Below are positions 1 to 64,000 of a stretch of DNA of 64,000 nt, in pieces. The stretch is taken from IMG/VR virus record IMGVR_UViG_3300042566_001512, positions 62,001-126,000 of that record. One strand, written 5' to 3'. The notes below the pieces were generated by a model. The model made no database searches. It worked only from the letters and a program-made list of their open reading frames with translations, and was not told the origin of the DNA. Numbering within the stretch: the first letter of the stretch is position 1; each line of letters begins with the position of its first letter. Made by a program: the position numbers and the translations under genes.

Positions 1-1
1 C

Positions 2-1093
2 GCCGAACCGGTTGCAATGGAAGCACTGCAGCGCGCAGTAAAGCGCTTTGAAAAGCGAACCGGCGTTGCTTGCTCTGTCGGCGCAATGGGCCTGGAATCC
101 TTCTCTTCGAAGGCCAGCCGCATGCAGTCCACAAGCATTGCACTAGAAGGCGCAGTAGAATATATCAAGAAGCTGATCAAGATGCTTACCGAAGCCATGG
201 CGGCTGTCTGGGAAAAGGTCAAGGCTTTCTTTGAAAAGATTATGGTGGGTGCCGAGCGCCTGGCCAAACGCGCAAAACAAGTGGAAGCTGCAGCTAAAGC
301 CGCACAGGGTAAAACCGCTGCGGCAGACGCAAAAGTCACCACTGGATCCGTGCTTGCCTTTGCTCGCAAGGAAAACAAGGTTGTTGAAGGCAAGGCCTTT
401 GCTGACCAGTACGTCAAGCAAACCTCACAGGGTTTTGTATCTAGAAAAGAACTGGCTAAGGAAGTCGATTCCCTAATCAAGGGCGACGATTTCCGCGCCA
501 TCATCACGGCGGCTAAGGTCCCCGATAATACCAAGCAATTGTCGCAGGCTATTTTGGCCGTGGCAAGCGTCGACGGCGGCAAAGAGCAAGAAGGTCTTAT
601 CACCGACAGTATGGCTTCTCCGCTCTTGGGCGATTACGTGGCGACTTTCACTGCGTTTAGCAAGAACGCCACTTGGGAACAGATCTCTGCCGGTTATACC
701 AAGCTCAAGTCTACCCTAAGTATGGCCGAGAACGCCAAGCCCGATCTGGCAAAAGAAGTCTCGCCGCTGTCTCCTGAAGATGCGCGCAAAGTGGCCAGCC
801 ATGCAGCAGGCCACATGATCTCGTATTCGGACATGAGAAAGCAGCAACAAGATCTGGACGCCGGTCTGAAGAAAGTGCTGGCAGAGGCTAAGAAGATTGA
901 AACCGAGAAAGATGCTCCGGTTGATCAGCTGCGGGTCGCTACCGGCGCTCTTCGCTCGGCAGTCAACATGGCTATCCAGGGTATGGTCGCCGACCGCTCT
1001 TACGACGTCAGCCTAACCAAGGCCGCACTGGACTACGCTGCCGCGTCTGTTAAGTTGGCCGGTGGTAAAGGTTCTACCGCCACCGGTAGTTAA
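2..1093 (+). CDS. phiKZ-like internal head protein, 5'-truncated by the window
   Basis: Frame is open from base 2 (AEPVAMEAL...). It has A/S-x-E motifs (AME, GLES, IALEG) followed by the 'EYIKKLIKMLTEAMAAVWEKVKAFF' helix typical of this family, and GC-rich codon usage. Confidence 0.65.
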   Translation, partial: AEPVAMEALQRAVKRFEKRTGVACSVGAMGLESFSSKASRMQSTSIALEGAVEYIKKLIKMLTEAMAAVWEKVKAFFEKIMVGAERLAKRAKQVEAAAKAAQGKTAAADAKVTTGSVLAFARKENKVVEGKAFADQYVKQTSQGFVSRKELAKEVDSLIKGDDFRAIITAAKVPDNTKQLSQAILAVASVDGGKEQEGLITDSMASPLLGDYVATFTAFSKNATWEQISAGYTKLKSTLSMAENAKPDLAKEVSPLSPEDARKVASHAAGHMISYSDMRKQQQDLDAGLKKVLAEAKKIETEKDAPVDQLRVATGALRSAVNMAIQGMVADRSYDVSLTKAALDYAAASVKLAGGKGSTATGS

Positions 1094-1130
1094 GTTGCGG
1101 TAGTCTAATAGATTCGTGTGAATCTTATAT

Positions 1131-1165
1131 AAAAAAGCGGCGGGGTAAAAACCCGCCGCTTTTTT
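1131..1165. terminator. Bidirectional intrinsic terminator
   Basis: AAAAAAGCGGCGGG-GTAAAAA-CCCGCCGCTTTTTT directly after the gene. Confidence 0.85.
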
Positions 1166-1198
1166 GATGTAAACTTTTAAAAACAAAGGAATAGTAAA

Positions 1199-2338
1199 AT
1201 GGCGCGTTTAAATATAGCTATGCTGGGCGAACCATCGAACCAGCAGGAAACGATCGATCCGAATAACGAATCGTTGAAATCCGACCAGGACATGGCTCAG
1301 ATTGAACAGCAGGGTTCTGAAATTCAAGAAATTTCTCAAGTGGTTCAAGAGACAATCGATTCGTCGGAGACTATTTCGGCTATGGCTGACAAAATTGAGC
1401 AATCCGAAACAGTCAGTAAAGACACAATAGCTGTCGCACAAGAGGCCATATCCTATTTTGCCAAGCGCACGGGTTTAAAAATGGCCGGCCTTAGTTCCTC
1501 CATGGAATCATTCTGCCTTACTTCAGATAAACAAATCGTGTTAAACGAGATGCGGCTAGCTTCGGATAACCTCAACGACTGCGTGGCCATAGCTCAAGAA
1601 GGCATTATTGATCGTATAAAAAATCGATTTAGTCTTATATTCACTAGCTCGGATAGGCTGCGTAAAGAGCTAAGAGAAGTGTCTGATCAATACGATAAAA
1701 ACGGCCCTAAACAGGGCGTGATTATCAATCCCGCGTTTGCAAGAAGACTCAATCGTGAAGAAAAAACACTTCTAAAAGAAATAGACGTTATAAATCTGGC
1801 TGGCGAGATCGATAAAAAGGTACACGACCCAAAACTAATCGACGCAATAAATGGATTGACTGCGTCTATAAACGGAGTTAGTCGCGCTCTGAGTAAGTCG
1901 GGCATGGTATTTACAGATAAAGAGTCTATAAAAGAGATAAATGCTGAATACGACGTTATCTCCGGGATATACGAAGAAGTGGCAGCCCAATTCGTTGTAG
2001 GTAGACAAAAGAAAAATACAGACATAGAACCGCTGTCTCCGGCTAATAAAGAAAAGATAGTAAAATTGGTTAATTCTCTCTTAGACATTAAAGAGTACGA
2101 AAGATATGAAGACGGACTAACCGATGCCACCGATAGGCTGTACGATATTATTACCAGAAATAGAAATACAAAAATATCGTCTGTTATTATTAAAATGGAT
2201 TCTGCAGACACCGACAGCGCAGTACATGCCGATCGACAAGCACAGAAAGTATACAATATAATTTCTAATTTAATGGGATTGCGATTTACAATTGCTCACG
2301 CGTGCGTGAAATACATTAAAGCGTCTACCGCTGCTTAA
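1199..2338 (+). CDS. Internal head protein paralogue
   Basis: Acidic N-terminal propeptide-like region, SSMES and AQEG motifs, then 'IIDRIKNRF'; adjacent to its paralogue. Confidence 0.55.
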   Translation: MARLNIAMLGEPSNQQETIDPNNESLKSDQDMAQIEQQGSEIQEISQVVQETIDSSETISAMADKIEQSETVSKDTIAVAQEAISYFAKRTGLKMAGLSSSMESFCLTSDKQIVLNEMRLASDNLNDCVAIAQEGIIDRIKNRFSLIFTSSDRLRKELREVSDQYDKNGPKQGVIINPAFARRLNREEKTLLKEIDVINLAGEIDKKVHDPKLIDAINGLTASINGVSRALSKSGMVFTDKESIKEINAEYDVISGIYEEVAAQFVVGRQKKNTDIEPLSPANKEKIVKLVNSLLDIKEYERYEDGLTDATDRLYDIITRNRNTKISSVIIKMDSADTDSAVHADRQAQKVYNIISNLMGLRFTIAHACVKYIKASTAA

Positions 2339-2349
2339 TAAGCTATCAG

Positions 2350-2381
2350 CATAATTGGAGGAGATCGCTCCTCCAATTATG
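2350..2381. terminator. CATA...TATG intergenic hairpin
   Basis: CATAATTGGAGGAG-ATCG-CTCCTCCAATTATG, a 14-bp stem. Confidence 0.6.
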
Positions 2382-2465
2382 ACGTATCGTATAAATGTCG
2401 AAATTAAAACATCATGTGTCAATAATTCTATTTTTCATAATTAATAAACACGAGGACAATTCTCT

Positions 2466-4109
2466 ATGCCTAATATTAGTTTACCACTAGAGGACCTACA
2501 AGACAGCGTAGAAAGGCCCGTTATCTTTTCAGTAGTTAGAGAATTGCTGGAAATAACTGAAATATCCGACAAAACAAACATTTCTTTTTACGACGACGAA
2601 GGTAAATCTGCACAGGTGGGCTCTCTATTAAACGACACTCCGAATAAAACAAACAAATGGCCATTTGACGAAAGGGTCAGAATAGAGGTACAGGAAGACT
2701 TTGACGAAGATTACGCATACAGAATACACACCAAAAAAGCAGAGCACATACCTGTGTTTAAGGACGAGGAACTGGGTGTAATAATAAGACCTATATATTC
2801 TCCTACTAAAGTAAATATAAATTTTACATACAGAGCCAGAGATAGGAATCAGGCAGTTAACTGGAGAAACAATATACGGGCAAAATCGGCAATGTTTAGA
2901 AATATAAATTTGCACGAAATAAGCTATCACTCTCACCTTCAGGAAGAGTTTATAATAATAGTAAAAGAACTGCACCGACTCAGAGAAAATATTGCAGGGT
3001 ACGGAGAAAGCTTTGATACTTACTTTGCCAGCCATTTAAGCGATAAGGCCAGCGTAAAGACTAACCTAGGTGGCAAATCTGTGTTATGGGGCGTAGACGA
3101 GAGACAGATAAGAGTACAGGGGCTGTTTGATTTTGCTGCTGCGCCAGAGAAGGGGGAGAAGAGCGATTCGGCAGATTCCTGGTCGATTTCCTTTTCTTAC
3201 AAATTTGAGTATCAAAAACCTATACTAATGAACATGGTCTACCCCATAGTGGTGCATAACCAGGTATTAAGCAGTAAATTCAGGCCCACCGAAAAGGTTT
3301 ACAGGTTAGAAGATCAAAATAGATCTTTTAGCATGTCCAACAGAGCATATAACGCTTTTGAGTCGGATACCTCTGTACTAACATACAAAGGAAACGACGG
3401 TATATCTATACCTTCTTTTGATGAGTTTGCACCAAAGACTATACTGCCCAGCACAGTAAACGTCATGACGTGCCTAGTAGTGATCGACACGTCAGAAACT
3501 GGCAATCCTAGAAAGCTAATGAATCTAGGTCAGCTAGGAGAAGTTAACTTAAACGGTACCATTCTTGATTTTATAAAGAGATCAGAATATCCTTTCTTGG
3601 GCAAAGATTTTTATTCCATATTCAGTCTATCTCTGTACCGACATGGGGCTCTTTGCGATACCGGCAGCCTTATGGTGGACGAGAACCTTGACATTTATAG
3701 CAATTTGGATTTAGATCTTAGAAGAACTTATAGAATTCGACTGGGATTAGTTACTAATTTTACTTATCTTAGAAAAGAGGCTCTGGATCGAATACGAGCA
3801 TTCAGTGCTACTGCGCCCAGCCTTGGTGATATATTAATAAACTGCATAGATGGCTGCATAGGAAAATACGCCAACCATCCGGACATCGGAAAGGCGGCAA
3901 TGAGTGACGTGGATAGAAAACTTGTATTGGCCAGCCCTATTGCCCAATACGACAGTAGATCAGACAGTACTTTGCCGGGGTATTTACCTAACCTAAAGCT
4001 GCCTGGCAGGAGTACACCTTCCGGACAAATACCCACCTACTACGGTAGAGGAGCAGTCATGTCTAACGTGCAATCCATGTTCGTTAGAGCTAATAGAAAA
4101 GGACATTGA
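2466..4109 (+). CDS. phiKZ-like virion structural protein
   Basis: 547-aa ORF in the structural block; resembles conserved jumbo-phage virion proteins by recollection only. Confidence 0.5.
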   Translation: MPNISLPLEDLQDSVERPVIFSVVRELLEITEISDKTNISFYDDEGKSAQVGSLLNDTPNKTNKWPFDERVRIEVQEDFDEDYAYRIHTKKAEHIPVFKDEELGVIIRPIYSPTKVNINFTYRARDRNQAVNWRNNIRAKSAMFRNINLHEISYHSHLQEEFIIIVKELHRLRENIAGYGESFDTYFASHLSDKASVKTNLGGKSVLWGVDERQIRVQGLFDFAAAPEKGEKSDSADSWSISFSYKFEYQKPILMNMVYPIVVHNQVLSSKFRPTEKVYRLEDQNRSFSMSNRAYNAFESDTSVLTYKGNDGISIPSFDEFAPKTILPSTVNVMTCLVVIDTSETGNPRKLMNLGQLGEVNLNGTILDFIKRSEYPFLGKDFYSIFSLSLYRHGALCDTGSLMVDENLDIYSNLDLDLRRTYRIRLGLVTNFTYLRKEALDRIRAFSATAPSLGDILINCIDGCIGKYANHPDIGKAAMSDVDRKLVLASPIAQYDSRSDSTLPGYLPNLKLPGRSTPSGQIPTYYGRGAVMSNVQSMFVRANRKGH

Positions 4110-5500
4110 AAATGCCGCTTGTAACAAACGATCAACACAGCCCTAGTGGTATAACAAACGCATCGCCCGTGCCGATAGTGCCTGCGCCTATTGAGACGGT
4201 AAGAGTATCAACCGACGATATAAAAACGCCAGTTGTAGATACAAAATGGATACCGAGAAGCAGCTTGCTTACGCATATCGGCGGAAGTAGCTGGATAGTG
4301 GATTATTACTCTCAAGTACTAGACACGGACTCCAATTTGTCTGGTCAACAATACACTAAAAACCCAGTATATCAGTCATACAAAAAAATAAACAATCTAG
4401 AAATAAAGGTGCAGACGCCCCTTAGCACCGATCAAGACGACGCAAGCAAAGAAATGAACGTGACAGGTTCGGGGACTCTATATCCCTCTGTTATACCGAA
4501 TGAAGGAGATATGTTTGTCGCCGATATAGGTGAGGGTAAGAATGCCGTATTTAGAATTACGTCGACTAGAAAAAACAGTATATTTAAAGAAGCGTGTTAC
4601 GATATCTCCTATGTTCTAGACACTGATAATTTAGACAAACAGACCGATCTAGATCAAAAAACAATAATCACCTATTATTTCCATAAAGACTTTCTATACG
4701 CCGGAAGCAATCCATTGGTTATAAAGACCGATATGGATACACTTGTCAATATTAAGAAAGTATACGACATAATGCTGTATCAATATTTTAAAAGGTTCTA
4801 CAGCAATGAATTTAAGACACTGGTGGTCCCTTCACAACTAAAGCCAACTTACGACACATACCTATCGAAATACATATTGGACATGTTCTCCACCAGCGAG
4901 GCTAACGAGCTGGCATACATGAAGCTTCTGAATTTAGACGAAGACAGAGTAAGTCGGTGCGATAGTTTATGGGACGCCCTAAAATACAAAGACATTTCCT
5001 TACTCAATACTGCATTTAGAAAGATAGGGCTGGTTTCTTCTCTTACATTTAACAGAACCCCGACGTTTAACGGAGTAAGGTACAGCGGCATTGGCGCCGT
5101 GGTTTACCCAAAGGACCCCTACCTCACTGTTGATCACACTTACGTAAACAACGTAAAAGTAGTAGAAGCCGCAGGTCTTCAGCCATCTGCCGATTCCGAG
5201 TCTTCCAGTAACATTTTAGTCAGAGCAATAAACCTTAGAAACCTAAATAGTGATCTAGGCGATTCTCTTTATCCAGTAACAGTGGATGATTATTACGTAC
5301 TTAGTGAAAATTTTTATAACAATACGCAGCAGCAATCTACCCTGGAGACTGCCGTTAATGCTTACCTAAACAATAGTCAAGTTGACATATACCAACTATA
5401 TAACACAGCAAAGACGTTCCACTCGTGGGGTAGTCTAGAGCAGTTTTACTATGTGCCGATAATAATGACACTAATTAAGTCGGTTCTAAAAGGGATTTGA
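4106..5500 (+). CDS. phiKZ-like virion structural protein
   Basis: 464-aa ORF coupled to its neighbours; 'SSLLTHIGGSSWIVDYYSQVL' and 'PNEGDMFVADIG' segments typical of this family. Confidence 0.5.
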   Translation: MKMPLVTNDQHSPSGITNASPVPIVPAPIETVRVSTDDIKTPVVDTKWIPRSSLLTHIGGSSWIVDYYSQVLDTDSNLSGQQYTKNPVYQSYKKINNLEIKVQTPLSTDQDDASKEMNVTGSGTLYPSVIPNEGDMFVADIGEGKNAVFRITSTRKNSIFKEACYDISYVLDTDNLDKQTDLDQKTIITYYFHKDFLYAGSNPLVIKTDMDTLVNIKKVYDIMLYQYFKRFYSNEFKTLVVPSQLKPTYDTYLSKYILDMFSTSEANELAYMKLLNLDEDRVSRCDSLWDALKYKDISLLNTAFRKIGLVSSLTFNRTPTFNGVRYSGIGAVVYPKDPYLTVDHTYVNNVKVVEAAGLQPSADSESSSNILVRAINLRNLNSDLGDSLYPVTVDDYYVLSENFYNNTQQQSTLETAVNAYLNNSQVDIYQLYNTAKTFHSWGSLEQFYYVPIIMTLIKSVLKGI

Positions 5501-5503
5501 AAA

Positions 5504-6073
5504 ATGTACTCCGACGAGCAAGAAAAAGAACATTTACAAATTTTAGATATAATTTTTGATAGAAAATACGAAATTCGCATCAAAAAAATAGACAACGTGA
5601 GTGTGGAGGAAATTGAATTCTACGGAATGTACTCTACTGGCGATAAAGATTACGACGACTCTTTAAATAACGAAATAATAACTCGCTGGATGTCAATAAG
5701 CGAGATGGTGGAGTACTTTAAAAGAGGTAAGCCGTTTAGTATAGCTAACCCGGCTAACACGCAAGAGATATACGACGTAATACATAAATACTTACTTTCA
5801 TGGAAGGCCAGATTAGAAAACTCACTTAACGTGGGTAATGCACCTGTGGACGATTTAATAGCATTAGATGGTCTGGCATCTGCGGTTCACGGCTACGCTT
5901 GCCAGTATATGAAAGTGGAAAGAACGCAGTCTCCTCTACTAAACTTCTTTGACAGTGTGGGTCTTGGAAGAAAAACCGAAGTTATAGAAAGTAAGCCGAA
6001 TGACACCGGTGTAAAAAGACACACGAGCCTGGCAGAGATCTTCTCAGAGGCAGTAATGGGGTACAGGAGGTAA
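5504..6073 (+). CDS. Conserved jumbo-phage hypothetical protein
   Basis: 189-aa ORF tightly packed in the operon. Confidence 0.6.
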   Translation: MYSDEQEKEHLQILDIIFDRKYEIRIKKIDNVSVEEIEFYGMYSTGDKDYDDSLNNEIITRWMSISEMVEYFKRGKPFSIANPANTQEIYDVIHKYLLSWKARLENSLNVGNAPVDDLIALDGLASAVHGYACQYMKVERTQSPLLNFFDSVGLGRKTEVIESKPNDTGVKRHTSLAEIFSEAVMGYRR

Positions 6074-6077
6074 TCGG

Positions 6078-7430
6078 ATGGAAATAGTCTATACGCCCCT
6101 TTACAGGGAGGCTATCAGCATAATAGAAAACGGGGACACTGGCTCAAACATAAGCTGGAGTGCAATAATACACATGCCCGGCATAAATAGGACATACGTC
6201 CCTTTACAAGTTGTAGCTATTAATATACTTAGCGATTTTATAAAAGGTTACACTGATGAACTCACGTGTACCCTGATGATACCTTTAGGTAAATACGCCA
6301 GGTTAATATACCCTAATCGCACTAACCTTGAAATAACTCTTACAAAGACTCCATTAAAAGAGTCTAGCCAAGAAGTTAAATATAATACAGATCTAGAATC
6401 AGAAAGATACTCCGCTATCCTAATAGACGGTGACAAGTCACCAACTGTAGGTCAGGGTAGAGAAACTAACGATGAAGACGCTTTAGATTTAATGGACATG
6501 TTGCCAGTTAGCTTTCAGCTAACAAATAAGTCTATAGAAAAAATAAGAATGATATCAGTGGGTGGCATATTCAGAAACACCACGGTAAAGGACACCATAT
6601 TGGCAATCCTGACAAAGGAATCACAGTCAGTAAAAGTAAATAATAAAAGAGTGCTGGACGGAGTGGATATAGTAGATCCCAAAAATACAGCCAAGCGAGA
6701 CCACATATTACTTCCACAGGGAATTAAGCTATTTGACGTATGTGATTACATACAAAAGAACATAGGCGTCTATAATGCAGCAATAGGAAGCTACATAAGA
6801 GGCAGCACGTGGTATGTATTTCCTCTATATGACAACACTAGATTTAATCAAACTAAATTAACTTTGAGTTTATTAATTTTACCAAAAAATAAATTTCCGC
6901 AGCTAGAGCGGACATATAAGAAAAAAGGAAACAGCCTAACGGTTCTTATAACGTCGGATACGGGGTTTAAAGACGATAGCGGAACACAGTACCTTAATTA
7001 CGGAAACGGATCTAGATTTGCTGACGCTAATAAGTTTATGGAGGGTTTTAGCCAAACCGTAAACAACGCAACTTTGGTTTCTAGAGCTAAAAACAATAAT
7101 GAATTTAAACTAGAAGATAGACCCAATAAAGCAAATTTAATAAACGTTACTGAAAACAAAATAACGGCAAATCCGTTCTACGAGTATAGCAAAATAGTCG
7201 CAAGAAATGGTGGGGTTTTTAAAACAATATGGGAAAACTCCAACCCAAGCTTACTTGTACCAGGAATGGTTACTAGGATATCTTACTTCGACGACGGGCA
7301 GGTAAAAGAGATATTTGCCACTTTACTAGCAGCAGAGCACTCCAGCATGAGAATGGGTGACTTTGGAAGTAGCAGACACGTTGTAAACAGTCTGCTGCAT
7401 TTCTTCGTAAACCAAAAGAAAGAGAGTTAA
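6078..7430 (+). CDS. Putative virion structural protein
   Basis: 450-aa ORF with an AGGAGG RBS, in the structural operon. Confidence 0.5.
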   Translation: MEIVYTPLYREAISIIENGDTGSNISWSAIIHMPGINRTYVPLQVVAINILSDFIKGYTDELTCTLMIPLGKYARLIYPNRTNLEITLTKTPLKESSQEVKYNTDLESERYSAILIDGDKSPTVGQGRETNDEDALDLMDMLPVSFQLTNKSIEKIRMISVGGIFRNTTVKDTILAILTKESQSVKVNNKRVLDGVDIVDPKNTAKRDHILLPQGIKLFDVCDYIQKNIGVYNAAIGSYIRGSTWYVFPLYDNTRFNQTKLTLSLLILPKNKFPQLERTYKKKGNSLTVLITSDTGFKDDSGTQYLNYGNGSRFADANKFMEGFSQTVNNATLVSRAKNNNEFKLEDRPNKANLINVTENKITANPFYEYSKIVARNGGVFKTIWENSNPSLLVPGMVTRISYFDDGQVKEIFATLLAAEHSSMRMGDFGSSRHVVNSLLHFFVNQKKES

Positions 7431-7431
7431 A

Positions 7432-8679
7432 ATGGAAAAAATAGACATTTCGAGTTCTATAACGCAATTCAACGACGCGTGTGACGAAGCCACGTCCGTT
7501 TACATTAAAGGTAAAGAATTACAGCAGATAGTATTAGAGGCCCCTGAGAGCGATATTAACTCAACCTCTATGAATCTACTGAACCAAGCAATAGAAAGCC
7601 TTGTAGAGCGTTCTGGGGTCTGCTACAGTACTCTTGCCATGGAGTCAGCTAGTAGTCGTGCAGAGTTGAAACAAATCTCTGTAGAAGGACTAGGTAACTT
7701 CATTCGTGAGGTATGGGAGAAGATTAAACAAGCCTTTTTTGCATTGGTCAAGAAGATCAAAGAATTCTTCACTGGTAACGAACGAAAAGCTGAAGCTATT
7801 AAGGATGAACTAGATAAAGCTAAGGAAGAATCTAAAGAGATTGAGAAAGAAGCAATCAAGAAAGATGTAGAAGGTAAAGAGCTAGAGGTAGTAATTGAGA
7901 ACCCCAGTCCATTCATTTTACACAAAAGCTACTATAAAAACAATCCTAAAGAAGTCACAGTTAAATTCCATGACCTAGTGGAGAATCTAGCTAACTACTG
8001 CATGAAGTCTCGTGAACACCATTTGATGGAATGGGTACGTGACTTTAAAGAAGACGTGATGAAACTCTTGGATAGTGTCGATCCTAAAGCAGCTAATCCA
8101 GATGTGATCAATGAAGTCTATGCTATCTTAAATAACTACATCTCTGAGAAGAAGTTGACTGGTGAACAAGTAGGCGGTATGCGTAAGTTTAAGAGCCTGG
8201 AGACAGTAGAGGAGTTTGACTCTGACTATGGTAACAAACGATACGTAATGAAGTTTGCTCTCAGTAAGGTCGGTGAGAGTAATGGTGCTGAACAACTGAT
8301 GACTGAACAAGCTATTGCTAAAGCATACAAGACTACTGAAGTAGTTAAGCTGACTGTTACTGGTGTAGAGGTGTTGGATATGAAACACCTGATGAACGCA
8401 CTGAGTGATAACTACACTGAGCTTAGTAACTACATCAAGATCTCTAGAGATATTAATTCGTTGAATATCGCAGTAGTGGATATGATTCGTGAGATTGATG
8501 GTAAGGTCACTGGTGAAATGGACGTTAGTCACGTAGTGACATTGTCCTTGATTAACAAGTGCATCAATGCTGTCAGTAAGTTGTTCACTGTGATGCAGAG
8601 CGATGTGATGTCTGTCATGAAAGAGCATACTGCTCTATACATGCTGTTCAACGATAAGTTCAAAGAACAGCTACTTTGA
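7432..8679 (+). CDS. Internal head protein-like paralogue
   Basis: LAMES and ISVEG motifs followed by 'FIREVWEKIKQAFFALVKKIKEFF'. Confidence 0.55.
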   Translation: MEKIDISSSITQFNDACDEATSVYIKGKELQQIVLEAPESDINSTSMNLLNQAIESLVERSGVCYSTLAMESASSRAELKQISVEGLGNFIREVWEKIKQAFFALVKKIKEFFTGNERKAEAIKDELDKAKEESKEIEKEAIKKDVEGKELEVVIENPSPFILHKSYYKNNPKEVTVKFHDLVENLANYCMKSREHHLMEWVRDFKEDVMKLLDSVDPKAANPDVINEVYAILNNYISEKKLTGEQVGGMRKFKSLETVEEFDSDYGNKRYVMKFALSKVGESNGAEQLMTEQAIAKAYKTTEVVKLTVTGVEVLDMKHLMNALSDNYTELSNYIKISRDINSLNIAVVDMIREIDGKVTGEMDVSHVVTLSLINKCINAVSKLFTVMQSDVMSVMKEHTALYMLFNDKFKEQLL

Positions 8680-8846
8680 GTGTGATTTTACTACCTGGAA
8701 TTAAGGTGATTTTAGGTAGTAAAAACAGTTTATGTAAAAAAATATCAGTTTGGTTTAATGTAAATGACTAAGCAACAGAGCTAGTAACAAGTATATATTA
8801 GACTAAAATCTAGTATATTACCCCGTAGGGTTTATAATCTTTATTT

Positions 8847-8880
8847 ATATTACTACTGGTTACGTAACCAGTAGTAATAT
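8847..8880. repeat. 34-bp perfect palindrome
   Basis: ATATTACTACTGGTTAC|GTAACCAGTAGTAATAT. Confidence 0.9.
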
Positions 8881-9065
8881 CACTTCGTAAATACATTCAG
8901 ACTAAATAAACATACCCAGTAGTATCTCAATACTACTGGGTATTATGCTGTCTATTGAGAAATAAGAAAAATAACCAAAAATAAAAAATTTAGTTTTTAA
9001 TAACTAACACATATGCTTTTTAATATGTATTATTAAAACGTAACCAGTAAAGGAAAAGTTAAAAA

Positions 9066-9755
9066 ATGTTCATCACAGTAGAAGGACCTGACTTTAGTGG
9101 TAAAACTACTCAGGTAGGCGTAATGAAGAATTACTTTGAATCACTAGGAAGACAAGTGGTAGTTTCCAAGGAGCCAGGTGGCACTGATGTAGGTACGAAG
9201 ATTAGAGAAATACTAGTAAAGGAGGACTATGTAAATGATCCTCTTAGCGTATCTACTCAGATTCTTTTGCTATTGGCATCTAGAATACACCACGTCAATA
9301 AAGTAATATTGCCTGCTTTGAGACAGGGAAAGATAGTAATAAGCGACAGATATATAGATTCCACTTACGTCTACCAGGGTCTGGTTTATAAGCACAAAGA
9401 TTTTATTGAAAAGCTACTTGAAATTGACAAATTAAATTATTTAGCAACTAGACCCGATTATACTTTCTTCTACGACATAGATTACGATACTTCAATAAAA
9501 AGAGCTAATGAAAGAGGCATCTCTAATGATCTTGATAGTAAATATGCAAGTTTAAAAGAAAAACCGCTTAATTGCTTTAAAGAACACTTTATTGGATTGG
9601 ATAAAACCTATCCTAGCCGAATAAAAATGATAGATGGCACCGGTGACATAGACACTGTAAAAAAATGCACTACTGCGGCTTGTAGAGAGGCTGATGAGCA
9701 CTATACTTTGTCCGACGATAGTTATCTTCTTAGCATGCTAAAACACGTACTATAA
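9066..9755 (+). CDS. tmk: Thymidylate kinase
   Basis: P-loop EGPDFSGKTTQ, KEPGGT, and DRYIDSTYVYQG. Confidence 0.95.
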   Translation: MFITVEGPDFSGKTTQVGVMKNYFESLGRQVVVSKEPGGTDVGTKIREILVKEDYVNDPLSVSTQILLLLASRIHHVNKVILPALRQGKIVISDRYIDSTYVYQGLVYKHKDFIEKLLEIDKLNYLATRPDYTFFYDIDYDTSIKRANERGISNDLDSKYASLKEKPLNCFKEHFIGLDKTYPSRIKMIDGTGDIDTVKKCTTAACREADEHYTLSDDSYLLSMLKHVL

Positions 9756-9767
9756 AAATACAAACCC

Positions 9768-10664
9768 ATGAACGAAATAGCCTTTATATCTTATTTTGGA
9801 TTAGCGTTTTTAATTGTTTTTGTTTACCTTAAATCAAGGTGGGATAAAAAACAAGAAAACGAAAATAAAAAACTAAAAAATATTCACAGTACTACTTCTG
9901 GCCTGCTGACTCTAAACAAAGATTACTTTGAGGAAGACGGGTTAGTAAAGTTTGACATAGCCTCAATTACTGAGAGTGAAATATTTAATAAAGTAATATT
10001 GAAAAATTTAGATAAAGAATGGGAAGTAGAGCAGAAAAAGCTTTTGCACGACCACGTGATGAACATGCAATACTACGGCATGGCTGATCTATTTAAAATT
10101 TCTGAGCATTTGAGAAAATACAAAGATCAAACTGGACAAACGGTTTTGCTATATAAGTCTATCATAACCGCTTGCGCTGTGGTATACGACTTTATGATAC
10201 CAAAATCATTAATGAACGCTGACTCACTGGCCCTGCTTTATGTAGCTGCATATTTTCGTGCAAATTCTACCACGTGCGTTTATGAAGAGATTCAAAAACA
10301 CATTAAAAGTAACTTAAAAGAAAAACGATTAGATAACGTTGCAAAAGAGCATGCGCAATTAAAAGCTTTGCTGTTGGATATGGATTTTGCAAATGTATTT
10401 TTTCAAGAGATATTTAAACACAAATCTTATTTAGGTTTGGAGTACCTGCATAAAAAATGGATAAATAGTAATCTGGTTTGTAAAGATAACTTAGACCTTT
10501 ACAAAAATGACATTTCTTGTTTTAAAAAATTACTGACGATTTATTTCGGTATATTGCAAATTCATATACCTGCTAGCTACCTGTACATCGACACTTCGGT
10601 TTGCGAGTACTTACTTCAAATAAAAAGATATGATTTAAATAAACCACACATACGCGCAGTATAA
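9768..10664 (+). CDS. Hypothetical protein with N-terminal TM helix
   Basis: 298-aa ORF with a hydrophobic N-terminus followed by a basic stretch. Confidence 0.6.
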   Translation: MNEIAFISYFGLAFLIVFVYLKSRWDKKQENENKKLKNIHSTTSGLLTLNKDYFEEDGLVKFDIASITESEIFNKVILKNLDKEWEVEQKKLLHDHVMNMQYYGMADLFKISEHLRKYKDQTGQTVLLYKSIITACAVVYDFMIPKSLMNADSLALLYVAAYFRANSTTCVYEEIQKHIKSNLKEKRLDNVAKEHAQLKALLLDMDFANVFFQEIFKHKSYLGLEYLHKKWINSNLVCKDNLDLYKNDISCFKKLLTIYFGILQIHIPASYLYIDTSVCEYLLQIKRYDLNKPHIRAV

Positions 10665-10668
10665 ATAA

Positions 10669-10700
10669 ATATAGCCCAAAGGGTACCCTTTGGGCTATAT
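10669..10700. terminator. 32-bp perfect palindrome of the hairpin family
   Basis: ATATAGCCCAAAGGGT|ACCCTTTGGGCTATAT followed by GAC. Confidence 0.65.
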
Positions 10701-10827
10701 GACATATTCTTTTAAATAAAATAACAGATCTTAATTGTTTTTGATTATATATTACTTAATTGCAATAGAGCCAATTATTTTTACATACTGGCTATATTAC
10801 TTTATTAGGTTTTATAGGGTTAACAAA

Positions 10828-10989
10828 ATGGACATCTTTTTTTCTGATAGCAAGACTTTCTTTATGGACGCAATGGGCATACTGGCCGGTGCCGGTGTGT
10901 TGTTTTATTTAGTAGCGCCTCTTTTTATTAAATCCGTTGAAAAGGATGAATTTGAACAAGATAAGGAAGACGGCGCAGATTCGGAGTAA
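10828..10989 (+). CDS. Small membrane protein
   Basis: ATG at 10828 chosen over the upstream TTG; single TM segment and acidic tail. Confidence 0.5.
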   Translation: MDIFFSDSKTFFMDAMGILAGAGVLFYLVAPLFIKSVEKDEFEQDKEDGADSE

Positions 10990-11083
10990 TAAAATAAAAA
11001 ACTAGTTACCGTGTTCACTCAACATAAATAAATTATATTTTTAATAAAGATATATGCGCAGTGATTAACAAAGGAATAACGTA

Positions 11084-12061
11084 ATGAAAACATACATTGA
11101 CGGTTTTAAAGACACAATGGTAAATGGCTTTGATCACTCTGACCGTACCGGAGTGGGGCGCCGTTCAGTATTTGGTAGGCAGTATAGATTTGATTTGACC
11201 AAGGGTTTTCCATTGGTAACCACTAAAAAGGTATCTATTGATAATATTATCAAAGAAACACTGTGGTTTATTTCGGGTAGTCAGAGATCACTGGACCTGG
11301 AGGAGATGGGGGTTAACATTTGGAAGCAGTGGACGCCGACGCAAGAAGACGCCACTATTTTTATAGATAAGATAAAAACAGATTTCCATAAAAACGGCAC
11401 CAAAGCCGGAATCCCTGATTTATCTTTTGACATGATCGATAGCCAGATTCGCTCTCGCGTGGGCACCGTTGGGCCGCTTTACGGGGCAGTGTGGAGAGGA
11501 AAATATTCGGATGGTTACAGGACCAGTCACCCGGATCAGATAGCCAACCTAATAGACGGCCTTATTAAAAGACCTTATCACTCCCGGCACTGTGTTACTG
11601 CGTGGATACCGCATCTTCTTCCTAATCCTGATTATACCCCAAAAGAGAATGTGCTCATGGGACTGGGGGCACTTGCTCCGTGTCACTGCTTTTTCCAGTG
11701 CTTTGTAACGCCTCCTCAAGAAGATACAGATAAGAAGCGTCTGAGTCTAAATATAGTCATTAGATCCAGCGATACTCCGATCGGTCAGCCGTACAACATC
11801 GCACAGTACTCTATATTGCTTATGATGCTCGCCCAAGTAACGGGAATGCAGGCACATGAACTTATAGTAACCGTGGGTGATCAGCACGTTTATTTAGATC
11901 AGCTAGACTTGGCGCTCGAGCAGATAAAAAGAGAACCATATGAGCTACCTACTCTTACATTGAATTCCGATGTTAAAAACATTGACGATTTCAAGTTCGA
12001 GGACTTTAAACTGACAGGGTACAAACACCACCCCTTCATCAAGTATCCCGTGGCAACATAA
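11084..12061 (+). CDS. thyA: Thymidylate synthase
   Basis: DRTGVG, LAPCH (catalytic Cys), RSSD, PYNIAQY and HVYLDQ motifs. Confidence 0.97.
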   Translation: MKTYIDGFKDTMVNGFDHSDRTGVGRRSVFGRQYRFDLTKGFPLVTTKKVSIDNIIKETLWFISGSQRSLDLEEMGVNIWKQWTPTQEDATIFIDKIKTDFHKNGTKAGIPDLSFDMIDSQIRSRVGTVGPLYGAVWRGKYSDGYRTSHPDQIANLIDGLIKRPYHSRHCVTAWIPHLLPNPDYTPKENVLMGLGALAPCHCFFQCFVTPPQEDTDKKRLSLNIVIRSSDTPIGQPYNIAQYSILLMMLAQVTGMQAHELIVTVGDQHVYLDQLDLALEQIKREPYELPTLTLNSDVKNIDDFKFEDFKLTGYKHHPFIKYPVAT

Positions 12062-12068
12062 ATAGAAA

Positions 12069-12102
12069 ATATATGCCGACGTTGATCAACGTCGGCATAT
12101 AT
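12069..12102. terminator. 34-bp perfect palindrome of the hairpin family
   Basis: ATATATGCCGACGTTGA|TCAACGTCGGCATATAT. Confidence 0.65.
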
Positions 12103-12240
12103 GCTGTTTATTTTTTAATAAAAAATAAACAGCATTTTTATTTTTCAAACAGAACCAAAATGGTATAGCCAAGAGTAAAACCCAGCTCTTGGCTATACGC
12201 CCCGAATTCCAATAATCCTTAACTCATAAAGAACAAAAGC

Positions 12241-14520
12241 ATGTTAAACACCATCATTAAACGCGACGGATCTAGTGAACCTTTCGACTTCGATAAGATA
12301 GAACGTCTAAATAATTTTGCTACTAGCGGTTTAAATGTAGATTTAAATTTGCTTCGAAGCCAAATCAAATTTCTGGTTTACGATGGAATGTCAACAAAGG
12401 ATATTTTTCAAGCGCAGATAAAAGCGGCATCCGGACTTATCTCGGTTCAAAACCCCGATTTTACATTTGTCGCCGCTCGATATTTGTTGGCCGACACTTA
12501 CAAACAAGTAACAGGTACAGCAAAATATCAGCATCTTCGTGAATGTATCACTAAAGGAGTAGACGCAGGAAGATATACGCCTGCTCTTCTTTCTGTTTTT
12601 GATTTAGATAAGCTAAATTCAAGCCTGGATTATAGTCGCGATTTTCTTTTTGACTACTACGGTTTGCAAAACGTGGTGGATAGATACCTGATGAGGGACA
12701 ATAGTAACAAGATCATTGAGCTACCTCAGCATTTCATCATGAGAGTTGCTATGGGGGTTTCTCTTAACGAAAAAGACCCTACTGAATCCGCTATTGAATT
12801 TTATGATATTCTTTCAAACTTTGACTACATGTCAAGCACGCCTACTTTGTTCAACTCCGGAACTATACGAAGCCAGCTCTCTAGCTGTTATGTAAATACG
12901 GTGAATGATCAGATCAGTTCTGATATAGATGAAGGAGAGCATCGTTTCGCTTCCATTTTTGGAACTATTGAGGAGTCTGCTAGGCTATCCAAGTACGCAG
13001 GTGGTATTGGCACCGACTGGACACGCGTTCGCGGACCAGGAAGCCACATACGCTCTACAAATGGAAAAAGTTCTGGTGTCATCCCCTATATTAAGGTTTA
13101 CAACGACACCGCAGTTGGCGTAAATCAGGGCGGTCGTCGTAAAGGTAGTTTTGCCCCATACCTTGAAGTTTGGCATCCCGATTTCTGGGACTTTTGCGAA
13201 ATCAAAAAAGAATTTGGCGATGATCGCCTACGCGCACACGACGTGTTCCCTGCGGCGTGGATATCGGATCTTTTCATGGAGCGCGTAGAAAGCAAAGGGG
13301 TTTGGAGTGAATTTGACCCTCACGACTACCCGGAACTTCATGAGCTTTACGGCGAGTCATTTAAGCGCCGGTATGAAGAACTAGAGGCAGATGGTAAATT
13401 CCTTAAACAGCGCCCAGCCACAGAAGTTTGGAAACGCATCTTGGCCAGTCTATTTGAAACGGGCCACCCGTGGATAACTTTTAAGGACGAATTTAATAGA
13501 CGCAACCCCCAGGACCATGCCGGCGTCATACATTCGTCTAATTTGTGCACAGAAATTGCCCTGAATACGTCCGATACAGAAACGGCCGTGTGTAACCTAG
13601 GGTCTGTTAATTTGGCGAAACACGTAAAAGACGGAAAGATAGACAAAAAGAAGTTAAAGAAGACGATAACGACGGCAATTCGCATGCTAGATAACGTTAT
13701 CGATATTAACTTCTACCCTTCCGATCGTGCTAAAAACTCTAACCTTAAGCATCGACCGATAGGAATGGGTATAATGGGAGAGACAGAAGCTAAGGTAGCG
13801 TGCGGGATTAGTTTTGACTCGCACGAGGGTGTTGCTTTTTCTGATGAAGTAATGGAGTTAATCACGTATTATGGTTTTGTTGCCTCACATGAACTTGTAA
13901 CCGTACACGGTCGTAAACCATACGAATCGTTTAATGGTTCTAAGCTGTCTAAGGGCATATTGCCTATACACACTTCCAGGGATAAAAACACTTCCCTTGG
14001 AATGGATACGTGGAATAGCTTAAGTAAAGCTATATCGGAGGGCGGCATTAGAAACAGCAATTTGTTTGCCATTGCTCCCACCGCTACAATATCGTCTATA
14101 GTGGGCACTACGCCGTGCAACGAACCTATTTTTGAGATTGAAAGAACCGAGAAAAACATAAGTGGTCTTTTCAAGGTAGTTGACCCCTGTGTTAAATATA
14201 TGCGTCCAGATCTGCTTAAAACGGCCATGGACATTGAACCGGTTTGGGTTATTCTATCTGGTGCCAGTCGTCAAAAATGGATAGACCAGGCACAGTCTCT
14301 TAACATTTTTGTTAAGCACGGGACGAGGGGGCGAGAGCTTTCCGAAATATACCTTCTAGCGTGGCGAAAGGGCTTAAAGTCCACATATTACCTGCGCTCC
14401 CAGACCAAGGTCAAAGATACAGCGAAACCCAACAATATTGCCAATTCAGCAATCCCTGGAAACAATCGAGAGGCAGTTTTTTGTTCAATTGACAACCCTA
14501 ATTGCGAGTCCTGTCAATAA
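12241..14520 (+). CDS. nrdA: Class I ribonucleotide reductase alpha subunit with ATP cone
   Basis: IIKRDG ATP cone, STPTLFN, QLSSC, SNLCTEI, APTATIS, KSTYYLR and C-terminal CESCQ. Confidence 0.97.
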   Translation: MLNTIIKRDGSSEPFDFDKIERLNNFATSGLNVDLNLLRSQIKFLVYDGMSTKDIFQAQIKAASGLISVQNPDFTFVAARYLLADTYKQVTGTAKYQHLRECITKGVDAGRYTPALLSVFDLDKLNSSLDYSRDFLFDYYGLQNVVDRYLMRDNSNKIIELPQHFIMRVAMGVSLNEKDPTESAIEFYDILSNFDYMSSTPTLFNSGTIRSQLSSCYVNTVNDQISSDIDEGEHRFASIFGTIEESARLSKYAGGIGTDWTRVRGPGSHIRSTNGKSSGVIPYIKVYNDTAVGVNQGGRRKGSFAPYLEVWHPDFWDFCEIKKEFGDDRLRAHDVFPAAWISDLFMERVESKGVWSEFDPHDYPELHELYGESFKRRYEELEADGKFLKQRPATEVWKRILASLFETGHPWITFKDEFNRRNPQDHAGVIHSSNLCTEIALNTSDTETAVCNLGSVNLAKHVKDGKIDKKKLKKTITTAIRMLDNVIDINFYPSDRAKNSNLKHRPIGMGIMGETEAKVACGISFDSHEGVAFSDEVMELITYYGFVASHELVTVHGRKPYESFNGSKLSKGILPIHTSRDKNTSLGMDTWNSLSKAISEGGIRNSNLFAIAPTATISSIVGTTPCNEPIFEIERTEKNISGLFKVVDPCVKYMRPDLLKTAMDIEPVWVILSGASRQKWIDQAQSLNIFVKHGTRGRELSEIYLLAWRKGLKSTYYLRSQTKVKDTAKPNNIANSAIPGNNREAVFCSIDNPNCESCQ

Positions 14521-14588
14521 GTATAGTTAAGCATCATAATAGCGGGCACGTGCCCGCTATTATTCTTTAACCCAAAGAAAAATACAAC

Positions 14589-15593
14589 ATGTCTAACAGT
14601 AGCACAAAAATCACAAACGGTCGTCGTCTTGCATTCGGTGTAAAAGACGAACTAATGAACATGTCTCGCATTCGCTATCCCTGGGCCATTGAAATATACG
14701 ATAGGCAAGAAGCAAATACGTGGTTCCCAAAATCAATACCCCTTGGGGACGATAAAGTAGCTTACCGAAGTGGAGCCCTAAGCGATCAAGAACGAAACGC
14801 GTACGATAAAGCTTTAGCTTTTGTGTCAAATTTAGATGGAATACAATTTAATAATTTAATTCACAACATCGGACAGCATATAACAGCCCCGGAAGTTAGT
14901 TTGGCTATTGCCAGACAGGCCTCCGAAGAAGGAGTGCACGTTCGTAGCTACCAAATGATGATAGAGGCCGTGTCGCTTGATCCCGAGAAGGTGTATATGG
15001 CATTCGAGACCGACGGAATGTTGGCAAAGAAAAACGAATACATCATGAGGCAATCGCGTATCCTTAAAGACGACCCCAGTCCTGCAAACTTTGCAAGAGC
15101 CATTGTGGGCAACATTGTTCTAGAGGGTATTTATTTCTATTCCGCTTTTCTAGTGTTTTATGTAATGGCAAGATACGGAAAAATGCTAGGCAGCGCAGAC
15201 ATGATAAAATATATACATCGAGATGAGGGCGAGACTCACTTGGATTTATTTACCAATATGCACAAAACGTATAGAGAAGAAAACCCAGAAATATACGATG
15301 ATCAGTTTTATAAAGACGCCAAGGATATAATCGTCGGCGGTGTTGAGATGGAAATTGAGTGGGGAAAGTACATCATAGGAAAAGGTATTCCTGGATTAAC
15401 CCCGGATATTGTAGAGAATTTTATGAAGTACCTGGCAAATGAAAGAGCTGTCAGAGTAGGTGTTCCCGAGCCGTACCCCGGGACAAATAACCCGGTCCCT
15501 TGGTTTGATGATTTTAGTAAACCAAACGGCACACGCAGTAACTTTTTTGAAAGCAAACCTACCGACTATGCTGTAGACGGCCTGGTGTGGTGA
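14589..15593 (+). CDS. nrdB: Class Ia ribonucleotide reductase beta subunit
   Basis: NLDGIQ, EEGVHVRSY (radical Tyr), LEGIYFYSAF and RDEGETH. Confidence 0.95.
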   Translation: MSNSSTKITNGRRLAFGVKDELMNMSRIRYPWAIEIYDRQEANTWFPKSIPLGDDKVAYRSGALSDQERNAYDKALAFVSNLDGIQFNNLIHNIGQHITAPEVSLAIARQASEEGVHVRSYQMMIEAVSLDPEKVYMAFETDGMLAKKNEYIMRQSRILKDDPSPANFARAIVGNIVLEGIYFYSAFLVFYVMARYGKMLGSADMIKYIHRDEGETHLDLFTNMHKTYREENPEIYDDQFYKDAKDIIVGGVEMEIEWGKYIIGKGIPGLTPDIVENFMKYLANERAVRVGVPEPYPGTNNPVPWFDDFSKPNGTRSNFFESKPTDYAVDGLVW

Positions 15594-15661
15594 TATTAAA
15601 TTTATAGCTGTATGCTCGTAAACAAAAAAATGCAAGCATAAGCTATCGCCAAAGGGGTAGT

Positions 15662-15952
15662 ATGGCGACTTTAATTACCGATCACGTATGTAAGAGCATT
15701 CTTTATAAAAATTTAAATAGCCCAGAATTTAAAGACTACTACACTCTAGATGATATTAATAAAGAATTAATGAATTACGAAAAAATGGAAATACAACCGT
15801 GCGATAAAAACGGAAAAGTACTTAAAGACGTAAGGTTTCATCTTAATTATAGATCTTTTCTGTTTACATTAAACAGAGCTCTAGAAGACACAAGTGATGC
15901 GTCTAGTTGCCAGAGGATCTATAGGTTTATGGAACTATCTATGGTAAAATAG
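15662..15952 (+). CDS. Hypothetical protein
   Basis: 96-aa ORF with an RBS. Confidence 0.6.
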   Translation: MATLITDHVCKSILYKNLNSPEFKDYYTLDDINKELMNYEKMEIQPCDKNGKVLKDVRFHLNYRSFLFTLNRALEDTSDASSCQRIYRFMELSMVK

Positions 15953-15988
15953 CATATAGCCCCCGGTAAATTTACCGGGGGCTATATG
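15953..15988. terminator. 36-bp perfect palindrome of the hairpin family
   Basis: CATATAGCCCCCGGTAAA|TTTACCGGGGGCTATATG. Confidence 0.65.
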
Positions 15989-16075
15989 ACTCTAAAGTCG
16001 ATCCTAAACTTTTTCGGTCACATATACTACAATTGAATACCTGCAATAGTGTTAGGTACAACCGGAGTCATTCGC

Positions 16076-16330
16076 ATGTCCGTTAATTACGAGCAAACCT
16101 ATCAAGATCTTTTGATCAAAACCATGCAGCTGCAAAAGGATCTGCGCATGTCTCGCGTTAAACGTGTCCTCGTGGCCCTTGCCAAGATGAAGAATAAGTC
16201 ACGATACGTAAAGACGGTTGAGGAGCGCCTGTCAATTGAGTTGCAGTCACACAACCGATGTGATCGCGTACAAGTCTTGTTGGAGCTTCTGGAGTGTGAC
16301 GAAGATGTGATGGCTCATCTTTATAAATGA
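16076..16330 (+). CDS. Hypothetical helical protein
   Basis: GGAG RBS before the ATG at 16076; downstream of an early-promoter-like motif. Confidence 0.6.
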   Translation: MSVNYEQTYQDLLIKTMQLQKDLRMSRVKRVLVALAKMKNKSRYVKTVEERLSIELQSHNRCDRVQVLLELLECDEDVMAHLYK

Positions 16331-16459
16331 TCATACAGGGTGGCATTTAGCCACCCTGTATATTTTTTATTTTTAATTATTTACAAACGCATATAACTGT
16401 ATAGTGCAATAGATAAATAAGTCTATTGTAAATACATTTATTTTAAAAGTAAACGAAAT

Positions 16460-17494
16460 ATGAAAACTGTAGTATTGTATCACAAATCTTGCACAGACGG
16501 TTACGTTAGCGCACTTAACTTCTACGCTTATTATAAGGAAAAAGGCACATTAGAAGACGTTGTTTTCATTCCTGTTCAATATGGCGAGAGGTTGCCCGAT
16601 ATTAAAATCCTCGAAGGAAACATGATCTATGTTCTTGACTTTTCTTTTAGCAAAGAAGACACGATCGAGTTATTGAGAGTGGCCGGTTCTGTTAGCATGC
16701 TTGATCATCATAAAAAGGCAATTGACACACTGTTTACAGGTGAGAAGTTTATCTCGAATTCCGTGGTGGAAAACGACGATTGTGCCGGTGTTTACTTAAT
16801 GCATACAAAAACAGCGACTCTTTATATAAACAATAAAGAATCCGGTGCCACTCTGGCTTATAATGAAATTGGTATCTTGATACAAAACGATCAAATTCGA
16901 GGTAGGCTTCAGTATTTGTCTGACCACACAAAAGATCGTGATCTGTGGATATTCTCACTCAAAGACACATTAGCTGTATACGAGTACATAAATACTTTTA
17001 ATAATAACTTGCAATTAGGATACGAGCATCTGCTCTCTAACGACTCTGTTGTGTTTTTTCAAATGCTGGAAAAGTCACAAACTCGTGTAGACATGAGAAA
17101 TGAGCTGGCTAAAAAATACGCCAACAGACATCAAATAGTCGATTTTTTGGGATACAAAATACCCATGGTAAACGTGACATCTGACTTCTCAAGTATTGTG
17201 GGCGACATACTCAATAAAAACAACAGTTTTGCTTTGACGTACGCCACAAGTGCTGATAAAGTATACGTTTCACTGCGCAGCGATAAGAATGCAATTGATG
17301 TCAACGAAATCGCTAAATTGTTCGGTGGAGGCGGTCATGTAAATGCGGCGGGTTTTTCACTACCTATAAAAGAATTGCCCGATCTTCTCGGTGGAAAATA
17401 CACCAAAGAGCATTTGCAAAAAAACAAAACAATTGTAACGAATTCAAAAGAGAAAAAGAATCGCATATTTCAATTTCTAAATATATGGTTTTGA
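16460..17494 (+). CDS. DHH/DHHA1 family phosphoesterase
   Basis: YHKSCTDG, LDFSF, LDHH, DRDLW, SLRS and GGGGHVNAAGF. Confidence 0.92.
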   Translation: MKTVVLYHKSCTDGYVSALNFYAYYKEKGTLEDVVFIPVQYGERLPDIKILEGNMIYVLDFSFSKEDTIELLRVAGSVSMLDHHKKAIDTLFTGEKFISNSVVENDDCAGVYLMHTKTATLYINNKESGATLAYNEIGILIQNDQIRGRLQYLSDHTKDRDLWIFSLKDTLAVYEYINTFNNNLQLGYEHLLSNDSVVFFQMLEKSQTRVDMRNELAKKYANRHQIVDFLGYKIPMVNVTSDFSSIVGDILNKNNSFALTYATSADKVYVSLRSDKNAIDVNEIAKLFGGGGHVNAAGFSLPIKELPDLLGGKYTKEHLQKNKTIVTNSKEKKNRIFQFLNIWF

Positions 17495-17600
17495 TTACTG
17501 TGTTTTTAGATATTCTGTGACATACGTTCAAACTTAAGAATCCCCAAAATTTAGAAATATATATTTCTAAAATGTCTTTTATTAAATAAGGAATTGAAAA

Positions 17601-17750
17601 ATGCCATTCAAATCAAGTAAGCAAAAGAAACTTATGGAAATCGTGGCTCACGATAAAGAGTTTGCTGACAAAGTAAACATAAAACAGTCTGTAGCTAAAA
17701 AGATGCTAAAAGATGACGAGAAAGAAAAACAGAAAAAATCTAAAAAATAA
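17601..17750 (+). CDS. Small basic phage protein (49 aa), absent from the ORF track
   Basis: AAGGA RBS; MPFKSSKQKKLMEIVAHDKEFADKVNIKQSVAKKMLKDDEKEKQKKSKK. Confidence 0.7.
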   Translation: MPFKSSKQKKLMEIVAHDKEFADKVNIKQSVAKKMLKDDEKEKQKKSKK

Positions 17751-17754
17751 AATC

Positions 17755-18210
17755 ATGCTTGAGGTAATCGAGGGCGATATACTTAAAGAAAAGTCGGGCA
17801 TTATAGTGCACGGTGTTAATTGCAGGGGCAAGATGGGCACCGGTATTGCACTTATGATTAGAAAGCTATACCCCCAAGTATATATAGATTACACCGAACA
17901 CTGGGGTAAATACTTCAGAGAACCGGCCAGGTTACTGGGTGATGTGGTTTACACGCAAGTCAATAAGAATTTAATTATTGCCAGCGCTTTTACTCAGCTT
18001 AATTATAGCAAATACGATGTTAGGAGCGTTAGCTACGATGCAATTGCTGTAGCTTTTAAGAACATAAGCGATACAGCAAAAGAAAATAGAATGGTTATAA
18101 AGTATCCAACAATAGGCGCAGGATACGGGGGCGGGGACTGGAGAATAATCTCAAACATAATAGATTGTGTAGTCGACGATAAAGTCCAAAGAATTTTATT
18201 TAAATTTTAA
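17755..18210 (+). CDS. Macro domain (Appr-1-p processing/ADP-ribosylhydrolase-like) protein
   Basis: IEGDIL, IVHGVNCRGKMGTGIA and PTIGAGYGGGDW. Confidence 0.9.
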   Translation: MLEVIEGDILKEKSGIIVHGVNCRGKMGTGIALMIRKLYPQVYIDYTEHWGKYFREPARLLGDVVYTQVNKNLIIASAFTQLNYSKYDVRSVSYDAIAVAFKNISDTAKENRMVIKYPTIGAGYGGGDWRIISNIIDCVVDDKVQRILFKF

Positions 18211-18359
18211 TTTTGTTTTATTATACTTAGAATTTTTTATAGAAAAAACTAAACTACGGGCATAAAGAGCCTTTTCCTAATATTTATTTTTATTTTTAAA
18301 TGTTATGTTTAAGCATTTAATAAATTTTTAACATATAAATAAATAGGAAGTAATCTACC

Positions 18360-20399
18360 ATGTTTGGATCAATACGCGCAATTGCCGGCGTTATAAATGT
18401 ACGGGTTAGATCAGACGAAATAACCGTCTCTGGGGTATCTGCATACAGCATGCAAAGGGATATAAAACGGCTGTGGGGTACTGACAGGGTTAGCAAATAC
18501 ATGTTCACCGATATAAGTGGATATTCGTTTACGTTCAAGAGTTTCTTCTTGCCCGATGTAGTTTTTACTGTTAACAAGATGCTCAGTAATAAATCTACCG
18601 TGACTTCGCTGAGAACTCTAACTAAGATAAGAGATGCTTTATTTGAACATACCTGGCTAGCAGATACGGTACAGACTAAACCTGGCAGACTAAATCGCGA
18701 GTATCTGAGTGAGTTCTATCTCACTCCTTTAGACTTCCAAGAAGAACTCTTTAATATCTACGATCAAAATACTCAAAAGTATAGCCTAAGAGGCTTCTTG
18801 TTTGCCGGAAGCGTAGGATCCGGTAAGACTTTTACTTCTCTTGCCCTTGCTTACTGCCTAGGGAAAAAGAAAATAATCATTGTCTGCCCTAAGAATACTA
18901 TCTATAGAGTATGGGAAGCTAACCTAAAAGAAAAAATAAAAGTTACTCCCGAATACTGGATTTCTGCTGAGAATAAGCCCATGACTGGGGATGAGAGATT
19001 TCTAATCTATCATTACGAGGATATGGGTAAGCTGCAAAAATACGTCACTGGTAATACGGGAACGCATCCTAAAGATTTGATGATTATCTTAGATGAGAGC
19101 CACAACTTAAATGAGACAACCAGCGAACGATCTAATCAATTTAACATCGTTTGTAAGACTTCAGGGTGCAACGACATCCTCTGGCTCTCTGGTACTCCTA
19201 TAAAGGCCCTCAGTAAGGAATCTATACCGCTACTAAGATCAATTGATCCACTATTCACGCCGGAAGTAGAAGAACTCTTCAAAAAGATCTTCCGCGGTGA
19301 TGCAGGTAGAGCCACTGAGATCCTCAATCAGCGACTAGGCCTGATTATGTTTACAGTGGAAAAGGAGAGACTGAAGCTACCTGAGCCTATCACTAAGCAG
19401 ATTAAGGTCAAGTCTCCAATTGGTGATAGGTTTACTCTGGAGTCCATTGCTGCGCAGATGCAGGAATTCATCCAGCAACGGATGCTGTATTACAAGCACA
19501 GGCAATCTGAAGACGAGAAATTCTACGAATATTGTTTATCCAAATACGAGTCCACTCTAAAGGATAGTAAACAAAAAGCACAACTCAATCAATACAAAGG
19601 CTACGTCAAACGAATCATTGACGCTAACGCCAGAGACGTAAACGACGAGATGACCTTCTGTAATCGATTCGAGAAAGATGAGATTATGCCTGTTTTGTCT
19701 AATGAAGACAAAATTAGATTTAAAGATGTAAAATCCATAATTAAGTATTTGCATCTAAAGATAAAGGGCGAATGCTTGGGCACTGTAGTGGGAGGCGCAC
19801 GCATTGCCTGTACAGTAGAAATTGCTAAGAATATTAATTACAATCTAGTTTGTGAATCCGTAGAAAAGAAAACTTTAGTTTTCACTAGCTACGTCGATGC
19901 ACTTAGGCAGGCCAGCGTCACGTGCTCCCAACAGGGACTCAAGCCAATTGAGATCTATGCTAAAACTAATAAACACCTACCGGAGCTAATTAAGCGTCTC
20001 ATGGATGACGAATCAATTAATCCACTAATAGCCACTTTTGATTCTTTGTCCACCGGCGTACCCATGACCATGTGCAACGCTCTTTTGATGCTAAATCTAC
20101 CTTTTCGAGATTACGAGCTACAGCAGGCCATCGGGCGTATCTCTAGATTAGATTCTAATACCGACACCTACGTATACACCGCATTCCTGGATACTGGAGA
20201 TAAACCAAATATATCCACCAGGACTAAGGATATTTTAGAGTGGAGCCAGAAACAAGTAGAGGCCATAGTGGGTATCACTACCCCGTACGATCTCTCTAAG
20301 GCTAACGACGTTACTGACTTCAATGCCTCCATGGAATCTTTTAAAGAGTTCTATGATGGTTTTTCAATTTGTGATAAACCCGGTTACAGTTCTTGGTAA
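18360..20399 (+). CDS. SF2/SNF2-like helicase, probably virion-associated
   Basis: Walker A GSVGSGKT, DESH, LSGTP, STGV and QAIGRISR; C-terminal SME and PGYSSW. Confidence 0.85.
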   Translation: MFGSIRAIAGVINVRVRSDEITVSGVSAYSMQRDIKRLWGTDRVSKYMFTDISGYSFTFKSFFLPDVVFTVNKMLSNKSTVTSLRTLTKIRDALFEHTWLADTVQTKPGRLNREYLSEFYLTPLDFQEELFNIYDQNTQKYSLRGFLFAGSVGSGKTFTSLALAYCLGKKKIIIVCPKNTIYRVWEANLKEKIKVTPEYWISAENKPMTGDERFLIYHYEDMGKLQKYVTGNTGTHPKDLMIILDESHNLNETTSERSNQFNIVCKTSGCNDILWLSGTPIKALSKESIPLLRSIDPLFTPEVEELFKKIFRGDAGRATEILNQRLGLIMFTVEKERLKLPEPITKQIKVKSPIGDRFTLESIAAQMQEFIQQRMLYYKHRQSEDEKFYEYCLSKYESTLKDSKQKAQLNQYKGYVKRIIDANARDVNDEMTFCNRFEKDEIMPVLSNEDKIRFKDVKSIIKYLHLKIKGECLGTVVGGARIACTVEIAKNINYNLVCESVEKKTLVFTSYVDALRQASVTCSQQGLKPIEIYAKTNKHLPELIKRLMDDESINPLIATFDSLSTGVPMTMCNALLMLNLPFRDYELQQAIGRISRLDSNTDTYVYTAFLDTGDKPNISTRTKDILEWSQKQVEAIVGITTPYDLSKANDVTDFNASMESFKEFYDGFSICDKPGYSSW

Positions 20400-20539
20400 T
20401 CTTATTTATATGTCATAATAGCCAGGATAGTATCCTGGCTATTATGATTTAAATTGAATTCTATTTGTTTTTAATTACATATCACTTTATTGAATAAGGT
20501 ATTGTTATTCATCACTCAATCAACCCCAAAGGAATAACT

Positions 20540-20818
20540 ATGTCCAGAGAAGACGACCGCATCAACGACAGAACCAGTCCCTTGTACAGATTCACTTACG
20601 AGGAAGTACTGAAAGCAGTAAAGCGACGTGGGTGTGTTCTACAATACGTAAAAGACCAAACACCAGAACTATGTTTAGAGGCGGTGAAACAAAATGGCCA
20701 CGCCCTTCAATTCGTAAAAGAACAAACCCCGGAAATCTGCCTAGCAGCAGTGGAACGAAACGTACATGCTATCTATTGCGTTAAATACGAATACCTCGAC
20801 GTAGTAAAACTATTCTGA
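20540..20818 (+). CDS. DUF4116-like repeat protein, possibly truncated
   Basis: Tandem 'LQYVKDQTPELCLEAVKQNG' repeats. Confidence 0.65.
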   Translation: MSREDDRINDRTSPLYRFTYEEVLKAVKRRGCVLQYVKDQTPELCLEAVKQNGHALQFVKEQTPEICLAAVERNVHAIYCVKYEYLDVVKLF

Positions 20819-20997
20819 ATGTAAAGCTAATAGCAAAACATGATAAATATTGTTTGATTTATAAAAACGGTAAATACATGGCCTCTTGTGGTGGTCCTTG
20901 GACCGCGACTGGAAGCACTTGATCACTGGAATGAACGACACGTTAATCGGGAAAGATCTACGTTGTTTAGGAATGCTATTATAAATAACGTAGAATG
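20812..20997 (+). pseudogene. Frameshifted probable C-terminal continuation of the repeat protein
   Basis: The -1 frame reads ...KNGKYMASCGGPWTAT, then the original frame reads EALDHWNERH...NNVE*. Confidence 0.35.
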
Positions 20998-21287
20998 AAT
21001 AAAACTCATTGAAATTTATTATATACACATATTACATTGATACAATAGAGAGTTTAAAGACTTAATTATTTTCTTTTAATACATGAACTGTAATTAAAAT
21101 AATAAATATAGGGTTTTTTTGATAATTATATATCTATGATTTTTATAGAAAGGAAATAATAACTGAAAAGAAAAATCAGTAGACTGCGCACTCGGTAAGA
21201 TAATACAAATACCGATATAAGGAACTTAACGGTTTACTTAACTGTGAAGCAGCTAAAACTCATCAAACTTTATTTTGAAAGACAAAA

Positions 21288-21788
21288 ATGAAAAAGATAG
21301 TTACGTTTCTAATGTTGCTCATCATCAGCAGCTACACTTATGCATTCAGTGCAGACTGGATCGTTCAGCACACCAAGGGCAAGGTCAGATACGACCAAGC
21401 TGTAAAAATCGTTAATGCGGTATACAAGCACAGCTTTATTAACGAAGTGGACCCAGGCATTATCTTTAAGATAATCCAAACAGAATCAACTTACAACCCA
21501 AACGCAAAAGCAAGAACATCTAACGCCACTGGGTTGATGCAGATTATTCCTTATTGGCACAGGGATAAAATCAAAGGTCGTAACTTAAAAAATATCGATG
21601 TGAATGTTGAAGTGGGAGTAAAGATTTACAAAGAGTATCTGAATAAGTCAAACGGGAATGTGAGGAAGGCGCTTTGGAGGTATAATGCATCAACTGTCAA
21701 AAAACAGTACGCAAACAAAGTGTTGAGTATAAACGACACGGAAGTTTACGCTTTTGTAAAGCCACAAAGTAGAACAAAGGATGTCTAA
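21288..21788 (+). CDS. Lytic transglycosylase (SLT domain) with signal peptide
   Basis: IIQTES (catalytic Glu), ATGLMQI and ALWRYN; MKK plus hydrophobic leader. Confidence 0.9.
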   Translation: MKKIVTFLMLLIISSYTYAFSADWIVQHTKGKVRYDQAVKIVNAVYKHSFINEVDPGIIFKIIQTESTYNPNAKARTSNATGLMQIIPYWHRDKIKGRNLKNIDVNVEVGVKIYKEYLNKSNGNVRKALWRYNASTVKKQYANKVLSINDTEVYAFVKPQSRTKDV

Positions 21789-21853
21789 GTTATAACTTAG
21801 ACATTAGTACAAAGGCGTAGTAATTAAAAAATCCCATTGTATTTATTTTCAAA

Positions 21854-21868
21854 CACATATTCTAAATG
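21854..21868 (+). promoter_or_regulatory. Early-promoter-like motif
   Basis: CACATATTCTAAATG after an AT tract; near-identical copies at 22633, 25660 and 45855. Confidence 0.55.
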
Positions 21869-21897
21869 TGGTCCTGGTAAATATATCATCTACATTT

Positions 21898-22059
21898 ATG
21901 AAAAAAGTAAAGAAAGAAAAAGCACCGTCTCAATCTGAACATCAGCAAGTAGGCGTTATTGACATGAGCACCAAGGTTTATGAAATAACCCTCAACGAGG
22001 CAGGCAAGAAACTGCCGCCCGGTCGGTACGCTCTGTTTGCTTTGCCAAAGGAAAAATAA
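21898..22059 (+). CDS. Small hypothetical protein
   Basis: Stop overlaps the next ATG (TAATG); start site uncertain. Confidence 0.45.
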   Translation: MKKVKKEKAPSQSEHQQVGVIDMSTKVYEITLNEAGKKLPPGRYALFALPKEK

Positions 22060-22433
22060 TGGAACACATTCAATTCATCGCCAGCCACGTTATCGCTGCA
22101 TTTTTCGGTGCGGCGGTGTGCTTATTTGCAATGGTTCTGGACACCGCCTCAAAAGTAGAACCTGCCGACTTTTTCAATGAGGCTCCTAATGTGGAGTCTG
22201 AAAACCAATCCGTCACCGTAAAAGTGCTAGAAACAATCCGTTTGGATTCCAATAGCGAGATCAAAGAAGATCCAAACGGATTAACGGGGTGGAATCTATA
22301 CACAAACGGCGTGCATGTCAGAAGCCTAACAGATTTTGAGGAATCACTCGTGAAAGCTTCTATCTTGCAAACATGGAAGTTCACGCTACCGGAGCTTATG
22401 AGTGCTGAAAAAAAAGATAGCGTTATCTCATGA
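22059..22433 (+). CDS. Hypothetical membrane-anchored protein
   Basis: N-terminal TM segment; translationally coupled to the upstream ORF. Confidence 0.6.
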   Translation: MEHIQFIASHVIAAFFGAAVCLFAMVLDTASKVEPADFFNEAPNVESENQSVTVKVLETIRLDSNSEIKEDPNGLTGWNLYTNGVHVRSLTDFEESLVKASILQTWKFTLPELMSAEKKDSVIS

Positions 22434-22476
22434 ATTGAGAGAAAGTAAGTAAGGAGAGAAAGTAAGTAAGTTTAAC

Positions 22477-22552
22477 GGGACGTTAGCTCAGCGGTTAGAG
22501 CAGAGGACTCATAATCCTTTGGTCAGGTGTTCAAATCACCTACGTCCCACCA
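22477..22552 (+). tRNA. trnI-CAU: tRNA with CAU anticodon, most likely tRNA-Ile2 (Met not excluded)
   Basis: Full 76-nt cloverleaf GGGACGT...ACGTCCC-A-CCA with GAGGA-CTCATAA-TCCTT; D and anticodon arms resemble E. coli ileX; TilS gene nearby. Confidence 0.93.
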
Positions 22553-22704
22553 TTTTCATAATACCCAGGAAATAAATTTCCTGGGTATTATGCCTATTAC
22601 TATTTTTTTGCCAGATTATAATTATTTTTAGTAACATATTCTAAATGCGAACAGAAGCAAAAGCGCTTCTATTTCGACAGTAAAATATCAGAAAGGTTCT
22701 AACC

Positions 22705-22950
22705 GTGTCTCTAGTTTGCTCTGGTCAGAGTTTTACCGTATACGTAGATGTCAAAATTGAAGGCATTTGTACTATCCCCAACATTAACATCTACACAAAG
22801 GACCCAAGTATAGATGGCACCAAAGCGGCTTTCCTGAAGAGCATGGAGCAGTTTGCCAACTCTGAGCACTTTGCAAAAATTGTTTATGAGCTTGAGAATG
22901 GCTTTTGTATACATGTAATTCATACCGCTCACCTGGATATGCCAGGTTAA
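22705..22950 (+). CDS. Hypothetical protein
   Basis: GTG start after AAAGG, downstream of a promoter-like motif. Confidence 0.5.
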   Translation: MSLVCSGQSFTVYVDVKIEGICTIPNINIYTKDPSIDGTKAAFLKSMEQFANSEHFAKIVYELENGFCIHVIHTAHLDMPG

Positions 22951-22977
22951 ACAATAGTTTCAATAAAAGGAAAAAAC

Positions 22978-23334
22978 GTGGCCATTAAACCGCAAGACGT
23001 CGACAAATGCTTTGTCGACCTACCATGCATCCCCAGTGTCGATGAGTTGGAAAACTACATTGATAACAAGTTGTGCGATCCATTGTTTTTGAAAAAGTGC
23101 TATCAGCACACCCGGCTTAAACAACCTATCGAGCATACTCAAACGGTAAGTTACGAAATCAGACTGCCTGATGCAACCACGCCAGATTCTAAGACACTGA
23201 AGTTACTAGAGCAACGATACGTGGCAGCCGGATGGAACCAGCTTGCACTCGTATACGGATCGACTGAAAAAGACTTTTACGAAGTTAATCTGGTTCTCAT
23301 TCGGATTGTGGAGCCCGGCAAATACCGTATTTAA
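22978..23334 (+). CDS. Hypothetical protein
   Basis: AAGGA RBS with GTG start; 118 aa. Confidence 0.6.
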   Translation: MAIKPQDVDKCFVDLPCIPSVDELENYIDNKLCDPLFLKKCYQHTRLKQPIEHTQTVSYEIRLPDATTPDSKTLKLLEQRYVAAGWNQLALVYGSTEKDFYEVNLVLIRIVEPGKYRI

Positions 23335-23344
23335 TAGTTAAAGT

Positions 23345-23980
23345 ATGTCAAAAATTCATTTCCTGAGCAAACCCAACAAAGAAATCTATCTTGCGTTCTC
23401 CGGTGGCGTAGACTCGGTTGTTCTGCTACATACACTAATTCGTAGAAATTACAGTGTAGCACTACTTACCGTCGACCACGGTAATGAATTTGCTAAACAA
23501 GAAGTAGAGTTTTGTAAGAAGACCGCAAAGGAATTGGGATTAGAGTACAAGATATTTACTATTCCTGATTTTGATAAATCCACGTCACTTGAGGCGTTTT
23601 GGTCGAATCACAGGAACGACATTTTCCAAAAAATGGACAAGATGGTCGTGAGCGGGCATCATCTGAACGACGCCTGTGAATGGTACCTGATGTCCACTTT
23701 TCAAGGTACGCCAAAGCTTCTAGAGCACACCAACAGGAACGTGCACCGACCAATGATTACCAATACAAAGAAAGTCATCATTGAGTATGCTAATAAATAC
23801 AACTTGACGTACCTGACTGACCCCACTAACGCAGATACTACTTACAATCTAAGAAACAAAGTAAGAGCCGAGCTAATGGGAAGTGTAAAGAGTTGTTTTC
23901 CTGGTATTGAAACTACCGTGAAGAGACTCATCGTTAGAAAATATTTAAATAAAATGAAGTCGGTAGAAAATAGCATTTAA
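23345..23980 (+). CDS. tilS: Minimal tRNA(Ile)-lysidine synthetase (PP-loop domain only)
   Basis: AFSGGVDS PP-loop, VDHG, GHHLND, HRPM, YLTDPTN and RNKVR; 211 aa. Confidence 0.88.
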   Translation: MSKIHFLSKPNKEIYLAFSGGVDSVVLLHTLIRRNYSVALLTVDHGNEFAKQEVEFCKKTAKELGLEYKIFTIPDFDKSTSLEAFWSNHRNDIFQKMDKMVVSGHHLNDACEWYLMSTFQGTPKLLEHTNRNVHRPMITNTKKVIIEYANKYNLTYLTDPTNADTTYNLRNKVRAELMGSVKSCFPGIETTVKRLIVRKYLNKMKSVENSI

Positions 23981-24004
23981 TTTAAATACTATTTTCTTTA
24001 GGAC

Positions 24005-24562
24005 TCGGTGTTGAGGTAAAAAATATCTAGTTCAACATTGTTATGCGAGATAGTAAACGCAGGCACTGTCGTAATAACAGATCACAATAAATGCTCACCA
24101 ATAAAGCGCGGTTAAGTAAGTCACAAGCGAGCTTTATAACCATTACTACGTGTAATCGATTGTATTGCATGAGCGCTTTTTGGATCGTGGACAAATACTG
24201 TTGTGACTATGAAGACGGCATCCCATTTTTAATGGGGCAGCAAGTAATAGTGGAAAATTGTGGAAGTGCTGTCAAAAAACAGTATATAGGGCAACCAATC
24301 CCAGTCCCCGGGTTTAACCGTGCTTTAAAATAAAAAGCTAACTGGGGAACAGCTTGCTGTGTGAATTCTCCTAAAATTGATATGCTAAAAACGTATCAAG
24401 CCAAATACAAAGCAATTTGTAGAGGTAGTGAAATACAATAGGAGAGACCCATCTATACGTAACTAAGATCGGGTTGTAAGTATTTCAAGTCATGCTAGCA
24501 TGACTGTCCCTCTAGTGATAGAGGGTATCCTAATACATATTTAGAAAAGTATGTATTAGGAT
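24005..24562 (+). ncRNA. Candidate structured ncRNA A (~560 nt)
   Basis: Dense nested stems, two probable pseudoknots and a GCAA tetraloop, between tilS and the tRNA-Leu 5' half. Strand is inferred from context. Confidence 0.5.
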
Positions 24563-24569
24563 GCTTTGT

Positions 24570-24598
24570 GCGGGGGTGGTGAAATTGGTAGACACAAC
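24570..24598 (+). pseudogene. 5' half of an interrupted tRNA-Leu (acceptor strand plus D arm)
   Basis: GCGGGGG-TG-GTG-AAATTGGTAGA-CAC-A-AC; pairs 7/7 with the acceptor strand at 25618-25624. Confidence 0.85.
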
Positions 24599-24674
24599 CT
24601 CACTATTTCTTTTTCTATTTGATTTCAATCGCTTATCACTATAATGGTAGTATAAAATAGTGATTGGAGTTAAT

Positions 24675-25226
24675 ATGAAAAATGAATTACAAGAGAAGTG
24701 TAGTGTAAACGATAATGTTGCTTTAGATAAGAAAACTCTTCTGGGGTTATATCCAGAATACACATCTGTTCTTGGTCCCTACTTTAGACCGGACGGAAGA
24801 CAACACGTTATTTTAAATAATGCTAAAGCACCTAAAGGCACTAAAGATAAAACAAAAACTATATCTTACCCTAAGGCACTTAAAGAAGTTGAGTTAAAAG
24901 AAAAATTAAAACCTGATGAAACTGTAGATCATCATGATAGAGATTTTACTAATGACAAATTAAGTAATCTTAAGGTAAAATCTAAATCAATTCACGCGTC
25001 GCAGGATGCGCTTAGAGTTACTGTAAAGCCTATTAATTGTCCAGAATGTTCAAACCTTTTTACGCCTAACGTAAATCAAAGAAACAAACAACATGCCGGT
25101 AAAGGACAAGCTGGTCCTTTTTGTAGTAAAGTGTGTGTCGGTAAATACGGCGCAAGAGTACGAAATGAAGGCGTTATCTTAGAGAGAACGTCATTAGAAA
25201 AAACATATTATCGCATAGATAAGTAA
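24675..25226 (+). CDS. Free-standing HNH homing endonuclease with C-terminal Zn finger
   Basis: ETVDHHDRDFTNDKLSNL...H; CPEC...FCSKVC; GGAG RBS; lower GC. Confidence 0.85.
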   Translation: MKNELQEKCSVNDNVALDKKTLLGLYPEYTSVLGPYFRPDGRQHVILNNAKAPKGTKDKTKTISYPKALKEVELKEKLKPDETVDHHDRDFTNDKLSNLKVKSKSIHASQDALRVTVKPINCPECSNLFTPNVNQRNKQHAGKGQAGPFCSKVCVGKYGARVRNEGVILERTSLEKTYYRIDK

Positions 25227-25234
25227 TAAGCTAT

Positions 25235-25552
25235 CCGACTGTGACGGAACTGGTATACGTAGCAGACTTTGACTAATTTGAGTGCCTTTGAGGAAACTCT
25301 TAGAGTAGAACGCTTCAAATTCGGTGGAACTCCTACTTAACTTATGTTAAGGGACAATACCGAGCCAAGCTTTAGTTGTTAATAAACAACTATCGAAGGT
25401 GTAGAGACTAGACGGGGCGAACCTAATACAAAAGTAATGGTTAAGGTATAGTCCAGACTACAACATTTTTAAAATGGCTTAGGTAACTAAGAGTAGTAAG
25501 AAAATCTGCCGAAGGAAACTTCATGTGGGTTCAAATCCCACCAGTCGGACCA
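25235..25552 (+). tRNA. trnL-UAA: tRNA-Leu(UAA), 87 nt mature, with a group I intron (exons 25235-25269 and 25501-25552)
   Basis: CCGACTG/CAGTCGG-A-CCA acceptor; spliced arm GCAGA-CTT|AAAA-TCTGC; GAAG-GAAA-CTTC variable arm. Confidence 0.93.
25270..25500 (+). mobile_element. Group I intron (tRNA-Leu type, 231 nt, no ORF)
   Basis: P AAATTCGGTGGAA (25317), Q AATACCGAGCC (25356), R GTAGAGACTAGACG (25401), S AAGGTATAGTCC (25443); IGS TTTGAG; terminal G; insertion at U^AA. Confidence 0.92.
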
Positions 25553-25573
25553 ATATATTAAGAAAACAAAACA

Positions 25574-25628
25574 TAAAATCTGTCGGAGAGCAATCTCCAT
25601 ACGGGTTCGATCCCCGTTCCCCGCACCA
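25574..25628 (+). pseudogene. 3' half of the interrupted tRNA-Leu(UAA)
   Basis: TAA-AA-TCTGT, GGAGA-GCAA-TCTCC arm, ACGGG-TTCGATC-CCCGT, TCCCCGC-A-CCA. Confidence 0.88.
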
Positions 25629-25712
25629 TTTAAAAAATCTGATTTTAATTTATTTCAATTATATATTCTAAATGTGAGTAATAACTACTCAAGTTTTAAA
25701 AGGAAACACAAA

Positions 25713-26147
25713 ATGTCTTTCAATGCAAATGTCCTTGTGCAACTCGCTGGTGCTGAGATCAATGACGAATACAGCAGCAATCTCAACAGCATGCCCGTGG
25801 AACTCAAGCAAGCTCTGCAAGAACAACGTGAAGCTGAACGCAAAGCACTGTACGCTGAAGCCGCAAAACTCATCATGGGTATCTTCAAGCGCACCGAAGA
25901 AAAGATTGCCCAAGAAGTGCAAGAGATCCGTGAGGCTCGTCAGCGTGAAGCTAAGGCCAAGGCGCGGATTGCGGATATTGAGCGTGCCAAGCAGTACGCT
26001 GAAGAAACCAACAACTATTTGCCACTGGCTCTGTTGTGCGGAACCATGGTCATCCCTTCCGGAACTGTGAATCGTGAAAAGTTCAGTGTCCCGGTGGAAT
26101 GGAAACCCAAGTCCGAATCGGTCAAAAAAACGCCAGCTAAGAAGTAA
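25713..26147 (+). CDS. Coiled-coil hypothetical protein (144 aa)
   Basis: AAGGA RBS, GC-rich codons, E/R/K-rich helix and basic tail; promoter-like motif at 25660. Confidence 0.8.
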   Translation: MSFNANVLVQLAGAEINDEYSSNLNSMPVELKQALQEQREAERKALYAEAAKLIMGIFKRTEEKIAQEVQEIREARQREAKAKARIADIERAKQYAEETNNYLPLALLCGTMVIPSGTVNREKFSVPVEWKPKSESVKKTPAKK

Positions 26148-27325
26148 GTAGTAGCTAGGTCCAGTCTCGTGAAGGCCGAGACCGATGACGGTGCATAATC
26201 GTCATCGCGACGCTTTAAAACTACTTTGTCAAGGCACTAGCGCCTTTTGATTTATTCAAAAAGCTAGCTTTCATCAATTACATTCTTTAAGAGGTAATTG
26301 ATGGTGGTGTATCATGGATCTGCCAATCAAACCGCTTTTTATTTAGAACGATTTAGAATCATTTAAATTATTACTTTACTTAAATGGTTCTATATATTAC
26401 AATACGTTCCAAAATAATCAGTGGTGCGTAGAACATGCAACACCACGTGAGTAACTGGACTCAAACCAAACTCAGTAAAACTTTCTCTGTAATAGTCCTC
26501 AGGATAGCTGCGAGACAACGAATCCGGCTCTCAGGGGTCGGTGGAGTCACTCTTGAGATAGCAGCGATGAAAAGGAGAAAGTAAAAAAGGCTATATGTGA
26601 AACATCGCCGTGGCACGTATAGATAAACTACACAAGCGGTATAGAAATATACAGCAGCCGGATGCTCCGGTATGGTCAATGTGTAGAATTTGAATCGCCC
26701 TTGTGACGAGTAATCAAATTAATGGCCTATAACTCATAAGCTGCGTTGGTGGTGTAGATGGTATCGTACGCGAAGCTTCTATTGAGTTCAATTCCCTTTC
26801 GTGAGAAAGGGTACCTTTAAATACATTTACCCTAGTGTATTTAAAAGTATTTCAAGAACACACGGCAACACCATGTCGTTAGCTTACACAAACCTCTTAT
26901 GAGTTAGGTGAATGCGGTGCGTCGTAGACCTATACCTAGCCCCAAAACGCTTTTAAACGTCACAAGGTAACGACCTAGGCGGTGGACTTTGATTAAAGCG
27001 AGTATATCAGAGTTTACCGGGTATTAAATGGTGCTCGTCATCAGTTGCAATGACTCAAGCTGTTTTAACTAAAAATAGCTTGGAATAGATTGCAGGTGGA
27101 GAGTCTTTCCCAAGAGACTCATAGAAGCCCAGTGATGCCAACTTAAAGTGTTAAGTTCTAACCTCGCAAACTGATCTGTGGTTATTAAATCAAAAAGGCA
27201 AGCTATTGCCTCGATCAGTAAATAGAAGTAAGTAGCGCTGCTTGCCTGATAAAAATCTTTCTCTAGACTTGGTTGTGCTTGTCGAGTGTTGAGGTTTTTA
27301 TTGGAGAGGTAGTTCCTTTAAACTA
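26148..27325 (+). ncRNA. Candidate large ornate ncRNA B (0.9-1.2 kb)
   Basis: No credible ORF; many stems, GNRA loops and perfect 10-bp long-range helices; TATATTAC at 26393; ends just before tRNA-Arg. Confidence 0.6.
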
Positions 27326-27331
27326 ATAAAT

Positions 27332-27408
27332 CTGTCTGTAGCTCAACTGGATAGAGCAGCTGCCTTCTAAGCAGCAGGTCGGGGGTTCGAGTCCCTCCAG
27401 ACAGGCCA
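27332..27408 (+). tRNA. trnR-UCU: tRNA-Arg(UCU)
   Basis: CTGTCTG/CAGACAG-G-CCA; GCTGC-CTTCTAA-GCAGC; TTCGAGT. Confidence 0.96.
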
Positions 27409-27762
27409 TATATAAACTAAATAAAACAAGAAGATAAACACGGCAACTGGGTATTTTCAAAATAAACTAAAACTGTAGATATTTCACGTTTTTTTTCCAA
27501 AAAGCCCAAAACTAGAAAACCAAGTGTTGAGTTACCGATAAGTTTCTTCGGTGCTCGGTTTTCAAGGCCACTATAGAAGCGTCCCCGTGACCGGCCCGGG
27601 GCAGAGAATAGGGCTACTTAAGCCAACAAATAATCCAAATAACCGTAAGACCGGAATAAAATAAAAAGATAGTTTGCGTATTGTTTTATTACTAATAAAA
27701 TCCCAGGGTAGACTTGGGATTTTATGAAAATTTTTTTCAATTAGATCTATAGTGGAAATGAC

Positions 27763-28065
27763 ATGAAACACGATATTCAAGCGGGCGATGATTGCAAAGT
27801 TATTAACGGTTTCACTGGATCAAAGAGTCCAAATGTGGGAAAAATAGTTAAAGTGGGCCACATCGTACTGGGTGCCCACGGTGAACCACATTCGCGCTTT
27901 GGGAGAATTGTACGCGTTACCGGATCAGAGGTTTATCAGATGAACGATTCTGGTAACTACGTAAATATGGGCTGGGCTGACATTCCTGTTATTTGGCTGG
28001 AGAAATTGCCTCCAGAAAAATCACCAGATAAAGAAATGGTAGCCGACAAAGAAATCGCCTCCTAG
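27763..28065 (+). CDS. Hypothetical beta-rich phage protein
   Basis: 100 aa, 'IQAGDDCKVING...VGKIVKV'. Confidence 0.65.
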   Translation: MKHDIQAGDDCKVINGFTGSKSPNVGKIVKVGHIVLGAHGEPHSRFGRIVRVTGSEVYQMNDSGNYVNMGWADIPVIWLEKLPPEKSPDKEMVADKEIAS

Positions 28066-28079
28066 ATATATTAAATAAA

Positions 28080-28553
28080 ATGGTTGAAAAGACTCACGCT
28101 GTTGCAAAAAACATAATTGAACATTTTGCAAGTGAACACCAGAAGATTTCAATCAGAAAACTTAACATATTGACATACATTTGTAATGGGTTTTTTCTAG
28201 CCAAACACAATAGTTGTCTGTTACAGGAACCCGTATTGCTCGATTGGACAGGGCCTAAGTTAAATGGATTATATTTAGAAAACCCAGACGGTTTTCTTGT
28301 TTTTAATAATAAACCAATAAATAAATTGTGCACAAAGGAAATCGCAGTAATATCTAAAGTAATTGAAAAATACGGCGATTTAGCTACTGTCGGCCTAGTG
28401 CAGGAAGCTAGACTGCCTCGCACTCCTTGGTCTATTACTTGGAATTTCTACAAAAACAGAAAAATACAAGCGACCAATATCTCCATATCAAACGATTTGA
28501 TTAAACATCATTACGAACAAATGGCGTCAAAAAGACACCATTGCGGTTTTTAA
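28080..28553 (+). CDS. Panacea (DUF4065/SocA-like) domain protein, divergent
   Basis: KLNILTYICNG, GPKLNGLY, VIEKYG, TPW and ISNDLIKHHY follow the family pattern. Confidence 0.7.
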   Translation: MVEKTHAVAKNIIEHFASEHQKISIRKLNILTYICNGFFLAKHNSCLLQEPVLLDWTGPKLNGLYLENPDGFLVFNNKPINKLCTKEIAVISKVIEKYGDLATVGLVQEARLPRTPWSITWNFYKNRKIQATNISISNDLIKHHYEQMASKRHHCGF

Positions 28554-28595
28554 TAAAACCGCAAATTATAGCAATAAACTCAATAGAGGTAATTC

Positions 28596-28928
28596 ATGAA
28601 TACGGATAACAGCATTTACGTTCCACTGCGCAGCGTGGAGAGAAACAAAAATCGCTTAAATGGCGACTACGGTAACTGTACAAAATTAAATTTCCACGGA
28701 TATGAGATTTCCATATCGAGTGATCAGTCGCTTTGCCAGAATAACGATCTAATCCGCTCAGAAATTCGAGTATACACTGGCCAAGGATATAATGAGGACG
28801 TTACTGACGATTTTGTAAAACGTTATAACGAAATCACCAAATCGGACTTGTTTATTTTCACCAGTACAGACGACCTAATGTTCATCATGTCCAGCATCCT
28901 TGCGCTAATCAATCAGCCAACCGGTTAG
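28596..28928 (+). CDS. Hypothetical protein
   Basis: GAGG RBS; 110 aa. Confidence 0.6.
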   Translation: MNTDNSIYVPLRSVERNKNRLNGDYGNCTKLNFHGYEISISSDQSLCQNNDLIRSEIRVYTGQGYNEDVTDDFVKRYNEITKSDLFIFTSTDDLMFIMSSILALINQPTG

Positions 28929-29078
28929 AATATTCTTAAAGACACTAATCAAAAAGAACGTTCATGGGCTGAAGACACCTCTCATGAAAATGGGCTATAA
29001 GCATGTGAGTGCGTAGTTTGCCTTAGGTCTTTCAATGGACACAATCGGCGAGTTGTCTGCAGGTCTTGTGGTTCGTAG
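28929..29078 (+). pseudogene. Zn-ribbon remnant in frame with the upstream ORF, with an internal TAA
   Basis: RSWAEDTSHENGL*ACECVVCLRSFNGHNRRVVCRSCGS*. Confidence 0.45.
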
Positions 29079-29163
29079 CCAACCAATATACTGATTTTTG
29101 TTTTCTTTTAAGTGTAGTTAGGCATTAACCTACTTCATGTTCATGGCTTTTTAGGACTTCATC

Positions 29164-29649
29164 ATGTGTGCTATTAATTTTACCGTTGCGCAGCTATTTG
29201 CCATTGCGGCGGGTGTTTCGTTTTCGGTCATCTGCGCCATCTCTCTAATCATTATCGTTTTCTTGAACATCGATAATCTTCGAAATCCTGTTAATAATAA
29301 ACTTGAATTTGATGACTGGTTTGTTAGACAATTCATCTCGCTATTTAACCGGCAGTGTGGTAATCGCTGGTACGAATCAAGGGCCCATTTGCGCCGAGGC
29401 GTATTCGTATCTCTGCTGTGCGCATTTAGCTTGATCGATATTGTGCGTTATGAATTCGAGACTGGAGAATACGGCCGGTTTGTAACAGGTGCCAAGTTTT
29501 ATTTGGGGTTTAGGTCCTACCGTGCACTTCTGAAGAAAGTAATATCGGACAAAAACAAGGTACAGTCTTCTATCAAGGAAGCACAATACTTTTCCCAAGT
29601 GTTTATTGCCGGTCATAACGTGGCTTATTCCATCTACGATGAAAACTAA
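29164..29649 (+). CDS. Membrane-anchored hypothetical protein, paralogue of 35895-36389
   Basis: N-terminal TM; shares CGNRWYESRA and GVFVSLLC with the paralogue. Confidence 0.7.
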   Translation: MCAINFTVAQLFAIAAGVSFSVICAISLIIIVFLNIDNLRNPVNNKLEFDDWFVRQFISLFNRQCGNRWYESRAHLRRGVFVSLLCAFSLIDIVRYEFETGEYGRFVTGAKFYLGFRSYRALLKKVISDKNKVQSSIKEAQYFSQVFIAGHNVAYSIYDEN

Positions 29650-29707
29650 TTAATAGAAATCATAAACCCCACCATGGCAATAGACCATGGTGGGGTTTAT
29701 TCTGTAT

Positions 29708-29890
29708 TTATTTTTTTAAACAGTGCACGGCGCTTGCATTCCTGTTGCAATAATCTATCCAGCCCACTGGCGCGGGAGCCTCATCTAGCGGTTTAAATTC
29801 CTCCGGTTTAGGTGAACAACTAATAAGAAGTGCAGTTAAAGTGGCTATTACAATTTGTACCATTTGTTTTTTATTTGAATTTTGTCCCAC
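29708..29890 (-). CDS. Small lipoprotein carrying a BTLCP N-terminal-like motif
   Basis: Basic N-region, hydrophobic core and LISC lipobox; APAPVGWIDYCNRNASAVHC. Confidence 0.7.
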   Translation of the reverse strand: MGQNSNKKQMVQIVIATLTALLISCSPKPEEFKPLDEAPAPVGWIDYCNRNASAVHCLKK

Positions 29891-30210
29891 TTATATGGAA
29901 GATCCTGTTTAATCATTGGGTTTTTGTATCTGTTATCCAGAACATAGTCCCCTGCTGGCAAAGTGACAATAAGCACAGCGTGATATCCTTGAGTTTCAAC
30001 CCAGCAGGTTGCTAATTTTAAATTGTCGGGGTTTAAACCTTTTTCTATTAAGAGTTTCCTCTTCTTCAAAGCGTAATCTTCACAGTCTCCATATTTCAAT
30101 GGAATTTCCCAATACTCGGTTTTTCCATGAACATTTATATCTGATCTATAAACGATTTCTGTATTAACCTTTTGGTTAATTTCAATCAAATCTTTAAGCG
30201 TCAGGCTCAT
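29848..30210 (-). CDS. Transglutaminase-like cysteine peptidase (BTLCP/C93, LapG-like), catalytic domain only
   Basis: GDCEDYALKKR (Cys), YHAVLIV (His), VLDN (Asp). Confidence 0.9.
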   Translation of the reverse strand: MSLTLKDLIEINQKVNTEIVYRSDINVHGKTEYWEIPLKYGDCEDYALKKRKLLIEKGLNPDNLKLATCWVETQGYHAVLIVTLPAGDYVLDNRYKNPMIKQDLPYKWDKIQIKNKWYKL

Positions 30211-30532
30211 CTTGAATAACTTCTTGAACAGGATGAAGATTCAATTCTGATAGAACTGCTTGAAGATCCCCAAATTTAATGATTCTTGTCCAATCAACTT
30301 GGTTAGAAATGGATTCTAACTCGGAATTGTAAAAATAGCCAGAAGTTAGGCAGTGAGTAGCTGGTGCGTTTTCTTCTGTGCTAGTGGTAAACTTCGTAGA
30401 AAAATAATCAGGAAAGTCTTGCTTAGCACGTTCCTGGAATTCAATTGGGACAATGACTGTAGCAAAAGTGGATTGCATTTTAGATTCCTTGTTAGATAGG
30501 TGTTTTTTGTTGTACGTACTTTTCGGTAGCAA
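30194..30532 (-). CDS. Small hypothetical protein in the tail-associated cassette
   Basis: Overlaps both neighbours; true start may be the internal Met (MQSTFAT). Confidence 0.55.
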   Translation of the reverse strand: MLPKSTYNKKHLSNKESKMQSTFATVIVPIEFQERAKQDFPDYFSTKFTTSTEENAPATHCLTSGYFYNSELESISNQVDWTRIIKFGDLQAVLSELNLHPVQEVIQDEPDA

Positions 30533-32291
30533 TAATCTGCTCGGTTGAGCTTTGTGCGCCGCGGACGATCAGGCTGTAGATGCGGCCGTTGAGCCAAAGC
30601 GAAGAGCCAGCGCGAGCGCCGATGTAGAGCGGGTTGTTTGCAAACTTTGTCTTTGTATTTATGCCACCTGATGCGTCTGTAAGCGTCTCTTGCGCTCCAT
30701 TAACATTTAATCTCATGGCGCTGGAAAAATTACCTGCATCTGAATCTGCTATATAAGTCAAAACTGAACTGTTCGGAGCGTTCTTATTTGTTGTACGGCC
30801 AGACCAAAATGCAGCGTTGCTTGTACCAATTCCGACAGCATAGCCAGTCAATGAGCTAGATACGCTAGAGTGCACGCTAAATGAAGCCCACGTTGATCCG
30901 TTGAAACTCTCAACAATTACGGGGAAAGTAGCATCACTCAACTTCCGCACCCCAGCCCACACCGTCATCTTGTCGGTGCTGGTGAAGTTGATGCTGTTCG
31001 TCTGCATCCAGCTATTCGTGCCGTTGAAGCGCAGGTACATCGGGAACGCTGTTGTGTCATAGTCCCCAACTAAACTCCCAACGCGCTGATAGGGTGGTAA
31101 ATTTGCCCCCTCATTGGTAACGCGTAAATCAAATTCACTTACATCATAAGATTCCCCACCAGTACACGTCAGATTGCCGTTGCCTGACGCACCGCGAATA
31201 AAAATATGCGGTGCTGTAAATGCGTGCGTACTGACTACTGACAAAAACAGCCTGTAACTATTGCTTTCGCCTTGAATAGCAACCAATGACGCAGTACCGC
31301 CCAATGAGTTAGCATTACTGCTGCCTATTTGACCAGTCCCAAGATTTACGTAAGCATTGACCGCAAAAGTTGCATTGATGTTATATACTTGAACGTAAAC
31401 CCAATCAACATTTACTTTTTTTATCTTAACACTAAAAGTGTGTAGCGTATTATTAGCTTGGGACCCAACACTAATGACACGACTGACGTTTGCGGTTCCT
31501 GGGGTTGAAACAGTAAAAATAGACCCAGAAATTACGGCATTTGTGGGCGTAAATGTTGAAATGTTATTGGTAGCTGTTAACAAGTTGTACCGAGCCGACA
31601 GCACAGGCCGATTGGCCGCGGTGGACTGCGTGGCGTGGTTGCCGGGGAGTTCTTTTGCTGTAATGTTGTCGTAATCAACCGTTGCTGTAGCCGATGTGTT
31701 GAAAATACGGCAGTGCAGGTAGAGCGTGGTTGTCGCTGTTGCGGTGTAAATGAATGACTTTTCTCCGTCAGTTGAAGAGATGTCACTACCAGCAATAAGT
31801 GTGGAAGACGCTGCGTCAGCTCCATTACGCAAAGCAAGTTGTACTGTTGTAAACGACCCATTAACCAGAGTCACCCCACAGCTTATTTTGTAGGTCTTGC
31901 CAGAAATAACAGGAAACGCTTGGTATGCAGATTTACCTTGTGATTCGGCAATTGTTGTCGAAACTCGCAGCTTCCCAGAAACCCAAGAAATATTCGAAGC
32001 AGCACTGCCAGCAGTCCACCCATTGATATTTGTATCAAACGTGCCGTTCGTCACCAACTCAGGACCAAGCACCAGCCCCATTCTCTTGTCCAGCATCAGC
32101 CCAACTGGTTTCTCCACTGTAGTAATCGGAATAGTACCGGCGCTATCCTCAAATAGAGTACTCATGTCGCTAGGGTCCCACCATGCGCCCGGCTCTCCAG
32201 AAGAAAAAAGATTTTTTACATAAAGCTCTTCGCTCATTAATGTTGCAACGGCCTGAGCGATTGCCGTTAGTCTAGTGGACCTAAGTAGCAT
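30492..32291 (-). CDS. Putative tail fibre/appendage protein with carbohydrate-binding and LamG-like domains
   Basis: GAWWDPSDMSTLFEDSAG, GPELVTNGTFDT, SGKTYKIS, and PLYIGARAGSSLWLNGRIYSLIVRG. Confidence 0.6.
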   Translation of the reverse strand: MLLRSTRLTAIAQAVATLMSEELYVKNLFSSGEPGAWWDPSDMSTLFEDSAGTIPITTVEKPVGLMLDKRMGLVLGPELVTNGTFDTNINGWTAGSAASNISWVSGKLRVSTTIAESQGKSAYQAFPVISGKTYKISCGVTLVNGSFTTVQLALRNGADAASSTLIAGSDISSTDGEKSFIYTATATTTLYLHCRIFNTSATATVDYDNITAKELPGNHATQSTAANRPVLSARYNLLTATNNISTFTPTNAVISGSIFTVSTPGTANVSRVISVGSQANNTLHTFSVKIKKVNVDWVYVQVYNINATFAVNAYVNLGTGQIGSSNANSLGGTASLVAIQGESNSYRLFLSVVSTHAFTAPHIFIRGASGNGNLTCTGGESYDVSEFDLRVTNEGANLPPYQRVGSLVGDYDTTAFPMYLRFNGTNSWMQTNSINFTSTDKMTVWAGVRKLSDATFPVIVESFNGSTWASFSVHSSVSSSLTGYAVGIGTSNAAFWSGRTTNKNAPNSSVLTYIADSDAGNFSSAMRLNVNGAQETLTDASGGINTKTKFANNPLYIGARAGSSLWLNGRIYSLIVRGAQSSTEQIIATEKYVQQKTPI

Positions 32292-32294
32292 TTA

Positions 32295-33410
32295 TCACCC
32301 CAGTTCTGTTATTTCTAATATACCGTTTACGCTGCTGGCGGAGTCTCTGATAGCTGCTATAGAGGAACCAGCGACCACTCCTAAATCTAGGCGCTCATCT
32401 TGACCTATAAAGTGACTACTGGATGAATTGGCTGATAAATTACCCACGCCCACCACATAGCGAATGTTGCTGTTTCTTGCTCTTATAGATATTCTTTTAC
32501 ACGTCTCGGTCAATGTAGACTGAGAAGTAGTTGCGTTTGCTGCCAACTGACGAGCTACCAATGGAACACTTAACGGCTCTACCGGTATTCTTTGTAAACC
32601 GGGATCTATCTCTTCCAAGGATATCTTCAAATTCCCGCCAGCTGTGGCGTGTATATTAGTGTAATTGCCATTAGGCATAGCTGCAGCCAATACAGCCTTT
32701 ATTAGTTCGGCATCATTTTCGCCAGTTATGTTGTCGCCCACCCTGTGGCTCGATGGTTTTACATAACCTTGTTTATATATAGTGTTTATGAAAAAGCCTT
32801 CGGTTCCCTGTGTTCCGTTTATGTATTTTATACGAAAATATTTTCCACCCGGCGCCATGGAGTAAATACTAATACCCGCTGATTGATTATAACTATAACT
32901 CTCTAAATCATACCAGCTTTGTTGATTATTAGAGGCTTGAAATAATATTCCGTTGTTAGCAGACGGGACATTAGATCTTAAAGATACCAATATAGTTCCA
33001 TATTGGCTAACTTCGTCTGGCTGACCTGTAAAGGTGCCATTTGCCAATAGTTGCGCAACGGTGCTGTTGTTTGTGCTACTAAAAGAACTTATCTTTACGG
33101 GTACAGGCGTTGATTCGTCGTTATTTATAGTGGTAATGGTAGACGAAGCCGCATGAACGGTTACTACGGCGGTGTATACGTTACCAAGGCCTCTGACATA
33201 CAGGCTCTCTTGATTTGAATTTACTACAGTGGTCTCACCTATCTTAAGGTGCTGACCGTCTGTTTCGTTATCAGGAACTTCACTTTTTGGCCATATGTAG
33301 ACGGAACCTTTAGATTTATTTTGTATGAATACGTCCTTGTCGTTAGTTACGCCCAACTCAGCATAAAGGTCGACCCATTCGTTATTTAGTTGTATTTCTT
33401 TAGCGATCAT
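32295..33410 (-). CDS. Putative virion structural protein
   Basis: Beta-strand and S/T/N-rich 371-aa ORF in the cassette. Confidence 0.45.
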   Translation of the reverse strand: MIAKEIQLNNEWVDLYAELGVTNDKDVFIQNKSKGSVYIWPKSEVPDNETDGQHLKIGETTVVNSNQESLYVRGLGNVYTAVVTVHAASSTITTINNDESTPVPVKISSFSSTNNSTVAQLLANGTFTGQPDEVSQYGTILVSLRSNVPSANNGILFQASNNQQSWYDLESYSYNQSAGISIYSMAPGGKYFRIKYINGTQGTEGFFINTIYKQGYVKPSSHRVGDNITGENDAELIKAVLAAAMPNGNYTNIHATAGGNLKISLEEIDPGLQRIPVEPLSVPLVARQLAANATTSQSTLTETCKRISIRARNSNIRYVVGVGNLSANSSSSHFIGQDERLDLGVVAGSSIAAIRDSASSVNGILEITELG

Positions 33411-33439
33411 TTCTTTTCCTTTTATAAACAGACAAATTG

Positions 33440-33934
33440 TTAAGCTTCGTTAGTGGAAACAGTTCCAGAATTTGACACAATATTGAGTTTACCGTTGGAC
33501 GGCATAGACACTTCCTTTGGCCAATAGTAACCCACTACGCGACCTTTGTCGAATTTAGCAACAGTTACGGAGTTACCTTGATTACCACCTAATACAGATA
33601 GGAAGCCGTCGGTGGTCTGACCCATTACAAAACCAACATGACCGCCTCCGGCCCGTTTAAATACTACTACGCAGCCATTTACTGGAGAACTCAATTTAAC
33701 GCCCCATTCGGCCCAGGCCAGAGCCCTCATCCAGTTATTAGGTACAGAAATATTGCAAGTCTTCATGCAATGTGCTACAAATGTGCCGCACCAAGGAGTC
33801 TCGTCCTCACTCCACCATGCTTTTAAAGATTTCAACCAGCCAAGGATAACAGAGTTGTGTTTAGGTCCCGGTATCTCTTTTAGCCCGATGTGCTTCTTGG
33901 CTTCTACAATCCATGGATAGTCCATTTTAATCAC
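33440..33934 (-). CDS. TIGR02594-like CHAP/NlpC peptidoglycan hydrolase
   Basis: PWIVEAKKHIGLKEIPG, DETPWCGTFV (Cys), GGGHVGFV (His) and LGGNQ. Confidence 0.85.
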   Translation of the reverse strand: MIKMDYPWIVEAKKHIGLKEIPGPKHNSVILGWLKSLKAWWSEDETPWCGTFVAHCMKTCNISVPNNWMRALAWAEWGVKLSSPVNGCVVVFKRAGGGHVGFVMGQTTDGFLSVLGGNQGNSVTVAKFDKGRVVGYYWPKEVSMPSNGKLNIVSNSGTVSTNEA

Positions 33935-34170
33935 CTTTAAAAAATATCAATATACCAAACAAACCAGTCACTCCATTATTAATAAAATAAAATGCTTTTA
34001 TTTTTTGGAATGAAATAAATATCAATTACATATTACTCACCTGCGGCAATGCTAATAAGGGCCACGCAAATGCAAACTACCAGGATAGCAATAAAATACA
34101 TAGAATCAAACTTTCATTAAGTTTATTGTTAGCAGCCATTTTTTTGATACCAAATTTAATTAAATAAATT

Positions 34171-34680
34171 ATGCCAAAAAGAATCTCTAAAAACCAACTC
34201 GCGCTCATTCGTGAACGCTATCACGGTGCCTATATCGGCAGGGCCTTTACTATCTTGGCACTCAATCTACAAATACTTAGGAATAAAAAGAAGCTCACAG
34301 CTCTGGAGGCCAGTGAGAAATCCGGAGTATCTCTACGAGTCATAGATGCACTAGAGAGTGCTAGACCCGTTAATATTAATCCAATCCATATTGACGATTT
34401 GATTGCCCTTGTTGTGTTCTACGACGCAGGATTGGTCGAGAGGTTCGTATCTTTGCTTAGCGGTACCTGTAAAGAAGAAACCGTGATTCGGGAACTGGTA
34501 GATTCCATAAGTGGCATCATTCAGGATAACGAAACTATCTCAAAAGTAGAGCATTACAAGATCCTGGCTGAGAAAGATCTGCAAATCCACCAACTCGAAC
34601 AACGCCTCAAGGGCGCAAACAACATGACTAAGTCCTACATGGGCGAATTCGAGAAACGTGGCCTGGTGTACATTCCGTAA
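34171..34680 (+). CDS. XRE-family HTH protein
   Basis: LQILRNKKKLTALEASEKSGVSLRVIDALES. Confidence 0.65.
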   Translation: MPKRISKNQLALIRERYHGAYIGRAFTILALNLQILRNKKKLTALEASEKSGVSLRVIDALESARPVNINPIHIDDLIALVVFYDAGLVERFVSLLSGTCKEETVIRELVDSISGIIQDNETISKVEHYKILAEKDLQIHQLEQRLKGANNMTKSYMGEFEKRGLVYIP

Positions 34681-34710
34681 TCTACTACACTCTACCCAAG
34701 AAAGCCAAAC

Positions 34711-35046
34711 ATGTCAACAAATTCTAAACTCGATAACACAATCGGTTACGTAGTGCCAGAAGAAGAATTCGGTAAAACGATAGATGGCTTTGGGGCTGTA
34801 GTAGGTAAGACTAAAACAGGGCACAGGCTCGTCGTGGCCGATACTGGTATTTGGGTAGCCGATGAGCAGCGGGTCTTCTTTAACTATGCCTATATCGATC
34901 GTGAAGATAACCAAGTGACTCTTACAGATGCAGAGGTAGTAAATCTAGTTACACGCATCGTAGAGAATCAATATGATCTAACCATCGAATCCATCGAGAA
35001 AGAACTCTTCCCTACGCTGCGCCTGATGCAAAAAGAACAGGCGTGA
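34711..35046 (+). CDS. Hypothetical protein
   Basis: 111-aa ORF. Confidence 0.6.
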   Translation: MSTNSKLDNTIGYVVPEEEFGKTIDGFGAVVGKTKTGHRLVVADTGIWVADEQRVFFNYAYIDREDNQVTLTDAEVVNLVTRIVENQYDLTIESIEKELFPTLRLMQKEQA

Positions 35047-35076
35047 AGCAGCGGTCGTTTATTCGATTCCAGTTAG

Positions 35077-35122
35077 TTTCAGTCACATATATCTAAGGTG
35101 AATAGAAGCACTATTGCTTCTA
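35077..35122 (+). promoter_or_regulatory. Promoter-like motif plus leader hairpin, repeated at 63080
   Basis: TTTCAGTCACATATATCTAAG(G/C)TGAATAGAAGCA, 33/34 identical to 63080-63113; TAGAAGCA/TGCTTCTA hairpin. Confidence 0.6.
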
Positions 35123-35144
35123 CCCATTCATTAAAGGAACTATA

Positions 35145-35519
35145 ATGTCCGATAAAACTCTTCACGGTGCACAGATCCCGTTTCGAGGCGCATGTAACAC
35201 CGGTCTTCACACTGACTCTTTTGGTGTCGGTGACATGCATCTTTCTCTCCATCGGCCACATGCAAAATACCAGTGGCTAGATTTGGGTAGGATTAACTTC
35301 TCTAATCCTACGCCGGATCAGCTACTGGATGCAGCTACTGCACCTGCGTATAGCCCAGGTGCAAAGGCGTATTCGGACATTTGTAGACGTCCGTCGTTCA
35401 AACAAGCACAGGTCATCAGCGCCATGATCATCATTATGCTAAACAAGTCCTTTAATGGTACTGTCCCCGCTGACGATGAAATTGATGAGTTTCTCATCGA
35501 TTGGAAAAGCAAGCAGTAG
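35145..35519 (+). CDS. Hypothetical protein
   Basis: AAAGGA RBS; 124 aa. Confidence 0.65.
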   Translation: MSDKTLHGAQIPFRGACNTGLHTDSFGVGDMHLSLHRPHAKYQWLDLGRINFSNPTPDQLLDAATAPAYSPGAKAYSDICRRPSFKQAQVISAMIIIMLNKSFNGTVPADDEIDEFLIDWKSKQ

Positions 35520-35648
35520 TTTGCAGAACCCTAACTTTCGATAATGAGTGCCTGTCTAAAACAGTTATTCATTAGTGATCTTCAAACGATCCCAATTTCA
35601 ATAAGGAGAATCACTATGTTACGTTCGTAACTATTGTAAAGGATCGAT

Positions 35649-35816
35649 ATGCAAGGTAAAGGCTTCTACCGTAAAACCAATACACCTGGCCCAGGTGGGT
35701 GGAGGTGCCCGTGCTGTGCTCCAGCATCTGGACAGCCTAAAAAGAAAGCCAAAAGAAAAGCTAGGAAAATCTTCACTCGTTTGATCGATAAGATCGAACA
35801 CCCCGGCGATGAGTAA
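35649..35816 (+). CDS. Small basic Cys-motif protein (55 aa), absent from the ORF track
   Basis: AAAGGA RBS; GPGGWRCPCC followed by a K/R-rich helix. Confidence 0.6.
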   Translation: MQGKGFYRKTNTPGPGGWRCPCCAPASGQPKKKAKRKARKIFTRLIDKIEHPGDE

Positions 35817-35894
35817 ATAGCGGATTCATTCCTGTAAATATATAGCCCCGGATAATTCCGGGGCTATATGACCACACATTCAAGGATAACCATC

Positions 35895-36389
35895 ATGAGC
35901 CTTCACAATTTCACTACCACCGAGCTGTTTGCAATTGCAGCCGGTATTACATTTGCACTCATTTGCGCATCCATCCCGGTGATCATTGTAATCTCGAATA
36001 TTGATGAGCCGCGTAGCCCTGTCGACAATAAACTCCGTTTTGACAATTGGTTTGTCAGGAATTTCTTATCTTTGTTCAACAAACAGTGCGGTAATCGCTG
36101 GTACGAATCAAGAGCACTTTTGTATCGCGGCGTTTTCGTATCTCTGCTGTGTACATTTGGCCTGATTGATATCGTGCGATACGAGTTCGAAAGAGAAGGT
36201 CACGATAACTGGTTTGTCTATGAAGTCAAATACTACGTCGGTTTTAGGACCTACAGCAGCCTCCTGAAGAAGACGCAGATCGACATTCCGAAGGTGCAAG
36301 AAAAGACAAAAGAAGCCGGATACTTCTACCAGGTGTTCATAGCTGGACATAACGTCGTGTACGATTACACGGATTCGTGGGGAGAGTAA
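35895..36389 (+). CDS. Membrane-anchored hypothetical protein, paralogue of 29164-29649
   Basis: AAGGA RBS before ATG 35895; long shared peptides. Confidence 0.7.
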   Translation: MSLHNFTTTELFAIAAGITFALICASIPVIIVISNIDEPRSPVDNKLRFDNWFVRNFLSLFNKQCGNRWYESRALLYRGVFVSLLCTFGLIDIVRYEFEREGHDNWFVYEVKYYVGFRTYSSLLKKTQIDIPKVQEKTKEAGYFYQVFIAGHNVVYDYTDSWGE

Positions 36390-36490
36390 AGTAGTGAGCG
36401 TACCAGAGTAACTTTCGTTACTCTGGCGCTACGACTAATTTTTCTTTTTGTTTGAAATCCTGTGTACATTTACTCTATAAAGGAATATTG

Positions 36491-37075
36491 ATGGCAAAAG
36501 AGATTACATGGGACCCTAGGTTTGCTCCTAGTTATACACCTGAGGAAATGCTAAAATTAGGTGTATTTGAGGGCAAGTATATTAACAATATAAAGAGCAT
36601 TCCTGCTAGCTGGAAGAAGATACCAAAGGTGCTAGGTCCTAACGATGAACCAGATCCCACAATCAATAAGTACGGAGTAAAGTCACGGCAAGGACTCTCC
36701 GTATGGAAGAAGAATGGCTGGATAAAAACTGATAAAAATGGTTGGTTTTCTTGGTTTATAAATTATTATTTAGGACGAAGGCTAGGGCAGGAAGATGATT
36801 GGCAAATCGGTAGATGGAACTCTTTCGTAGCCAGACATCAGGGGCAAATAAATGCTGATCCTAAGAGTAAAAATAAAGACCATAGGCTAGCCCAAAAGCA
36901 GGCCTTGCTCCAGTGGGGTGTCGAGTGGAGCACCTCAATGACCTATGAACAGCGTCTTAGAAACGCAAAGCGTGTTGCTAAGTTGGCAGGTGTTTCGCTA
37001 GGCGAAGTCCTTGATAAGAAATCTATTTCTCAAGAAACTATTGTTATTGTTCCAAAATACACTGAATGGTTATAA
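36491..37075 (+). CDS. Conserved uncharacterised protein, probably head-packaged
   Basis: AAGGA RBS; TPEEMLKLGVF, GWFSWFINYYLGRR, QIGRW; ends SQE...PKYTEWL. Confidence 0.75.
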   Translation: MAKEITWDPRFAPSYTPEEMLKLGVFEGKYINNIKSIPASWKKIPKVLGPNDEPDPTINKYGVKSRQGLSVWKKNGWIKTDKNGWFSWFINYYLGRRLGQEDDWQIGRWNSFVARHQGQINADPKSKNKDHRLAQKQALLQWGVEWSTSMTYEQRLRNAKRVAKLAGVSLGEVLDKKSISQETIVIVPKYTEWL

Positions 37076-38426
37076 ATAATACCACGAATAATATTCGTGG
37101 TATTATGCTGTTACTTGTTTTTGTATTAATAAACAACTACATATTACTTATTTGATTTAACTTTAAATAGATGTAACATGTTAAAAGACACTTTTTTAAA
37201 TAAGCTAAAAGAAAATAACCTTACTCATCTTGAAAAATATGATTATTCCCTAGTACCAAATGAGTTTACCACTACCAGATATAGTAATAAAATTAAGATA
37301 ATTTGCCCTGAACACGGTATATTTGAACAAAATACACGCGCTCACCTGGCTGGCGCTGATTGCAGGCTATGTATAAGAAAACGCATTACCGATACCGCCG
37401 AGTCGTTTATTACCAAAGCCAAAATAAAACACGCTAACCGTTACGATTACTCTAAAGTCATTTATAAAAACAGTTCAACACATGTAATTATTGTTTGTCC
37501 TAAACATGGCGCGTTCATTCAGGTTCCAGGTGCCCACTTAAGCGGTAAAGGGTGTGCGGAGTGCGGAAAAGAAATTATGATGAGTAAGCTTAAGTCAACT
37601 AATGAGGAATTTATTTCAAAGGCCAAATCAAAGCACAGTGATAAATATAGTTATGATCTTGTAGACTATAAAAATAATGTTAAAAAGATAACTATTACTT
37701 GTCCCGATCATGGTAACTTTTTACAGATACCATCTGATCATTTAAGCGGTAGAGGTTGCCCGCAGTGTGCAAAAAATAGTTTTGCAGCTAAAATGAAATA
37801 CACCAATCAAGATTTTATAGAAAAAGCAAATTGTAAACATAATTTTAAATACGCTTATAATAAAGTAAACTATATAAACGACAAAATCAAAGTAATAATT
37901 TCTTGCCCAGTAAGAAACCACGGGGATTTTAGTCAAGTGCCTAATCAGCACCTGCATGGTCAGGGTTGCCCAAAGTGTAGAGAATCTTTTGGTGAAAGGT
38001 TTATTTCTCAAATTTTAGATAACTATAAAATCGATTATAAAAGAGAATATAAAATAAATGGATATAAGTACAAGTATGATTTTTACTTACCTAAATACGA
38101 TATCTATATTGAATATCATGGTAGACAGCACTATCACGCGATTAAGTATTTTGGTGGCGTTAAAGCCTTAAAATATATAAAAAGAAACGATAAAATAAAA
38201 GAAGAATTAATAAAGCGATCAACTGGAATGTTAATAGTTATTAAACACACGTTCAACACTTTTGGAAAAATCGAAGATGAGATACTAAGATTAATATCAG
38301 TAATACATCCTCCGTTTTTAAGTGATTTAAGCACGCTAGGGGCTTCTGTTGCTAATTCAAAAATATATTTAATTAATAATGGAATTGTGTATTTTAGAAA
38401 ATAATTTAATCCTTGCTCCAGTGGGG
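36903..38426 (+). mobile_element. Endonuclease element flanked by 16-bp direct repeats, carrying a replacement 3' end of its target gene
   Basis: CCTTGCTCCAGTGGGG at 36903 and 38411; homologous C-termini follow both copies. Confidence 0.7.
37178..38404 (+). CDS. Putative homing endonuclease with Zn-ribbon repeats and a PD-(D/E)XK/Vsr-like domain
   Basis: Four 'I.CP.HG.F.Q....HL.G.GC..C' repeats; ESFGE...YDFYLPKYDIYIEYHGRQHY. Confidence 0.8.
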   Translation: MLKDTFLNKLKENNLTHLEKYDYSLVPNEFTTTRYSNKIKIICPEHGIFEQNTRAHLAGADCRLCIRKRITDTAESFITKAKIKHANRYDYSKVIYKNSSTHVIIVCPKHGAFIQVPGAHLSGKGCAECGKEIMMSKLKSTNEEFISKAKSKHSDKYSYDLVDYKNNVKKITITCPDHGNFLQIPSDHLSGRGCPQCAKNSFAAKMKYTNQDFIEKANCKHNFKYAYNKVNYINDKIKVIISCPVRNHGDFSQVPNQHLHGQGCPKCRESFGERFISQILDNYKIDYKREYKINGYKYKYDFYLPKYDIYIEYHGRQHYHAIKYFGGVKALKYIKRNDKIKEELIKRSTGMLIVIKHTFNTFGKIEDEILRLISVIHPPFLSDLSTLGASVANSKIYLINNGIVYFRK

Positions 38427-38580
38427 ATGGGATTGGAAAGATTCTTTCACAGATGAACAGCTAGAAAAAAATGCTAAAAGAATATCTAAAATAGCAAATG
38501 TTACTTTGGATACTAAAACAGACAAGCTAGCAGTGGCAAAAGAATCATCTATAATTCTACCTAGTTATTTTAACTGGTAA
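38411..38580 (+). pseudogene. Orphaned alternative 3' end of the 36491-37075 gene
   Basis: LLQWGWDWKDSFTDEQLEKNAKRISKIANVTLDTKTDKLAVAKESSIILPSYFNW* aligns to the current C-terminus. Confidence 0.8.
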
Positions 38581-38678
38581 TTACTTATCATAAATGGACA
38601 GTGCTACACTGTCCATTTATGCCTTCCTATTAAAATACAACAACATATAACTTGTATGTAACAAAAGACGGATAAGTC

Positions 38679-39062
38679 ATGTCTACTACTTTTAAATGGG
38701 CCAGACGAGCTAATCCTGGCTATGAGGTATCTAGCAAGGGCGATATTAGATTCTCTGCTTTTTATGCTATTCTTCCAAATGCAAACAGCATAGAGTGGAC
38801 TTACCAGACTCAAGTAAAAGGCTATCCCAGTATTCGTGAGGGCAAAGGTAAACCCCCGTTAGATAAAACCGTTGACCTGTGGAAAGAATATTTGCAATTA
38901 TGGAGAATCTGGGCAAACAGCAACATACCGCTAATGAGAGAACTATACAAGTCGGCATCGGCCAACGGATACACACTAACCGACATGTTTGCCACATCTG
39001 AGGTAAATCAGGCCAGAGCACTAGCTACAGTCCTCAATGAGCTGTGCGGATACACGTCTTAG
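38679..39062 (+). CDS. Conserved phage hypothetical protein
   Basis: YEVSSKGDIRFSAF...NQARALA. Confidence 0.7.
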   Translation: MSTTFKWARRANPGYEVSSKGDIRFSAFYAILPNANSIEWTYQTQVKGYPSIREGKGKPPLDKTVDLWKEYLQLWRIWANSNIPLMRELYKSASANGYTLTDMFATSEVNQARALATVLNELCGYTS

Positions 39063-39077
39063 TAAAAAGGAATTAAA

Positions 39078-39521
39078 ATGTATTTACAGACTGATTTTTG
39101 GTCAAACGTAAAGATTCGGTTTGACCATATTCTTTTTATTGATAATAGAGACAAAAGCGTAATTTTCCAAGTGTCTTTGAATCACAATAGACTTGATATT
39201 AAGTGCTTCTTTAGAAAAGTAATAAAATACAGCCTCAAAGAAAGAAACGAGAACGCGCAGTTTGCCGTAATTCATAATGGCGAAATTATGCCCATTTGCT
39301 GGTTTGATTTGGTACTTGATAACGCGGATGTAATCGGTAGAGACTTTGCATTTGGTACAAATTTGATACGGCTAAACGGAGTCATTGTGCCTCTTGGTAA
39401 TTTCCCTCCATTTGGTGAGAAAAAGGGAATGTCGTCTAAAAGATATTTGTATCTGTGGTCTAGTAACCGAAAATACAAAGTATTTAAGAGAGCGATCAAG
39501 TTCATAGCTAACAGGGTATAA
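39078..39521 (+). CDS. Hypothetical protein
   Basis: AAGGA RBS; 147 aa. Confidence 0.6.
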   Translation: MYLQTDFWSNVKIRFDHILFIDNRDKSVIFQVSLNHNRLDIKCFFRKVIKYSLKERNENAQFAVIHNGEIMPICWFDLVLDNADVIGRDFAFGTNLIRLNGVIVPLGNFPPFGEKKGMSSKRYLYLWSSNRKYKVFKRAIKFIANRV

Positions 39522-39529
39522 TTGAAATC

Positions 39530-40009
39530 ATGAGTAATCAAACACAGGCAACTAATGCTATTGGCTTCGCAGTCAAGCCTCTAGTTTGGAGCGAAAATCA
39601 AAATCCAAACAGCGAATGCCCTTACCACCACTGTACAGCACAGACTCCCTTTGGTAGTTTTCTACTAACGTGGAAAGGGTTTAAAAAGTACTATTTTGTT
39701 ACTGCCGACGAAACGCCCTGGAACGAATGGTTTGGATCTTGGGATAGTGTTGAAATGGCAAAATCTGCATGTCAGGCCGAATACTCTCGTAGAGTCCTGG
39801 TTTGCCTCGTTACTAAAAATGATGAGAGTCAAGTAGATTGTGATCTACAAATTCTAGAGATACAAACAAAAAAGCGTCGCGGCAACATAATCACCGAAAC
39901 ATCACCTATCAAGTTTGGCGGATGCCCTTTCTGTGGCAGCCAGTCGTGCGTAGATGGCGAATGCCGCCACAATGGTAAAACTCCACTCATCCCCGATATG
40001 AAGAAATGA
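39530..40009 (+). CDS. Hypothetical protein with C-terminal Cys cluster
   Basis: VKPLVW...; CPFCGSQSC. Confidence 0.6.
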   Translation: MSNQTQATNAIGFAVKPLVWSENQNPNSECPYHHCTAQTPFGSFLLTWKGFKKYYFVTADETPWNEWFGSWDSVEMAKSACQAEYSRRVLVCLVTKNDESQVDCDLQILEIQTKKRRGNIITETSPIKFGGCPFCGSQSCVDGECRHNGKTPLIPDMKK

Positions 40010-40097
40010 TTTCATATTACCCACTAGGAATGAGACCTAGTGGGTAATATGCCGCATCTTTAAATAATGAAAGAAAAATATAATACACAATCATCAA

Positions 40098-40445
40098 TTG
40101 AAAAAGAAAAAACGTCATGAACATCGAGCAATGCAAACAAACCCCCCTCTGTTTGAAATTAAAGTAGTCAAGGTATCTGATGCATTAGCCACTAACGTAG
40201 GTAGACCTACTCCACTGGGTAACCCCTTCATAATGAGGAAGGAGTCAGAGAGGGACTCAGTCTGTGATTACTACGATAGATGGTTTAATGACAAGATATC
40301 AGATCAAGATCCAATAGTACTCAATGAACTCAGAAAACTCTGGCTTCTAGGCAAACAACAAGGCTATCTGTACCTAGGATGCTATTGCGCCCCTAGAAGA
40401 TGCCATGCAGATACAATAGCTAGATTCTTAAAGCACTATACATGA
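40098..40445 (+). CDS. DUF4326-like protein
   Basis: VGRPTPLGNPF and LGCYCAPRRCHAD. Confidence 0.75.
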   Translation: MKKKKRHEHRAMQTNPPLFEIKVVKVSDALATNVGRPTPLGNPFIMRKESERDSVCDYYDRWFNDKISDQDPIVLNELRKLWLLGKQQGYLYLGCYCAPRRCHADTIARFLKHYT

Positions 40446-40930
40446 CCACGAAAAACCGACCTATTCGCAAGAAACCAAAGTCAAACACCCCGATTGTGTT
40501 TAGACTCAGTAAAGAGATGCAAGAAGCCATTAAGCGACCTCCTCGTGTATCTCTTAGTCGATTTAAAACCAATCAGGCGGACGCTACAGATTGGTTTAAT
40601 ATCGCATTTCGTATTCGTGTAGGTGTTCAGATAGCTAAAGAGGAATATACGCAAGACACCATTGACGACATGGTAAAAGCGTTCTCCTTCTGTGACGCTC
40701 TGTATAATCGCGCTAAACGAGATACTGGGCCCGACTGGTCGGTCTGTACGCAAGAAGAGCAATACATTCAAAACGCACTCGATGCAGTAGACGTCATGCA
40801 AGATGAGACTACTCGTAAAACACAACTAAATGCGCATCATATCGCTCAGAAGTTTATGCGTATCTTTGTAAAGGGATTCGACGAATACTTAGCTAAGGTA
40901 AATCAGAATGCCTCAAAAGCAATTTCCTAG
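40442..40930 (+). CDS. Hypothetical protein
   Basis: Coupled ATGA overlap; 162 aa. Confidence 0.65.
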   Translation: MTTKNRPIRKKPKSNTPIVFRLSKEMQEAIKRPPRVSLSRFKTNQADATDWFNIAFRIRVGVQIAKEEYTQDTIDDMVKAFSFCDALYNRAKRDTGPDWSVCTQEEQYIQNALDAVDVMQDETTRKTQLNAHHIAQKFMRIFVKGFDEYLAKVNQNASKAIS

Positions 40931-40952
40931 AAGTGACTAACGAAATCTCCAA

Positions 40953-41291
40953 ATGAAACTCTCAAAAGACCTGATAGATTATCCACGTGACGTGTTTACG
41001 GAATTGATCGACAACGATAGCCCGTATGCATTTTATCTTTTTCAATGGGTACTGTACCAAACGGAGGCAAAGCGATGGCGACTGAAGATGTGTCACGACG
41101 TGCGCACCTTTGACGGGCGCGAAGAGTACGGAGTGTGGCCCAACGGCACGCACTGCGGATCTTTCAAGGACGAAGAAGTGGAGTTCATCCGAATTAGTAA
41201 GGTCCAGCACGGGCGCGAATGGAAAGATCCTCGAAAAGATCCCGCTGCACCAACGATGTTTACCGCGGCCACCGGAAATAAACAGGGCTAA
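40953..41291 (+). CDS. Hypothetical protein
   Basis: 112-aa ORF. Confidence 0.55.
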   Translation: MKLSKDLIDYPRDVFTELIDNDSPYAFYLFQWVLYQTEAKRWRLKMCHDVRTFDGREEYGVWPNGTHCGSFKDEEVEFIRISKVQHGREWKDPRKDPAAPTMFTAATGNKQG

Positions 41292-41436
41292 CATGCTACA
41301 TATGCACAGAAAGCGACATGGCTCTTTCTGGTAATTGCCGTCTTTATATTGCTTCTCGTTCTTTCACATAGCTGCCATTTAACGGCAGTGTAAAATTTTT
41401 GAACAAAACGAGCCCCGTCAAACAACAGGAAAACAA

Positions 41437-42669
41437 ATGAGCATTCTGACATCTGCAAGCGGTGATGAGCAGGGCGACGAAATATCTAGGCTGCGCGCCG
41501 AGAACCTAAAGCTGGCATTGATTCCCGAGCTAGAGGCGACTGTACAAAGTCTTCGGGAGAGAATTGCCGAGCTGACGACATCACCAAGACAAAGGTTCTT
41601 TCGTATGTCCGGTAAGCTGGTTTATCTGAGAGTTAGTAATCCTGGAGACAATAAAGTGGTTCACCGAATCGGCGCCGTAAATGATCAAGAAGTTTACGGC
41701 ATCATGAAAGATTATCAAAAGAGAGAACTTGTAAACGAGCTCACCGCCGCAGCTACTCGGTTTTCTGGTACTCAACAACTTCGGGAAAGGATCTCGCGTG
41801 TTGAGCTTCAGGATTATTTGGATACGATCAAAAAGGAGATTGATGTTCTGGCAAATGCCGATCGGATGTCAACGGGCGAGCGGTTTAACAGGGGACAGAA
41901 CTTGAAAACACTTATCGAAAAGCTCTATGCCCCACCGCAGTCTGAGCATCACCCGGATGATGTTGCAGTGGATCGCTTTTCCGAAGCCATGAAACAAAAG
42001 CTGGGGATGGCTCGCTCCAAAGGTCGTGGCGACTGGCAGACTTGCAACAAGGAAGACCTGAGCCGGATGCTACGTGAACACGTGGAGAAAGGCGATCCTC
42101 GTGACGTGGCGAACTTCTGCATGTTCCTGTGGTCGCTTGGGCACGGGATCGCGCAGTCCGAGGAGCCGGCGGCTAGGGGTGATTCGGTTGCGTGGTACTA
42201 CGAGGTAAATGGCAAAGTTCATCTTGAGACAAGGCAACTCGACCACTACCATTTATCCGATGGAGAATACGTAAAGGGCCGTCCACTGGTGTTTGGTGAC
42301 ACCCTGCCGTCTCAGTCGAAATCTTCTTCCGAGGCAAACCAGCCTTTGACGAATATGTTAGATTACGAGTTGCTGCGTCAGTACGCTCAATATTCAAACA
42401 TCTCTTATTCGGGACTTTGTCAGGCTATCCTGGATGCGGCCCAGTGCGCATCAGCAAATACCAATAGACCTGCACTAGGACTAGACCGTTTGCGCCCATT
42501 CGTCCACGGACTTGGAAAGGCGATTCTGGCCGAACTTGAAGAAGAAGAAGCCAGTATTATTAAAGGAGCAGTCAAGTGTCAACATGTTTGGTCAGAAGAG
42601 TCCAAACAAAACGGCTGGCGATCTACCTGCAATATTTGCGGAAAAGAAGCGGCGGGAGGTGGACAATGA
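41437..42669 (+). CDS. Mosaic protein with Ead/Ea-like phage segments
   Basis: RELVNEL...GTQQLRERI and HPDDVAVDRF...VEKGDPRDVANF segments. Confidence 0.6.
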   Translation: MSILTSASGDEQGDEISRLRAENLKLALIPELEATVQSLRERIAELTTSPRQRFFRMSGKLVYLRVSNPGDNKVVHRIGAVNDQEVYGIMKDYQKRELVNELTAAATRFSGTQQLRERISRVELQDYLDTIKKEIDVLANADRMSTGERFNRGQNLKTLIEKLYAPPQSEHHPDDVAVDRFSEAMKQKLGMARSKGRGDWQTCNKEDLSRMLREHVEKGDPRDVANFCMFLWSLGHGIAQSEEPAARGDSVAWYYEVNGKVHLETRQLDHYHLSDGEYVKGRPLVFGDTLPSQSKSSSEANQPLTNMLDYELLRQYAQYSNISYSGLCQAILDAAQCASANTNRPALGLDRLRPFVHGLGKAILAELEEEEASIIKGAVKCQHVWSEESKQNGWRSTCNICGKEAAGGGQ

Positions 42670-42839
42670 GTCCAATTATGGCATTTATCTGGATGGTTTC
42701 TGGCTTAGTAGCACTTGCTATTGTTGGATTACTCTGTCCCTTTGAGTTTGTAGGTCGAGTTACAACGCTGATGATTTTGTGGGGAATTGCGACTTTGATT
42801 GCTTTTTGCTATTTTATACCGGATATCTTAATGACCTAG
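42666..42839 (+). CDS. Small two-TM membrane protein
   Basis: ATGA overlap; two hydrophobic helices. Confidence 0.55.
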   Translation: MSPIMAFIWMVSGLVALAIVGLLCPFEFVGRVTTLMILWGIATLIAFCYFIPDILMT

Positions 42840-43159
42840 AAGAATTCACCACCGTTGGGATTGTCGCGGCTGGCCTTAACTGACCATGTGTGTTTGTGTG
42901 CCGGCTCACCGATAAGGTTTGTGTCCCCACAGAGACATACGTATCGGGGGTGAAACGCGTAGGCAATTTTATAAAATTCAAAAATGAAAACATGGCCTTT
43001 CCCCCCACCTACCGGCCCTATTCCTTGGACTCCGGAGCAATTGGCTAAATATAAAAAAGATAAACAAAACAGTTTACCTTCTTCGCCTATTTTTAAAAAA
43101 TAGTTACTGTGGCTAAATAACACGTTATAAACCTCAACACGTTTTAAAAGGAAATTTAA

Positions 43160-43780
43160 ATGTCTAAACACGCACTGGTAGTATCGGTTGAAGATTTTGA
43201 GAATAAACCAAAAATCGAATGGAACACCTTTATGATGTCTCGTGATATATGCGAGACAGACGAGCGCTACTTGCAGATCATTCCGTACGTTACGGTGGTT
43301 AACGAAAAAGGCGATTATTTGGTATACGAAAGGGGCTCTTCTGGTCAAGAAGAGCGACTTCGTAAGAAGCTATCGATTGGCTTGGGTGGTCACATTGACA
43401 ACCCCGTAACTGCCACGCTAGATGAACTAATTGCGCTAGAAGCGGCCCGTGAAATCGAAGAAGAAGTGGGTGTGTCGGTAGACGTAGCCGTCATTAAAGA
43501 AGCGCTTCGCTATGCATATTTCATTAGACTGCAAGGCTCCAGTGTTGACCGCGTACATCTTGGCGTGTCTATTAAGATCACTATGGACTCCAGCCAAACG
43601 TTTAACCTAGAGGAAGGCGTTATCCTTAACCCAATGTGGATGCCCGCTGCCGAGGTCTCTCTTTATTTGTCACTAAAAGCCATGATAAAGCCAGAGGCTC
43701 TTTCGTGGGAATTTGAACCGTGGTCAGAATACGTGCTACATAAGGAACTCCTGGATCTTGTAAAGAAAACAGCTAGCTGA
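43160..43780 (+). CDS. Nudix hydrolase
   Basis: QIIPYV, GLGGHI and AAREIEEEVG. Confidence 0.85.
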   Translation: MSKHALVVSVEDFENKPKIEWNTFMMSRDICETDERYLQIIPYVTVVNEKGDYLVYERGSSGQEERLRKKLSIGLGGHIDNPVTATLDELIALEAAREIEEEVGVSVDVAVIKEALRYAYFIRLQGSSVDRVHLGVSIKITMDSSQTFNLEEGVILNPMWMPAAEVSLYLSLKAMIKPEALSWEFEPWSEYVLHKELLDLVKKTAS

Positions 43781-43801
43781 CGGCATAGAAAGTTTCTTTG
43801 A

Positions 43802-43833
43802 CATAAATAGGCGACACGTGTCGCCTATTTATG
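43802..43833. terminator. 32-bp perfect palindrome of the hairpin family
   Basis: CATAAATAGGCGACAC|GTGTCGCCTATTTATG. Confidence 0.65.
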
Positions 43834-43864
43834 AGTATTAACTGCTTTTTTTAATGAGATTAAA

Positions 43865-44653
43865 ATGGCTAATGAAAATTCTAAAAAATTGATGAAAATC
43901 AAAAACAAGGAACTCAAGGATCTAGTTGCCAGTTCTATAAATTCCATGACGCTTAGCCATCACAAAGAGCTTTTGCCGTTTATATTCCATCAATACGATC
44001 TAATTGAATATTACCAGTATTTTGATAAATTAAGTGATTTCTTTGTTAACCCGTTAAGTTCAGATAATCGCAGCTATCACAATAAGCTACACTCCCAGGC
44101 CGTATCGCTTAACTGCTACGAGGCCATCCATCATACGGAGTTGCCTATTAGTAAAGAGGATAAAAAGGCCATCCTACTAGCCTCGCTTTTTCACGACGCA
44201 AACCATTCTTACGGTCTATTGCAGGATTCCGCAAATATTAGCAACGCAATAACCGCGTTTAATAACGCTCACGATTGCGCAAAACACCAAGTTACTCAAG
44301 AAATAATCAAAAAGGCCAAAAAGCTAATTAAATACACACAGTACCCATACGTGGCCATGTCAAGGCACATAACCTGGCACTGCGCACTGGTTATTAGAGA
44401 CGCAGACATGATGATGGCGTACGAGCAGGACAGAGTTTGTGCCGACCTACATATTGGTTTATTTAACGAAATAAATAACTCTAGAGATCATTATTTTGAA
44501 CCAATAATGAAATTTAATTATTTTCTAGAAAACAATGAGCAATTTTTACAGAGAATTGTTTGGAACACTAGATGGGCAAAGAAAAAAGCGTTCAATCATA
44601 ATTTTCCACAGCGCGTTAAAAACATGAAAGCTTTGATCGAGTCGGCAAAATAA
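43865..44653 (+). CDS. HD-domain phosphohydrolase
   Basis: YHNKLH, LFHDANH and IRDADMM. Confidence 0.85.
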   Translation: MANENSKKLMKIKNKELKDLVASSINSMTLSHHKELLPFIFHQYDLIEYYQYFDKLSDFFVNPLSSDNRSYHNKLHSQAVSLNCYEAIHHTELPISKEDKKAILLASLFHDANHSYGLLQDSANISNAITAFNNAHDCAKHQVTQEIIKKAKKLIKYTQYPYVAMSRHITWHCALVIRDADMMMAYEQDRVCADLHIGLFNEINNSRDHYFEPIMKFNYFLENNEQFLQRIVWNTRWAKKKAFNHNFPQRVKNMKALIESAK

Positions 44654-44799
44654 ATAAAACGTTATAGGGTGCACGTTAAGGGTCAACCCTTAACGTGCAC
44701 CAATTATGTTTTCAATAAAATATTTATTTATAAAACAGCAATGCTGCTTTTAATATTCATTTATTTTAAATGAAAAAATCATAAGTTTATATATCAAAA

Positions 44800-45123
44800 A
44801 TGACTCAAATAACCAAAATTCGTACTTCAAAAAACTCTTTGCGAAAAAGCGGTAAATTTAACTATTGGTCAGCTGAGCAGGTCCTTGAAGATTTGCCTAA
44901 TTTCAACAATAGTGAATTTGTAAACAGGAATTTAAAATATTTGCTGACCAAGGCACAAGATCACAATGTGACAGTATACGCCGAGAAAGGGCTTTTTTAC
45001 CGCTTAGTATTTCCAGCAAAAAATATTTTACCACGTGAGAGCCTACGTGAAGGAAACGAAGTAATTGTCATCACCCAAAACCAACTCAAGGTTCTAGAGA
45101 TTAACATTGTTAGATTGAATTGA
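44800..45123 (+). CDS. Hypothetical protein
   Basis: 107-aa ORF. Confidence 0.55.
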   Translation: MTQITKIRTSKNSLRKSGKFNYWSAEQVLEDLPNFNNSEFVNRNLKYLLTKAQDHNVTVYAEKGLFYRLVFPAKNILPRESLREGNEVIVITQNQLKVLEINIVRLN

Positions 45124-45683
45124 AAAGGAATAACTATATGGGCGATTATTACGCAATAGCCACCAGGTTTAAACTGAAAAAAGATACACCAAAAACTATA
45201 GAAAGTTTTTTTGACGTTTTGTATGGTGCGGGAGGACAGTCGCGCGATATCGAACTACGCTCTAACGTGTTTTCTGAACAGCTAACAAGCATTGGAATTG
45301 ATATCGATAGCTTAGCGTCGTCCGTAAGACTCGTTAGCCTTTGTCACGATGCACACTGTGTGCGAGGTAAAGAAAATGACGTTTACTATTCATTTGCCTC
45401 AACAAAATACCCTCGTAAAGAATTATATCAAAAACTATTTACACAGATTCTCGATTATTTGGATGTATCGCAGGGCGACGTTTTATACACCCAAGTGTGG
45501 GAAGATAGTTCTGTAGAAGTGTTTTTGTATGTCGACCCTTCGCTAGAAGCCATAAGTTGCGCTGAGGCTAAACTTTACAAATACGAAGATGGGTATATGT
45601 TAGATGACACACACCCTTACAATCTTGAAAAAGGTGTAGATAAGCCTAAAATGAAAATAAACAATTTCTTTGATTTAGTCTAA
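45120..45683 (+). CDS. Hypothetical protein
   Basis: Probable start at the internal ATG after AAAGGA. Confidence 0.6.
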   Translation: MKRNNYMGDYYAIATRFKLKKDTPKTIESFFDVLYGAGGQSRDIELRSNVFSEQLTSIGIDIDSLASSVRLVSLCHDAHCVRGKENDVYYSFASTKYPRKELYQKLFTQILDYLDVSQGDVLYTQVWEDSSVEVFLYVDPSLEAISCAEAKLYKYEDGYMLDDTHPYNLEKGVDKPKMKINNFFDLV

Positions 45684-45866
45684 ACAATAGTAAATTCATC
45701 ATGGACGAGTTGTCAATTAAAGAGGCTTTATTTTTCCGGGAAATAGACGAATATCAGGCAAGTAGACTATACCGGATATTGTCTATATCTTTTTTACTGG
45801 ACAGGTTTACCTAATTAAATAAACAAATAATGTTATTTTTTATTTATTTTTAATCACATATTACAA

Positions 45867-46136
45867 ATGAGACATTCAGATAAAAACGCATTAGACTCTG
45901 AGCCCTGTTCAAAAATAATGGTAACGACCAAACTGTTTGACATTCATGCTACTAGTGTAAATAAGTTAAACGAAACACACTTCACGTATCCTGTCGAATC
46001 AAAACACACGCCCTTGCTTTATATGTTAAACCCGGTTGCCAGACTTTACAGATCTAATAAAATCTATTATTTAAAAAAGGTGCCCATTTACCGTAGTAGA
46101 CTTCCCTTTACGGGGTTTATTTTGGATGAGCTGTGA
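45867..46136 (+). CDS. Hypothetical protein
   Basis: 89 aa; start overlaps a promoter-like motif, so it is uncertain. Confidence 0.4.
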   Translation: MRHSDKNALDSEPCSKIMVTTKLFDIHATSVNKLNETHFTYPVESKHTPLLYMLNPVARLYRSNKIYYLKKVPIYRSRLPFTGFILDEL

Positions 46137-46163
46137 ATGTTATCAAGTGACATGGATATATAA

Positions 46164-48185
46164 ATGATAAACGCAAAACAGGAAATTGATAAGCTCAGAA
46201 AGCTTATTAAGTATCATAATAAGAAATATTACGTCGAGTCCGACTCCGTAATATCCGATGAAGAATACGATAAACTGTTTAGAAAACTACAGACTCTAGA
46301 GAAACAGTACCCAGAGCTCATAACAAAGAACTCGCCAACGCAGACAGTGGGCGCTAAAGCGTCTAAGACGTTCAAAACGGCCAAGCACACAGTGCCCATG
46401 CTCAGTCTGAAGACGGAAACGGATTATACGCAAGCTGGTGTTGATAATTTCATAACCAGACTAAGTCAAGAGTTAGGAGCGAACGATATGGCCTTTGTGA
46501 GCTATGTTGCCGAGCCTAAGTACGATGGCCTTGGCCTGGACATCACGTATTCTAACGGATCACTTACCCTGGCCTTGACCCGCGGCGACGGAGACACAGG
46601 TGAGGTGGTAACAGAAAACGCCAAGATGATACAGTGCGTGCCAGCGCTCATTAAGAGTCACGATAGACTGCCTATTAATCACCTACAGTTGCGCGGAGAG
46701 GTAGTCATGAGCAAGTACTCTTTCAATGAAGTAAACCAAGCGCTGCTAAAAAAAGGTTATAAAACCTATGTAAACCCACGCAACGCCGCATCTGGTGCAC
46801 TCAGGCAACTAGATCCTCTAGTAACCAAATCAAGAAAATTGAGTTTTTACGCATATAGCTTAATATCAGTAAAGCCCGATAGAAACTTCAAATCTCATTC
46901 TGAGCAACTGTCTTTCCTGGAGTCATTGGGGTTTACCTTATCTGAGGAGATACGAAAAGCTCAAAACGCAGAAGATCTTAAACAATACCACGAAAAGCTA
47001 TATTCAATACGGAAAGATTTGCCGTATGAGATAGACGGCGTCGTGTATAAGGTAGATTCTTTAGATCACCAGAAAAGGCTAGGTTTTGTTTCCCGTGAAC
47101 CAAAGTGGGCGGTGGCGCATAAGTTCTTGGCTCCTGAGGAAAAAACCAAACTTATAGCAATAGACGTACAGGTGGGCAGAACGGGAAAGCTCACTCCTGT
47201 TGCTAGACTGGACCCCGTGTTTGTATCTGGTACGACAATAACCAATGTAACTCTGCACAATGTTTTTGATCTAAGGTCCAGAAAAGTTCGAGTCGGCGAT
47301 GAAGTATACGTCAGAAGAGCCGGCGACGTTATTCCGGAGATCACGGGCCACGTGCAAGACGCACGTATGGGCTACTATCGCAATTTTAGTATGCCGAGTA
47401 CCTGCCCGGTTTGTAGTGGTCCTGTAGAGCGTCAGAAGGGCTCCAGAGAGTACCGCTGCACCAATAAACTATCCTGCCCTGCTCAGTTAATAGGCTCTAT
47501 AACGCATTACGCCAGTAAGAAAGCAATGAACATAGAGGGTCTTGGCGACAGGACAGTGGAGTGTTTAGTAAACAATAATCTTCTTTTTAACATAACCGAC
47601 ATTTATCGCCTTTTCGATAAAAGACAAGAACTCTCTAAGCTCGAAGGGTTCGGTACTAAAACAATAGAGAATCTGTTTGGCGCCATACAGAAAACAAGAT
47701 CTTGTTCATTCTCTAAATTTCTTTATTCACTGGGTATCCCAAATGTGGGGGAGAACACGTCAAAGATATTGGCAAGTCGATTCGCCGACCTTAACGACCT
47801 AAAGGCTGCTAGTTTAGACGAACTAAAACAAATACCTGATATAGGACCCATTTGTGCAAAAAGCATAATTGGTTTTATGTCTAGCAAAGGCTTTGAGGTG
47901 GCCCGCCAGTTATATTTTTCCGAATTAAATATCGAAAAAAATATTAAAATAATTACAAACAAACTACAAGGTAAAACTTTCGTAATAACCGGTAGCTTTG
48001 CGCAAGTTGATCGGGAAAAATTAAAATTGGAAATAGAGAAAAACGGCGGAAAAGTTTCTGGTACAGTAAATAAAAACACCGATTATCTTGTGGCCGGAGA
48101 GAATGCCGGATCTAAGTTAAATAAATCAAAAGAGCTGAATGTAAAAATAATAGATTATTACTTTCTAAAAGGAATGTTGGAATGA
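46164..48185 (+). CDS. ligA: NAD-dependent DNA ligase
   Basis: EPKYDG, TRGDG, NPRNAASG, EIDGVV, RAGDVIP, CPVC...C...C Zn finger, HhH and BRCT. Confidence 0.97.
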   Translation: MINAKQEIDKLRKLIKYHNKKYYVESDSVISDEEYDKLFRKLQTLEKQYPELITKNSPTQTVGAKASKTFKTAKHTVPMLSLKTETDYTQAGVDNFITRLSQELGANDMAFVSYVAEPKYDGLGLDITYSNGSLTLALTRGDGDTGEVVTENAKMIQCVPALIKSHDRLPINHLQLRGEVVMSKYSFNEVNQALLKKGYKTYVNPRNAASGALRQLDPLVTKSRKLSFYAYSLISVKPDRNFKSHSEQLSFLESLGFTLSEEIRKAQNAEDLKQYHEKLYSIRKDLPYEIDGVVYKVDSLDHQKRLGFVSREPKWAVAHKFLAPEEKTKLIAIDVQVGRTGKLTPVARLDPVFVSGTTITNVTLHNVFDLRSRKVRVGDEVYVRRAGDVIPEITGHVQDARMGYYRNFSMPSTCPVCSGPVERQKGSREYRCTNKLSCPAQLIGSITHYASKKAMNIEGLGDRTVECLVNNNLLFNITDIYRLFDKRQELSKLEGFGTKTIENLFGAIQKTRSCSFSKFLYSLGIPNVGENTSKILASRFADLNDLKAASLDELKQIPDIGPICAKSIIGFMSSKGFEVARQLYFSELNIEKNIKIITNKLQGKTFVITGSFAQVDREKLKLEIEKNGGKVSGTVNKNTDYLVAGENAGSKLNKSKELNVKIIDYYFLKGMLE

Positions 48186-48571
48186 AACTGCAAATCAAAA
48201 CACTTAGAGCTGCAATTGTTGGTTACTTTCTTAATTTAATTTATTATTTTAAGAAAAGCAATAATCACGAATCTGTAAAAATGGAAGATCCTCCGTTAGT
48301 GGAATATAACCAGAGTGAACCGGAGGTTATGCAAGAGACTAATCAATCGGAAAATCCCATAATGATTGATATTAAACAGATAGTGCGTATCACATCGGTG
48401 AGAACCGTTAAAGTCGTGGAGCACCATTATCTAGCTGTTAGTTTTGATGGACAGCCACCGACGATGCTGCAGGTACCTAAAGACGATCTATCTGATTTTA
48501 CGATAGGCAAAGAGTTGATAGTATTGCCCGGTGGACTGCATCCCCTGAATCGAGCACCGGTTGTCCATTGA
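48182..48571 (+). CDS. Hypothetical protein
   Basis: ATGA overlap with ligA. Confidence 0.6.
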   Translation: MKLQIKTLRAAIVGYFLNLIYYFKKSNNHESVKMEDPPLVEYNQSEPEVMQETNQSENPIMIDIKQIVRITSVRTVKVVEHHYLAVSFDGQPPTMLQVPKDDLSDFTIGKELIVLPGGLHPLNRAPVVH

Positions 48572-48633
48572 CGCAGTGACAAAATAAATACGGGGGGTTG
48601 CTCCCCCCTATTTTGACCAATAGGAGTATTCTA

Positions 48634-48822
48634 ATGGGCAAGCTTTTAATAAATCTTATTTTGATCTTTTTGTTTGTTTGGGTTGTAATTATCGCATTTG
48701 TTCCAATAGTAAAGGTCATATTTGCGGTAATTGTGGCCATACTGAGTGCGGTATTTTCAATCTTTTTCTACGTGCTTATATTTGCGATGGTGGTGGGTAT
48801 TGTTTTGTCATTGCTAAAATGA
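48634..48822 (+). CDS. Small highly hydrophobic membrane protein
   Basis: AGGAG RBS; two TM segments. Confidence 0.6.
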   Translation: MGKLLINLILIFLFVWVVIIAFVPIVKVIFAVIVAILSAVFSIFFYVLIFAMVVGIVLSLLK

Positions 48823-49109
48823 TGGAAAAATATACACCCCGCGCCTATTCCTTTGGCGGTACTGCTGCTCTAAACGTTGATTCTGTGGTATTGCTAAAAA
48901 ACGCGTACAAAAGAAGGCTACTTAAGATTAATGAAGATATACGAAAATGCAGGAAAGAAAATAGAGAAACAAAGACATTAAATGCTAAGAGAAAAATTGT
49001 TAATAGACAATTTAATCTGTTAGATCAGATGCAAAAGAAGTTCAACCCAGAATGCGTTGGTCAAAAAAACGCATACTTTAAACTGTTAGACCTTTACAAA
49101 AATGACTGA
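48819..49109 (+). CDS. Basic hypothetical protein
   Basis: ATGA overlap. Confidence 0.55.
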   Translation: MMEKYTPRAYSFGGTAALNVDSVVLLKNAYKRRLLKINEDIRKCRKENRETKTLNAKRKIVNRQFNLLDQMQKKFNPECVGQKNAYFKLLDLYKND

Positions 49110-49413
49110 AAAAATTTACTCGCACCTTCCTGCAGATCGGACCATAGTTTACACCGATAGGGAACTGGCCGTTTTTAAATACACTGTGGACGACGCACTG
49201 GAGGCGGCAAGGTCCATTCAAATGGACCGGACAGGTTCGCAGCTCAAGTTTGCTGATCGACATAAGAAACGGTATTCTCTGGTAAGCGGTTCTAAACTGA
49301 ACATCTCTCAGCACAACGCCGTCATTGCTGACGTCCTTCATCACGAAGCAGAGTATTCGCGTAGAGCTCAACATCTAGAGCCGGTAAACCGATTTCATTC
49401 CCCCAGGTATTGA
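49102..49413 (+). CDS. Hypothetical protein
   Basis: Coupled 103-aa ORF. Confidence 0.55.
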   Translation: MTEKIYSHLPADRTIVYTDRELAVFKYTVDDALEAARSIQMDRTGSQLKFADRHKKRYSLVSGSKLNISQHNAVIADVLHHEAEYSRRAQHLEPVNRFHSPRY

Positions 49414-49446
49414 TATCTAGATAATCTTTTTAATTAAAGATTAAAC

Positions 49447-49482
49447 GTCATATAGCCCCTGGTACACCAGGGGCTATATGAC
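49447..49482. terminator. Hairpin between convergent genes
   Basis: GTCATATAGCCCCTGGT-AC-ACCAGGGGCTATATGAC. Confidence 0.75.
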
Positions 49483-49491
49483 AATCAACAT

Positions 49492-50805
49492 TTACCAGCC
49501 GGCATAGTTAGGGATACTTTTGCCGTAACTCAGTAAAGCGGCGCAGAGCCGTTTTTGCTTATTGTACTCAACGGGATCTATTTTGTTTACTGTGAAGTTT
49601 TTTTCTTGATCAACAGATCCTTTGTGTTTGTCTCTGTCGAACTTTACAACCGCAAAATAAAAACCTTTTTCTAAATAAATATTTGGGCTAAATTTAATGC
49701 CTTCTTGTTTGTGTATTTCGATATATAATTCAAAAGTAGGAGAAGGTAAACTGCCGGATACTGACTCGTATGTTATTTTCGAAACAAATAGTTTACCTAT
49801 TTTTCTAGGAACATATTCCGCTGTTTCTTTGTTGTAGTACACTAACCAATGTTCTTGACTTCTCTGTGAATCGAACACTAGCTTTTCGTTTGGAAACAAG
49901 CAGTGGTTAAAAGACATTTCGCAAATGTCGTAACCTCCCCTAAATCCTGTTTTATCTAAAGTATTTTGTTTTGTTCCGGAAATCAAATCGTCCTCTGCTC
50001 TGGCGTAGCCTATCAGACATCCGATTATATTTGGTGATACTGTAATTCTGGCAGTGGTGTTATTTTCATTTTGCGCTGCAGAACGAGGCATCATTGGTAT
50101 GAATTTATCTGGAGTTTGTTTGTCTATATGTAGCATATAGTCCTGACCCAGTTCCTGGGAGCTTACTATTTTACTATTAGACTGAACTTCTTTAGACTGT
50201 AGACTAAACCATTTGTAAAAATCATCTCTATCTGCATCTGGCAACTGCTCCTGCGATTGAGTGGGGTGCTCTAACCCGAATTGATAACTTTCTTGAGAGA
50301 CGCTAGTAGTTGGTTTTTGTTTATAACTATACATTATCTTCTGTTTCCAAGTTGTGGGAACTTCGTTTAGAGTTATGTCAACTACTTGTACCGTATCCCA
50401 CATTTGCAAGAATTTATCTAGCGAATAAACTACTGGCAGCCCAAACTGTGCAGAAGTCACGTCGTATACGGTGTCACCTACCAGCACCACAACGTGACCG
50501 CCCCTGTTGGATAACTTATTTCCGTTATTAATGAATTGCTTTTTTACTTTACCGTGAAAATCGTTCGACGTTGGAAAGTTTTCAACTAGCTTCTTAAAAT
50601 GTAATTTAGACGAGTTACCCATAGCGTTGTCGCTTAGGTATTTTCCGTACAGAAGTTTATATTCTATTTTAAGTTGTTTTAATTTCTCTGTTAAAAGAAT
50701 ACTGGCAGCAGCGCAATATCCAAGACCGGAGTTTTTGACAAAGCGCTCGTCGTTTTTCTTTAGCGAAAAAATTAAATTTGTAATAGTTGTTTTATGGTTT
50801 CTCAT
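49492..50805 (-). CDS. Two-domain protein: transglutaminase-like N-terminus plus jumbo-phage virion-type domain
   Basis: GYCAAAS / GGHVVVLV / VYDVT putative triad; SQES-GLE linker; ends PNYAGW. Confidence 0.5.
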   Translation of the reverse strand: MRNHKTTITNLIFSLKKNDERFVKNSGLGYCAAASILLTEKLKQLKIEYKLLYGKYLSDNAMGNSSKLHFKKLVENFPTSNDFHGKVKKQFINNGNKLSNRGGHVVVLVGDTVYDVTSAQFGLPVVYSLDKFLQMWDTVQVVDITLNEVPTTWKQKIMYSYKQKPTTSVSQESYQFGLEHPTQSQEQLPDADRDDFYKWFSLQSKEVQSNSKIVSSQELGQDYMLHIDKQTPDKFIPMMPRSAAQNENNTTARITVSPNIIGCLIGYARAEDDLISGTKQNTLDKTGFRGGYDICEMSFNHCLFPNEKLVFDSQRSQEHWLVYYNKETAEYVPRKIGKLFVSKITYESVSGSLPSPTFELYIEIHKQEGIKFSPNIYLEKGFYFAVVKFDRDKHKGSVDQEKNFTVNKIDPVEYNKQKRLCAALLSYGKSIPNYAGW

Positions 50806-50868
50806 TTGCTTTCTCTTACTCTTTTGTAAAAAAGATTATTCATAGGATTCCAAAGAATAAAGTCTATT

Positions 50869-51591
50869 GTGGGTGAAGTTAATATATATTTGAAAACAAG
50901 CTCAGATATAATCAAAAGGAATAAAGTGTACAAAACTAACGAACACGAATCGCCGAATACCCAAGAAAACGGACAGGTTTGCAGGGTGCTGATAAAAGAA
51001 GGAAGTTCAATCTCACAAGATCGTTATTTTGGAAAATGGCCAAGCCAAGCAAACGGAAAACCGGTAGATGCCAATGTCGTATTTAACGCAAAATGGTCAG
51101 GCGATCACTGGGAGTGCACCCGTTATGGCTTTGGCCAAATAAAAGGAGGGATGGATAGTTATGGCAACGGAGCCATTTACTGCTATGGATTAGAGAGCGT
51201 TCGGATTATTGAAAATACACAAACTACACTACCGTCTAAACACGATAAACATGCTCCGGTAGTGAACTACATATACACCCTAAAAGAAGTAACAGAATTA
51301 CTCCTAAGGGATAATCCGGCTCTCATCATAAGCAACGAAGGGGTAGTGCAAAGTAGCCACGTAACGGATCAGGAACTCCTTAGTGTACCCGGTATACAGG
51401 AAACCAAATGGAGGTTCATAAGAGAGACCAAAGAATGGATTCCTGTTTTTAAATATTGCTCAGAGCAGCCATGGCGAGATTTCTTTGATTGTGAACCTTA
51501 TGTAGATCCGTATCAAAAATATGATTGCGACGGACAAGAAAGATCCCTGCTTTGGATCACCCCAAAAGGATTTCCTAGAGATCAATCCTGA
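50869..51591 (+). CDS. Hypothetical protein
   Basis: 240-aa ORF; start uncertain. Confidence 0.55.
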   Translation: MGEVNIYLKTSSDIIKRNKVYKTNEHESPNTQENGQVCRVLIKEGSSISQDRYFGKWPSQANGKPVDANVVFNAKWSGDHWECTRYGFGQIKGGMDSYGNGAIYCYGLESVRIIENTQTTLPSKHDKHAPVVNYIYTLKEVTELLLRDNPALIISNEGVVQSSHVTDQELLSVPGIQETKWRFIRETKEWIPVFKYCSEQPWRDFFDCEPYVDPYQKYDCDGQERSLLWITPKGFPRDQS

Positions 51592-51630
51592 TTTTGAAAT
51601 TATTTAAATTTTTAAACACGATAAACAGCC

Positions 51631-52128
51631 ATGAACTTTATTAAAAGAATGCTTATTTCTTTCCTTAACAAAGAGATCGAAGCAATTAAAGAAGATTATC
51701 TCAATTCTTCGCTGTCTGTTAAAATTAGAGAACGAGACCATAATAAAGAAGTAGAAAAGCAGGCCACTCAGCGATCTATCATGATTGACGAAATTGGTCA
51801 AAAGGTCATTTACTGCAGCAACGAATGGGAGGATCCTCTATTTGGTACAATCGTGGGAGTCACTGAGTTAGAGTCGTATTGCCAGCAAATGTACATCGTT
51901 GAAAACGCGCTAACTAAAACTCATCACCGTTGTTTTTATCGCACTTTACTCACCGCTGACGAAAAGATGGTTGATGCGGTTCTCAAGCTCAATCCGTTTG
52001 AGAGGTGGAACATGGGATTTAAAAACTACCTAAGAAGCAATCTCTGGTCTAAGAGCTATCCTCCACATTCGGAGATTACTGATCCGCATATTCTAAAACA
52101 AATGCTAAAAGAAGTTCATTTTATTTAA
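51631..52128 (+). CDS. Hypothetical protein
   Basis: 165-aa ORF. Confidence 0.65.
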   Translation: MNFIKRMLISFLNKEIEAIKEDYLNSSLSVKIRERDHNKEVEKQATQRSIMIDEIGQKVIYCSNEWEDPLFGTIVGVTELESYCQQMYIVENALTKTHHRCFYRTLLTADEKMVDAVLKLNPFERWNMGFKNYLRSNLWSKSYPPHSEITDPHILKQMLKEVHFI

Positions 52129-52313
52129 TCTCGTATATCTGGTTCTCAATTAAAAACATTTTTATAAATAGATAGGTGGTGGCAAACGCCACCACCTATC
52201 TATTATTTTTTATTATTAAGATTAATTTACCAGAGTTCTGTATTATGTGCCAAAATCAGACCAACAGAGTCTGGTTCTACCGTATTTAAACAAATTAAAC
52301 AGGAACTTCGCCC

Positions 52314-53852
52314 ATGGATGACAGACTCATACTGGTAAAGTGCGTTACATTGCTGTACAGAGAAAGTCTTATACCAGAGAAGACAGAAAATAGCTCAGAT
52401 CTTGTGCGCACTATACTGGAGGAGATTAAGTTACCGGAATATAACTTATCTATAAACCACGACAGAGATCTTCTTTCTTCTTTGAAGGACACAGCTCTGT
52501 ACATGTGCGCTAATCCGGTGGACTATATCTACGAAAAAGAAGAACTGCTTCAGAGACTTAAAGTAAACTGCTCTACAGATATCAAGATATACGAAGCCCT
52601 AGAGCAGGGAATTAAGAAGGACATGGATGAGGGCAGTTTAAAAAGAACTATTTTAAATATACGCAAATACATCAATGACGTATTTAGAGAAAACGAAATA
52701 GTAAAGATAGTAAAAGACGCTTCAGTCTCTGTTAACTTTAACAGGGACAAGATAAAGAGCATGCGTACTTTTGTTAGTGACCTTTGCTCTCGTCTAGAGC
52801 CGTATCAGATAGAGGCCAATAGAACGGACCCGGCCATCGTTTCATCGGTGGACGTAGGCGATACCGGCTCCTTGTCGAATGTGTTTAACGAAATCAAGGA
52901 AATGGCGGATTCCTCTGGTTTATTGGTTACTGGTTGGCAGGGTCTAAATGAAATGCTGCAGGGCGGAATTAGGCCCGGCGAGCAGATAGTATTGCCTGCC
53001 CTTCAGCACAAGTACAAGACGGGCTTTACGCTTTCTTTGTTTAAACAGCTATGCATTTACAATAAACCCAAATTAAGAGACCCTAAGAAGAAACCTTGCT
53101 TAATTAGAATTTCTTTTGAGGACTCTCTTGCAAACAACCTACAGTTTCTTTACAATAACCTACACTTCAATGAAACTGGGCGGTTGGCCGATATAAAGAA
53201 CACCAGCATTGGCGCCATGGCTTCTTACGTTAGAGAAAAGCTCAGCGTAAATGGCTGGTCAATTAAGATGCTTCGGGTCAACGCAAGCGAGTGGACGTAT
53301 AAAGACTTGCATAATTACATCCTAGAGCTCGAAGCCGAAGGATACGAGATACATGCTTGCATAGTAGACTATCTTCCTATGATGCCAACCACCGGATGCG
53401 AAGAAGGCCCTGCTGGTCATTCACTAAGAGATCTTTATAGAAGAACACGAAACTTTTTCTCCGCAAGACGCATTGCTCTTATAACCCCTCACCAGCTATC
53501 CACGGACGCAAAACAGCTCATCAGAGACGGAAGACAAGACTTTGTCAAACTTCTTCCTGGCATGGGATACTACGCAGGTAGTAAACAAATAGATCAAGAA
53601 GTCGATGTGGAAGTGTTTCTGCATATTGAGAAATTTAACAATATGTCGTTCCTTACATTGCAAAGAGGAAAACACCGTGGACTCGAAGCGCTGGAAGAAA
53701 CAGCAAAATACATGGTTCTGCCATTTCCAAAGGTTGGTCCTATACCTGATGATCTTGGTAAACCAGCAATACATTCACGAAAGTTAGGCGGTGGACCGGT
53801 GGGCTCAGGAGAAGAGACCCCGTTTTTCATGTTCGATGACTCCGCTAAATAA
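52314..53852 (+). CDS. dnaB: DnaB-like replicative helicase (phiKZ gp118-like)
   Basis: TGWQGLNEMLQGG, ALQHKYKTG, SFED, IVDY, HQLS and QRGKHRG. Confidence 0.85.
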   Translation: MDDRLILVKCVTLLYRESLIPEKTENSSDLVRTILEEIKLPEYNLSINHDRDLLSSLKDTALYMCANPVDYIYEKEELLQRLKVNCSTDIKIYEALEQGIKKDMDEGSLKRTILNIRKYINDVFRENEIVKIVKDASVSVNFNRDKIKSMRTFVSDLCSRLEPYQIEANRTDPAIVSSVDVGDTGSLSNVFNEIKEMADSSGLLVTGWQGLNEMLQGGIRPGEQIVLPALQHKYKTGFTLSLFKQLCIYNKPKLRDPKKKPCLIRISFEDSLANNLQFLYNNLHFNETGRLADIKNTSIGAMASYVREKLSVNGWSIKMLRVNASEWTYKDLHNYILELEAEGYEIHACIVDYLPMMPTTGCEEGPAGHSLRDLYRRTRNFFSARRIALITPHQLSTDAKQLIRDGRQDFVKLLPGMGYYAGSKQIDQEVDVEVFLHIEKFNNMSFLTLQRGKHRGLEALEETAKYMVLPFPKVGPIPDDLGKPAIHSRKLGGGPVGSGEETPFFMFDDSAK

Positions 53853-53992
53853 GTCAGTTTGGTTCAATATCGCAGAGGAAAGCTATTATTTGTATGATAG
53901 CCGGTTCCTAAAAACTATACCGTTATGGGGCTGAGATATTATGTAGTTGTTATAAACGATAGTTCTTCTCTATTATAGAGAAAGGTTAATGT

Positions 53993-54538
53993 ATGAGTCA
54001 CTCGAGAGACAAGTTTGTATTATTTGTGCCGCACTGGATAGCCAGGATACTGGATCGTGAAAAAATAAGTTATACAAAGTTGCTGAATCTGAGCCAGCTC
54101 AGAAGTCACTTATCCGTAGAGGATATAAGTATACTTTATTGGCTAAATATTAACCATCCTTTATTCTCTGGGTCAGATGGCCAAGAATATGGCGACATGA
54201 TGTTGTCCAGAGTGTGGAAAAGAATAGAAGACAGAGAGTACGTTATAAATAAAATAGTTCCTATGGAAATCATCGCCAAGGACGCTATTGCCTCTCGACT
54301 TCGCACGGTTAATGAATCTAGCACTGACCAGCCAGCATTTAAGATAAATGTGGTGAGCGAAGTGGACATCGTAATAGTAGTAACTGTGTTTCCTGGAGGA
54401 GATTCTAATAATTTAACAGCGCTGAGTTCCGAATTGCTGAAACTATTGTATGCACATACTGGATATGATGATATGGCGCGCAGTCATTTGTTTAAAGGCT
54501 ACATTGAGCGATTAGCCTTGGCTAACAATGCGCTATAA
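53993..54538 (+). CDS. Conserved hypothetical protein between helicase and capsid genes
   Basis: 181 aa; syntenic position. Confidence 0.65.
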   Translation: MSHSRDKFVLFVPHWIARILDREKISYTKLLNLSQLRSHLSVEDISILYWLNINHPLFSGSDGQEYGDMMLSRVWKRIEDREYVINKIVPMEIIAKDAIASRLRTVNESSTDQPAFKINVVSEVDIVIVVTVFPGGDSNNLTALSSELLKLLYAHTGYDDMARSHLFKGYIERLALANNAL

Positions 54539-54608
54539 ATGTGTATTTTTCTTTTTCGTTTGTCAATAGTCCCCAACCGTTTTTAATTTTTAATAGAAGG
54601 ATAAAGTC

Positions 54609-56804
54609 ATGAATTTCCGTGATATGCTGTCTAGCAAGCCTCAAGAGCAGTCTCCACTTAGTATCATTATTAGTGCGCTGCGTAACGACCTAAGCAACGT
54701 CCCAGGCCGGCAAGTCGTCCCCGAGCAAGTCGCCTCTTCGATGATCTCGATGGAGAGCATGAGCTTCTCGGTTCAAAACGAAGCCCAAGCCGCTTTCGAC
54801 ACGCTCAAGACTATCCAGCGCAGTGTTGCCCAAGCAGCCGGCCTGGGTAACCTCAGCGTTTCTCAAGAGCAAGCCTCTAACCTGGCTGCCGTTTACGCCA
54901 CCAACCCTCGCGCATACGCCGGCTCCAAGCTTCGTGTAGGCGCCGATGCAATGCGTTCGATGGCTGACACCTTCACCACTGTGTCCATCAGCAGTGAAGG
55001 TTCGGCTCCCGTCGTTAGCATGGAGGCATACGACAACAAAGCCAACGACAACATCGCCGCTTTCTCGTACGCATACAACATGCAAGCCGCTCGCCAAGAC
55101 GAAGCAGGTGAGCTGTTCTTCCCGACCATCGTCCAAACCCCTGACATGGCCGGCCTTTCGATCGCCACCCGACTATTTAACGTTCAGGACGATGCCAAAC
55201 GAAACATCAATGGCTCGCTGACCAACTTTAACCGTACCAACATTCTAAAGGCAGTTGTTGACGCAACCGTTCTTCGCAACGACCAGACCGAAATCGTTCC
55301 GGTTGTTCGCACTGGCGGCGGTGCCTCTGACACTACCGCATATTTCGTTAACTCTGCCGACGTTGCTCCCTATGCTCGTATAGTTGACAACACCTCGGTT
55401 ACCACCGCTCCTCTGGCTGTCGGTAAGAGCTTCTCGCTTCTGGGCGTTTCCCAGCGCGATGCACTGATCGCTAACGGCGCCCTGGATTACACCGACTCGA
55501 TCGACACCGCTAGACTGAGCGCAGTCTACATCAAGATCGCCGCTGGCGCTGACCCCGTCGCCGTTCCTGCTGCGGTTATTCGCGTGGACGTTTCGGATCT
55601 CGCAACCAGCGATTTCGAGTACACCATTCAGGGTAACACCCGTAAGCTGAACCTGAACTTCTCGACCAAGTCGATCAAGATCTCGTCGGCCACCACTAAC
55701 ACCGCTGGCGCCGTACCTGCACAATTCACCGCCCTGGGCACTAACGTTGCTCGTCTGGGCCTGTCGATGTTTGGCTCGATCGTGCAAGATCTGGGCGATA
55801 CCGAACTTACCGCTGGCGCCATCGCCGTGGCTAAGGTCTCTAACGCCGCTGGCCAGGTCCTGGATCTGACTACTGGCACTGGTGCTACTGTGGCTGGCGT
55901 GTTTGCTGGTGCCACCGTTATCGGCTACGATCTGAAGTCCTACTTCAGCAACACCAACAAGCGTCAGCGCGGCCAGCTTCTGGATACCCAAGAAGTTCGT
56001 CAACTGTACAACATTCCTCTGCTGCCCCCGATTTCTGTTCTGCGTCCCCTGAGCGAGTCGGAGTCCAACGATGCTGCAATGCTGAACGGCCTGGTCACCA
56101 CCACCCGCATTCGTTGCAGTAACTCGGCAGTTACCGCTCTTCTGGCTGCTCGACAGTCCCTGAAGAATTACGTTAACGCCGCTGACAGCTACACCCAAGC
56201 CCCTGATGCTTTCGGCATTGGTCGCCACATTGTCAACGCCGCTTACGAAGAAGACTCGGTCGACGTTGCTGCTCTGATTGACAGCATCAAAACCAGCGAT
56301 CGCGTGGAAGACCTGCGTGCCCTGCTGATCAACAAGATCCGCGACATGGCAGCCACCCTCTACGTCAAGTCTTCGTATAAGGCTGCTTCTGACGCAATGC
56401 ATGACGGTGCCGATGTCAAACCCACCGTGATCATTGTCACCACTACCTACATCGCTACCTACCTGAACCTGGTTGGCGACACCCGTATGCTGGGCGACCT
56501 GTTCGACGTTAAGCTGGCTATCACTCTCGACAGCCGCATGGAAGGCAAGCTGATCTTCAGCTTTGGCCAGGAAGCGGCACTCAATAGCGGTGTTCCTAAC
56601 CCGCTGCACTTCGGCATGATGGGCTATCGCCCTGAACTGACCGTCATGATGCCCGTTACCCGCGGTGGCTCCACCAGCATGGAACTGACTGTTCAACCGT
56701 CGTTCCGTCACGTGGTGAACTGCCCCATCATGGGCTATCTGGAGATCTCTAACATCGACGCAGTCGTCGCATCCAAGGTCGCCATCAATACTAACGCCGT
56801 TTAA
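54609..56804 (+). CDS. Major capsid protein (phiKZ gp120-like)
   Basis: 731 aa; SME cleavage motifs, ARQDEAGELFFPTIV, NPLHFG...PEL and QPSFRHVVNCP; strong GC-rich codon bias. Confidence 0.9.
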   Translation: MNFRDMLSSKPQEQSPLSIIISALRNDLSNVPGRQVVPEQVASSMISMESMSFSVQNEAQAAFDTLKTIQRSVAQAAGLGNLSVSQEQASNLAAVYATNPRAYAGSKLRVGADAMRSMADTFTTVSISSEGSAPVVSMEAYDNKANDNIAAFSYAYNMQAARQDEAGELFFPTIVQTPDMAGLSIATRLFNVQDDAKRNINGSLTNFNRTNILKAVVDATVLRNDQTEIVPVVRTGGGASDTTAYFVNSADVAPYARIVDNTSVTTAPLAVGKSFSLLGVSQRDALIANGALDYTDSIDTARLSAVYIKIAAGADPVAVPAAVIRVDVSDLATSDFEYTIQGNTRKLNLNFSTKSIKISSATTNTAGAVPAQFTALGTNVARLGLSMFGSIVQDLGDTELTAGAIAVAKVSNAAGQVLDLTTGTGATVAGVFAGATVIGYDLKSYFSNTNKRQRGQLLDTQEVRQLYNIPLLPPISVLRPLSESESNDAAMLNGLVTTTRIRCSNSAVTALLAARQSLKNYVNAADSYTQAPDAFGIGRHIVNAAYEEDSVDVAALIDSIKTSDRVEDLRALLINKIRDMAATLYVKSSYKAASDAMHDGADVKPTVIIVTTTYIATYLNLVGDTRMLGDLFDVKLAITLDSRMEGKLIFSFGQEAALNSGVPNPLHFGMMGYRPELTVMMPVTRGGSTSMELTVQPSFRHVVNCPIMGYLEISNIDAVVASKVAINTNAV

Positions 56805-56859
56805 ACGCAGCGTTAAATCGACATGGGCGGGTGCTTAAGTCACCCATCTAATCGGTTGA

Positions 56860-56893
56860 ATAAATCCCGGGAGACTTGTCTCCCGGGATTTAT
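56860..56893. terminator. Hairpin after the capsid gene
   Basis: ATAAATCCCGGGAGAC-TT-GTCTCCCGGGATTTAT. Confidence 0.7.
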
Positions 56894-56976
56894 GATGTCG
56901 TATATTAATATACACGCCGAACATTTTGTAGTTAAAACATTAGTTTGTTATCTTTGTTAAATAAAATTTTAAACCC

Positions 56977-57201
56977 ATGGAAAACCTAAACGTAACAATT
57001 TACTTGCTTGCAATGTTAATAGTTTCTTCTTTCGGTGCCAACGAGTACAGAAATAAACCGCATGACTACGGTGGAAGAGTAGAGCTGTTTGCGTGGTGCC
57101 TAGTTGCCAGTATACCTTACTTGAATGTATTGCTTGCTTTGGCATGTACTCTGTTTATTGTAAGTACTTTTATATTAAATCTGATAAGAGACTATAGATA
57201 A
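56977..57201 (+). CDS. Small membrane protein
   Basis: Two hydrophobic segments. Confidence 0.55.
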   Translation: MENLNVTIYLLAMLIVSSFGANEYRNKPHDYGGRVELFAWCLVASIPYLNVLLALACTLFIVSTFILNLIRDYR

Positions 57202-57326
57202 AATGGAATTTAAAGAGTTTTTAATATAAACAGCATAAATGCCACGGAGAACACCGTGGCATTTATGCTGAATATTTTCTATTTATTTTTAGTCACATAT
57301 CACTACACTGTATCAATAAAAAAGGG

Positions 57327-58718
57327 GTGACAATGATTGATAAAGAAGTAGTTCCTCCGCTTTACGATAAAAAGAACATCAGAATAAGTTTGCATGTAGA
57401 AAATCCACATACCTACTTTGGAGTTCCGCACAACACGTCTAGTTCAATAGAGTTAATATCTCAGATGAACGAGTGCGACTATAAAGAAGAAATATACTAC
57501 ATGAATTATAGTCACAGACCAGTAACTATAATAAACAGAAACGGTCTAGCGGTTACGGTTCAGGAAAAAACCAGCCTGGCTACACGAGACGTTATAATTC
57601 GTAAAGTAATACATTTCAATAACTATAGTCTAAAATCTGCAATCTCTGCAATACAAATAAACACAGAGATAGACGACGTAGAGCTACTCGAGGTGAGAAA
57701 TGCTTTCCTTAATCTGGATAATCCCAGCACAAGAAAAGCTAGCGTTTTGATAGATTACAGGATATGCTCAGAATCCATCAAGAGCAAAGGCAATACGATA
57801 TATCACTATCAGACAGATTTATTGCTAACCTATAACGGTAACCTTACACACGCTGACCATCCGTATTGTGCACGGTTTTTAAATATAGGTGCTTTTGGTA
57901 TAACTAATTATTATCCAAAACAAAAAGAACTGAACTTTAAAATCAGATATGTCAATCATGACAGAAACGCCCAGCCTTTGTACATGAACATACTGGGTAA
58001 GATACACCTTATAAAGCCGCAAAAGGACTCTCCTGTAAGAAACATGAGGGTAAAGGACTCGTCTGGAAAATGGACTGATCGGACTTTTCATAATTACATA
58101 CAGCTGTTTTACAATTCAGAAAGCGACCCAGACATAATAGAGCCCACTGGCGTTACCCACGTAAAGTATAGTCTAGAGGAAGCTAAGCTAAAGTTTGGTT
58201 TGTACGATTCTTATTCTGAAGCCAGCAATAGCAAAACAACAGACTCTCTGAGAAAAGAAGAACTAATTAAACTTTCTCATGAGTTAGAGGTAATGAGACA
58301 CAGTAATTCGTTGGAGAGGCTTCAGGAAGAATCTAAACTAGAATCGATAAAGAACGATAATGCATTAAAAAAGCAAGAACTGGACAGACAATCTCTAGAA
58401 CTTAAATCCAAGCAAACTCAGCTGGAAACCGATCTATTGTCTTTAGATAATCAAAAGAGAATATTGGATATGTCAAGAAAACAAATGGAGGACTCTTTAG
58501 ATAGAGACAACAAGCGTTTTGACGAGACAATCAGAAGGATGAGGGCCGAGCACGAAGAATCGTTAAGGAACGAGGCTCAGCGCGCAAAGGAAATTTACGA
58601 GTCCAGATCGCAGGCAAGAAAAGATGCAGTGGACTTTATTAAATTTATACCGACGACCATTATAGGTATAGGTGCGATAGCTGCCCTTTATTTGAAAATG
58701 AGGGAAAAGAAAGCTTAG
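57327..58718 (+). CDS. Conserved jumbo-phage protein with C-terminal coiled coil and TM anchor
   Basis: Long E/K/L heptad region ending in FIPTTIIGIGAIAALYLK. Confidence 0.7.
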   Translation: MTMIDKEVVPPLYDKKNIRISLHVENPHTYFGVPHNTSSSIELISQMNECDYKEEIYYMNYSHRPVTIINRNGLAVTVQEKTSLATRDVIIRKVIHFNNYSLKSAISAIQINTEIDDVELLEVRNAFLNLDNPSTRKASVLIDYRICSESIKSKGNTIYHYQTDLLLTYNGNLTHADHPYCARFLNIGAFGITNYYPKQKELNFKIRYVNHDRNAQPLYMNILGKIHLIKPQKDSPVRNMRVKDSSGKWTDRTFHNYIQLFYNSESDPDIIEPTGVTHVKYSLEEAKLKFGLYDSYSEASNSKTTDSLRKEELIKLSHELEVMRHSNSLERLQEESKLESIKNDNALKKQELDRQSLELKSKQTQLETDLLSLDNQKRILDMSRKQMEDSLDRDNKRFDETIRRMRAEHEESLRNEAQRAKEIYESRSQARKDAVDFIKFIPTTIIGIGAIAALYLKMREKKA

Positions 58719-58755
58719 TACCGCCTATGAACTGTACCAAATACAAGGAATTTTA

Positions 58756-60396
58756 ATGTTCCCCAGGTCAATCCGAGATAGAATCAAAGAAGACACACCA
58801 AAGCTAAATCCGCTTTTGGCCAACGGTGTGGCAATAGAGCACATAAACGCAACAACAAACGGTTACACCAGAAACGTAGAGCACTACATAGACACAATTA
58901 TGCGAAGTGCCTTTAACGGGTTCTTACCGGGATTCCAATATGTAGGCTTTAGAAGAACAACGCCGGTTGAGGAGTTCAGGGAAGTTACAAAGAAGAGAAA
59001 CTCTTCTAAGGCCACAATTGACGTTGCCAGACATGACGCCTATATGGTGGAATACATGTTCAGGTATAACGGGGTTCCTATAAGCAGATTTATGTATCTT
59101 CCATTTGTCGGTGACGCCGGAACGATACATATAAGCGGCAGCAGATTCGTAGTAACCCCTATTCTGTCGGATAGAGTAATATCCGTAGGACTAAATAACG
59201 TCTTTGTCAGACTGCTTAAAGCAAAACTTACGTTCAATAGACTTCCCCACTATTACCTGGCTAACGATGTCAGAGAGAACGTTCAAGTTGCTTGGTCTGA
59301 GATTTATAACGACAAATCCACTGGAGTAATGAAGGTAAAGAAAACGGTGAATGCCGAATGTGCATTGGCGCATTACCTTTTCTGTAAGTACGGGTTTGAA
59401 GAAACATTCAAAAGGTTCGCTAATTGTAGTCCGGTGGTAGGAAATGCCGAAACTATAAATGAAAACAAATACCCGAGGGAGCAATGGGTTATCTGCTCTA
59501 GTAGCGGTGTAAAGCCAAAGGGATATGGTAAGACATATTACGAAACCAACTATGTAAAGGTCGCAATCCCTAGAGACAAATACACGCCAATGGTAAAGAA
59601 TCTACTAGGCGGTTTCTTTTATTGCGTTGACCACTTCCCCTCCAGAATAAAATCCGAATACGTAAACAGCACTAGACTGTGGATGATACTATTGGGTCAC
59701 CTTATCTGGTCGGGAAATATCGGAGAGGGCAAGCTGTATAACGACGTGGCTGATCACATAGCGTCTTTGGATGAATATATCGATACTCTGCTTACATCAA
59801 ATTTAAAGGACATCGGCTATGACTGTCCAGACTTCTATCAATTACTGGCAATCATAATCGATAACTTCAACGAGTGGTTGCTGACCTCAGACGATCGTGT
59901 AAACACGATGTACAATAAAGAGCTTTCTGTATTGTATTACGTTTGTTACGACATCACTAGTGCTATTTTTAAGCTATACTTTAAACTAAAGGCAGCCCAA
60001 AAGAAACCACTGAACGAGAAAAAAATCGTCAAAATAATGACGACTATCTTAAAACCGGGTCTGATTTTTAGACTATCTAAGGACCATGGAGAAATATCCA
60101 CCACTACAGCATCGGGGGATAACAAGGCTCTTAAGATAACAACGATGCTAGTGCCTCAAAGCGGCAGTAGTAGAAACAGGTCCAGAAAAGATAAGAAGGC
60201 AATATCCGACCCCACAAACAGACTACACGCATCGGTAGCCGAAGTGGGAGGCTATGCTAATTTACCAAAGTCAGACCCAACAGGACACTCAAGGTTAAAT
60301 CTGTGTTTGCAAATAGAACCAAACGGAGTAGTTAAACGAGACCATCGTTTTGTAGAACTGCTAGATAGCGTCCAAGCATCATTTAAACGAACATAA
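58756..60396 (+). CDS. Non-virion RNA polymerase beta-type subunit (phiKZ gp123-like)
   Basis: YLPFVGDAGTIHISGSRF and LHASVAEVG...PKSDPTG.SRLN; position two genes after the capsid gene. Confidence 0.75.
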   Translation: MFPRSIRDRIKEDTPKLNPLLANGVAIEHINATTNGYTRNVEHYIDTIMRSAFNGFLPGFQYVGFRRTTPVEEFREVTKKRNSSKATIDVARHDAYMVEYMFRYNGVPISRFMYLPFVGDAGTIHISGSRFVVTPILSDRVISVGLNNVFVRLLKAKLTFNRLPHYYLANDVRENVQVAWSEIYNDKSTGVMKVKKTVNAECALAHYLFCKYGFEETFKRFANCSPVVGNAETINENKYPREQWVICSSSGVKPKGYGKTYYETNYVKVAIPRDKYTPMVKNLLGGFFYCVDHFPSRIKSEYVNSTRLWMILLGHLIWSGNIGEGKLYNDVADHIASLDEYIDTLLTSNLKDIGYDCPDFYQLLAIIIDNFNEWLLTSDDRVNTMYNKELSVLYYVCYDITSAIFKLYFKLKAAQKKPLNEKKIVKIMTTILKPGLIFRLSKDHGEISTTTASGDNKALKITTMLVPQSGSSRNRSRKDKKAISDPTNRLHASVAEVGGYANLPKSDPTGHSRLNLCLQIEPNGVVKRDHRFVELLDSVQASFKRT

Positions 60397-60403
60397 TCAA
60401 CCC

Positions 60404-62500
60404 ATGATTAACACCAACCAACAATTCCAAGCACTTCCGCATAGCCCCGTACAGCCACAGTATCAGTTTGTTCAAATAAATGTAAACAACTGTCCAGTAA
60501 ACTTGGCGCCCCTGCAAACACAGATTCATCCCGGCCTGGTAAACTATCTTGTCCCTATCGCCGTAACGTGTATCAATGAATTGCAGAATAAGGCCACACA
60601 GAACAGCCTTCGGTTGTTTCTGTTTAATCAGATGGCCGCAAACACTTTCAATAACCAGCTGTTTTTGCAGCTAATGAAATCGGTGTTAGAGTTGGTCGAA
60701 TGCACGGCCGAGCAGGGAGTTCAGCTAGAGAGCGCAATTGAGTACTCGGTGGAAATGACCATTCAGTTGTATGCGCTCAATAACTTGTATACCTACCCAT
60801 CGCTCAACCAGTATGTAGACCCCAACACACAGGCAGGCCTTCAACGTCTTCAGAAAAAGCAGTCTGAGGTGCTTTATGTTCTTAGTCAACACCAGCAGCA
60901 GAAAGCAATGCGTCAACAGCAGATGAGCCCATACGGGTTTCAGCGACCGCAAATGCTTCAGCAAAATGGTATCAGCGACGCTTTTCAACAGCAAAGCAAT
61001 CAATCGTGGCAGACAAAGAGCACGGGTCTATTCTCCTCGCCCATTCAAACTCCAGCCGTCAGTGAGCCTCAAAACGGGACAATGGTAGACGGGTGGGCCG
61101 CTGCAGCTCAGAATTCTCTAAGTCAGATCAACCAGCAGTCACTACCCACCTTGCAGCAGGCCTACCCTTTTCATCAAGAACAAACGCCTTTTAAGTTCAA
61201 CACATCAAATAACGCAGTGCCTGCCGCTCAAGCCGAATCTGCTAAGGTAAACTCTAACCCAGTTCATCAGCAATATGAGAAGTTTTACCATCATCCCGAT
61301 GGCAAACTGATGGTAAAGCATGGAGATCCTGGGGTAAAGTTTAAAATGACAAAGAAGTGGCCGTTTGCACCCAGCCCATCAAACCTAGCCGACGTTTATT
61401 ACGTACTCCACGAAGACGGATCCATGGAGCCGATTATTAAGAAACTCACAAAGGAACAGCAAATGGAAAAATCTCGACATTATGCAATTACAAGCACTCC
61501 CACTGCCCACAGTAAGATCTGGGGTAGCGTCTTGGCCCACGGCGCCGCTGAGCGCCGAGAGGAAGCCGACAACATGTTCGAATCTGGAGAATTTGAAAAA
61601 GGCATTAAGACTGATCTAGATTTCAAGAAATCATCAGTAAATAAGGACGAAATCGTGAAAGACGAAGTGTTTGTTGCCGTTATTTCGGAAGGGGACGCGT
61701 GGAGTCAGACTGACATTAGCCTATCTATTGCCGACCGCGACGATAAGAAATGTACGGCATACGTCAAACCCGTACTTCGTGTTAAGCCAATCGTTTCAAA
61801 GTGCGACACAAAAGATCTAGTGGACAGCCTGAAGGAATGCACCACTTTAGAGCAATGCGCCAGTAAACTAAAAGCGGAAAACTACAGCATAAAGAGTCTC
61901 TCTGACGTGAATCAGCGTCGTCAGCGGCAAACCGTTTTTGGTAAAATTAACAGAACTCTCACGGAGTCGCTTAATCATTATCTCAAATATAAACTGGCCC
62001 TTGGCGGCGTACAAGTAGGGTCGTTTGAAGACGATGGCGGAGAGCTAATTCAGTATTTGAAAGATGAATATCCTGAGCAGTATGCTGCGGCTCTTTCTGA
62101 TAATCAGGCCGTCATTATCAGGACGGTGCTTTCTACCACGTCCGACGACTTTGTTGGATCCGAGTTTGAAGAGTCGCTAAAAGAACAGTATCTATCCGAA
62201 CTGGATATCGGTCAGAACAATTCTCTTTTCTTGTATAGAAAAGAGTTCTTTATGTCCATCAACATGTTTTCAGCGGAGATAAATGAACACGTAGATGATC
62301 AGGCCGATACGATTAGCGTATTCTCTGATAGCTTCCCTCGATTGTATTCTCTGTGTGAACATCTATCATCGTGTGCAAAATCCCTTGATGAGAACGAGGA
62401 TTACGTATATAGCTACTACATGAAAACCCTGGACGACGTGGTGTACGTTGTAAATAGAAGTGCACTTCGCCCAACCACTTTCATTGTTGGACTAAAGTGA
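60404..62500 (+). CDS. Conserved jumbo-phage hypothetical protein with a Q-rich region
   Basis: 698 aa; Q/S/P-rich low-complexity middle segment. Confidence 0.7.
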   Translation: MINTNQQFQALPHSPVQPQYQFVQINVNNCPVNLAPLQTQIHPGLVNYLVPIAVTCINELQNKATQNSLRLFLFNQMAANTFNNQLFLQLMKSVLELVECTAEQGVQLESAIEYSVEMTIQLYALNNLYTYPSLNQYVDPNTQAGLQRLQKKQSEVLYVLSQHQQQKAMRQQQMSPYGFQRPQMLQQNGISDAFQQQSNQSWQTKSTGLFSSPIQTPAVSEPQNGTMVDGWAAAAQNSLSQINQQSLPTLQQAYPFHQEQTPFKFNTSNNAVPAAQAESAKVNSNPVHQQYEKFYHHPDGKLMVKHGDPGVKFKMTKKWPFAPSPSNLADVYYVLHEDGSMEPIIKKLTKEQQMEKSRHYAITSTPTAHSKIWGSVLAHGAAERREEADNMFESGEFEKGIKTDLDFKKSSVNKDEIVKDEVFVAVISEGDAWSQTDISLSIADRDDKKCTAYVKPVLRVKPIVSKCDTKDLVDSLKECTTLEQCASKLKAENYSIKSLSDVNQRRQRQTVFGKINRTLTESLNHYLKYKLALGGVQVGSFEDDGGELIQYLKDEYPEQYAAALSDNQAVIIRTVLSTTSDDFVGSEFEESLKEQYLSELDIGQNNSLFLYRKEFFMSINMFSAEINEHVDDQADTISVFSDSFPRLYSLCEHLSSCAKSLDENEDYVYSYYMKTLDDVVYVVNRSALRPTTFIVGLK

Positions 62501-62506
62501 TTTAAG

Positions 62507-62539
62507 CATATAGCCCCTGGAGTCTCCAGGGGCTATATG
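62507..62539. terminator. Hairpin-family member
   Basis: CATATAGCCCCTGGAG-T-CTCCAGGGGCTATATG followed by AC. Confidence 0.7.
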
Positions 62540-63079
62540 ACGTTAACCTCTATTAAAAGAAAGGCCCTAATAATTAAACTGAATAAATATTTAAAAATGA
62601 AAGGAAATATATAAATAAAACTAATTATTAATTTAATCCCCAGAAAACAAGTAAAGGATTATTATAGAATTTATTGTCTACAGTTTCCCCCTAGTTAACT
62701 TATCCGTCATAAACAGTGAACGTCTACTTTATTAAAGAGTAGACAAAATAATAGCTATTTACTACTTAGCCGCTATTATTTTGTAAGCTAATTTAAATCA
62801 ATATCAAAAAACCTGTAAGTTTAAACAAAAAGACAAAACCCCGGCAGAGAGTAAAAACACAAATGGACCAACTAATTATAAACCATTGGAGGTAGAGTAT
62901 AAAGGTTTCTACGCGCCAAAGTGAGTTAAGCACCAAGCGCACAACCTAGTACATAGGTAGTAAACAGAATAAAGACCATTTAAAAAATAGAAGTATAGTA
63001 TTTGAAATACATATAAACGCGACATAATAGCCCAGGAGAAAATCCTGGGCTATTATGCAAAAAGTCTCATTTTATTTTT

Positions 63080-63125
63080 TTTCAGTCACATATATCTAAG
63101 CTGAATAGAAGCAATAGTGTTTCTA
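63080..63125 (+). promoter_or_regulatory. Second copy of the promoter plus leader-hairpin element
   Basis: 33/34 identical to 35077-35110. Confidence 0.6.
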
Positions 63126-63352
63126 AAATTTTATTTTTAAGGCTTTTAAAATGGTCTTCCGTGTTTGCGTGTGCAAAGCACTTTCTGTGGCGCCGGCCCT
63201 AGTCTCCAGGTGCTACTACAAGCTGGGTGGGTATCGCCCAGAATCCACTATTATTGCCTGTATTGCAAGATGCGCATTTCAGTTCTTTTCGTCATAAATA
63301 ATACACCCTTGGACTTTTTGTCCAAGGGTGTATTATGCCTTTTATTTTTTAT

Positions 63353-64000
63353 TTATAATGTTCCGGTTTGGTCTTCCGGTTCAGAATCTGGAGAGCCTTG
63401 GTCGGCCTGACCAGGTGCCACCTGTTGCTGATTTTCAGTGGTCTGTGATTGAGCTTCTAAATTGCCCTGCTGATTAACTTCTCCAAGCTGATCGGCCCCA
63501 CCTCCTAACTCGTCACCTCCACCAAATACATCACCGCCTTCGGGCTCTTCACTTGGGGGAGGCACATCCTCTGGAGGCTTAAAGCCTAGTTCGTCTGAAG
63601 CCTCTTCCATTTTTTTCTTGATGGTGTTCATTACGGCCACCGTGGGCACCATGGACCTTATAAGAGATAACAGATGAGACTCCGTATCCGCAGGCATATC
63701 TATCGATGCTCGACCTTCTTCATTTAGGCTAGTTATGTCAGCCAGCTCAGTGAGTATACCCTTTTCAGTAAGGTACTTTCGAATAAAGTGAGCTTTGTAA
63801 AGAGCCTTTAAAGTTTCAATGTTTTGCGAAAACTCGCCCATTGAATTTTCGTTTATGATCTGGTCATTCATGTACGCCAAATCAATAGCTTTGTCTACTG
63901 CCGAAGAGTACGATTCTAAATCTGTCATCTGCTGCTCAAGAGTGACAGAAGTCGGTTTAGGTAACTCAACACAAAAGTTATCGACGAAATGATTAAGTAA
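63353..64000 (-). CDS. C-terminal part of a large gene, probably the portal protein
   Basis: Frame is open to the window end (LLNHFVDNFCVELPKPTSVTLEQQM...); acidic G/P tail; position matches phiKZ-type synteny. Confidence 0.5.
   Translation of the reverse strand, partial: LLNHFVDNFCVELPKPTSVTLEQQMTDLESYSSAVDKAIDLAYMNDQIINENSMGEFSQNIETLKALYKAHFIRKYLTEKGILTELADITSLNEEGRASIDMPADTESHLLSLIRSMVPTVAVMNTIKKKMEEASDELGFKPPEDVPPPSEEPEGGDVFGGGDELGGGADQLGEVNQQGNLEAQSQTTENQQQVAPGQADQGSPDSEPEDQTGTL

Follow-up and report, generated by a model that had tools for sequence, protein, structure and literature searches.

The 64,000-nt stretch of DNA analysed here (hereafter the window; positions 62,001 to 126,000 of IMG/VR virus record IMGVR_UViG_3300042566_001512) belongs to a giant phiKZ-like phage and encodes an SNF2/SF2 helicase, a 194-aa protein of unknown fold (the 36491 protein), an orphan frame homologous to the end of the latter, a two-domain protein on the minus strand (the 49492 protein), and the major capsid protein (Table 1). 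The helicase matched Pfam ResIII, SNF2-rel_dom and Helicase_C as well as phrog_62, and tblastn gave 37-43% identity to chimallivirus helicases; its best blastp hit in phiKZ, in a search run in this direction only, was the ORF annotated PHIKZ203. We therefore regard it as the ortholog of phiKZ gp203, 201phi2-1 gp300 and RAY gp131. The 36491 protein had 1256 database homologs but no Pfam, PHROG or PDB fold match, and its AlphaFold2 model (pLDDT 88.6) ends in 20 disordered residues. The 49492 protein (AlphaFold2 model, pLDDT 86.4) combines a C-domain belonging to phrog_5043 (6e-29) with an N-domain of predicted papain-like fold, the latter resting only on Atlas leads to Tox-PL-2, transglutaminase and deamidase folds.

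Table 1 Features of the window, and the protease encoded outside it
Coordinates	Strand	Feature	Details
18360-20399	+	SNF2/SF2 helicase	679 aa; proposed tail-bearing cargo
20328-20336	+	S-M-E, candidate prohead-protease cleavage site	residues 657-659, 20 residues before the C-terminus
20379-20396	+	Helicase terminal tail, P-G-Y-S-S-W	followed by the stop codon
36491-37075	+	Protein of unknown fold, tail-bearing cargo candidate	194 aa; starts at the ATG at 36491 (listed ORF begins at a TTG at 36452)
37028-37036	+	S-Q-E, candidate cleavage site	residues 180-182, 12 residues before the C-terminus
37052-37069	+	Terminal tail, P-K-Y-T-E-W	followed by one more residue (L) and the stop codon
37178-38404	+	Free-standing HNH/DUF723 homing endonuclease gene	between the working end and the orphan end of the 36491 gene
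38410-38580	+	Orphan 56-codon frame	A-K-E followed by 11 residues, the last six being P-S-Y-F-N-W
49492-50805	-	Two-domain protein, tail-bearing cargo candidate	437 aa; N-domain 1-167, C-domain 190-432
50239-50304	-	Inter-domain linker, predicted disordered	residues 168-189; S-Q-E, G-L-E and S-Q-E
49495-49512	-	Terminal tail, P-N-Y-A-G-W	stop codon at 49492-49494
54609-56804	+	Major capsid protein, ortholog of phiKZ gp120	731 aa; blastp to the phiKZ 747-aa ORF at 118268-120511
195477-196229 (genome)		Prohead maturation protease, phiKZ gp175 / Peptidase S80 family	outside the window

The initial annotation had noted that the helicase, the 36491 protein, its orphan former end, and the 49492 protein share a C-terminal x-x-E ... 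P-x-Y-x-x-W pattern, and we confirmed all four C-termini. One correction applies: in this phage the 49492 protein lacks an S/A/G-x-E site just before its tail, although most of its homologs possess one. The orphan frame is homologous to the last 57 residues of the 36491 protein (BLOSUM62 local score 142) and was recovered at 2e-28 by a profile built from that protein, with a 16-nt identical stretch marking the junction. The intervening gene matched Pfam DUF723 and phrog_559 (8e-64), and no group I intron was found by Rfam.

To assess whether the shared tail exceeds chance, we counted P-x-[YFW]-x-x-W over a greedy set of 239 non-overlapping ORFs of the 208.8-kb genome. The pattern occurs 8 times in 63,204 residues, and five of these occurrences sit at an extreme C-terminus, where 0.017 were expected from composition, 0.023 from the internal rate, and 0.037 from shuffling the last 30 residues (Poisson P about 1e-11, or about 3e-9 if the orphan is not counted). 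The tail-coding DNA shares only 7-13 of 18 bases between genes, so the tails are not recent DNA copies of each other. Of note, the fifth terminal hit is carried by the prohead maturation protease, which matched phrog_3014 (4e-83), shows 35% identity to phiKZ gp175 over the full length, and has homologs carrying PF20034 (Peptidase S80).

The tail is also kept across relatives. Among protease homologs, 118 of 120 end in W, with P at position -5 in 114 and Y, F or W at -3 in 107, and the tail aligns together with an invariant Glu about 28 residues upstream across phiKZ gp175, 201phi2-1 gp268, FLC9, and PhiEaH1. Of 120 homologs of the 36491 protein, 114 have W within the last four residues and 77 have P at -5; in 82 of the 114 W-ending homologs, the last Glu before the terminal W has S or A at P3 and lies mostly 6-12 residues upstream. 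Likewise, 36 of 37 homologs of the C-domain of the 49492 protein end in P-x-aromatic-x-x-W or a close variant, and two-domain homologs carry A-M-E, S-M-E or A-L-E at the place of the linker sites of the 49492 protein, in whose own model the linker pLDDT falls below 50. In one phrog_5043 homolog an extra domain is inserted, yet the A-x-E site and the tail stay at the very end. Most helicase orthologs, including those of Goslar, RAY, Noxifer, Proteus phage 10, FLC9, phiKZ, and 201phi2-1, carry tails of the same type. The motif is, however, degenerate—the Noxifer and Proteus phage 10 helicases lack the P and phiKZ-type tails lack the W—and the BONAISHI helicase, RAY gp169, and the Proteus phage 10 phrog_5043 homolog are tail-less, so that the tail is not obligatory for these families.

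phiKZ and 201phi2-1 lost the final W in both the protease and the helicase, and over 10 phages the cross-family tail similarity was 5.16 within a phage against 1.39 between phages, a value reached by only 17 of 20,000 permutations. Homologs of the 36491 protein in Cobetia phage Carin-5 and a Flavobacterium phage lack the tail, and no gp175-type protease was found in those genomes, while homologs in pVa-21 and BONAISHI, which do have the protease, carry it.

The initial annotation inferred a removable C-terminal label that loads cargo into the prohead, and the independent lines of evidence we could bring support this reading. In SPN3US, a protease lacking the last 26 residues of its 64-residue C-terminal propeptide (245(am66)) is catalytically active but is not found in proheads, from which the authors conclude that this region carries the packaging signal (PMC7411985); autocleavage of the propeptide has been documented (PMC10052503). 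phiKZ gp203 is processed, packaged, and DNA-associated (bioRxiv 10.1101/2025.11.23.690004), although the text consulted does not say at which end it is processed, 201phi2-1 gp300 was detected by virion mass spectrometry, and RAY gp131 is annotated as virion-associated. Neither the 36491 protein nor the 49492 protein is known to be a virion protein anywhere. Moreover, 13 of 14 mapped cleavages in SPN3US remove N-terminal propeptides and 42 head proteins are uncut, arguing that the C-terminal tail can only be a minor route used by a few proteins.

Taken together, we consider it likely, albeit without direct data for this phage, that P-x-aromatic-x-x-W at the free C-terminus is a short linear prohead-targeting peptide of phiKZ-like (nucleus-forming, Chimalliviridae-type) jumbo phages, carried by the protease at the end of its C-terminal propeptide and by a few unrelated proteins: the gp203-type helicase, the phrog_5043 protein, and, in this lineage, the 36491 protein. 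In the proposed sequence of events, the flexible tail, which has low pLDDT in both AlphaFold2 models, binds a common site inside the assembling head, and its bearer is thereby enclosed. This site could be on the major capsid protein, the core or the scaffold, but binding has not been shown, and a complex prediction of the capsid protein with the last 40 residues of the protease gave no verdict. The activated protease would then cut after Glu at the S/A/G-x-E site usually found 6-28 residues upstream, releasing the tail peptide while the mature protein stays in the head to be ejected with the DNA; in the 49492 protein, further cuts in the linker would free the predicted papain-like N-domain. 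That the tail is the signal, and that it is removed from the cargo proteins, is inferred.

More tentatively, the tail may be a portable, self-removing cargo-loading peptide common to phiKZ-like jumbo phages, which binds one pocket on the inside of the assembling head, co-evolves with that pocket in each lineage, and suffices to load any protein into the capsid for delivery into the next host cell. In this view, which is possible but not established, evolution has used it repeatedly to recruit new enzymes (a helicase, a papain-like enzyme, a protein of unknown fold) as injected cargo by adding a linker, a Glu site, and the tail.

Other explanations appear less likely. The tail might be a docking (exosite) motif for the protease itself, with substrates using it to recruit the enzyme and the protease's own tail mediating self-association or autoinhibition until it is cut off. 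All bearers or their families indeed have protease-type Glu sites close to the tail, and the protease removes its own propeptide; yet the truncated SPN3US enzyme still cleaves substrate in vitro but fails to enter proheads, which points to targeting rather than catalysis, and the abundant known substrates (capsid protein, portal, inner-body proteins) use N-terminal propeptides and were not among the tail bearers in our genome scans. It is similarly unlikely that the tail directs proteins to the site where proheads assemble or capsids dock (the inner membrane or the surface of the phage nucleus), with enclosure following from proximity. A terminal Trp with neighbouring aromatic and Leu/Met residues could be interfacial, but six residues with a conserved Pro and a strict position at the free carboxyl end look like a peptide ligand for a protein pocket, and a generic membrane anchor would not require tails to co-vary within each phage. 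Less likely still is a hub-binding or import signal unrelated to the head, such as one for entry into the phage nucleus or for binding a replication hub. This would suit a helicase; helicases normally act on replicating DNA, and the genome, being syntenic with phiKZ, belongs to the nucleus-forming group; however, the protease that carries the tail acts in the head, helicase orthologs are found in virions, and the phrog_5043 gene sits next to the protease gene in Proteus phage 10 (between the gp176-like gene and the protease gene) and RAY. Finally, although the motif is short and has three internal matches in the proteome, coincidence or a compositional effect of C-termini is refuted by the counts; conservation in hundreds of homologs in four unrelated families and retention of the tail in two ends of one gene that are otherwise only about one-third identical also speak against it.

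If the prohead-targeting reading holds, the motif would identify accessory enzymes injected with the DNA—candidates for early, pre-nucleus functions or counter-defence—and offer a simple genomic rule for predicting head cargo in uncultured jumbo phages, as well as a handle for loading foreign proteins into their capsids, as the T4 capsid targeting sequence (CTS) did for T4. [quoted passage not shown] In the HK97 gp4 protease and the herpesvirus protease and scaffold (UL26 / UL26.5), a C-terminal tail appears to bind the HK97-fold capsid protein and so enclose its bearer, and in herpesviruses it is probably severed about 25 residues from the end, closely paralleling the Glu site about 28 residues from the end of the protease here. 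The herpesvirus tail seems to be shared through nested in-frame genes, whereas here it sits on unrelated proteins encoded by separate genes, and there is no sequence similarity. Encapsulin cargo-loading peptides are likewise, to a first approximation, short disordered C-terminal motifs shared by unrelated enzymes; they appear to dock on the inner face of an HK97-fold shell (binding to the shell protein is not shown here), but they differ in sequence and are presumably not cleaved off, and their shell is not a virus head, whereas this genome encodes the portal, terminase, and tail genes of a phiKZ-like phage and cleavage-type sites precede the tail. Among the closest known systems is the C-terminal propeptide of giant-phage prohead proteases (SPN3US gp245, phiKZ gp175, 201phi2-1 gp268), the same protein family and region, removed by autocleavage after Glu, with its last 26 residues dispensable for catalysis in SPN3US, and proposed to have a targeting role (PMC7411985, PMC5694885, PMC10052503). 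The papers we could read infer targeting roles for long N-terminal propeptides and for this region but treat the latter as a feature of the protease alone, stating that it is the only SPN3US head protein with a C-terminal propeptide; they define no motif, and we found no description of the shared motif in the literature we could search. Here, a defined six-residue terminal motif is shared between the protease and three other protein families.

The contig analyzed here spans 208,807 bp in a single piece, and its ORFs are syntenic with phiKZ over most of the genome. The helicase and the protease have their best matches in nucleus-forming jumbo phages (Noxifer, FLC9, 201phi2-1, PhiPA3, Goslar, and RAY), identifying the genome as that of a phiKZ-like jumbo phage with no close cultured relative. 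A megablast of the helicase region against the phage collection found nothing, and we consequently relied on searches at the protein level; close relatives, with up to 91% protease identity, exist only as metagenomic contigs. Of note, relatives of the 49492 protein (a tail-bearing protein, see below) and of the protease (database proteins P0129 and P0200) lie on a 216-kb contig that NCBI labels as a Rhodoferax MAG. This is likely a jumbo-phage contig binned with a bacterial genome, and it hints at a possible host group.

To assess the C-terminal tag that the initial annotation had noted on unrelated proteins, we re-read the ends of the helicase, the 36491 protein (a protein without a Pfam domain, named after the start of its gene), its orphan former end, and the minus-strand 49492 protein, and found all four exactly as described. 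Over a set of 239 non-overlapping ORFs (63,204 residues), the pattern P-x-[YFW]-x-x-W occurs eight times, with five occurrences lying within one residue of a C-terminus, against an expectation of 0.017–0.037 depending on the null model (Poisson P about 1e-11). The DNA encoding the tails is no more similar between genes than the shared residues require. Two further ORFs are of note: a 158-aa ORF without a homolog in the six comparison phages ends in P-M-F-V-Q-V-S-W, which resembles the tail but has two extra residues and may thus represent a further bearer, whereas the ribonucleotide reductase small subunit (phrog_86) also ends in W, yet without the P-x-aromatic-x-x-W spacing. As C-terminal tails of this enzyme are known to bind the large subunit, the latter is probably unrelated. 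Coordinates of these and other features—among them an NAD-dependent DNA ligase gene (phrog_3869 at 1e-198) lying between the tail-bearing genes—are compiled in the table below.

Coordinates of the features discussed in this section
Feature	Reference	Coordinates	Strand
Ribonucleotide reductase small subunit (phrog_86)	window	14589-15593	
Helicase region used for the megablast search	window	18360-22000	
tRNA-Met (CAT)	window	22477-22552	
tRNA-Arg (TCT)	window	27332-27408	
Homing endonuclease cassette with both ends of the 36491 gene	window	36899-38580	
Working end of the 36491 gene	window	about 36940-37075	
14-bp stem hairpin	window	37076-37106	
Orphan end of the 36491 gene	window	38410-38580	
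NAD-dependent DNA ligase (phrog_3869)	window	46164-48185	
49492 protein	window	49492-50805	-
158-aa ORF with a tail-like end	genome (outside the window)	9112-9588	
Two ORFs matching one phiKZ ORF	genome	46134-48240	
Four ORFs matching one 1451-aa phiKZ protein	genome (outside the window)	187141-192841	
1451-aa phiKZ protein	phiKZ	181802-186157	
gp176 ortholog	genome	194629-195357	
Prohead maturation protease	genome (outside the window)	195477-196229	

The orphan frame is homologous to the last 57 residues of the 36491 protein, and a homing endonuclease cassette (HNH/DUF723) has been inserted into the 3′ part of this gene. The working end and the orphan end are diverged duplicates that meet at a 16-nt identical stretch; although only about one-third identical, both keep the [S/A]-x-E site and the P, Y, and W of the tail. 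We considered whether the endonuclease might reside inside a group I intron. However, there was no Rfam match in the window, and since both ends encode the same protein segment, this is a duplicated gene end rather than two exons. A perfect 14-bp stem hairpin (–16.6 kcal/mol) directly after the stop codon of the 36491 gene is probably a terminator that separates it from the endonuclease gene. Moreover, several database homologs of this gene are about 310–350 aa long and one carries an HNH domain (PF13392), so that the gene seems to be a frequent homing target. Elsewhere in the genome, four separate ORFs (583, 477, 280, and 66 aa) all match one 1451-aa phiKZ protein, and at a further locus two ORFs match one phiKZ ORF; these large genes appear to be split here, perhaps by introns or mobile endonuclease genes.

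Importantly, the fifth bearer is the prohead maturation protease (phrog_3014 at 4e-83), whose homologs carry PF20034 (Peptidase S80). In an alignment with phiKZ gp175, 201phi2-1 gp268, FLC9, and PhiEaH1, the tail aligns and a Glu about 28 residues upstream is invariant. Among the 120 best database homologs, 118 end in W, and of those 118, P is at –5 in 114, Y, F, or W at –3 in 107, and L or M at –2 in 66. The nearest S/A/G-x-E site lies most often 28 residues upstream.

We next compared the tails carried by the different protein families in other phages.

C-terminal tails of four protein families in this and other phages
Phage	Protease	Helicase	phrog_5043 protein	36491-family protein
This phage	PSYMQW	PGYSSW	PNYAGW	PKYTEW-L (orphan end: PSYFNW)
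Noxifer	PSFMRW	TTFMGW	PPFMSW	–
FLC9	PAFLEW	PNWMQW plus 3 residues	PPHLQW	–
Goslar	SFNHW	PAFLEW	–	–
RAY	AHLRW	KAFSW	tail-less	–
Proteus phage 10	PAHLRW	TIFGW	tail-less	–
phiKZ	PGFMR	PAYMR-F	–	–
201phi2-1	PNWLR	PAYMR	–	–
pVa-21	PAAMKW	none found	–	PKSLGW
BONAISHI	RAMDW-R	tail-less	–	KPSDW
SPN3US-like SPLA3	GVRSW	none found	–	–

The loss of the final W in both proteins of the phiKZ/201phi2-1 clade, the Y at –3 in all five tails of the present phage, and the F-M in all three Noxifer tails suggest that tails track a phage-specific partner. To test this, we shuffled tails among phages within each family. The cross-family score was 5.16 within a phage against 1.39 between phages, a within-phage value reached in only 17 of 20,000 shuffles—with the caveats that the phages are related to each other and that the tails were entered by hand. 

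The 36491 protein has 1256 database homologs. Among the best 120, 114 have W in the last four residues, and in 82 of those 114 the last Glu before the W has S or A at P3 and lies mostly 6–12 residues upstream. Homologs in Cobetia phage Carin-5 and a Flavobacterium phage stop soon after the conserved core and have no tail, and we found no gp175-type protease in those genomes. In contrast, the pVa-21 and BONAISHI homologs have the tail, and those phages have the protease.

The C-domain of the 49492 protein (phrog_5043) has 37 homologs, of which 36 end in the tail, often just after S-x-E. One of them (database protein P0137) has an extra domain of about 120 residues, with a D-G-G-H-R stretch reminiscent of ParB/sulfiredoxin-type folds, inserted between the phrog_5043 domain and the tail, yet the A-x-E site and the tail are still at the very end. 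In Proteus phage 10 the gene lies between the gp176-like gene and the protease gene, and in RAY directly upstream of the protease gene. The RAY and Proteus phage 10 versions end where the others have the cleavage-type site and so look like the processed form. The C-domain is not a diverged phiKZ gp176, as the hhalign probability was 0.1% and the true gp176 ortholog is encoded elsewhere in the genome.

AlphaFold2 models predicted well-folded bodies and low-confidence tails for both the 36491 and the 49492 protein. In the latter, two domains are joined by a linker (residues 168–189), modeled as disordered, that holds S-Q-E, G-L-E, and S-Q-E sites; two-domain homologs have A-M-E or S-M-E there. 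Neither model found anything with Foldseek at E <= 0.001 (against PDB in the case of the 36491 protein), and the best VIA-align Z for the 36491 protein was 3.9. The N-domain of the 49492 protein (residues 1–167) has a Cys...His...Asp pattern, and Atlas searches gave leads to papain-fold families (Tox-PL-2, transglutaminase core, Gln deamidase) at scores of 0.89 or TM 0.47–0.58. These are leads only but, if real, would make this domain a candidate enzyme delivered with the DNA.

Published work fits with these observations. PhiKZ-type prohead proteases cut after Glu at S/A-x-E (A-x-E in SPN3US), and the protease removes its own C-terminal propeptide, which is 64 residues in SPN3US. The SPN3US mutant 245(am66), lacking the last 26 residues, makes an active enzyme that is not incorporated into proheads, and its authors propose a packaging signal in this region. 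PhiKZ gp203, the ortholog of our helicase, is described as non-essential, proteolytically processed, packaged into the head, and co-pelleting with the DNA. Likewise, 201phi2-1 gp300 was detected by virion mass spectrometry, and RAY gp131 is annotated as virion-associated. We found no description of a terminal motif shared by the protease and other head proteins in the literature searched, although it may be noted in the primary phiKZ and 201phi2-1 proteomics papers, which this search did not cover.

Taken together, the observation is confirmed and extended, and comparative and published evidence supports the inference of the initial annotation that the tag is a removable C-terminal label loading cargo into the prohead, an interpretation we consider probable in the absence of direct proof of packaging and cleavage for the cargo proteins. 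We propose that the flexible C-terminal tail docks on a common site in the assembling prohead—not identified here, since a complex prediction of the major capsid protein (731 aa) with the last 40 residues of the protease, for which no controls were run, returned no answer (score 0.00) and is no evidence either way—and so encloses its bearer. The protease would then cut at the upstream Glu site, the short tail peptide would leave, and the mature protein would remain to be ejected with the DNA. Given that most SPN3US head proteins use N-terminal propeptides, the tail is in this proposal a route for the protease and a few accessory proteins, not the general one. In the way it works, the proposed mechanism resembles four known systems: the T4 capsid targeting sequence, which is located at the opposite terminus; the C-terminal tail of the HK97 protease; the herpesvirus protease/scaffold tail with its maturation-site cleavage; and encapsulin cargo-loading peptides. 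It is, however, a member of none of them by sequence or by all their defining features.

What the first reader, a model, noticed from the sequence alone, without database searches (positions are those of the whole stretch)
24005..24562. Candidate structured ncRNA A (~560 nt) with probable pseudoknots
Seen stems: ATAAAGC/GCTTTAT (24101/24131), ATACTGTT/AACAGTAT (24195/24278) enclosing GACGGCAT/GTGCTGTC (24214/24266), CCCAGT/ACTGGG, TCTCCTA/TAGGAGA (24367/24439) enclosing TTGATATG/CGTATCAA and TACAAA-GCAA-TTTGTA, AGTCATG/CATGACT, CCCTCT/AGAGGG, and a terminal 14-bp stem (24527/24549). Crossing pairs: AGTCACAA/TTGTGACT (24119/24201) and CAGCAAG/CTTGCTG (24238/24353). Known: large phage RNAs such as ROOL and GOLLD sit beside tRNA genes. 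I cannot match it to a named family.
Basis: partly seen in the sequence, partly recalled or inferred. Interest (0 to 1): 0.68.

Follow-up and report, generated by a model that had tools for sequence, protein, structure and literature searches.

The report
Exon-less group I-like phage RNA
The flagged 560 bases encode a real, conserved, highly folded RNA of an uncultured jumbo phage. It has the fold of a self-splicing group I intron and is related to such introns, yet it sits between genes with no exons to join, so it may be a ribozyme fold reused for another job.

Summary
The structured RNA is real. It lies on the + strand at about 24006-24562 and folds far better than shuffles (z -6.5). Homologues occur in three other lineages of uncultured phiKZ-like jumbo phages, and two more distant elements share its architecture. 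Compensatory changes support the helices.

It is not ROOL- or GOLLD-like. Its 3' half has the group I intron core: P3-P4-P6-P7-P3'-P8-P7'-P9, with the P3/P7 pseudoknot and the junction motifs AAAUU, AGCCAA and AGGU. Its 5' domain is homologous to a genuine group I intron in a tRNA-Arg gene of a related phage. A model built only from genuine introns of this phage clade detects three of the elements, but not the window's copy. Rfam detects none.

No host gene is interrupted. The RNA lies between the stop codon of a TilS-like gene and tRNA-Leu. It has no conserved terminal G, no U.G splice-site pair, no P5, and an all-A-U P7 at the aligned G-binding position. The core nevertheless evolves more slowly than synonymous sites.

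My best reading is a free-standing, group I-derived RNA kept for its fold. An intergenic self-splicing intron, or an orphaned relic, remain possible. No RNA data exist.

The parts
24006..24562 (+). RNA-A as a whole: a group I-like structured RNA with a 5' peripheral domain, a core and a 3' two-hairpin module
   Evidence: MFE z -6.52. Homologues: L003-L006 (nhmmer E 2e-100), L017 (2e-16, full length) and L007/L008. Similarity to L003 starts near 24030, and sequence shared with other phages resumes at 24565.
24006..24040 (+). 5' hairpin in the position of P1 (10 bp, CGGUGUUGAG/UUCAACAUUG). It has no U.G pair with the U on the 5' strand.
   Evidence: MFE helix list. An extended hairpin of different sequence stands at the same place in L003, L017 and L007 (read).
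24067..24220 (+). Long-range helix closing the first peripheral sub-domain (24067-24072 with 24215-24220). It holds the conserved block AGGCACUGUCG.
   Evidence: 24068-24219 changes G-C to A-U in L003. The equivalent helix is UACCG/CGGUA in L017, L007 and the L007 tRNA-Arg intron.
24082..24206 (+). Helix UCACAAUA/UGUUGUGA.
   Evidence: Two compensatory pairs against L003: 24083-24205 and 24087-24201.
24110..24141 (+). Hairpin GGUUA/UAACC whose loop (GUAAG...GCGA) is conserved in all four lineages
   Evidence: The stem covaries: GGUUAU/AUAACC, GGGUAU/AUAUCC, GAGUAU/AUACUU (alignments).
24237..24360 (+). Helix GCAGCAAGU/GCUUGCUGU closing the second peripheral sub-domain, immediately before J2/3
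   Evidence: MFE. A helix at the same position is CAAUCC/GGAUUG in L017, CAACCC/GGGUUG in L007 and CAACG/CGUUG in the tRNA-Arg intron.
24305..24348 (+). Helix UCCCCGG/CUGGGGA with an inner hairpin at 24322-24338
   Evidence: Compensatory pairs 24307-24346 (C-G to G-C) and 24325-24335.
24361..24366 (+). J2/3 motif GUGAAU
   Evidence: Invariant in all four lineages and in the L007 tRNA-Arg intron.
24367..24445 (+). P3 (24367-24373 with 24439-24445), followed by J3/4 AAAUU
   Evidence: 7/7 pairs, three of them with changes on both sides. Five different sequence versions in six lineages all pair.
24377..24399 (+). P4 hairpin closed by a 7-nt loop. There is no P5 and no J4/5.
   Evidence: GAUAUG/CGUAUC here, against CUACC/GGUAG, CAAUAAA/UUUAUUG, CGGUA/UACCG and CCAGAG/CUCUGG elsewhere. 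Only L017 and L101 carry a P5-sized insert.
24400..24426 (+). AAGCCAAA junction and P6 (GCC/GGU plus UACAAA-GCAA-UUUGUA), then J6/7 UAGUG
   Evidence: The same AGCCAA ... AGGU frame occurs in genuine introns.
24430..24486 (+). P7 (GAAAUAC with GUAUUUC), which forms a pseudoknot with P3
   Evidence: Covaries as AAAUAC/GUAUUU, AGCUAC/GUAGCU and GACUAC/GUAGUC. Three pairs change on both sides.
24446..24475 (+). P8 (GACCC AUCU ... AGAU C GGGUU), followed by J8/7 GUAAG
   Evidence: The closing pair is G.U, G-C or A-U in different lineages.
24488..24505 (+). P9 hairpin
   Evidence: Three pairs with changes on both sides.
24508..24562 (+). 3' module: a 7-bp hairpin with a GNRA loop (P9a), then UA, then a 13-16-bp A/U-rich hairpin (P9b)
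   Evidence: 89-98% identical among lineages whose four-fold sites are saturated. The same module, with covarying stems, occurs in RNA-B (window 26794) and at L100:7692, L101:5808, L019:2127 and L016:6864.
23345..23980 (+). Upstream neighbour: a 211-aa PP-loop (TilS-like) gene. Its stop codon lies 25 nt before the RNA.
   Evidence: Pfam PF01171, E 2e-27. Full-length homologues are 200-258 aa.
24568..24596 (+). Downstream neighbour: the 5' fragment of the resident tRNA-Leu(UAA) gene
   Evidence: In run X2 a contig with identical flanks joins 24596 to 25599 through 32 nt, giving an intact intron-less tRNA. L003 has an intact tRNA-Leu 7 nt after its RNA.

Best explanation
RNA-A is a free-standing structured RNA of about 540-560 nt. 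It descends from the group I introns that live in the tRNA genes of this clade of phiKZ-like jumbo phages.

Shown:
- It folds into the group I core (P3-P9 with the P3/P7 pseudoknot).
- It carries an enlarged 5' peripheral domain and a conserved two-hairpin 3' module.
- The helices are kept by compensatory substitutions.
- The core changes more slowly than synonymous sites.
- It interrupts no gene and is not coding.

Inferred:
- It is transcribed with the TilS-like gene and tRNA-Leu. No sigma-70 promoter or terminator is seen, although the phage's own RNA polymerase signals are unknown.
- It is set free as a discrete RNA. Its 3' end would be made at or just after the module, by RNase P cutting at the tRNA that follows or by termination at the U-rich tails seen in some relatives.
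- It no longer works as a splicing intron. It would be retained for its fold, as a scaffold or decoy for a factor of the tRNA/translation island, or as a ribozyme with altered chemistry.

The window's copy is the most derived from the group I consensus.
For: Structure:
- z -6.52 on the + strand against -3.22 on the - strand.
- 97.3% paired cells and 9 doubly changed pairs, against 0-2 in slid controls.
- 9 compensatory pairs against L003 on the window's MFE, compared with 1-3 in slid controls.

Group I nature:
- Six lineages show the same order of helices with different sequences.
- The 5' domain, J2/3 and the 5' strand of P3 are homologous to the L007 tRNA-Arg intron (E 1.7e-22 and 8.6e-11). 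That intron scores 49.1 bits against Rfam Intron_gpI.
- Model R2, built only from genuine introns, finds the L007, L017 and L101 elements over its full length and in the expected register, at 30.4, 25.7 and 25.3 bits (E 6e-4 to 7e-3 in 465 kb).

Not an intron in a gene:
- It lies between the stop codon of a full-length TilS-like gene and the first base of a tRNA.
- The base after P9b is G, A, G, G, G, A in the six lineages, and L003 has no spare G before its tRNA.
- The 5' hairpins contain no 5'-U.G pair.
- P5 is absent in 4 of 6 lineages.

Selection:
- Between the window and L003, the core differs by 6% against 22% at four-fold sites. P9a-P9b is 89-98% identical where four-fold sites are saturated.

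Not coding:
- The 80-aa ORF is absent from the homologues.
Against: - No RNA data exist, so transcription, the RNA's ends and the absence of splicing are all untested.
- Rfam does not recognise any copy. R2 does not recognise the window, L003 or L100 copies even with filters off. For the window itself the group I assignment therefore rests on homology to L017/L007 and on helix topology.
- Only four to six lineages are available, so the covariation statistics are modest.
- The 5' domain differs by about 30% between the window and L003. That is no slower than neutral, so part of the RNA may be unconstrained.
- L007 and L101 keep a canonical GACUA/UAGUC P7, so catalysis may survive in some members.
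- The window has a G-C pair at the top of P7 that could still bind guanosine.
Confidence: 0.55

Rival explanations
1. It is still a self-splicing (or at least self-cleaving) group I intron that sits in an untranslated, intergenic part of the TilS-tRNA-Leu transcript. It would excise itself either selfishly or to regulate the downstream tRNA. This would resemble the group I ribozyme in a 5' UTR of Clostridioides difficile (my own knowledge: Lee et al. 2010, Science).
For: The core fold is conserved with covariation. L007 and L101 keep the canonical GACUA/UAGUC P7, and the L007, L017 and L101 elements score with the intron-only model R2. A G follows P9b in 4 of 6 lineages. A P1-like hairpin stands at the 5' end. 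The RNA's similarity tree disagrees with the TilS tree, as expected of a mobile element.
Against: No terminal G is conserved: L003 and L101 have A, and L003 has no other G before its tRNA. No 5'-U.G pair is found in any of the four 5' hairpins. P5/J4-5 is missing in most copies. At the aligned G-binding position the window's P7 pair is A-U. No homing endonuclease gene lies inside, and no intron-less allele with joined flanks was seen in DNA contigs.
Confidence: 0.25
2. It is an orphaned intron. Homing-endonuclease-driven replacement of tRNA genes, of the kind seen right next door, would have left behind an intron whose exons were later deleted. It would now have no function and be decaying.
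For: The adjacent 1-kb HNH plus intron-bearing tRNA-Leu cassette shows that such rearrangements are happening, and it is polymorphic between strains. L007 also has a tRNA-Leu 5' fragment after its RNA. The window's copy has lost several intron hallmarks. The 5' domain evolves at about the neutral rate. The RNA is absent from several related phages (L009, L011, L012, L013).
Against: The helices are kept by compensatory changes in lineages whose synonymous sites are saturated. The core is 94% identical where four-fold sites are 78% identical, and the 3' module is nearly invariant. The same architecture persists in six lineages.
Confidence: 0.13
3. It is a large ornate RNA of a class unrelated to group I introns (ROOL/GOLLD-like).
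For: Its size is about 560 nt, it lies beside tRNA genes in a phage, and it has no Rfam match.
Against: No ROOL or GOLLD hit at E <= 10. The element-by-element correspondence to group I introns, and the homology to one, explain the fold.
Confidence: 0.03
4. It encodes the 80-aa protein of ORF 24091-24333, or it is a DNA-level signal.
For: An open frame of 80 codons exists in the window.
Against: Pfam finds nothing. The longest + strand frames in the homologues are 41, 50 and 32 aa, at other places. Substitutions are compensatory in RNA helices, and G.U pairs favour the + strand.
Confidence: 0.01

Closest known systems
Group I introns in bacterial and phage tRNA anticodon loops (for example tRNA-Leu(UAA) introns; Rfam RF00028). 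This includes the window's own intron at 25235-25552 and the tRNA-Arg intron at L007:10360-10832.
   Same: The order of helices is P3-P4-P6-P7-P3'-P8-P7'-P9 with the P3/P7 pseudoknot. It shares J3/4 AAAUU, the AGCCAA...AGGU frame around P6 and a GUGAAU J2/3. There is direct sequence homology of the P2-type domain and the 5' strand of P3 with the L007 intron.
   Different: There are no exons and no host gene. There is no conserved terminal G and no U.G at a 5' splice site. P5/J4-5 is missing. P7 is all A-U at the aligned G-binding position in the window. The 5' domain is about 350 nt, and a conserved two-hairpin 3' module is present. It scores below detection for Rfam and, for the window's copy, for a clade-specific model.
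GIR1 lariat-capping ribozyme (Rfam RF01807). Its description here is from my own knowledge.
   Same: It is a precedent for a group I-derived fold that no longer splices and has taken on another reaction.
   Different: GIR1 lives inside twin-ribozyme introns of eukaryotic rDNA, has its own junction architecture and keeps a reactive terminal G. No score was obtained here.
The allosteric group I ribozyme behind a c-di-GMP-II riboswitch in Clostridioides difficile (my own knowledge).
   Same: It is a group I ribozyme placed in an untranslated region rather than inside a coding, tRNA or rRNA gene.
   Different: That ribozyme is a complete, active intron with defined splice sites and a riboswitch partner. 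Neither feature is seen here.
ROOL and GOLLD large ornate RNAs (PMC12286853; Rfam)
   Same: They are several hundred nucleotides long, highly structured, and found in phages or prophages near tRNA genes.
   Different: No sequence or structure match. RNA-A has a group I core.

Membership tests
Group I intron (RF00028) | Core of paired regions P3-P4-P6 and P7-P3'-P8 with the P3/P7 pseudoknot, in that order | tested here: met
   Helices located in six lineages. P3, P7 and P9 each have three pairs changed on both sides, and 97.3% of cells pair.
Group I intron (RF00028) | Score at or above Rfam's gathering threshold (50 bits) | tested here: not met
   No RF00028 match at E <= 10 for the window, L007, L017 or L101 copies, even in searches of 281-1151 nt. 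The genuine introns nearby score 49-86 bits.
Group I intron (RF00028) | Detectable by a covariance model built only from genuine introns of the same phage clade (R2) | tested here: inconclusive
   The L007, L017 and L101 elements are found at 30.4, 25.7 and 25.3 bits, E 6e-4 to 7e-3, over the full model length. The window, L003 and L100 copies are not found with filters off.
Group I intron (RF00028) | Sequence homology to a confirmed member | tested here: met
   The L007 tRNA-Arg intron (Rfam 49.1 bits) matches the L017 and L007 RNA-A at E 1.7e-22 and 8.6e-11 over about 110-120 nt. The window's RNA-A matches the L017 RNA-A over its full length at E 2e-16.
Group I intron (RF00028) | Guanosine-binding G-C pair in P7 | tested here: inconclusive
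   Canonical GACUA/UAGUC in L007 and L101. At the aligned position the pair is A-U in the window, L003 and L017. The window has a G-C pair one step higher in a 7-bp P7.
Group I intron (RF00028) | Conserved terminal G at the 3' splice site | tested here: not met
   The base after P9b is G (window, L017, L007, L100) or A (L003, L101). In L003 no G lies between P9b and the first base of the tRNA.
Group I intron (RF00028) | P1 with a U.G pair at the 5' splice site | tested here: not met
   The 5' hairpins of the four RNA-A copies have no wobble pair with U on the 5' strand. This was tested by inspection only.
Group I intron (RF00028) | P5 with J4/5 and J5/4 | tested here: not met
   In the window, L003, L007 and L100 the P4 helix is closed by a 3-7-nt loop. 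Only L017 and L101 have a P5-sized insert.
Group I intron (RF00028) | Interrupts a gene whose exons give a functional product when joined | tested here: not met
   The RNA lies between the stop codon of a full-length TilS-like gene and a tRNA start. It has other flanks in L017, L007, L100 and L101.
Group I intron (RF00028) | Self-splicing activity | not testable with these tools
   No RNA runs hold the sequence. An in-vitro assay is needed.
ROOL / GOLLD | Match to the Rfam covariance models | tested here: not met
   No match at E <= 10.

The most novel reading that the evidence does not exclude
Jumbo phages of this clade have taken the group I intron fold out of its intron context and use it as a stand-alone RNA in their tRNA islands. 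Under this reading, RNA-A and its larger relatives in L100 and L101 end in a shared two-hairpin module. The L100 element also carries a block that resembles the ribosomal L1 stalk. These RNAs would act in trans, as ribozymes with a new substrate or as decoys or scaffolds for host tRNA and translation factors.
Probability: 0.3. Interest if true: 0.85.

Novelty: new variant of a known kind. Interest (0 to 1): 0.6.

Why it matters
Group I ribozymes are known almost only as introns. GIR1 is the textbook case of the fold being reused for something else. A conserved family of exon-less group I-like RNAs would be a second natural example of a ribozyme fold leaving its original job, and one with living intermediates. 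Related phages carry genuine tRNA introns with the same peripheral domain, copies that still look catalytic (L007, L101), and derived copies such as the window's.

The finding also shows that standard Rfam screening misses these RNAs. In addition, the tRNA islands of uncultured jumbo phages turn out to be dense with ribozymes: group I introns, a twister-sister, a hammerhead-like motif and two large structured RNAs within 4 kb.

If the RNA proves to be only an intergenic intron or a relic, it is an ordinary though poorly annotated element.

Tried and rejected
- **Rfam**, at gathering and at E <= 10, on the window and on L007, L017 and L101: nothing for the RNA itself.
- **BLAST against 50,697 phage records**, near and distant modes: no match. 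The major capsid protein is at most 40% identical to any cultured phage.
- **IMG/VR scans** with three neighbouring proteins and three DNA patterns: no relatives. A generalised pattern for the 3' module gave only chance hits without stem complementarity.
- **Metagenome scans.** The DNA-pattern scan found nothing. A scan with the TilS alignment gave 80 loci but no new RNA-A by nhmmer.
- **Model R1**, built from the RNA-A core, found only the four RNA-A copies. It did not link them to canonical introns. Building the canonical model instead (R2) worked for three lineages.
- **Eight further TilS contexts** (L009, L011, L012, L013, L016, L098, L099, L101): no RNA-A by nhmmer. L101 and L100 turned out to hold more distant elements.
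- **Expression.** No public RNA run holds the stretch. Laying DNA contigs gave natural variants and the cassette polymorphism, but nothing on transcripts.
- **Sigma-70 promoter and intrinsic terminator scan** of 23800-24750: none. This says little for a phage with its own RNA polymerases.
- **Coding reading** of ORF 24091-24333: rejected.
- **RNA-A as the ribozyme that makes the tRNA's 5' end** by hydrolysis after a terminal G: rejected. The base before the tRNA is U, U, C or G in different lineages.
- **Literature searches** found no description of exon-less group I-like RNAs in jumbo phages.

Full report
**Setting.** The window is bases 62001-126000 of a 208.8-kb IMG/VR virus record, estimated 76% complete. 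It encodes a 731-aa major head protein of the phiKZ type (phrog_3231, E 7e-173). The nearest cultured phages are only 28-40% identical in that protein. It is therefore an uncultured jumbo phage distantly related to phiKZ-like phages. DNA contigs place it in lake and freshwater metagenomes, and partial relatives occur in wastewater and hydrocarbon metagenomes. The flagged stretch lies in a translation island. In order along the + strand this holds:
- tRNA-Met(CAU), 22477-22552
- a 211-aa PP-loop/TilS-like gene, 23345-23980
- the candidate RNA
- a tRNA-Leu locus
- a 157-aa ORF
- a twister-sister-like element
- a second long non-coding stretch
- tRNA-Arg(UCU), 27332-27408

As RNA, 24005-24562 folds to -164.2 kcal/mol, against -126.4 +/- 5.8 for dinucleotide shuffles (z -6.52). 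The opposite strand reaches only z -3.22, as expected if G.U pairs matter.

The 80-codon frame at 24091-24333 has no Pfam match. It is not kept in any homologue: the longest + strand frames there are 41, 50 and 32 aa, at other positions. Coding is therefore excluded.

**Homologues.** Nothing similar exists in 50,697 phage records or in IMG/VR. I found relatives through the neighbouring TilS-like protein. The word search gave a graded series from 92% identity downwards, and I fetched their contigs.
- L003-L006 (TilS 92%) carry an 81%-identical RNA.
- L017 (TilS 65%) carries a full-length diverged copy (nhmmer E 2e-16).
- L007/L008 (TilS 86%) carry a copy whose 3' part is recognisable with the window alone and whose whole length is recognisable with a profile.
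- Other relatives (L009, L011, L012, L013) lack it.

**Structure from comparison.** I aligned the 3' 210 nt of the four lineages and named six helices. Of all cells, 97.3% pair, and nine pairs change on both sides: three each in P3, P7 and P9. No shuffle out of 500 reached these values, and sliding the partners by 1-3 columns gave 0-2 such pairs.

Over the whole RNA, the window's MFE structure shows 9 compensatory pairs against L003, compared with 1-3 for slid controls. Broken pairs number 19 against 27-41.

- TTGTGACT pairs with 24082-24089, not with AGTCACAA at 24119.
- The block at 24067-24072 pairs with 24215-24220.
- 24266-24272/24279-24285 is a local hairpin.
- CAGCAAG/CTTGCTG is a nested closing helix.

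The one true pseudoknot is P7 (24430-24436/24480-24486) crossing P3 (24367-24373/24439-24445).

**What it is.** Read 5' to 3', the 3' half has these elements:
- J2/3 GUGAAU
- P3 5' strand
- J3/4 AAAUU
- a P4 hairpin
- AAGCCAAA
- P6 with a GNRA loop
- AGGUAGUG
- P7 5' strand
- AA
- P3 3' strand
- P8
- GUAAG
- P7 3' strand
- P9

This is the group I intron core. The same junction words appear in the Rfam consensus and in the genuine introns next door. Three lines of evidence make this more than a resemblance.

First, a profile of the four RNAs hits a second place in L007, at 10431-10565 (E 2.5e-18). That place lies inside an intron splitting tRNA-Arg(UCU) after CUU. The intron scores 49.1 bits (E 1.7e-11) for Rfam Intron_gpI. 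It matches the L017 and L007 RNAs at E 1.7e-22 and 8.6e-11 over the peripheral domain, J2/3 and the 5' strand of P3.

Second, I built a covariance model (R2) from four genuine introns only: the window's tRNA-Leu intron, the L007 tRNA-Arg intron, L007:3438 and the L098 tRNA intron. In 465 kb it found every other genuine intron. It then found the RNA-A copies of L007 (30.4 bits, E 6e-4) and L017 (25.7 bits, E 6e-3), and an element in L101 (25.3 bits, E 7e-3). All three cover the full model length in the register I had drawn by hand.

Third, two more distant elements, L101:5375-5862 and L100:7307-7747, repeat the same helix order with different paired sequences. The topology therefore holds in six lineages.

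Against membership, Rfam finds none of the copies. R2 does not find the window, L003 or L100 copies even without filters. For the window's own copy, the assignment rests on its full-length homology to L017/L007 and on the helix topology.

**Why it does not look like a working intron.**
- It interrupts nothing. Upstream, 25 nt away, is the stop codon of a TilS-like gene that is full length compared with some 80 homologues. Downstream, 5 nt away, a tRNA-Leu begins.
- In L003 an intact, intron-less tRNA-Leu starts 7 nt after the RNA.
- In L017 the RNA starts at the stop codon of an unrelated 236-aa ORF. In L007 it follows a hammerhead-like motif and some 270 nt of other sequence.
- In L100 a relative ends 14 nt before tRNA-Arg, and in L101 about 45 nt before an ORF.
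- The base after the last hairpin is G in four lineages and A in two. L003 has no other G before its tRNA.
- None of the four 5' hairpins has a U.G pair with U on the 5' strand.
- P5 with J4/5 is replaced by a short loop in four of six lineages.
- The P7 pair that aligns with the guanosine-binding G-C is A-U in the window, L003 and L017. It is canonical only in L007 and L101. The window does have a G-C pair one step higher, so I score this feature as inconclusive.
- No DNA contig shows an allele with the RNA precisely missing.

**Is it under selection?** Between the window and L003, four-fold degenerate sites of the TilS-like gene differ by 22%. The core from J2/3 to P9 differs by 6% and the 5' domain by about 30%, indels included. 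Against L007 and L017, four-fold sites are saturated (56-57% different), yet P9a-P9b stays 89-91% identical. The core and the 3' module are therefore constrained. Much of the 5' domain is not, apart from a few blocks conserved in all lineages (AGGCACUNYCG, and the GUAAG...GCGA hairpin). The RNA's similarities group (window, L003) with (L017, L007). The TilS-like protein groups the window, L003 and L007 against L017. This suggests that the RNA has been exchanged between lineages (an inference from identities, not from a tested tree).

**The 3' module.** This is the 7-bp hairpin with a GNRA loop, then UA, then a 13-16-bp A/U-rich hairpin. It is nearly invariant among the four RNA-A copies. With covarying stems it recurs:
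- in the middle of the second long non-coding stretch (window 26794, with homologues at L003:8589, L007:9780, L017:5161 and L016:6864)
- at the ends of the L100 and L101 elements
- after a shorter RNA in L019

It is often followed by U-rich sequence. I read it as a shared 3'-end or protein-binding module. That reading is inference. A generalised pattern found no true copies in IMG/VR.

**Most likely mechanism.** The structure, the homology, the lack of a host gene and the pattern of constraint are shown. From there I infer three things. The RNA is made as part of the TilS-tRNA transcript; no sigma-70 signals are present, and the phage's polymerase signals are unknown. It is released as a discrete RNA whose 3' end is set at the module or by RNase P at the following tRNA. 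It is kept for its fold rather than for splicing. I put this at 0.55.

The rivals are:
- a still-active intron in an untranslated region (0.25), favoured by the canonical cores of L007 and L101
- a functionless orphan left by homing-endonuclease-driven tRNA gene replacement (0.13), favoured by what is visibly happening next door but disfavoured by the compensatory changes
- an unrelated ornate RNA class, or a coding or DNA-level element (together under 0.05)

**Limits.** There are no RNA runs. Only four to six lineages are available. E-values from my models are rough because calibration was shortened. P1, the terminal G and the G-binding site were judged by inspection. I did not resolve the full fold of the 5' domain.

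Noticed in passing
window 24568-25628: A resident tRNA-Leu(UAA) gene is split into a 5' fragment (24568-24596) and a 3' fragment (25599-25628) by a cassette of about 1 kb. The cassette carries an HNH endonuclease ORF (24660-25226) and a complete second tRNA-Leu(UAA) with a 231-nt group I intron (25235-25552; Rfam 51.3 bits). A freshwater contig with otherwise identical sequence has the intact intron-less tRNA instead, so the cassette is a strain-level polymorphism. This amounts to replacement of a tRNA gene by a homing element that brings its own intron-protected copy. L007 shows a similar tRNA-Leu 5' fragment followed by ORFs and a fresh tRNA-Leu.
   Followed up: partly
window 26147-26227: A twister-sister-like ribozyme starts in the stop codon of the 157-aa ORF at 25674-26147. 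It scores 31.7 bits, just under Rfam's 34. Its homologue at L003:7940-8021 scores 42.1 bits, above threshold. L016 and L019 show the same ORF-then-ribozyme arrangement.
   Followed up: partly
window 26230-27331: A second long non-coding stretch ('RNA-B') runs up to tRNA-Arg(UCU). It contains a segment matching the L1-stalk region of bacterial 23S rRNA (26480-26582; 42 bits, E 1.6e-10, model positions 2120-2221). It also contains a copy of the two-hairpin module at 26794-26850. It is conserved in L003, L007, L017 and L016. The L1-stalk-like block also matches part of the group I-like element of L100 (nhmmer E 3.5e-5). It may mimic a binding site for ribosomal protein L1. I did not test whether its 5' half is also group I-like.
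   Followed up: partly
L007:6782-6857: A hammerhead-like motif (CUGAUGA, stem II, CGAAAC, closed stem III, open stem I) lies between the TilS-like gene and that phage's RNA-A. The Rfam matches are weak (RAGATH-1 hammerhead 26.4 bits, E 0.067; Hammerhead_3 20.2 bits). If active, it would cut about 270 nt upstream of the RNA.
   Followed up: partly
L100:6780-7765 and L101:5100-5880: These are larger relatives (about 780-1000 nt) of the group I-like RNA, homologous to each other at both ends (E 5e-15 and 5e-8). L101 keeps a canonical GACUA/UAGUC P7 and has a long insert in P8. L100 has P7 as AAGUCU/AGACUU and ends 14 nt before tRNA-Arg. Each is preceded by a small ORF ending in a similar ...EKPRPP... 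stretch.
   Followed up: partly
L007:10326-10858: tRNA-Arg(UCU) is interrupted after CUU by a 456-nt group I intron (Rfam 49.1 bits). The window's tRNA-Arg (27332-27408) has no intron. ARAGORN mislabels the split gene as tRNA-Ser.
   Followed up: yes
window 22477-22552 and 23345-23980: A short (211-aa) TilS-like PP-loop protein, without the usual C-terminal domains, is encoded 0.8 kb from a tRNA with a CAU anticodon. That tRNA may be a lysidine-modified tRNA-Ile rather than tRNA-Met.
   Followed up: no
L003:4339-4461, L011:2557-2751 and 3022-3202, L021:1648-1917, L098:4262-4395: Further genuine group I introns occur in related phage contigs (R2 scores 44-128 bits), several of them next to HNH genes or inside tRNA genes. 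This phage clade is unusually rich in introns.
   Followed up: no

What the first reader, a model, noticed from the sequence alone, without database searches (positions are those of the whole stretch)
24570..25628. tRNA inside a tRNA: HNH plus intron-protected replacement tRNA-Leu inserted into an ancestral tRNA-Leu(UAA)
Seen: halves at 24570-24598 and 25574-25628 rebuild a tRNA-Leu with a 7/7 acceptor stem, A73 and CCA, missing only about 5 nt (AGACT) of the anticodon arm. Between them are an HNH gene and a different, complete tRNA-Leu(UAA) whose anticodon is interrupted by a group I intron. No intact intron-less anticodon arm (CAGACTTAAAATCTG) remains in this locus. Known: free-standing endonucleases and ORF-less introns can home collaboratively, with the intron blocking self-cleavage. 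Inference: a mobile cassette that destroys its target tRNA gene and supplies an immune replacement.
Basis: partly seen in the sequence, partly recalled or inferred. Interest (0 to 1): 0.85.

Follow-up and report, generated by a model that had tools for sequence, protein, structure and literature searches.

The report
Homing cassette carrying a spare tRNA
A jumbo phage's tRNA-Leu gene has been split by a selfish DNA-cutting-enzyme gene that brought its own working, intron-containing tRNA-Leu, and an almost identical phage still has the gene unbroken, so this looks like a natural cut-and-replace mobile element.

Summary
Window 24570-24598 and 25574-25628 are the two ends of one tRNA-Leu(UAA) gene. 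Between them lie a 183-aa HNH endonuclease gene (24675-25226) and a second, complete tRNA-Leu(UAA) (25235-25552) with a 231-nt group I intron between U34 and A35.

The decisive result is an empty site. A freshwater-metagenome contig (L094) is 100% identical to the window over the 2,102 nt upstream. At this position it carries an uninterrupted 89-nt tRNA-Leu(UAA), where the window has 1,002 nt in place of 32 nt. The exchange points lie inside the tRNA body, so the tRNA halves acted as homology arms.

The architecture recurs with different tRNA sequences in diverged phages (L005, L007, L009, L078, L097; reversed order in L064). Split acceptor stems still pair 7/7 there. Other family members are encoded inside the same intron family (L024, L027, L037).

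HNH synonymous divergence from the closest relative (dS 0.59) is far below that of the flanking gene (1.56).

Best reading: a homing-endonuclease cassette that breaks a tRNA gene and supplies a spare. Intron-based immunity is plausible but unproven, because four of nine clade members carry intron-less spares. I found no published description.

The parts
24570..24598 (+). Outer tRNA-Leu(UAA), 5' remnant (acceptor 5' strand, D arm, A26, first 2 nt of the anticodon stem). 24570-24596 is identical to the intact allele in L094.
24597..25598 (+). The 1,002-nt segment that replaces 32 nt (L094:2103-2134) of the intact allele. It holds 2 nt of stem, the leader, HNH, the spare tRNA, a spacer, and 25 nt of donor-type outer 3' flank.
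24599..24674 (+). Cassette leader: an 8-bp hairpin (24635-24642 / 24657-24664) followed by GGAG (24666-24669). The blastn block covering leader and HNH (24613-25229) is about 84% identical to L007.
24675..25226 (+). HNH homing-endonuclease gene (183 aa): an I-HmuI-like catalytic module plus a C-terminal CxxC...GPFC..C zinc-finger-like (zf-FCS-type) module.
25235..25269 (+). Spare (inner) tRNA-Leu(UAA), 5' exon, ending in U34.
25270..25500 (+). ORF-less group I intron (231 nt) between U34 and A35; it ends in G.
25501..25552 (+). Spare (inner) tRNA-Leu(UAA), 3' exon with A73 and encoded CCA.
25553..25573 (+). 21-nt A-rich spacer between the spare tRNA and the outer 3' remnant.
25574..25628 (+). 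Outer tRNA-Leu(UAA), 3' remnant. 25574-25598 (anticodon onward plus variable arm) is donor-type. 25599-25628 (T arm, acceptor, A73, CCA) is identical to the intact allele.

Best explanation
The locus is a free-standing homing-endonuclease cassette that lives inside a tRNA gene and does not splice out. Instead of restoring the broken gene at the RNA level, it carries a complete spare tRNA-Leu(UAA). Proposed cycle: (1) In a mixed infection the HNH enzyme nicks or cuts the DNA of an intact tRNA-Leu(UAA) gene of a related phage, in the anticodon-arm region (inferred). (2) The break is repaired from the cassette-bearing genome. The two remnants of the split tRNA flanking the cassette serve as short, portable homology arms, because tRNA D and T arms are conserved. 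Shown here: the exchange points relative to the empty allele lie at A26 and at the variable-arm/T-arm border, and 25 nt of foreign 'exon' came in with the cassette. (3) The recipient's tRNA-Leu is thereby destroyed, and the spare copy keeps UUA decoding (inferred from an intact cloverleaf and a conserved, covariation-supported ribozyme). (4) The spare escapes the enzyme. In this phage the likely reason is that the group I intron at 34/35 splits the anticodon-arm DNA; elsewhere it may be sequence differences (inferred, least certain step). The ORF-less intron can move with the HNH, as in collaborative homing.
For: Empty site: L094 equals window 22495-24596 with 0 mismatches in 2,102 nt. It then has 32 nt that complete an ARAGORN- and Rfam-called tRNA-Leu(taa) (53.2 bits), then window 25599 onward, identical for about 457 nt. 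Recurrence: the order 5' half - HNH - spare tRNA-Leu(UAA) - 3' half occurs in L005, L007, L009, L078 and L097 with unrelated tRNA sequences, and the split acceptor stems pair 7/7 (chance about 0.001 each). L064 has the spare tRNA before the HNH. In the IMG/VR set, 5 of 17 orphan 3' halves downstream of an HNH have a 7/7 partner within 130 nt upstream of it, against 16 of 340 control windows; two of those five are the intron-encoded loci L024 and L027. Orthologous outer halves in the window and L007 differ by two fully compensatory pairs plus one G-U to A-U change, as expected if each was invaded while still intact. Family habit: 29 of 67 unique IMG/VR loci have a tRNA(UAA) gene abutting or spanning the HNH gene, and 5 more abut another tRNA-Leu. 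L024, L027 and L037 have the HNH in the P1 loop of a group I intron at 34/35. The window sits in a 9-member clade (support 100/97) in which every member lies upstream of a tRNA-Leu(UAA). The enzyme looks active: all invariant residues are present and dN/dS is 0.18 against L007. Horizontal spread: HNH dS is 0.59 against 1.56 for the adjacent PP-loop gene. In run X3 the cassette contigs are 98.5-100% identical to the window while the PP-loop gene contigs are about 90-96%. Spare tRNA and intron: (45 of 73 pairs with compensatory changes across 6 phage pre-tRNAs).
Against: No cleavage data exist for this or any family member. The direction of the polymorphism is inferred: loss of the cassette by gene conversion from another intact tRNA-Leu would give the same pair of alleles. 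The empty allele has a different anticodon stem from the donor-type remnant (CCGGA against ACAGA), so the enzyme must tolerate stem variation or read the loop or D arm. Four of nine clade members have intron-less spares, so the intron cannot be the general immunity device. No donor with matching outer flanks was found. The dS values are from one pair of sequences and the larger one is near saturation. Many family loci show only the 5' half (type C), so the fully nested form is one of several states.
Confidence: 0.72

Rival explanations
1. Old, now immobile scar. The cassette entered an ancestor long ago, and the HNH is domesticated or merely persisting. The intact allele in L094 arose by recent loss, through replacement of the whole segment by recombination with an intact tRNA-Leu from another phage.
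For: L007, about 80% identical overall, has a cassette at the orthologous place behind the same hairpins, so presence could be ancestral. Loss by gene conversion gives the same two alleles as gain.
Against: Long-lived pseudogene halves should not keep 7/7 acceptor pairing through compensatory changes. The window's halves are identical to a working gene. HNH dS (0.59) is much lower than flank dS (1.56), and dN/dS of 0.18 shows selection on the protein. The spare tRNA differs completely between the window and L007, showing turnover rather than stasis.
Confidence: 0.12
2. The cassette is mobile as described, but the intron is not what protects the spare tRNA. Immunity would come from base differences in the spare's D or anticodon stem. 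Alternatively the enzyme is an I-HmuI-like nickase that also cuts its own genome and gains only by favouring its flanks. The intron would then be a passenger that homes along.
For: L007, L012, L091 and L097 have intron-less spares. Three of those four have an A-T-rich stem start (AT at positions 27-28), whereas six target-type alleles have C at position 28 (by inspection). The best structural match is I-HmuI. The window's intron is 80% identical to L096's while the exons and HNH are about 60-63%, so the intron may move on its own schedule.
Against: Five of nine clade members do carry an intron. The introns sit at 25/26, 31/32 or 34/35, all within the stretch bounded by the cassette junctions. 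That is hard to explain unless interrupting this stretch matters. Without its intron, the window's spare would share a 15-nt core with the donor-type target.
Confidence: 0.3
3. The outer halves still make a working tRNA: a split gene joined at the RNA level, as in archaeal split tRNAs.
For: Acceptor pairing is preserved in several split loci.
Against: Five nucleotides of the anticodon stem and loop are absent, and directly joined halves are not recognised as a tRNA. In L005 the 3' remnant lacks even the T-stem 5' strand. I noted no leader complementarity or bulge-helix-bulge context on reading the sequence, and bacteria are not known to have the splicing endonuclease (own knowledge). Pairing is explained by recent intactness.
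Confidence: 0.02
4. Assembly chimera or chance juxtaposition of tRNA-like fragments.
For: The sequence is a metagenome-assembled contig, and tRNA motifs are repetitive.
Against: The same filled structure appears in independent assemblies and samples (L092, L093 and a second JGI sample; an X3 contig crosses the left junction). The precise empty allele exists.
Confidence: 0.01

Closest known systems
Collaborative (trans) homing of a free-standing endonuclease with an ORF-less group I intron. Examples: F-CphI next to the intron-containing psbA of cyanophage S-PM2 (own knowledge: Zeng, Bonocora and Shub 2009), and mobE with the I-TevIII-defective nrdB intron of T4 (PMC2790892).
   Same: The endonuclease gene lies outside but next to an intron-containing copy of its presumed target. 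Intron and endonuclease are absent together from the empty allele. The intron plausibly blocks self-cleavage.
   Different: Here the target is a tRNA gene rather than a protein gene. The endonuclease plus a whole replacement gene sit inside a second, destroyed copy of the target, whose halves serve as homology arms.
SegB of phage T4: a free-standing GIY-YIG homing endonuclease in the tRNA gene cluster (PMC2330249; see also PMC13096335).
   Same: A phage endonuclease that recognises tRNA-gene sequence (for SegB, the T-psi-C stem-loop motif) and drags neighbouring tRNA genes into related phages during co-infection.
   Different: A different nuclease family (GIY-YIG against HNH). SegB lies between intact tRNA genes. 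It does not sit inside a split tRNA, and no intron is involved.
Intron-encoded endonucleases of bacterial tRNA introns (I-SspI/I-Ssp6803I in the tRNA-fMet intron, cited in PMC3984707) and the ORF-less tRNA-Leu(UAA) intron of cyanobacteria and plastids.
   Same: The same insertion site (U34/A35) and the same kind of ribozyme. Relatives L024, L027 and L037 have this HNH family inside the intron, in the P1 loop.
   Different: In the window the ORF is outside the intron and outside the spare tRNA. The host is a phage; the 2014 review states that all phage group I introns then known were in protein-coding genes (PMC3984707).
Genes broken by an endonuclease gene that still function. Examples: the mobE-split nrdA of Aeromonas phage Aeh1 (own knowledge: Friedrich et al. 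2007) and 'fractured genes' with endonuclease genes between split-intein halves (PMC2677866).
   Same: A homing-endonuclease gene inserted into, and splitting, its host gene without an RNA-splicing vehicle.
   Different: In those cases function is rescued at the protein level, by subunit assembly or trans-splicing inteins. Here the broken gene is abandoned and a spare gene is carried along.
Synthetic 'Cleave and Rescue' (ClvR) gene drives (own knowledge: Oberhofer, Ivy and Hay 2019).
   Same: The logic is the same: a nuclease that destroys an essential or useful gene, linked to a cleavage-resistant rescue copy.
   Different: ClvR is engineered, Cas9-based, and spreads by killing non-carriers rather than by copying itself into the cut. 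The phage cassette is natural and copies itself into the cut gene.
I-HmuI of Bacillus phage SPO1 (PDB 1u3e).
   Same: The best structural match to the predicted HNH model (Foldseek probability 0.99, 78 aligned columns).
   Different: Only 20% identity, with E=0.046 and TM 0.30. I-HmuI is intron-encoded in a DNA polymerase gene and lacks the C-terminal zf-FCS-like module.

Membership tests
HNH (beta-beta-alpha-metal) homing endonucleases, I-HmuI-like | HNH catalytic motif (His general base, Asn, metal-binding His/Asn) in a beta-beta-alpha fold | tested here: met
   D85-H86, N98 and H107 are invariant across 32 relatives and present in the window protein. PHROG 14913 'HNH endonuclease' at E=5e-16. 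Pfam HNH_3 scores only 17 bits (cut-off 24.8) for this protein but matches 18 of 32 relatives. The AlphaFold model (pLDDT 90.8) best matches I-HmuI at probability 0.99.
HNH (beta-beta-alpha-metal) homing endonucleases, I-HmuI-like | Presence/absence polymorphism of the gene at a defined site between related genomes | tested here: met
   L094 lacks the gene within otherwise identical flanks.
HNH (beta-beta-alpha-metal) homing endonucleases, I-HmuI-like | Site-specific nicking or cleavage of the allele that lacks the gene | not testable with these tools
   Needs purified protein and DNA substrates.
Group I self-splicing intron (tRNA-Leu(UAA) type) | Match to the group I covariance model at or above the curated threshold | tested here: met
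   RF00028 scores 51.3 bits against gathering 50, E=8.7e-12, in the 1.35-kb scan. It was not listed in the whole-window gathering scan with stricter filters, so it passes only narrowly.
Group I self-splicing intron (tRNA-Leu(UAA) type) | Insertion between U34 and A35; 5' exon ends in U; intron ends in G | tested here: met
   ARAGORN reports i(36,231). The 5' exon ends ...CTT and the intron ends ...TAAG.
Group I self-splicing intron (tRNA-Leu(UAA) type) | Conserved helices supported by compensatory changes | tested here: met
   In 6 phage pre-tRNA-Leu sequences, 45 of 73 consensus pairs have double-sided changes. With only six sequences this is supportive, not decisive.
Group I self-splicing intron (tRNA-Leu(UAA) type) | Self-splicing with guanosine | not testable with these tools
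   Needs in vitro transcription and a splicing assay.
Classic mobile group I intron (endonuclease ORF inside the intron) | Endonuclease ORF located within the intron | tested here: not met
   The ORF ends 8 nt before the 5' exon of the spare tRNA. The feature is met in relatives L024, L027 and L037.
Collaborative homing pair (free-standing endonuclease plus ORF-less intron) | Endonuclease gene adjacent to an intron-containing copy of the target, with both missing from empty alleles | tested here: met
Collaborative homing pair (free-standing endonuclease plus ORF-less intron) | The enzyme cuts the intron-less allele near the intron insertion site and the intron prevents cutting | not testable with these tools
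   Circumstantial only. Cassette right junctions in several loci fall at U33/U34. Intron-less spares in four clade members argue against generality.
tRNA-Leu(UAA), functional gene (inner copy) | Cloverleaf with long variable arm, UAA anticodon and A73 after intron removal | tested here: met
   ARAGORN calls an 87-nt tRNA-Leu(taa) from the joined exons.
Integrase-type elements that insert into tRNA genes and restore the 3' end | Integrase gene and attL/attR direct repeats that duplicate the tRNA 3' part | tested here: not met
   The insert contains no integrase ORF: its only long ORF is the HNH. On reading the sequence, the junctions are not flanked by direct repeats of the tRNA 3' part. A whole different tRNA is supplied instead.
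Split or permuted tRNA genes joined at the RNA level (archaeal type) | The two halves together give a complete tRNA | tested here: not met
   Five nucleotides are missing and the joined halves are not called a tRNA.

The most novel reading that the evidence does not exclude
Phage tRNA clusters host a widespread, undescribed class of self-contained 'cut-and-replace' homing cassettes. An HNH gene is flanked by the halves of the tRNA gene it destroyed, which act as universal, portable homology arms, and it is linked to a resistant spare tRNA. One intron family has been recruited to three different sites of the same tRNA (25/26, 31/32, 34/35), which would mark an arms race between endonucleases and tRNA(UAA) genes. 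This would be a third way for a homing endonuclease to be harmless to its host, besides RNA splicing (introns) and protein splicing (inteins): carry a replacement gene.
Probability: 0.55. Interest if true: 0.88.

Novelty: new variant of a known kind. Interest (0 to 1): 0.8.

Why it matters
Homing endonucleases are thought to persist either by hiding in self-splicing introns or inteins, or by sitting between genes. This locus shows another solution: insert into the target gene, leave it broken, and bring a resistant spare.

It also gives what may be the first clear cases of group I introns in phage tRNA genes. A 2014 review (PMC3984707) stated that all phage introns then known were in protein-coding genes, and my searches found no later report.

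It suggests how tRNA gene sets in large phages get shuffled. It also provides a natural counterpart of engineered cleave-and-rescue drives.

The system is testable. Filled and empty alleles exist in nature in otherwise identical genomes. A cultured relative, Salmonella phage PVP-SE1, carries an unannotated family member directly upstream of its tRNA-Leu(UAA).

The enzyme family, which presumably reads a short conserved tRNA-gene sequence, could also be of interest as a source of new sequence-specific nucleases.

Tried and rejected
1. Megablast of 23500-26800 against GenBank phages gave no match. Distant blastn found only the intron-tRNA part in three huge phages.
2. Upstream PP-loop protein against IMG/VR found only the window's own contig.
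3. Exact-pattern scans all failed to find a donor or further alleles. The conserved upstream hairpin gave self only in viral contigs and nothing in metagenome contigs. The donor-type outer 3' flank gave self only and nothing.
4. Automatic detection of orphan 5' tRNA halves did not work. A regular expression had 42/341 sensitivity and a sequence-only nhmmer profile barely exceeded control scores. I therefore relied on acceptor-stem pairing with controls and on reading the sequences.
5. Rfam gave no hit for the ORF-poor stretch upstream of the outer tRNA.
6. A sequence search of solved structures with the family profile found only zinc-finger noise. The fold search was needed to reach I-HmuI.
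7. Promoter and terminator consensus scans were no better than shuffles.
8. Considered and rejected: a functional split tRNA (five nt missing), an integrase-type insertion (no integrase or att repeats), an assembly chimera (independent assemblies), and the idea that the nested form is a decayed intron boundary. In the nested loci the right junction keeps U34 (and U33 in L007 and L097), whereas an intron/exon border would keep only A35 onward after a G.
9. Four literature searches for a prior description of an endonuclease-plus-spare-tRNA cassette or of phage tRNA group I introns found none. The library is incomplete, so this is not proof of absence.
Full report
**Setting.** The window comes from a phiKZ-like jumbo phage. 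It encodes a PhiKZ-type major capsid protein (54609-56804), a class I ribonucleotide reductase, an NAD-dependent ligase and an SNF2 helicase. The contig is IMGVR_UViG_3300042566_001512 (208.8 kb), assembled from lake water. It has no close relative among GenBank phages. The finding lies in a small tRNA region, with tRNA-Met at 22477 and tRNA-Arg(UCU) at 27332, just downstream of a PP-loop ATPase gene (23345-23980).

**The observation.** The sequence was read directly.
- 24570-24598 is a tRNA 5' part: a 7-nt acceptor strand, U8, a class II D arm, A26 and two bases of the anticodon stem.
- 25574-25628 begins at the UAA anticodon. It runs through the stem 3' strand, a long variable arm, the T arm, the acceptor 3' strand, A73 and CCA.
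- With the five missing bases supplied, ARAGORN calls an 89-nt tRNA-Leu(taa). With the halves simply joined it calls nothing.
- The ORF at 24675-25226 belongs to PHROG 14913 'HNH endonuclease' (E=5e-16). Its Pfam HNH_3 hit is sub-threshold, but 18 of 32 aligned relatives match that model and 12 match zf-FCS. All invariant residues of the family alignment are present, including D85-H86, N98, H107 and the C-terminal CxxC...GPFC..C.
- An AlphaFold model (pLDDT 90.8) has the HNH homing endonuclease I-HmuI as its best PDB match. The Foldseek probability is 0.99 but the score is modest, at E=0.046.
- ARAGORN with introns allowed finds tRNA-Leu(taa) at 25235-25552 with a 231-nt intron after U34. Rfam's group I model matches at 51.3 bits against a gathering score of 50.
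- In an alignment of six phage pre-tRNA-Leu sequences carrying this intron family, 45 of 73 consensus pairs show compensatory changes. The anticodon stem pairs across the intron.
- The intron-less anticodon arm is absent from the whole window.

**The empty site.** Public runs holding this stretch were found and their contigs laid on 23300-26200. One contig of run X2, a freshwater metagenome from a different study, matched 23300-24596 without a single difference. It then carried 32 other letters and resumed at 25599.
- I fetched that contig through the exact sequence of the PP-loop protein; it is L094, 3,160 nt.
- L094 1-2102 equals window 22495-24596 at 100.000% identity. L094 2135 onward equals window 25599 onward. 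By the first differences are at 26056, so about 457 nt downstream are identical.
- ARAGORN and Rfam both call an uninterrupted tRNA-Leu(taa) at L094 2076-2164.
- The window therefore has 1,002 nt (24597-25598) where a near-isogenic phage has 32 nt.

**The outer gene is a chimera.** Its first 27 nt and last 30 nt are identical to the intact allele. Its anticodon-stem 3' strand and variable arm (25574-25598) are different. So the exchange points lie inside the tRNA body, at A26 on the left and at the variable-arm/T-arm border on the right. About 25 nt of foreign 'exon' arrived with the insert. This is what double-strand-break repair from a donor that already carried the cassette inside another tRNA-Leu would give, with the tRNA halves serving as homology arms.

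**Independent occurrences of the filled form.** It is seen in a Logan contig of the source run (L093), in a second JGI sample, and in contigs of two further metagenomes. One of these crosses the left junction (X3, 24567-24829, 4 differences).

**Relatives.** The HNH protein has 176 database relatives. I examined 75 IMG/VR loci and ten contigs fetched by protein. Of 67 unique IMG/VR loci, 29 have a tRNA(UAA) gene abutting or spanning the HNH gene, and five more abut another tRNA-Leu. L037, filed under 'other tRNA' in that tally, is a third spanning case on inspection. Three states recur.
- **A, intron-encoded.** In L024, L027 and L037 the HNH ORF sits in the P1 loop of a group I intron at 34/35 of a tRNA(UAA).
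- **B, nested as in the window.** The order is 5' half, HNH, complete spare tRNA-Leu(UAA), 3' half. It occurs in L005, L007, L009, L078 and L097; L012 is similar with 5/7 acceptor pairs; L064 has the spare tRNA before the HNH. The split acceptor stems pair 7/7 in seven loci, each with a different sequence. In L097 nothing is missing: the gene is simply opened in the anticodon loop.
- **C, 5' half only.** A 5' tRNA half is followed by the HNH and a complete tRNA-Leu, with no 3' remnant detected (L018, L020, L023, L090, L091 and others). In L065 the upstream half is a 20-nt exact duplicate of the spare tRNA's own 5' end.

A maximum-likelihood tree places the window in a 9-member clade (support 100/97) in which every member sits upstream of a tRNA-Leu(UAA). 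The intron-encoded members form another clade (96/98). Of the 28 loci without an adjacent tRNA, 23 form a separate clade (100/98).

**Signs of movement.**
- The window and L007 share the upstream hairpins, the outer 5' half position, the leader and the HNH (about 81-84% nt identity). Their outer acceptor stems differ by two fully compensatory pairs and one G-U to A-U change. Their spare tRNAs are unrelated: one has an intron and the other does not.
- L007's 3' remnant is also a chimera. Its acceptor matches a resident 5' half at L007 3790. Its anticodon stem matches a second 5' fragment next to the leader.
- HNH synonymous divergence between the two phages is 0.59, against 1.56 for the adjacent PP-loop gene, with HNH dN/dS of 0.18.

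Together these say three things: the protein is under selection, it is younger in these genomes than the genomes' own split, and the tRNA genes were intact when invaded.

**The immunity question.**
- In favour of the intron. Without it, the window's spare would share a 15-nt core with the donor-type target. Five of nine clade members have an intron in the spare. The same intron family, judged by its conserved 3' end and core, sits at three sites. These are 34/35 (window, L090, L096, also L065), 31/32 (L005) and 25/26 (L009). At 25/26, a P1 with a U-G pair at the splice site can be drawn.
- Those three sites bracket the stretch where the cassette junctions fall: left ends at tRNA positions 22-33, right ends at 32-34.
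- Against generality. L007, L012, L091 and L097 have intron-less spares. Three of these four begin the anticodon stem with A-T pairs, whereas six target-type alleles have C at position 28. This is a lead, not a result.
- The intact L094 allele has a different stem from the donor-type remnant, so recognition must tolerate stem changes.
- I-HmuI, the nearest structure, is a nickase that by my recollection also cuts intron-containing DNA.
- I therefore rate intron-based immunity at about even odds.

**Comparison with what is known.**
- Free-standing endonucleases in phage tRNA clusters are known. SegB of T4 recognises the T-psi-C motif and carries neighbouring tRNA genes along (PMC2330249).
- Collaborative homing of a free-standing enzyme with an ORF-less intron is known (PMC2790892; F-CphI/psbA from my own knowledge).
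- An intron-encoded enzyme specific for a tRNA anticodon region is known (cited in PMC3984707).
- Endonuclease genes that split a host gene are known for proteins (PMC2677866; Aeh1 nrdA from my own knowledge).
- What I did not find in six literature searches is an endonuclease cassette lodged in a tRNA gene that carries a spare tRNA, or group I introns in phage tRNA genes. The 2014 review states that all phage introns then known were in protein-coding genes (PMC3984707). A 2026 study of gut jumbo phages reports many group I introns, in terL, nrdD and polymerase genes (PMC12880540).
- I file the finding as a new variant of a known kind, homing-endonuclease mobility. Its logic resembles engineered cleave-and-rescue drives.

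**What is shown and what is inferred.**
- Shown: the anatomy; the intact allele in an otherwise identical genome; exchange points inside the tRNA; recurrence with co-varying stems; the family's association with tRNA(UAA) genes, including intron-encoded members; purifying selection; and lower synonymous divergence than the flank.
- Inferred: that the HNH cuts the intact gene; that gain rather than loss produced the polymorphism; that the intron splices and the spare tRNA is the functional one; and that the intron confers immunity.

Noticed in passing
window 26147-26227 (+); L094 2682-2760: Twister-sister self-cleaving ribozyme candidate right after ORF 25713-26147. It scores 31.7 bits in the window (gathering 34, E=1.6e-4) and 37.6 bits, above threshold, at the orthologous place in the empty-site contig.
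   Followed up: partly
L005 5072-5737: A second, class I-shaped tRNA(UAA) gene in the relative is split right after its anticodon loop by a different HNH_3 gene (5137-5706), with no room for a ribozyme. Its acceptor halves pair 7/7 and its anticodon-stem 3' strand is missing. That phage thus has two tRNA(UAA) genes broken by two different endonuclease genes and one intron-bearing survivor.
   Followed up: partly
L009 4512-4825; L005 4531-4860: The same spare-tRNA lineage (identical acceptor, D and T arms) carries the same intron family at different sites. In L009 it is between nt 25 and 26, with a P1 that has a U-G pair. In L005 it is between nt 31 and 32, where the 5' exon ends in A, which is unusual for group I introns. 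This suggests intron relocation within one tRNA.
   Followed up: partly
window 23981-24569; L007 2755-3790: An ORF-poor stretch (590 nt in the window, about 1 kb in L007) lies between the PP-loop gene and the outer tRNA. It contains some group-I-core-like motifs and ends in two hairpins (about 24506-24565) conserved with L007. Rfam gives no hit.
   Followed up: partly
window 26056 onward compared with L094: The window and the empty-site contig are identical up to 26055. Beyond that they are mismatch-rich (89% identity over the whole 25599-26634 block), so there is a mosaic boundary about 430 nt downstream of the tRNA locus.
   Followed up: no
window 25195-26048 (run X1, contig record 3): A minor variant in the source sample (depth 5.3 against 27.8). 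The HNH 3' end is followed by 93 other letters and then the downstream region from 25633 at about 87% identity. This is probably a related phage with a short, intron-less spare tRNA and no outer 3' remnant. The letters could not be retrieved.
   Followed up: no
L098 (Salmonella phage PVP-SE1, NC_016071 65256-67084): A cultured phage carries an unannotated family member (42% identity) between tRNA-Ile and tRNA-Leu(UAA). A tRNA 5' fragment lies directly before its start codon, and further tRNA-like debris lies upstream.
   Followed up: partly
L001 2995-3285 (LR756501, 735-kb phage); L002 2995-3356 (Agrobacterium phage Atu_ph07): Deposited huge-phage genomes contain tRNA-Leu(UAA) genes with group I introns at 34/35 (205 and 278 nt). 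These are not annotated in the records.
   Followed up: partly
window 23345-23980: A PP-loop ATPase (ATP_bind_3, with weaker QueC and PAPS-reductase-like hits; possibly a tRNA-modifying enzyme) lies directly upstream of the tRNA region. It is conserved in L007 and, at another position, in L005.
   Followed up: no
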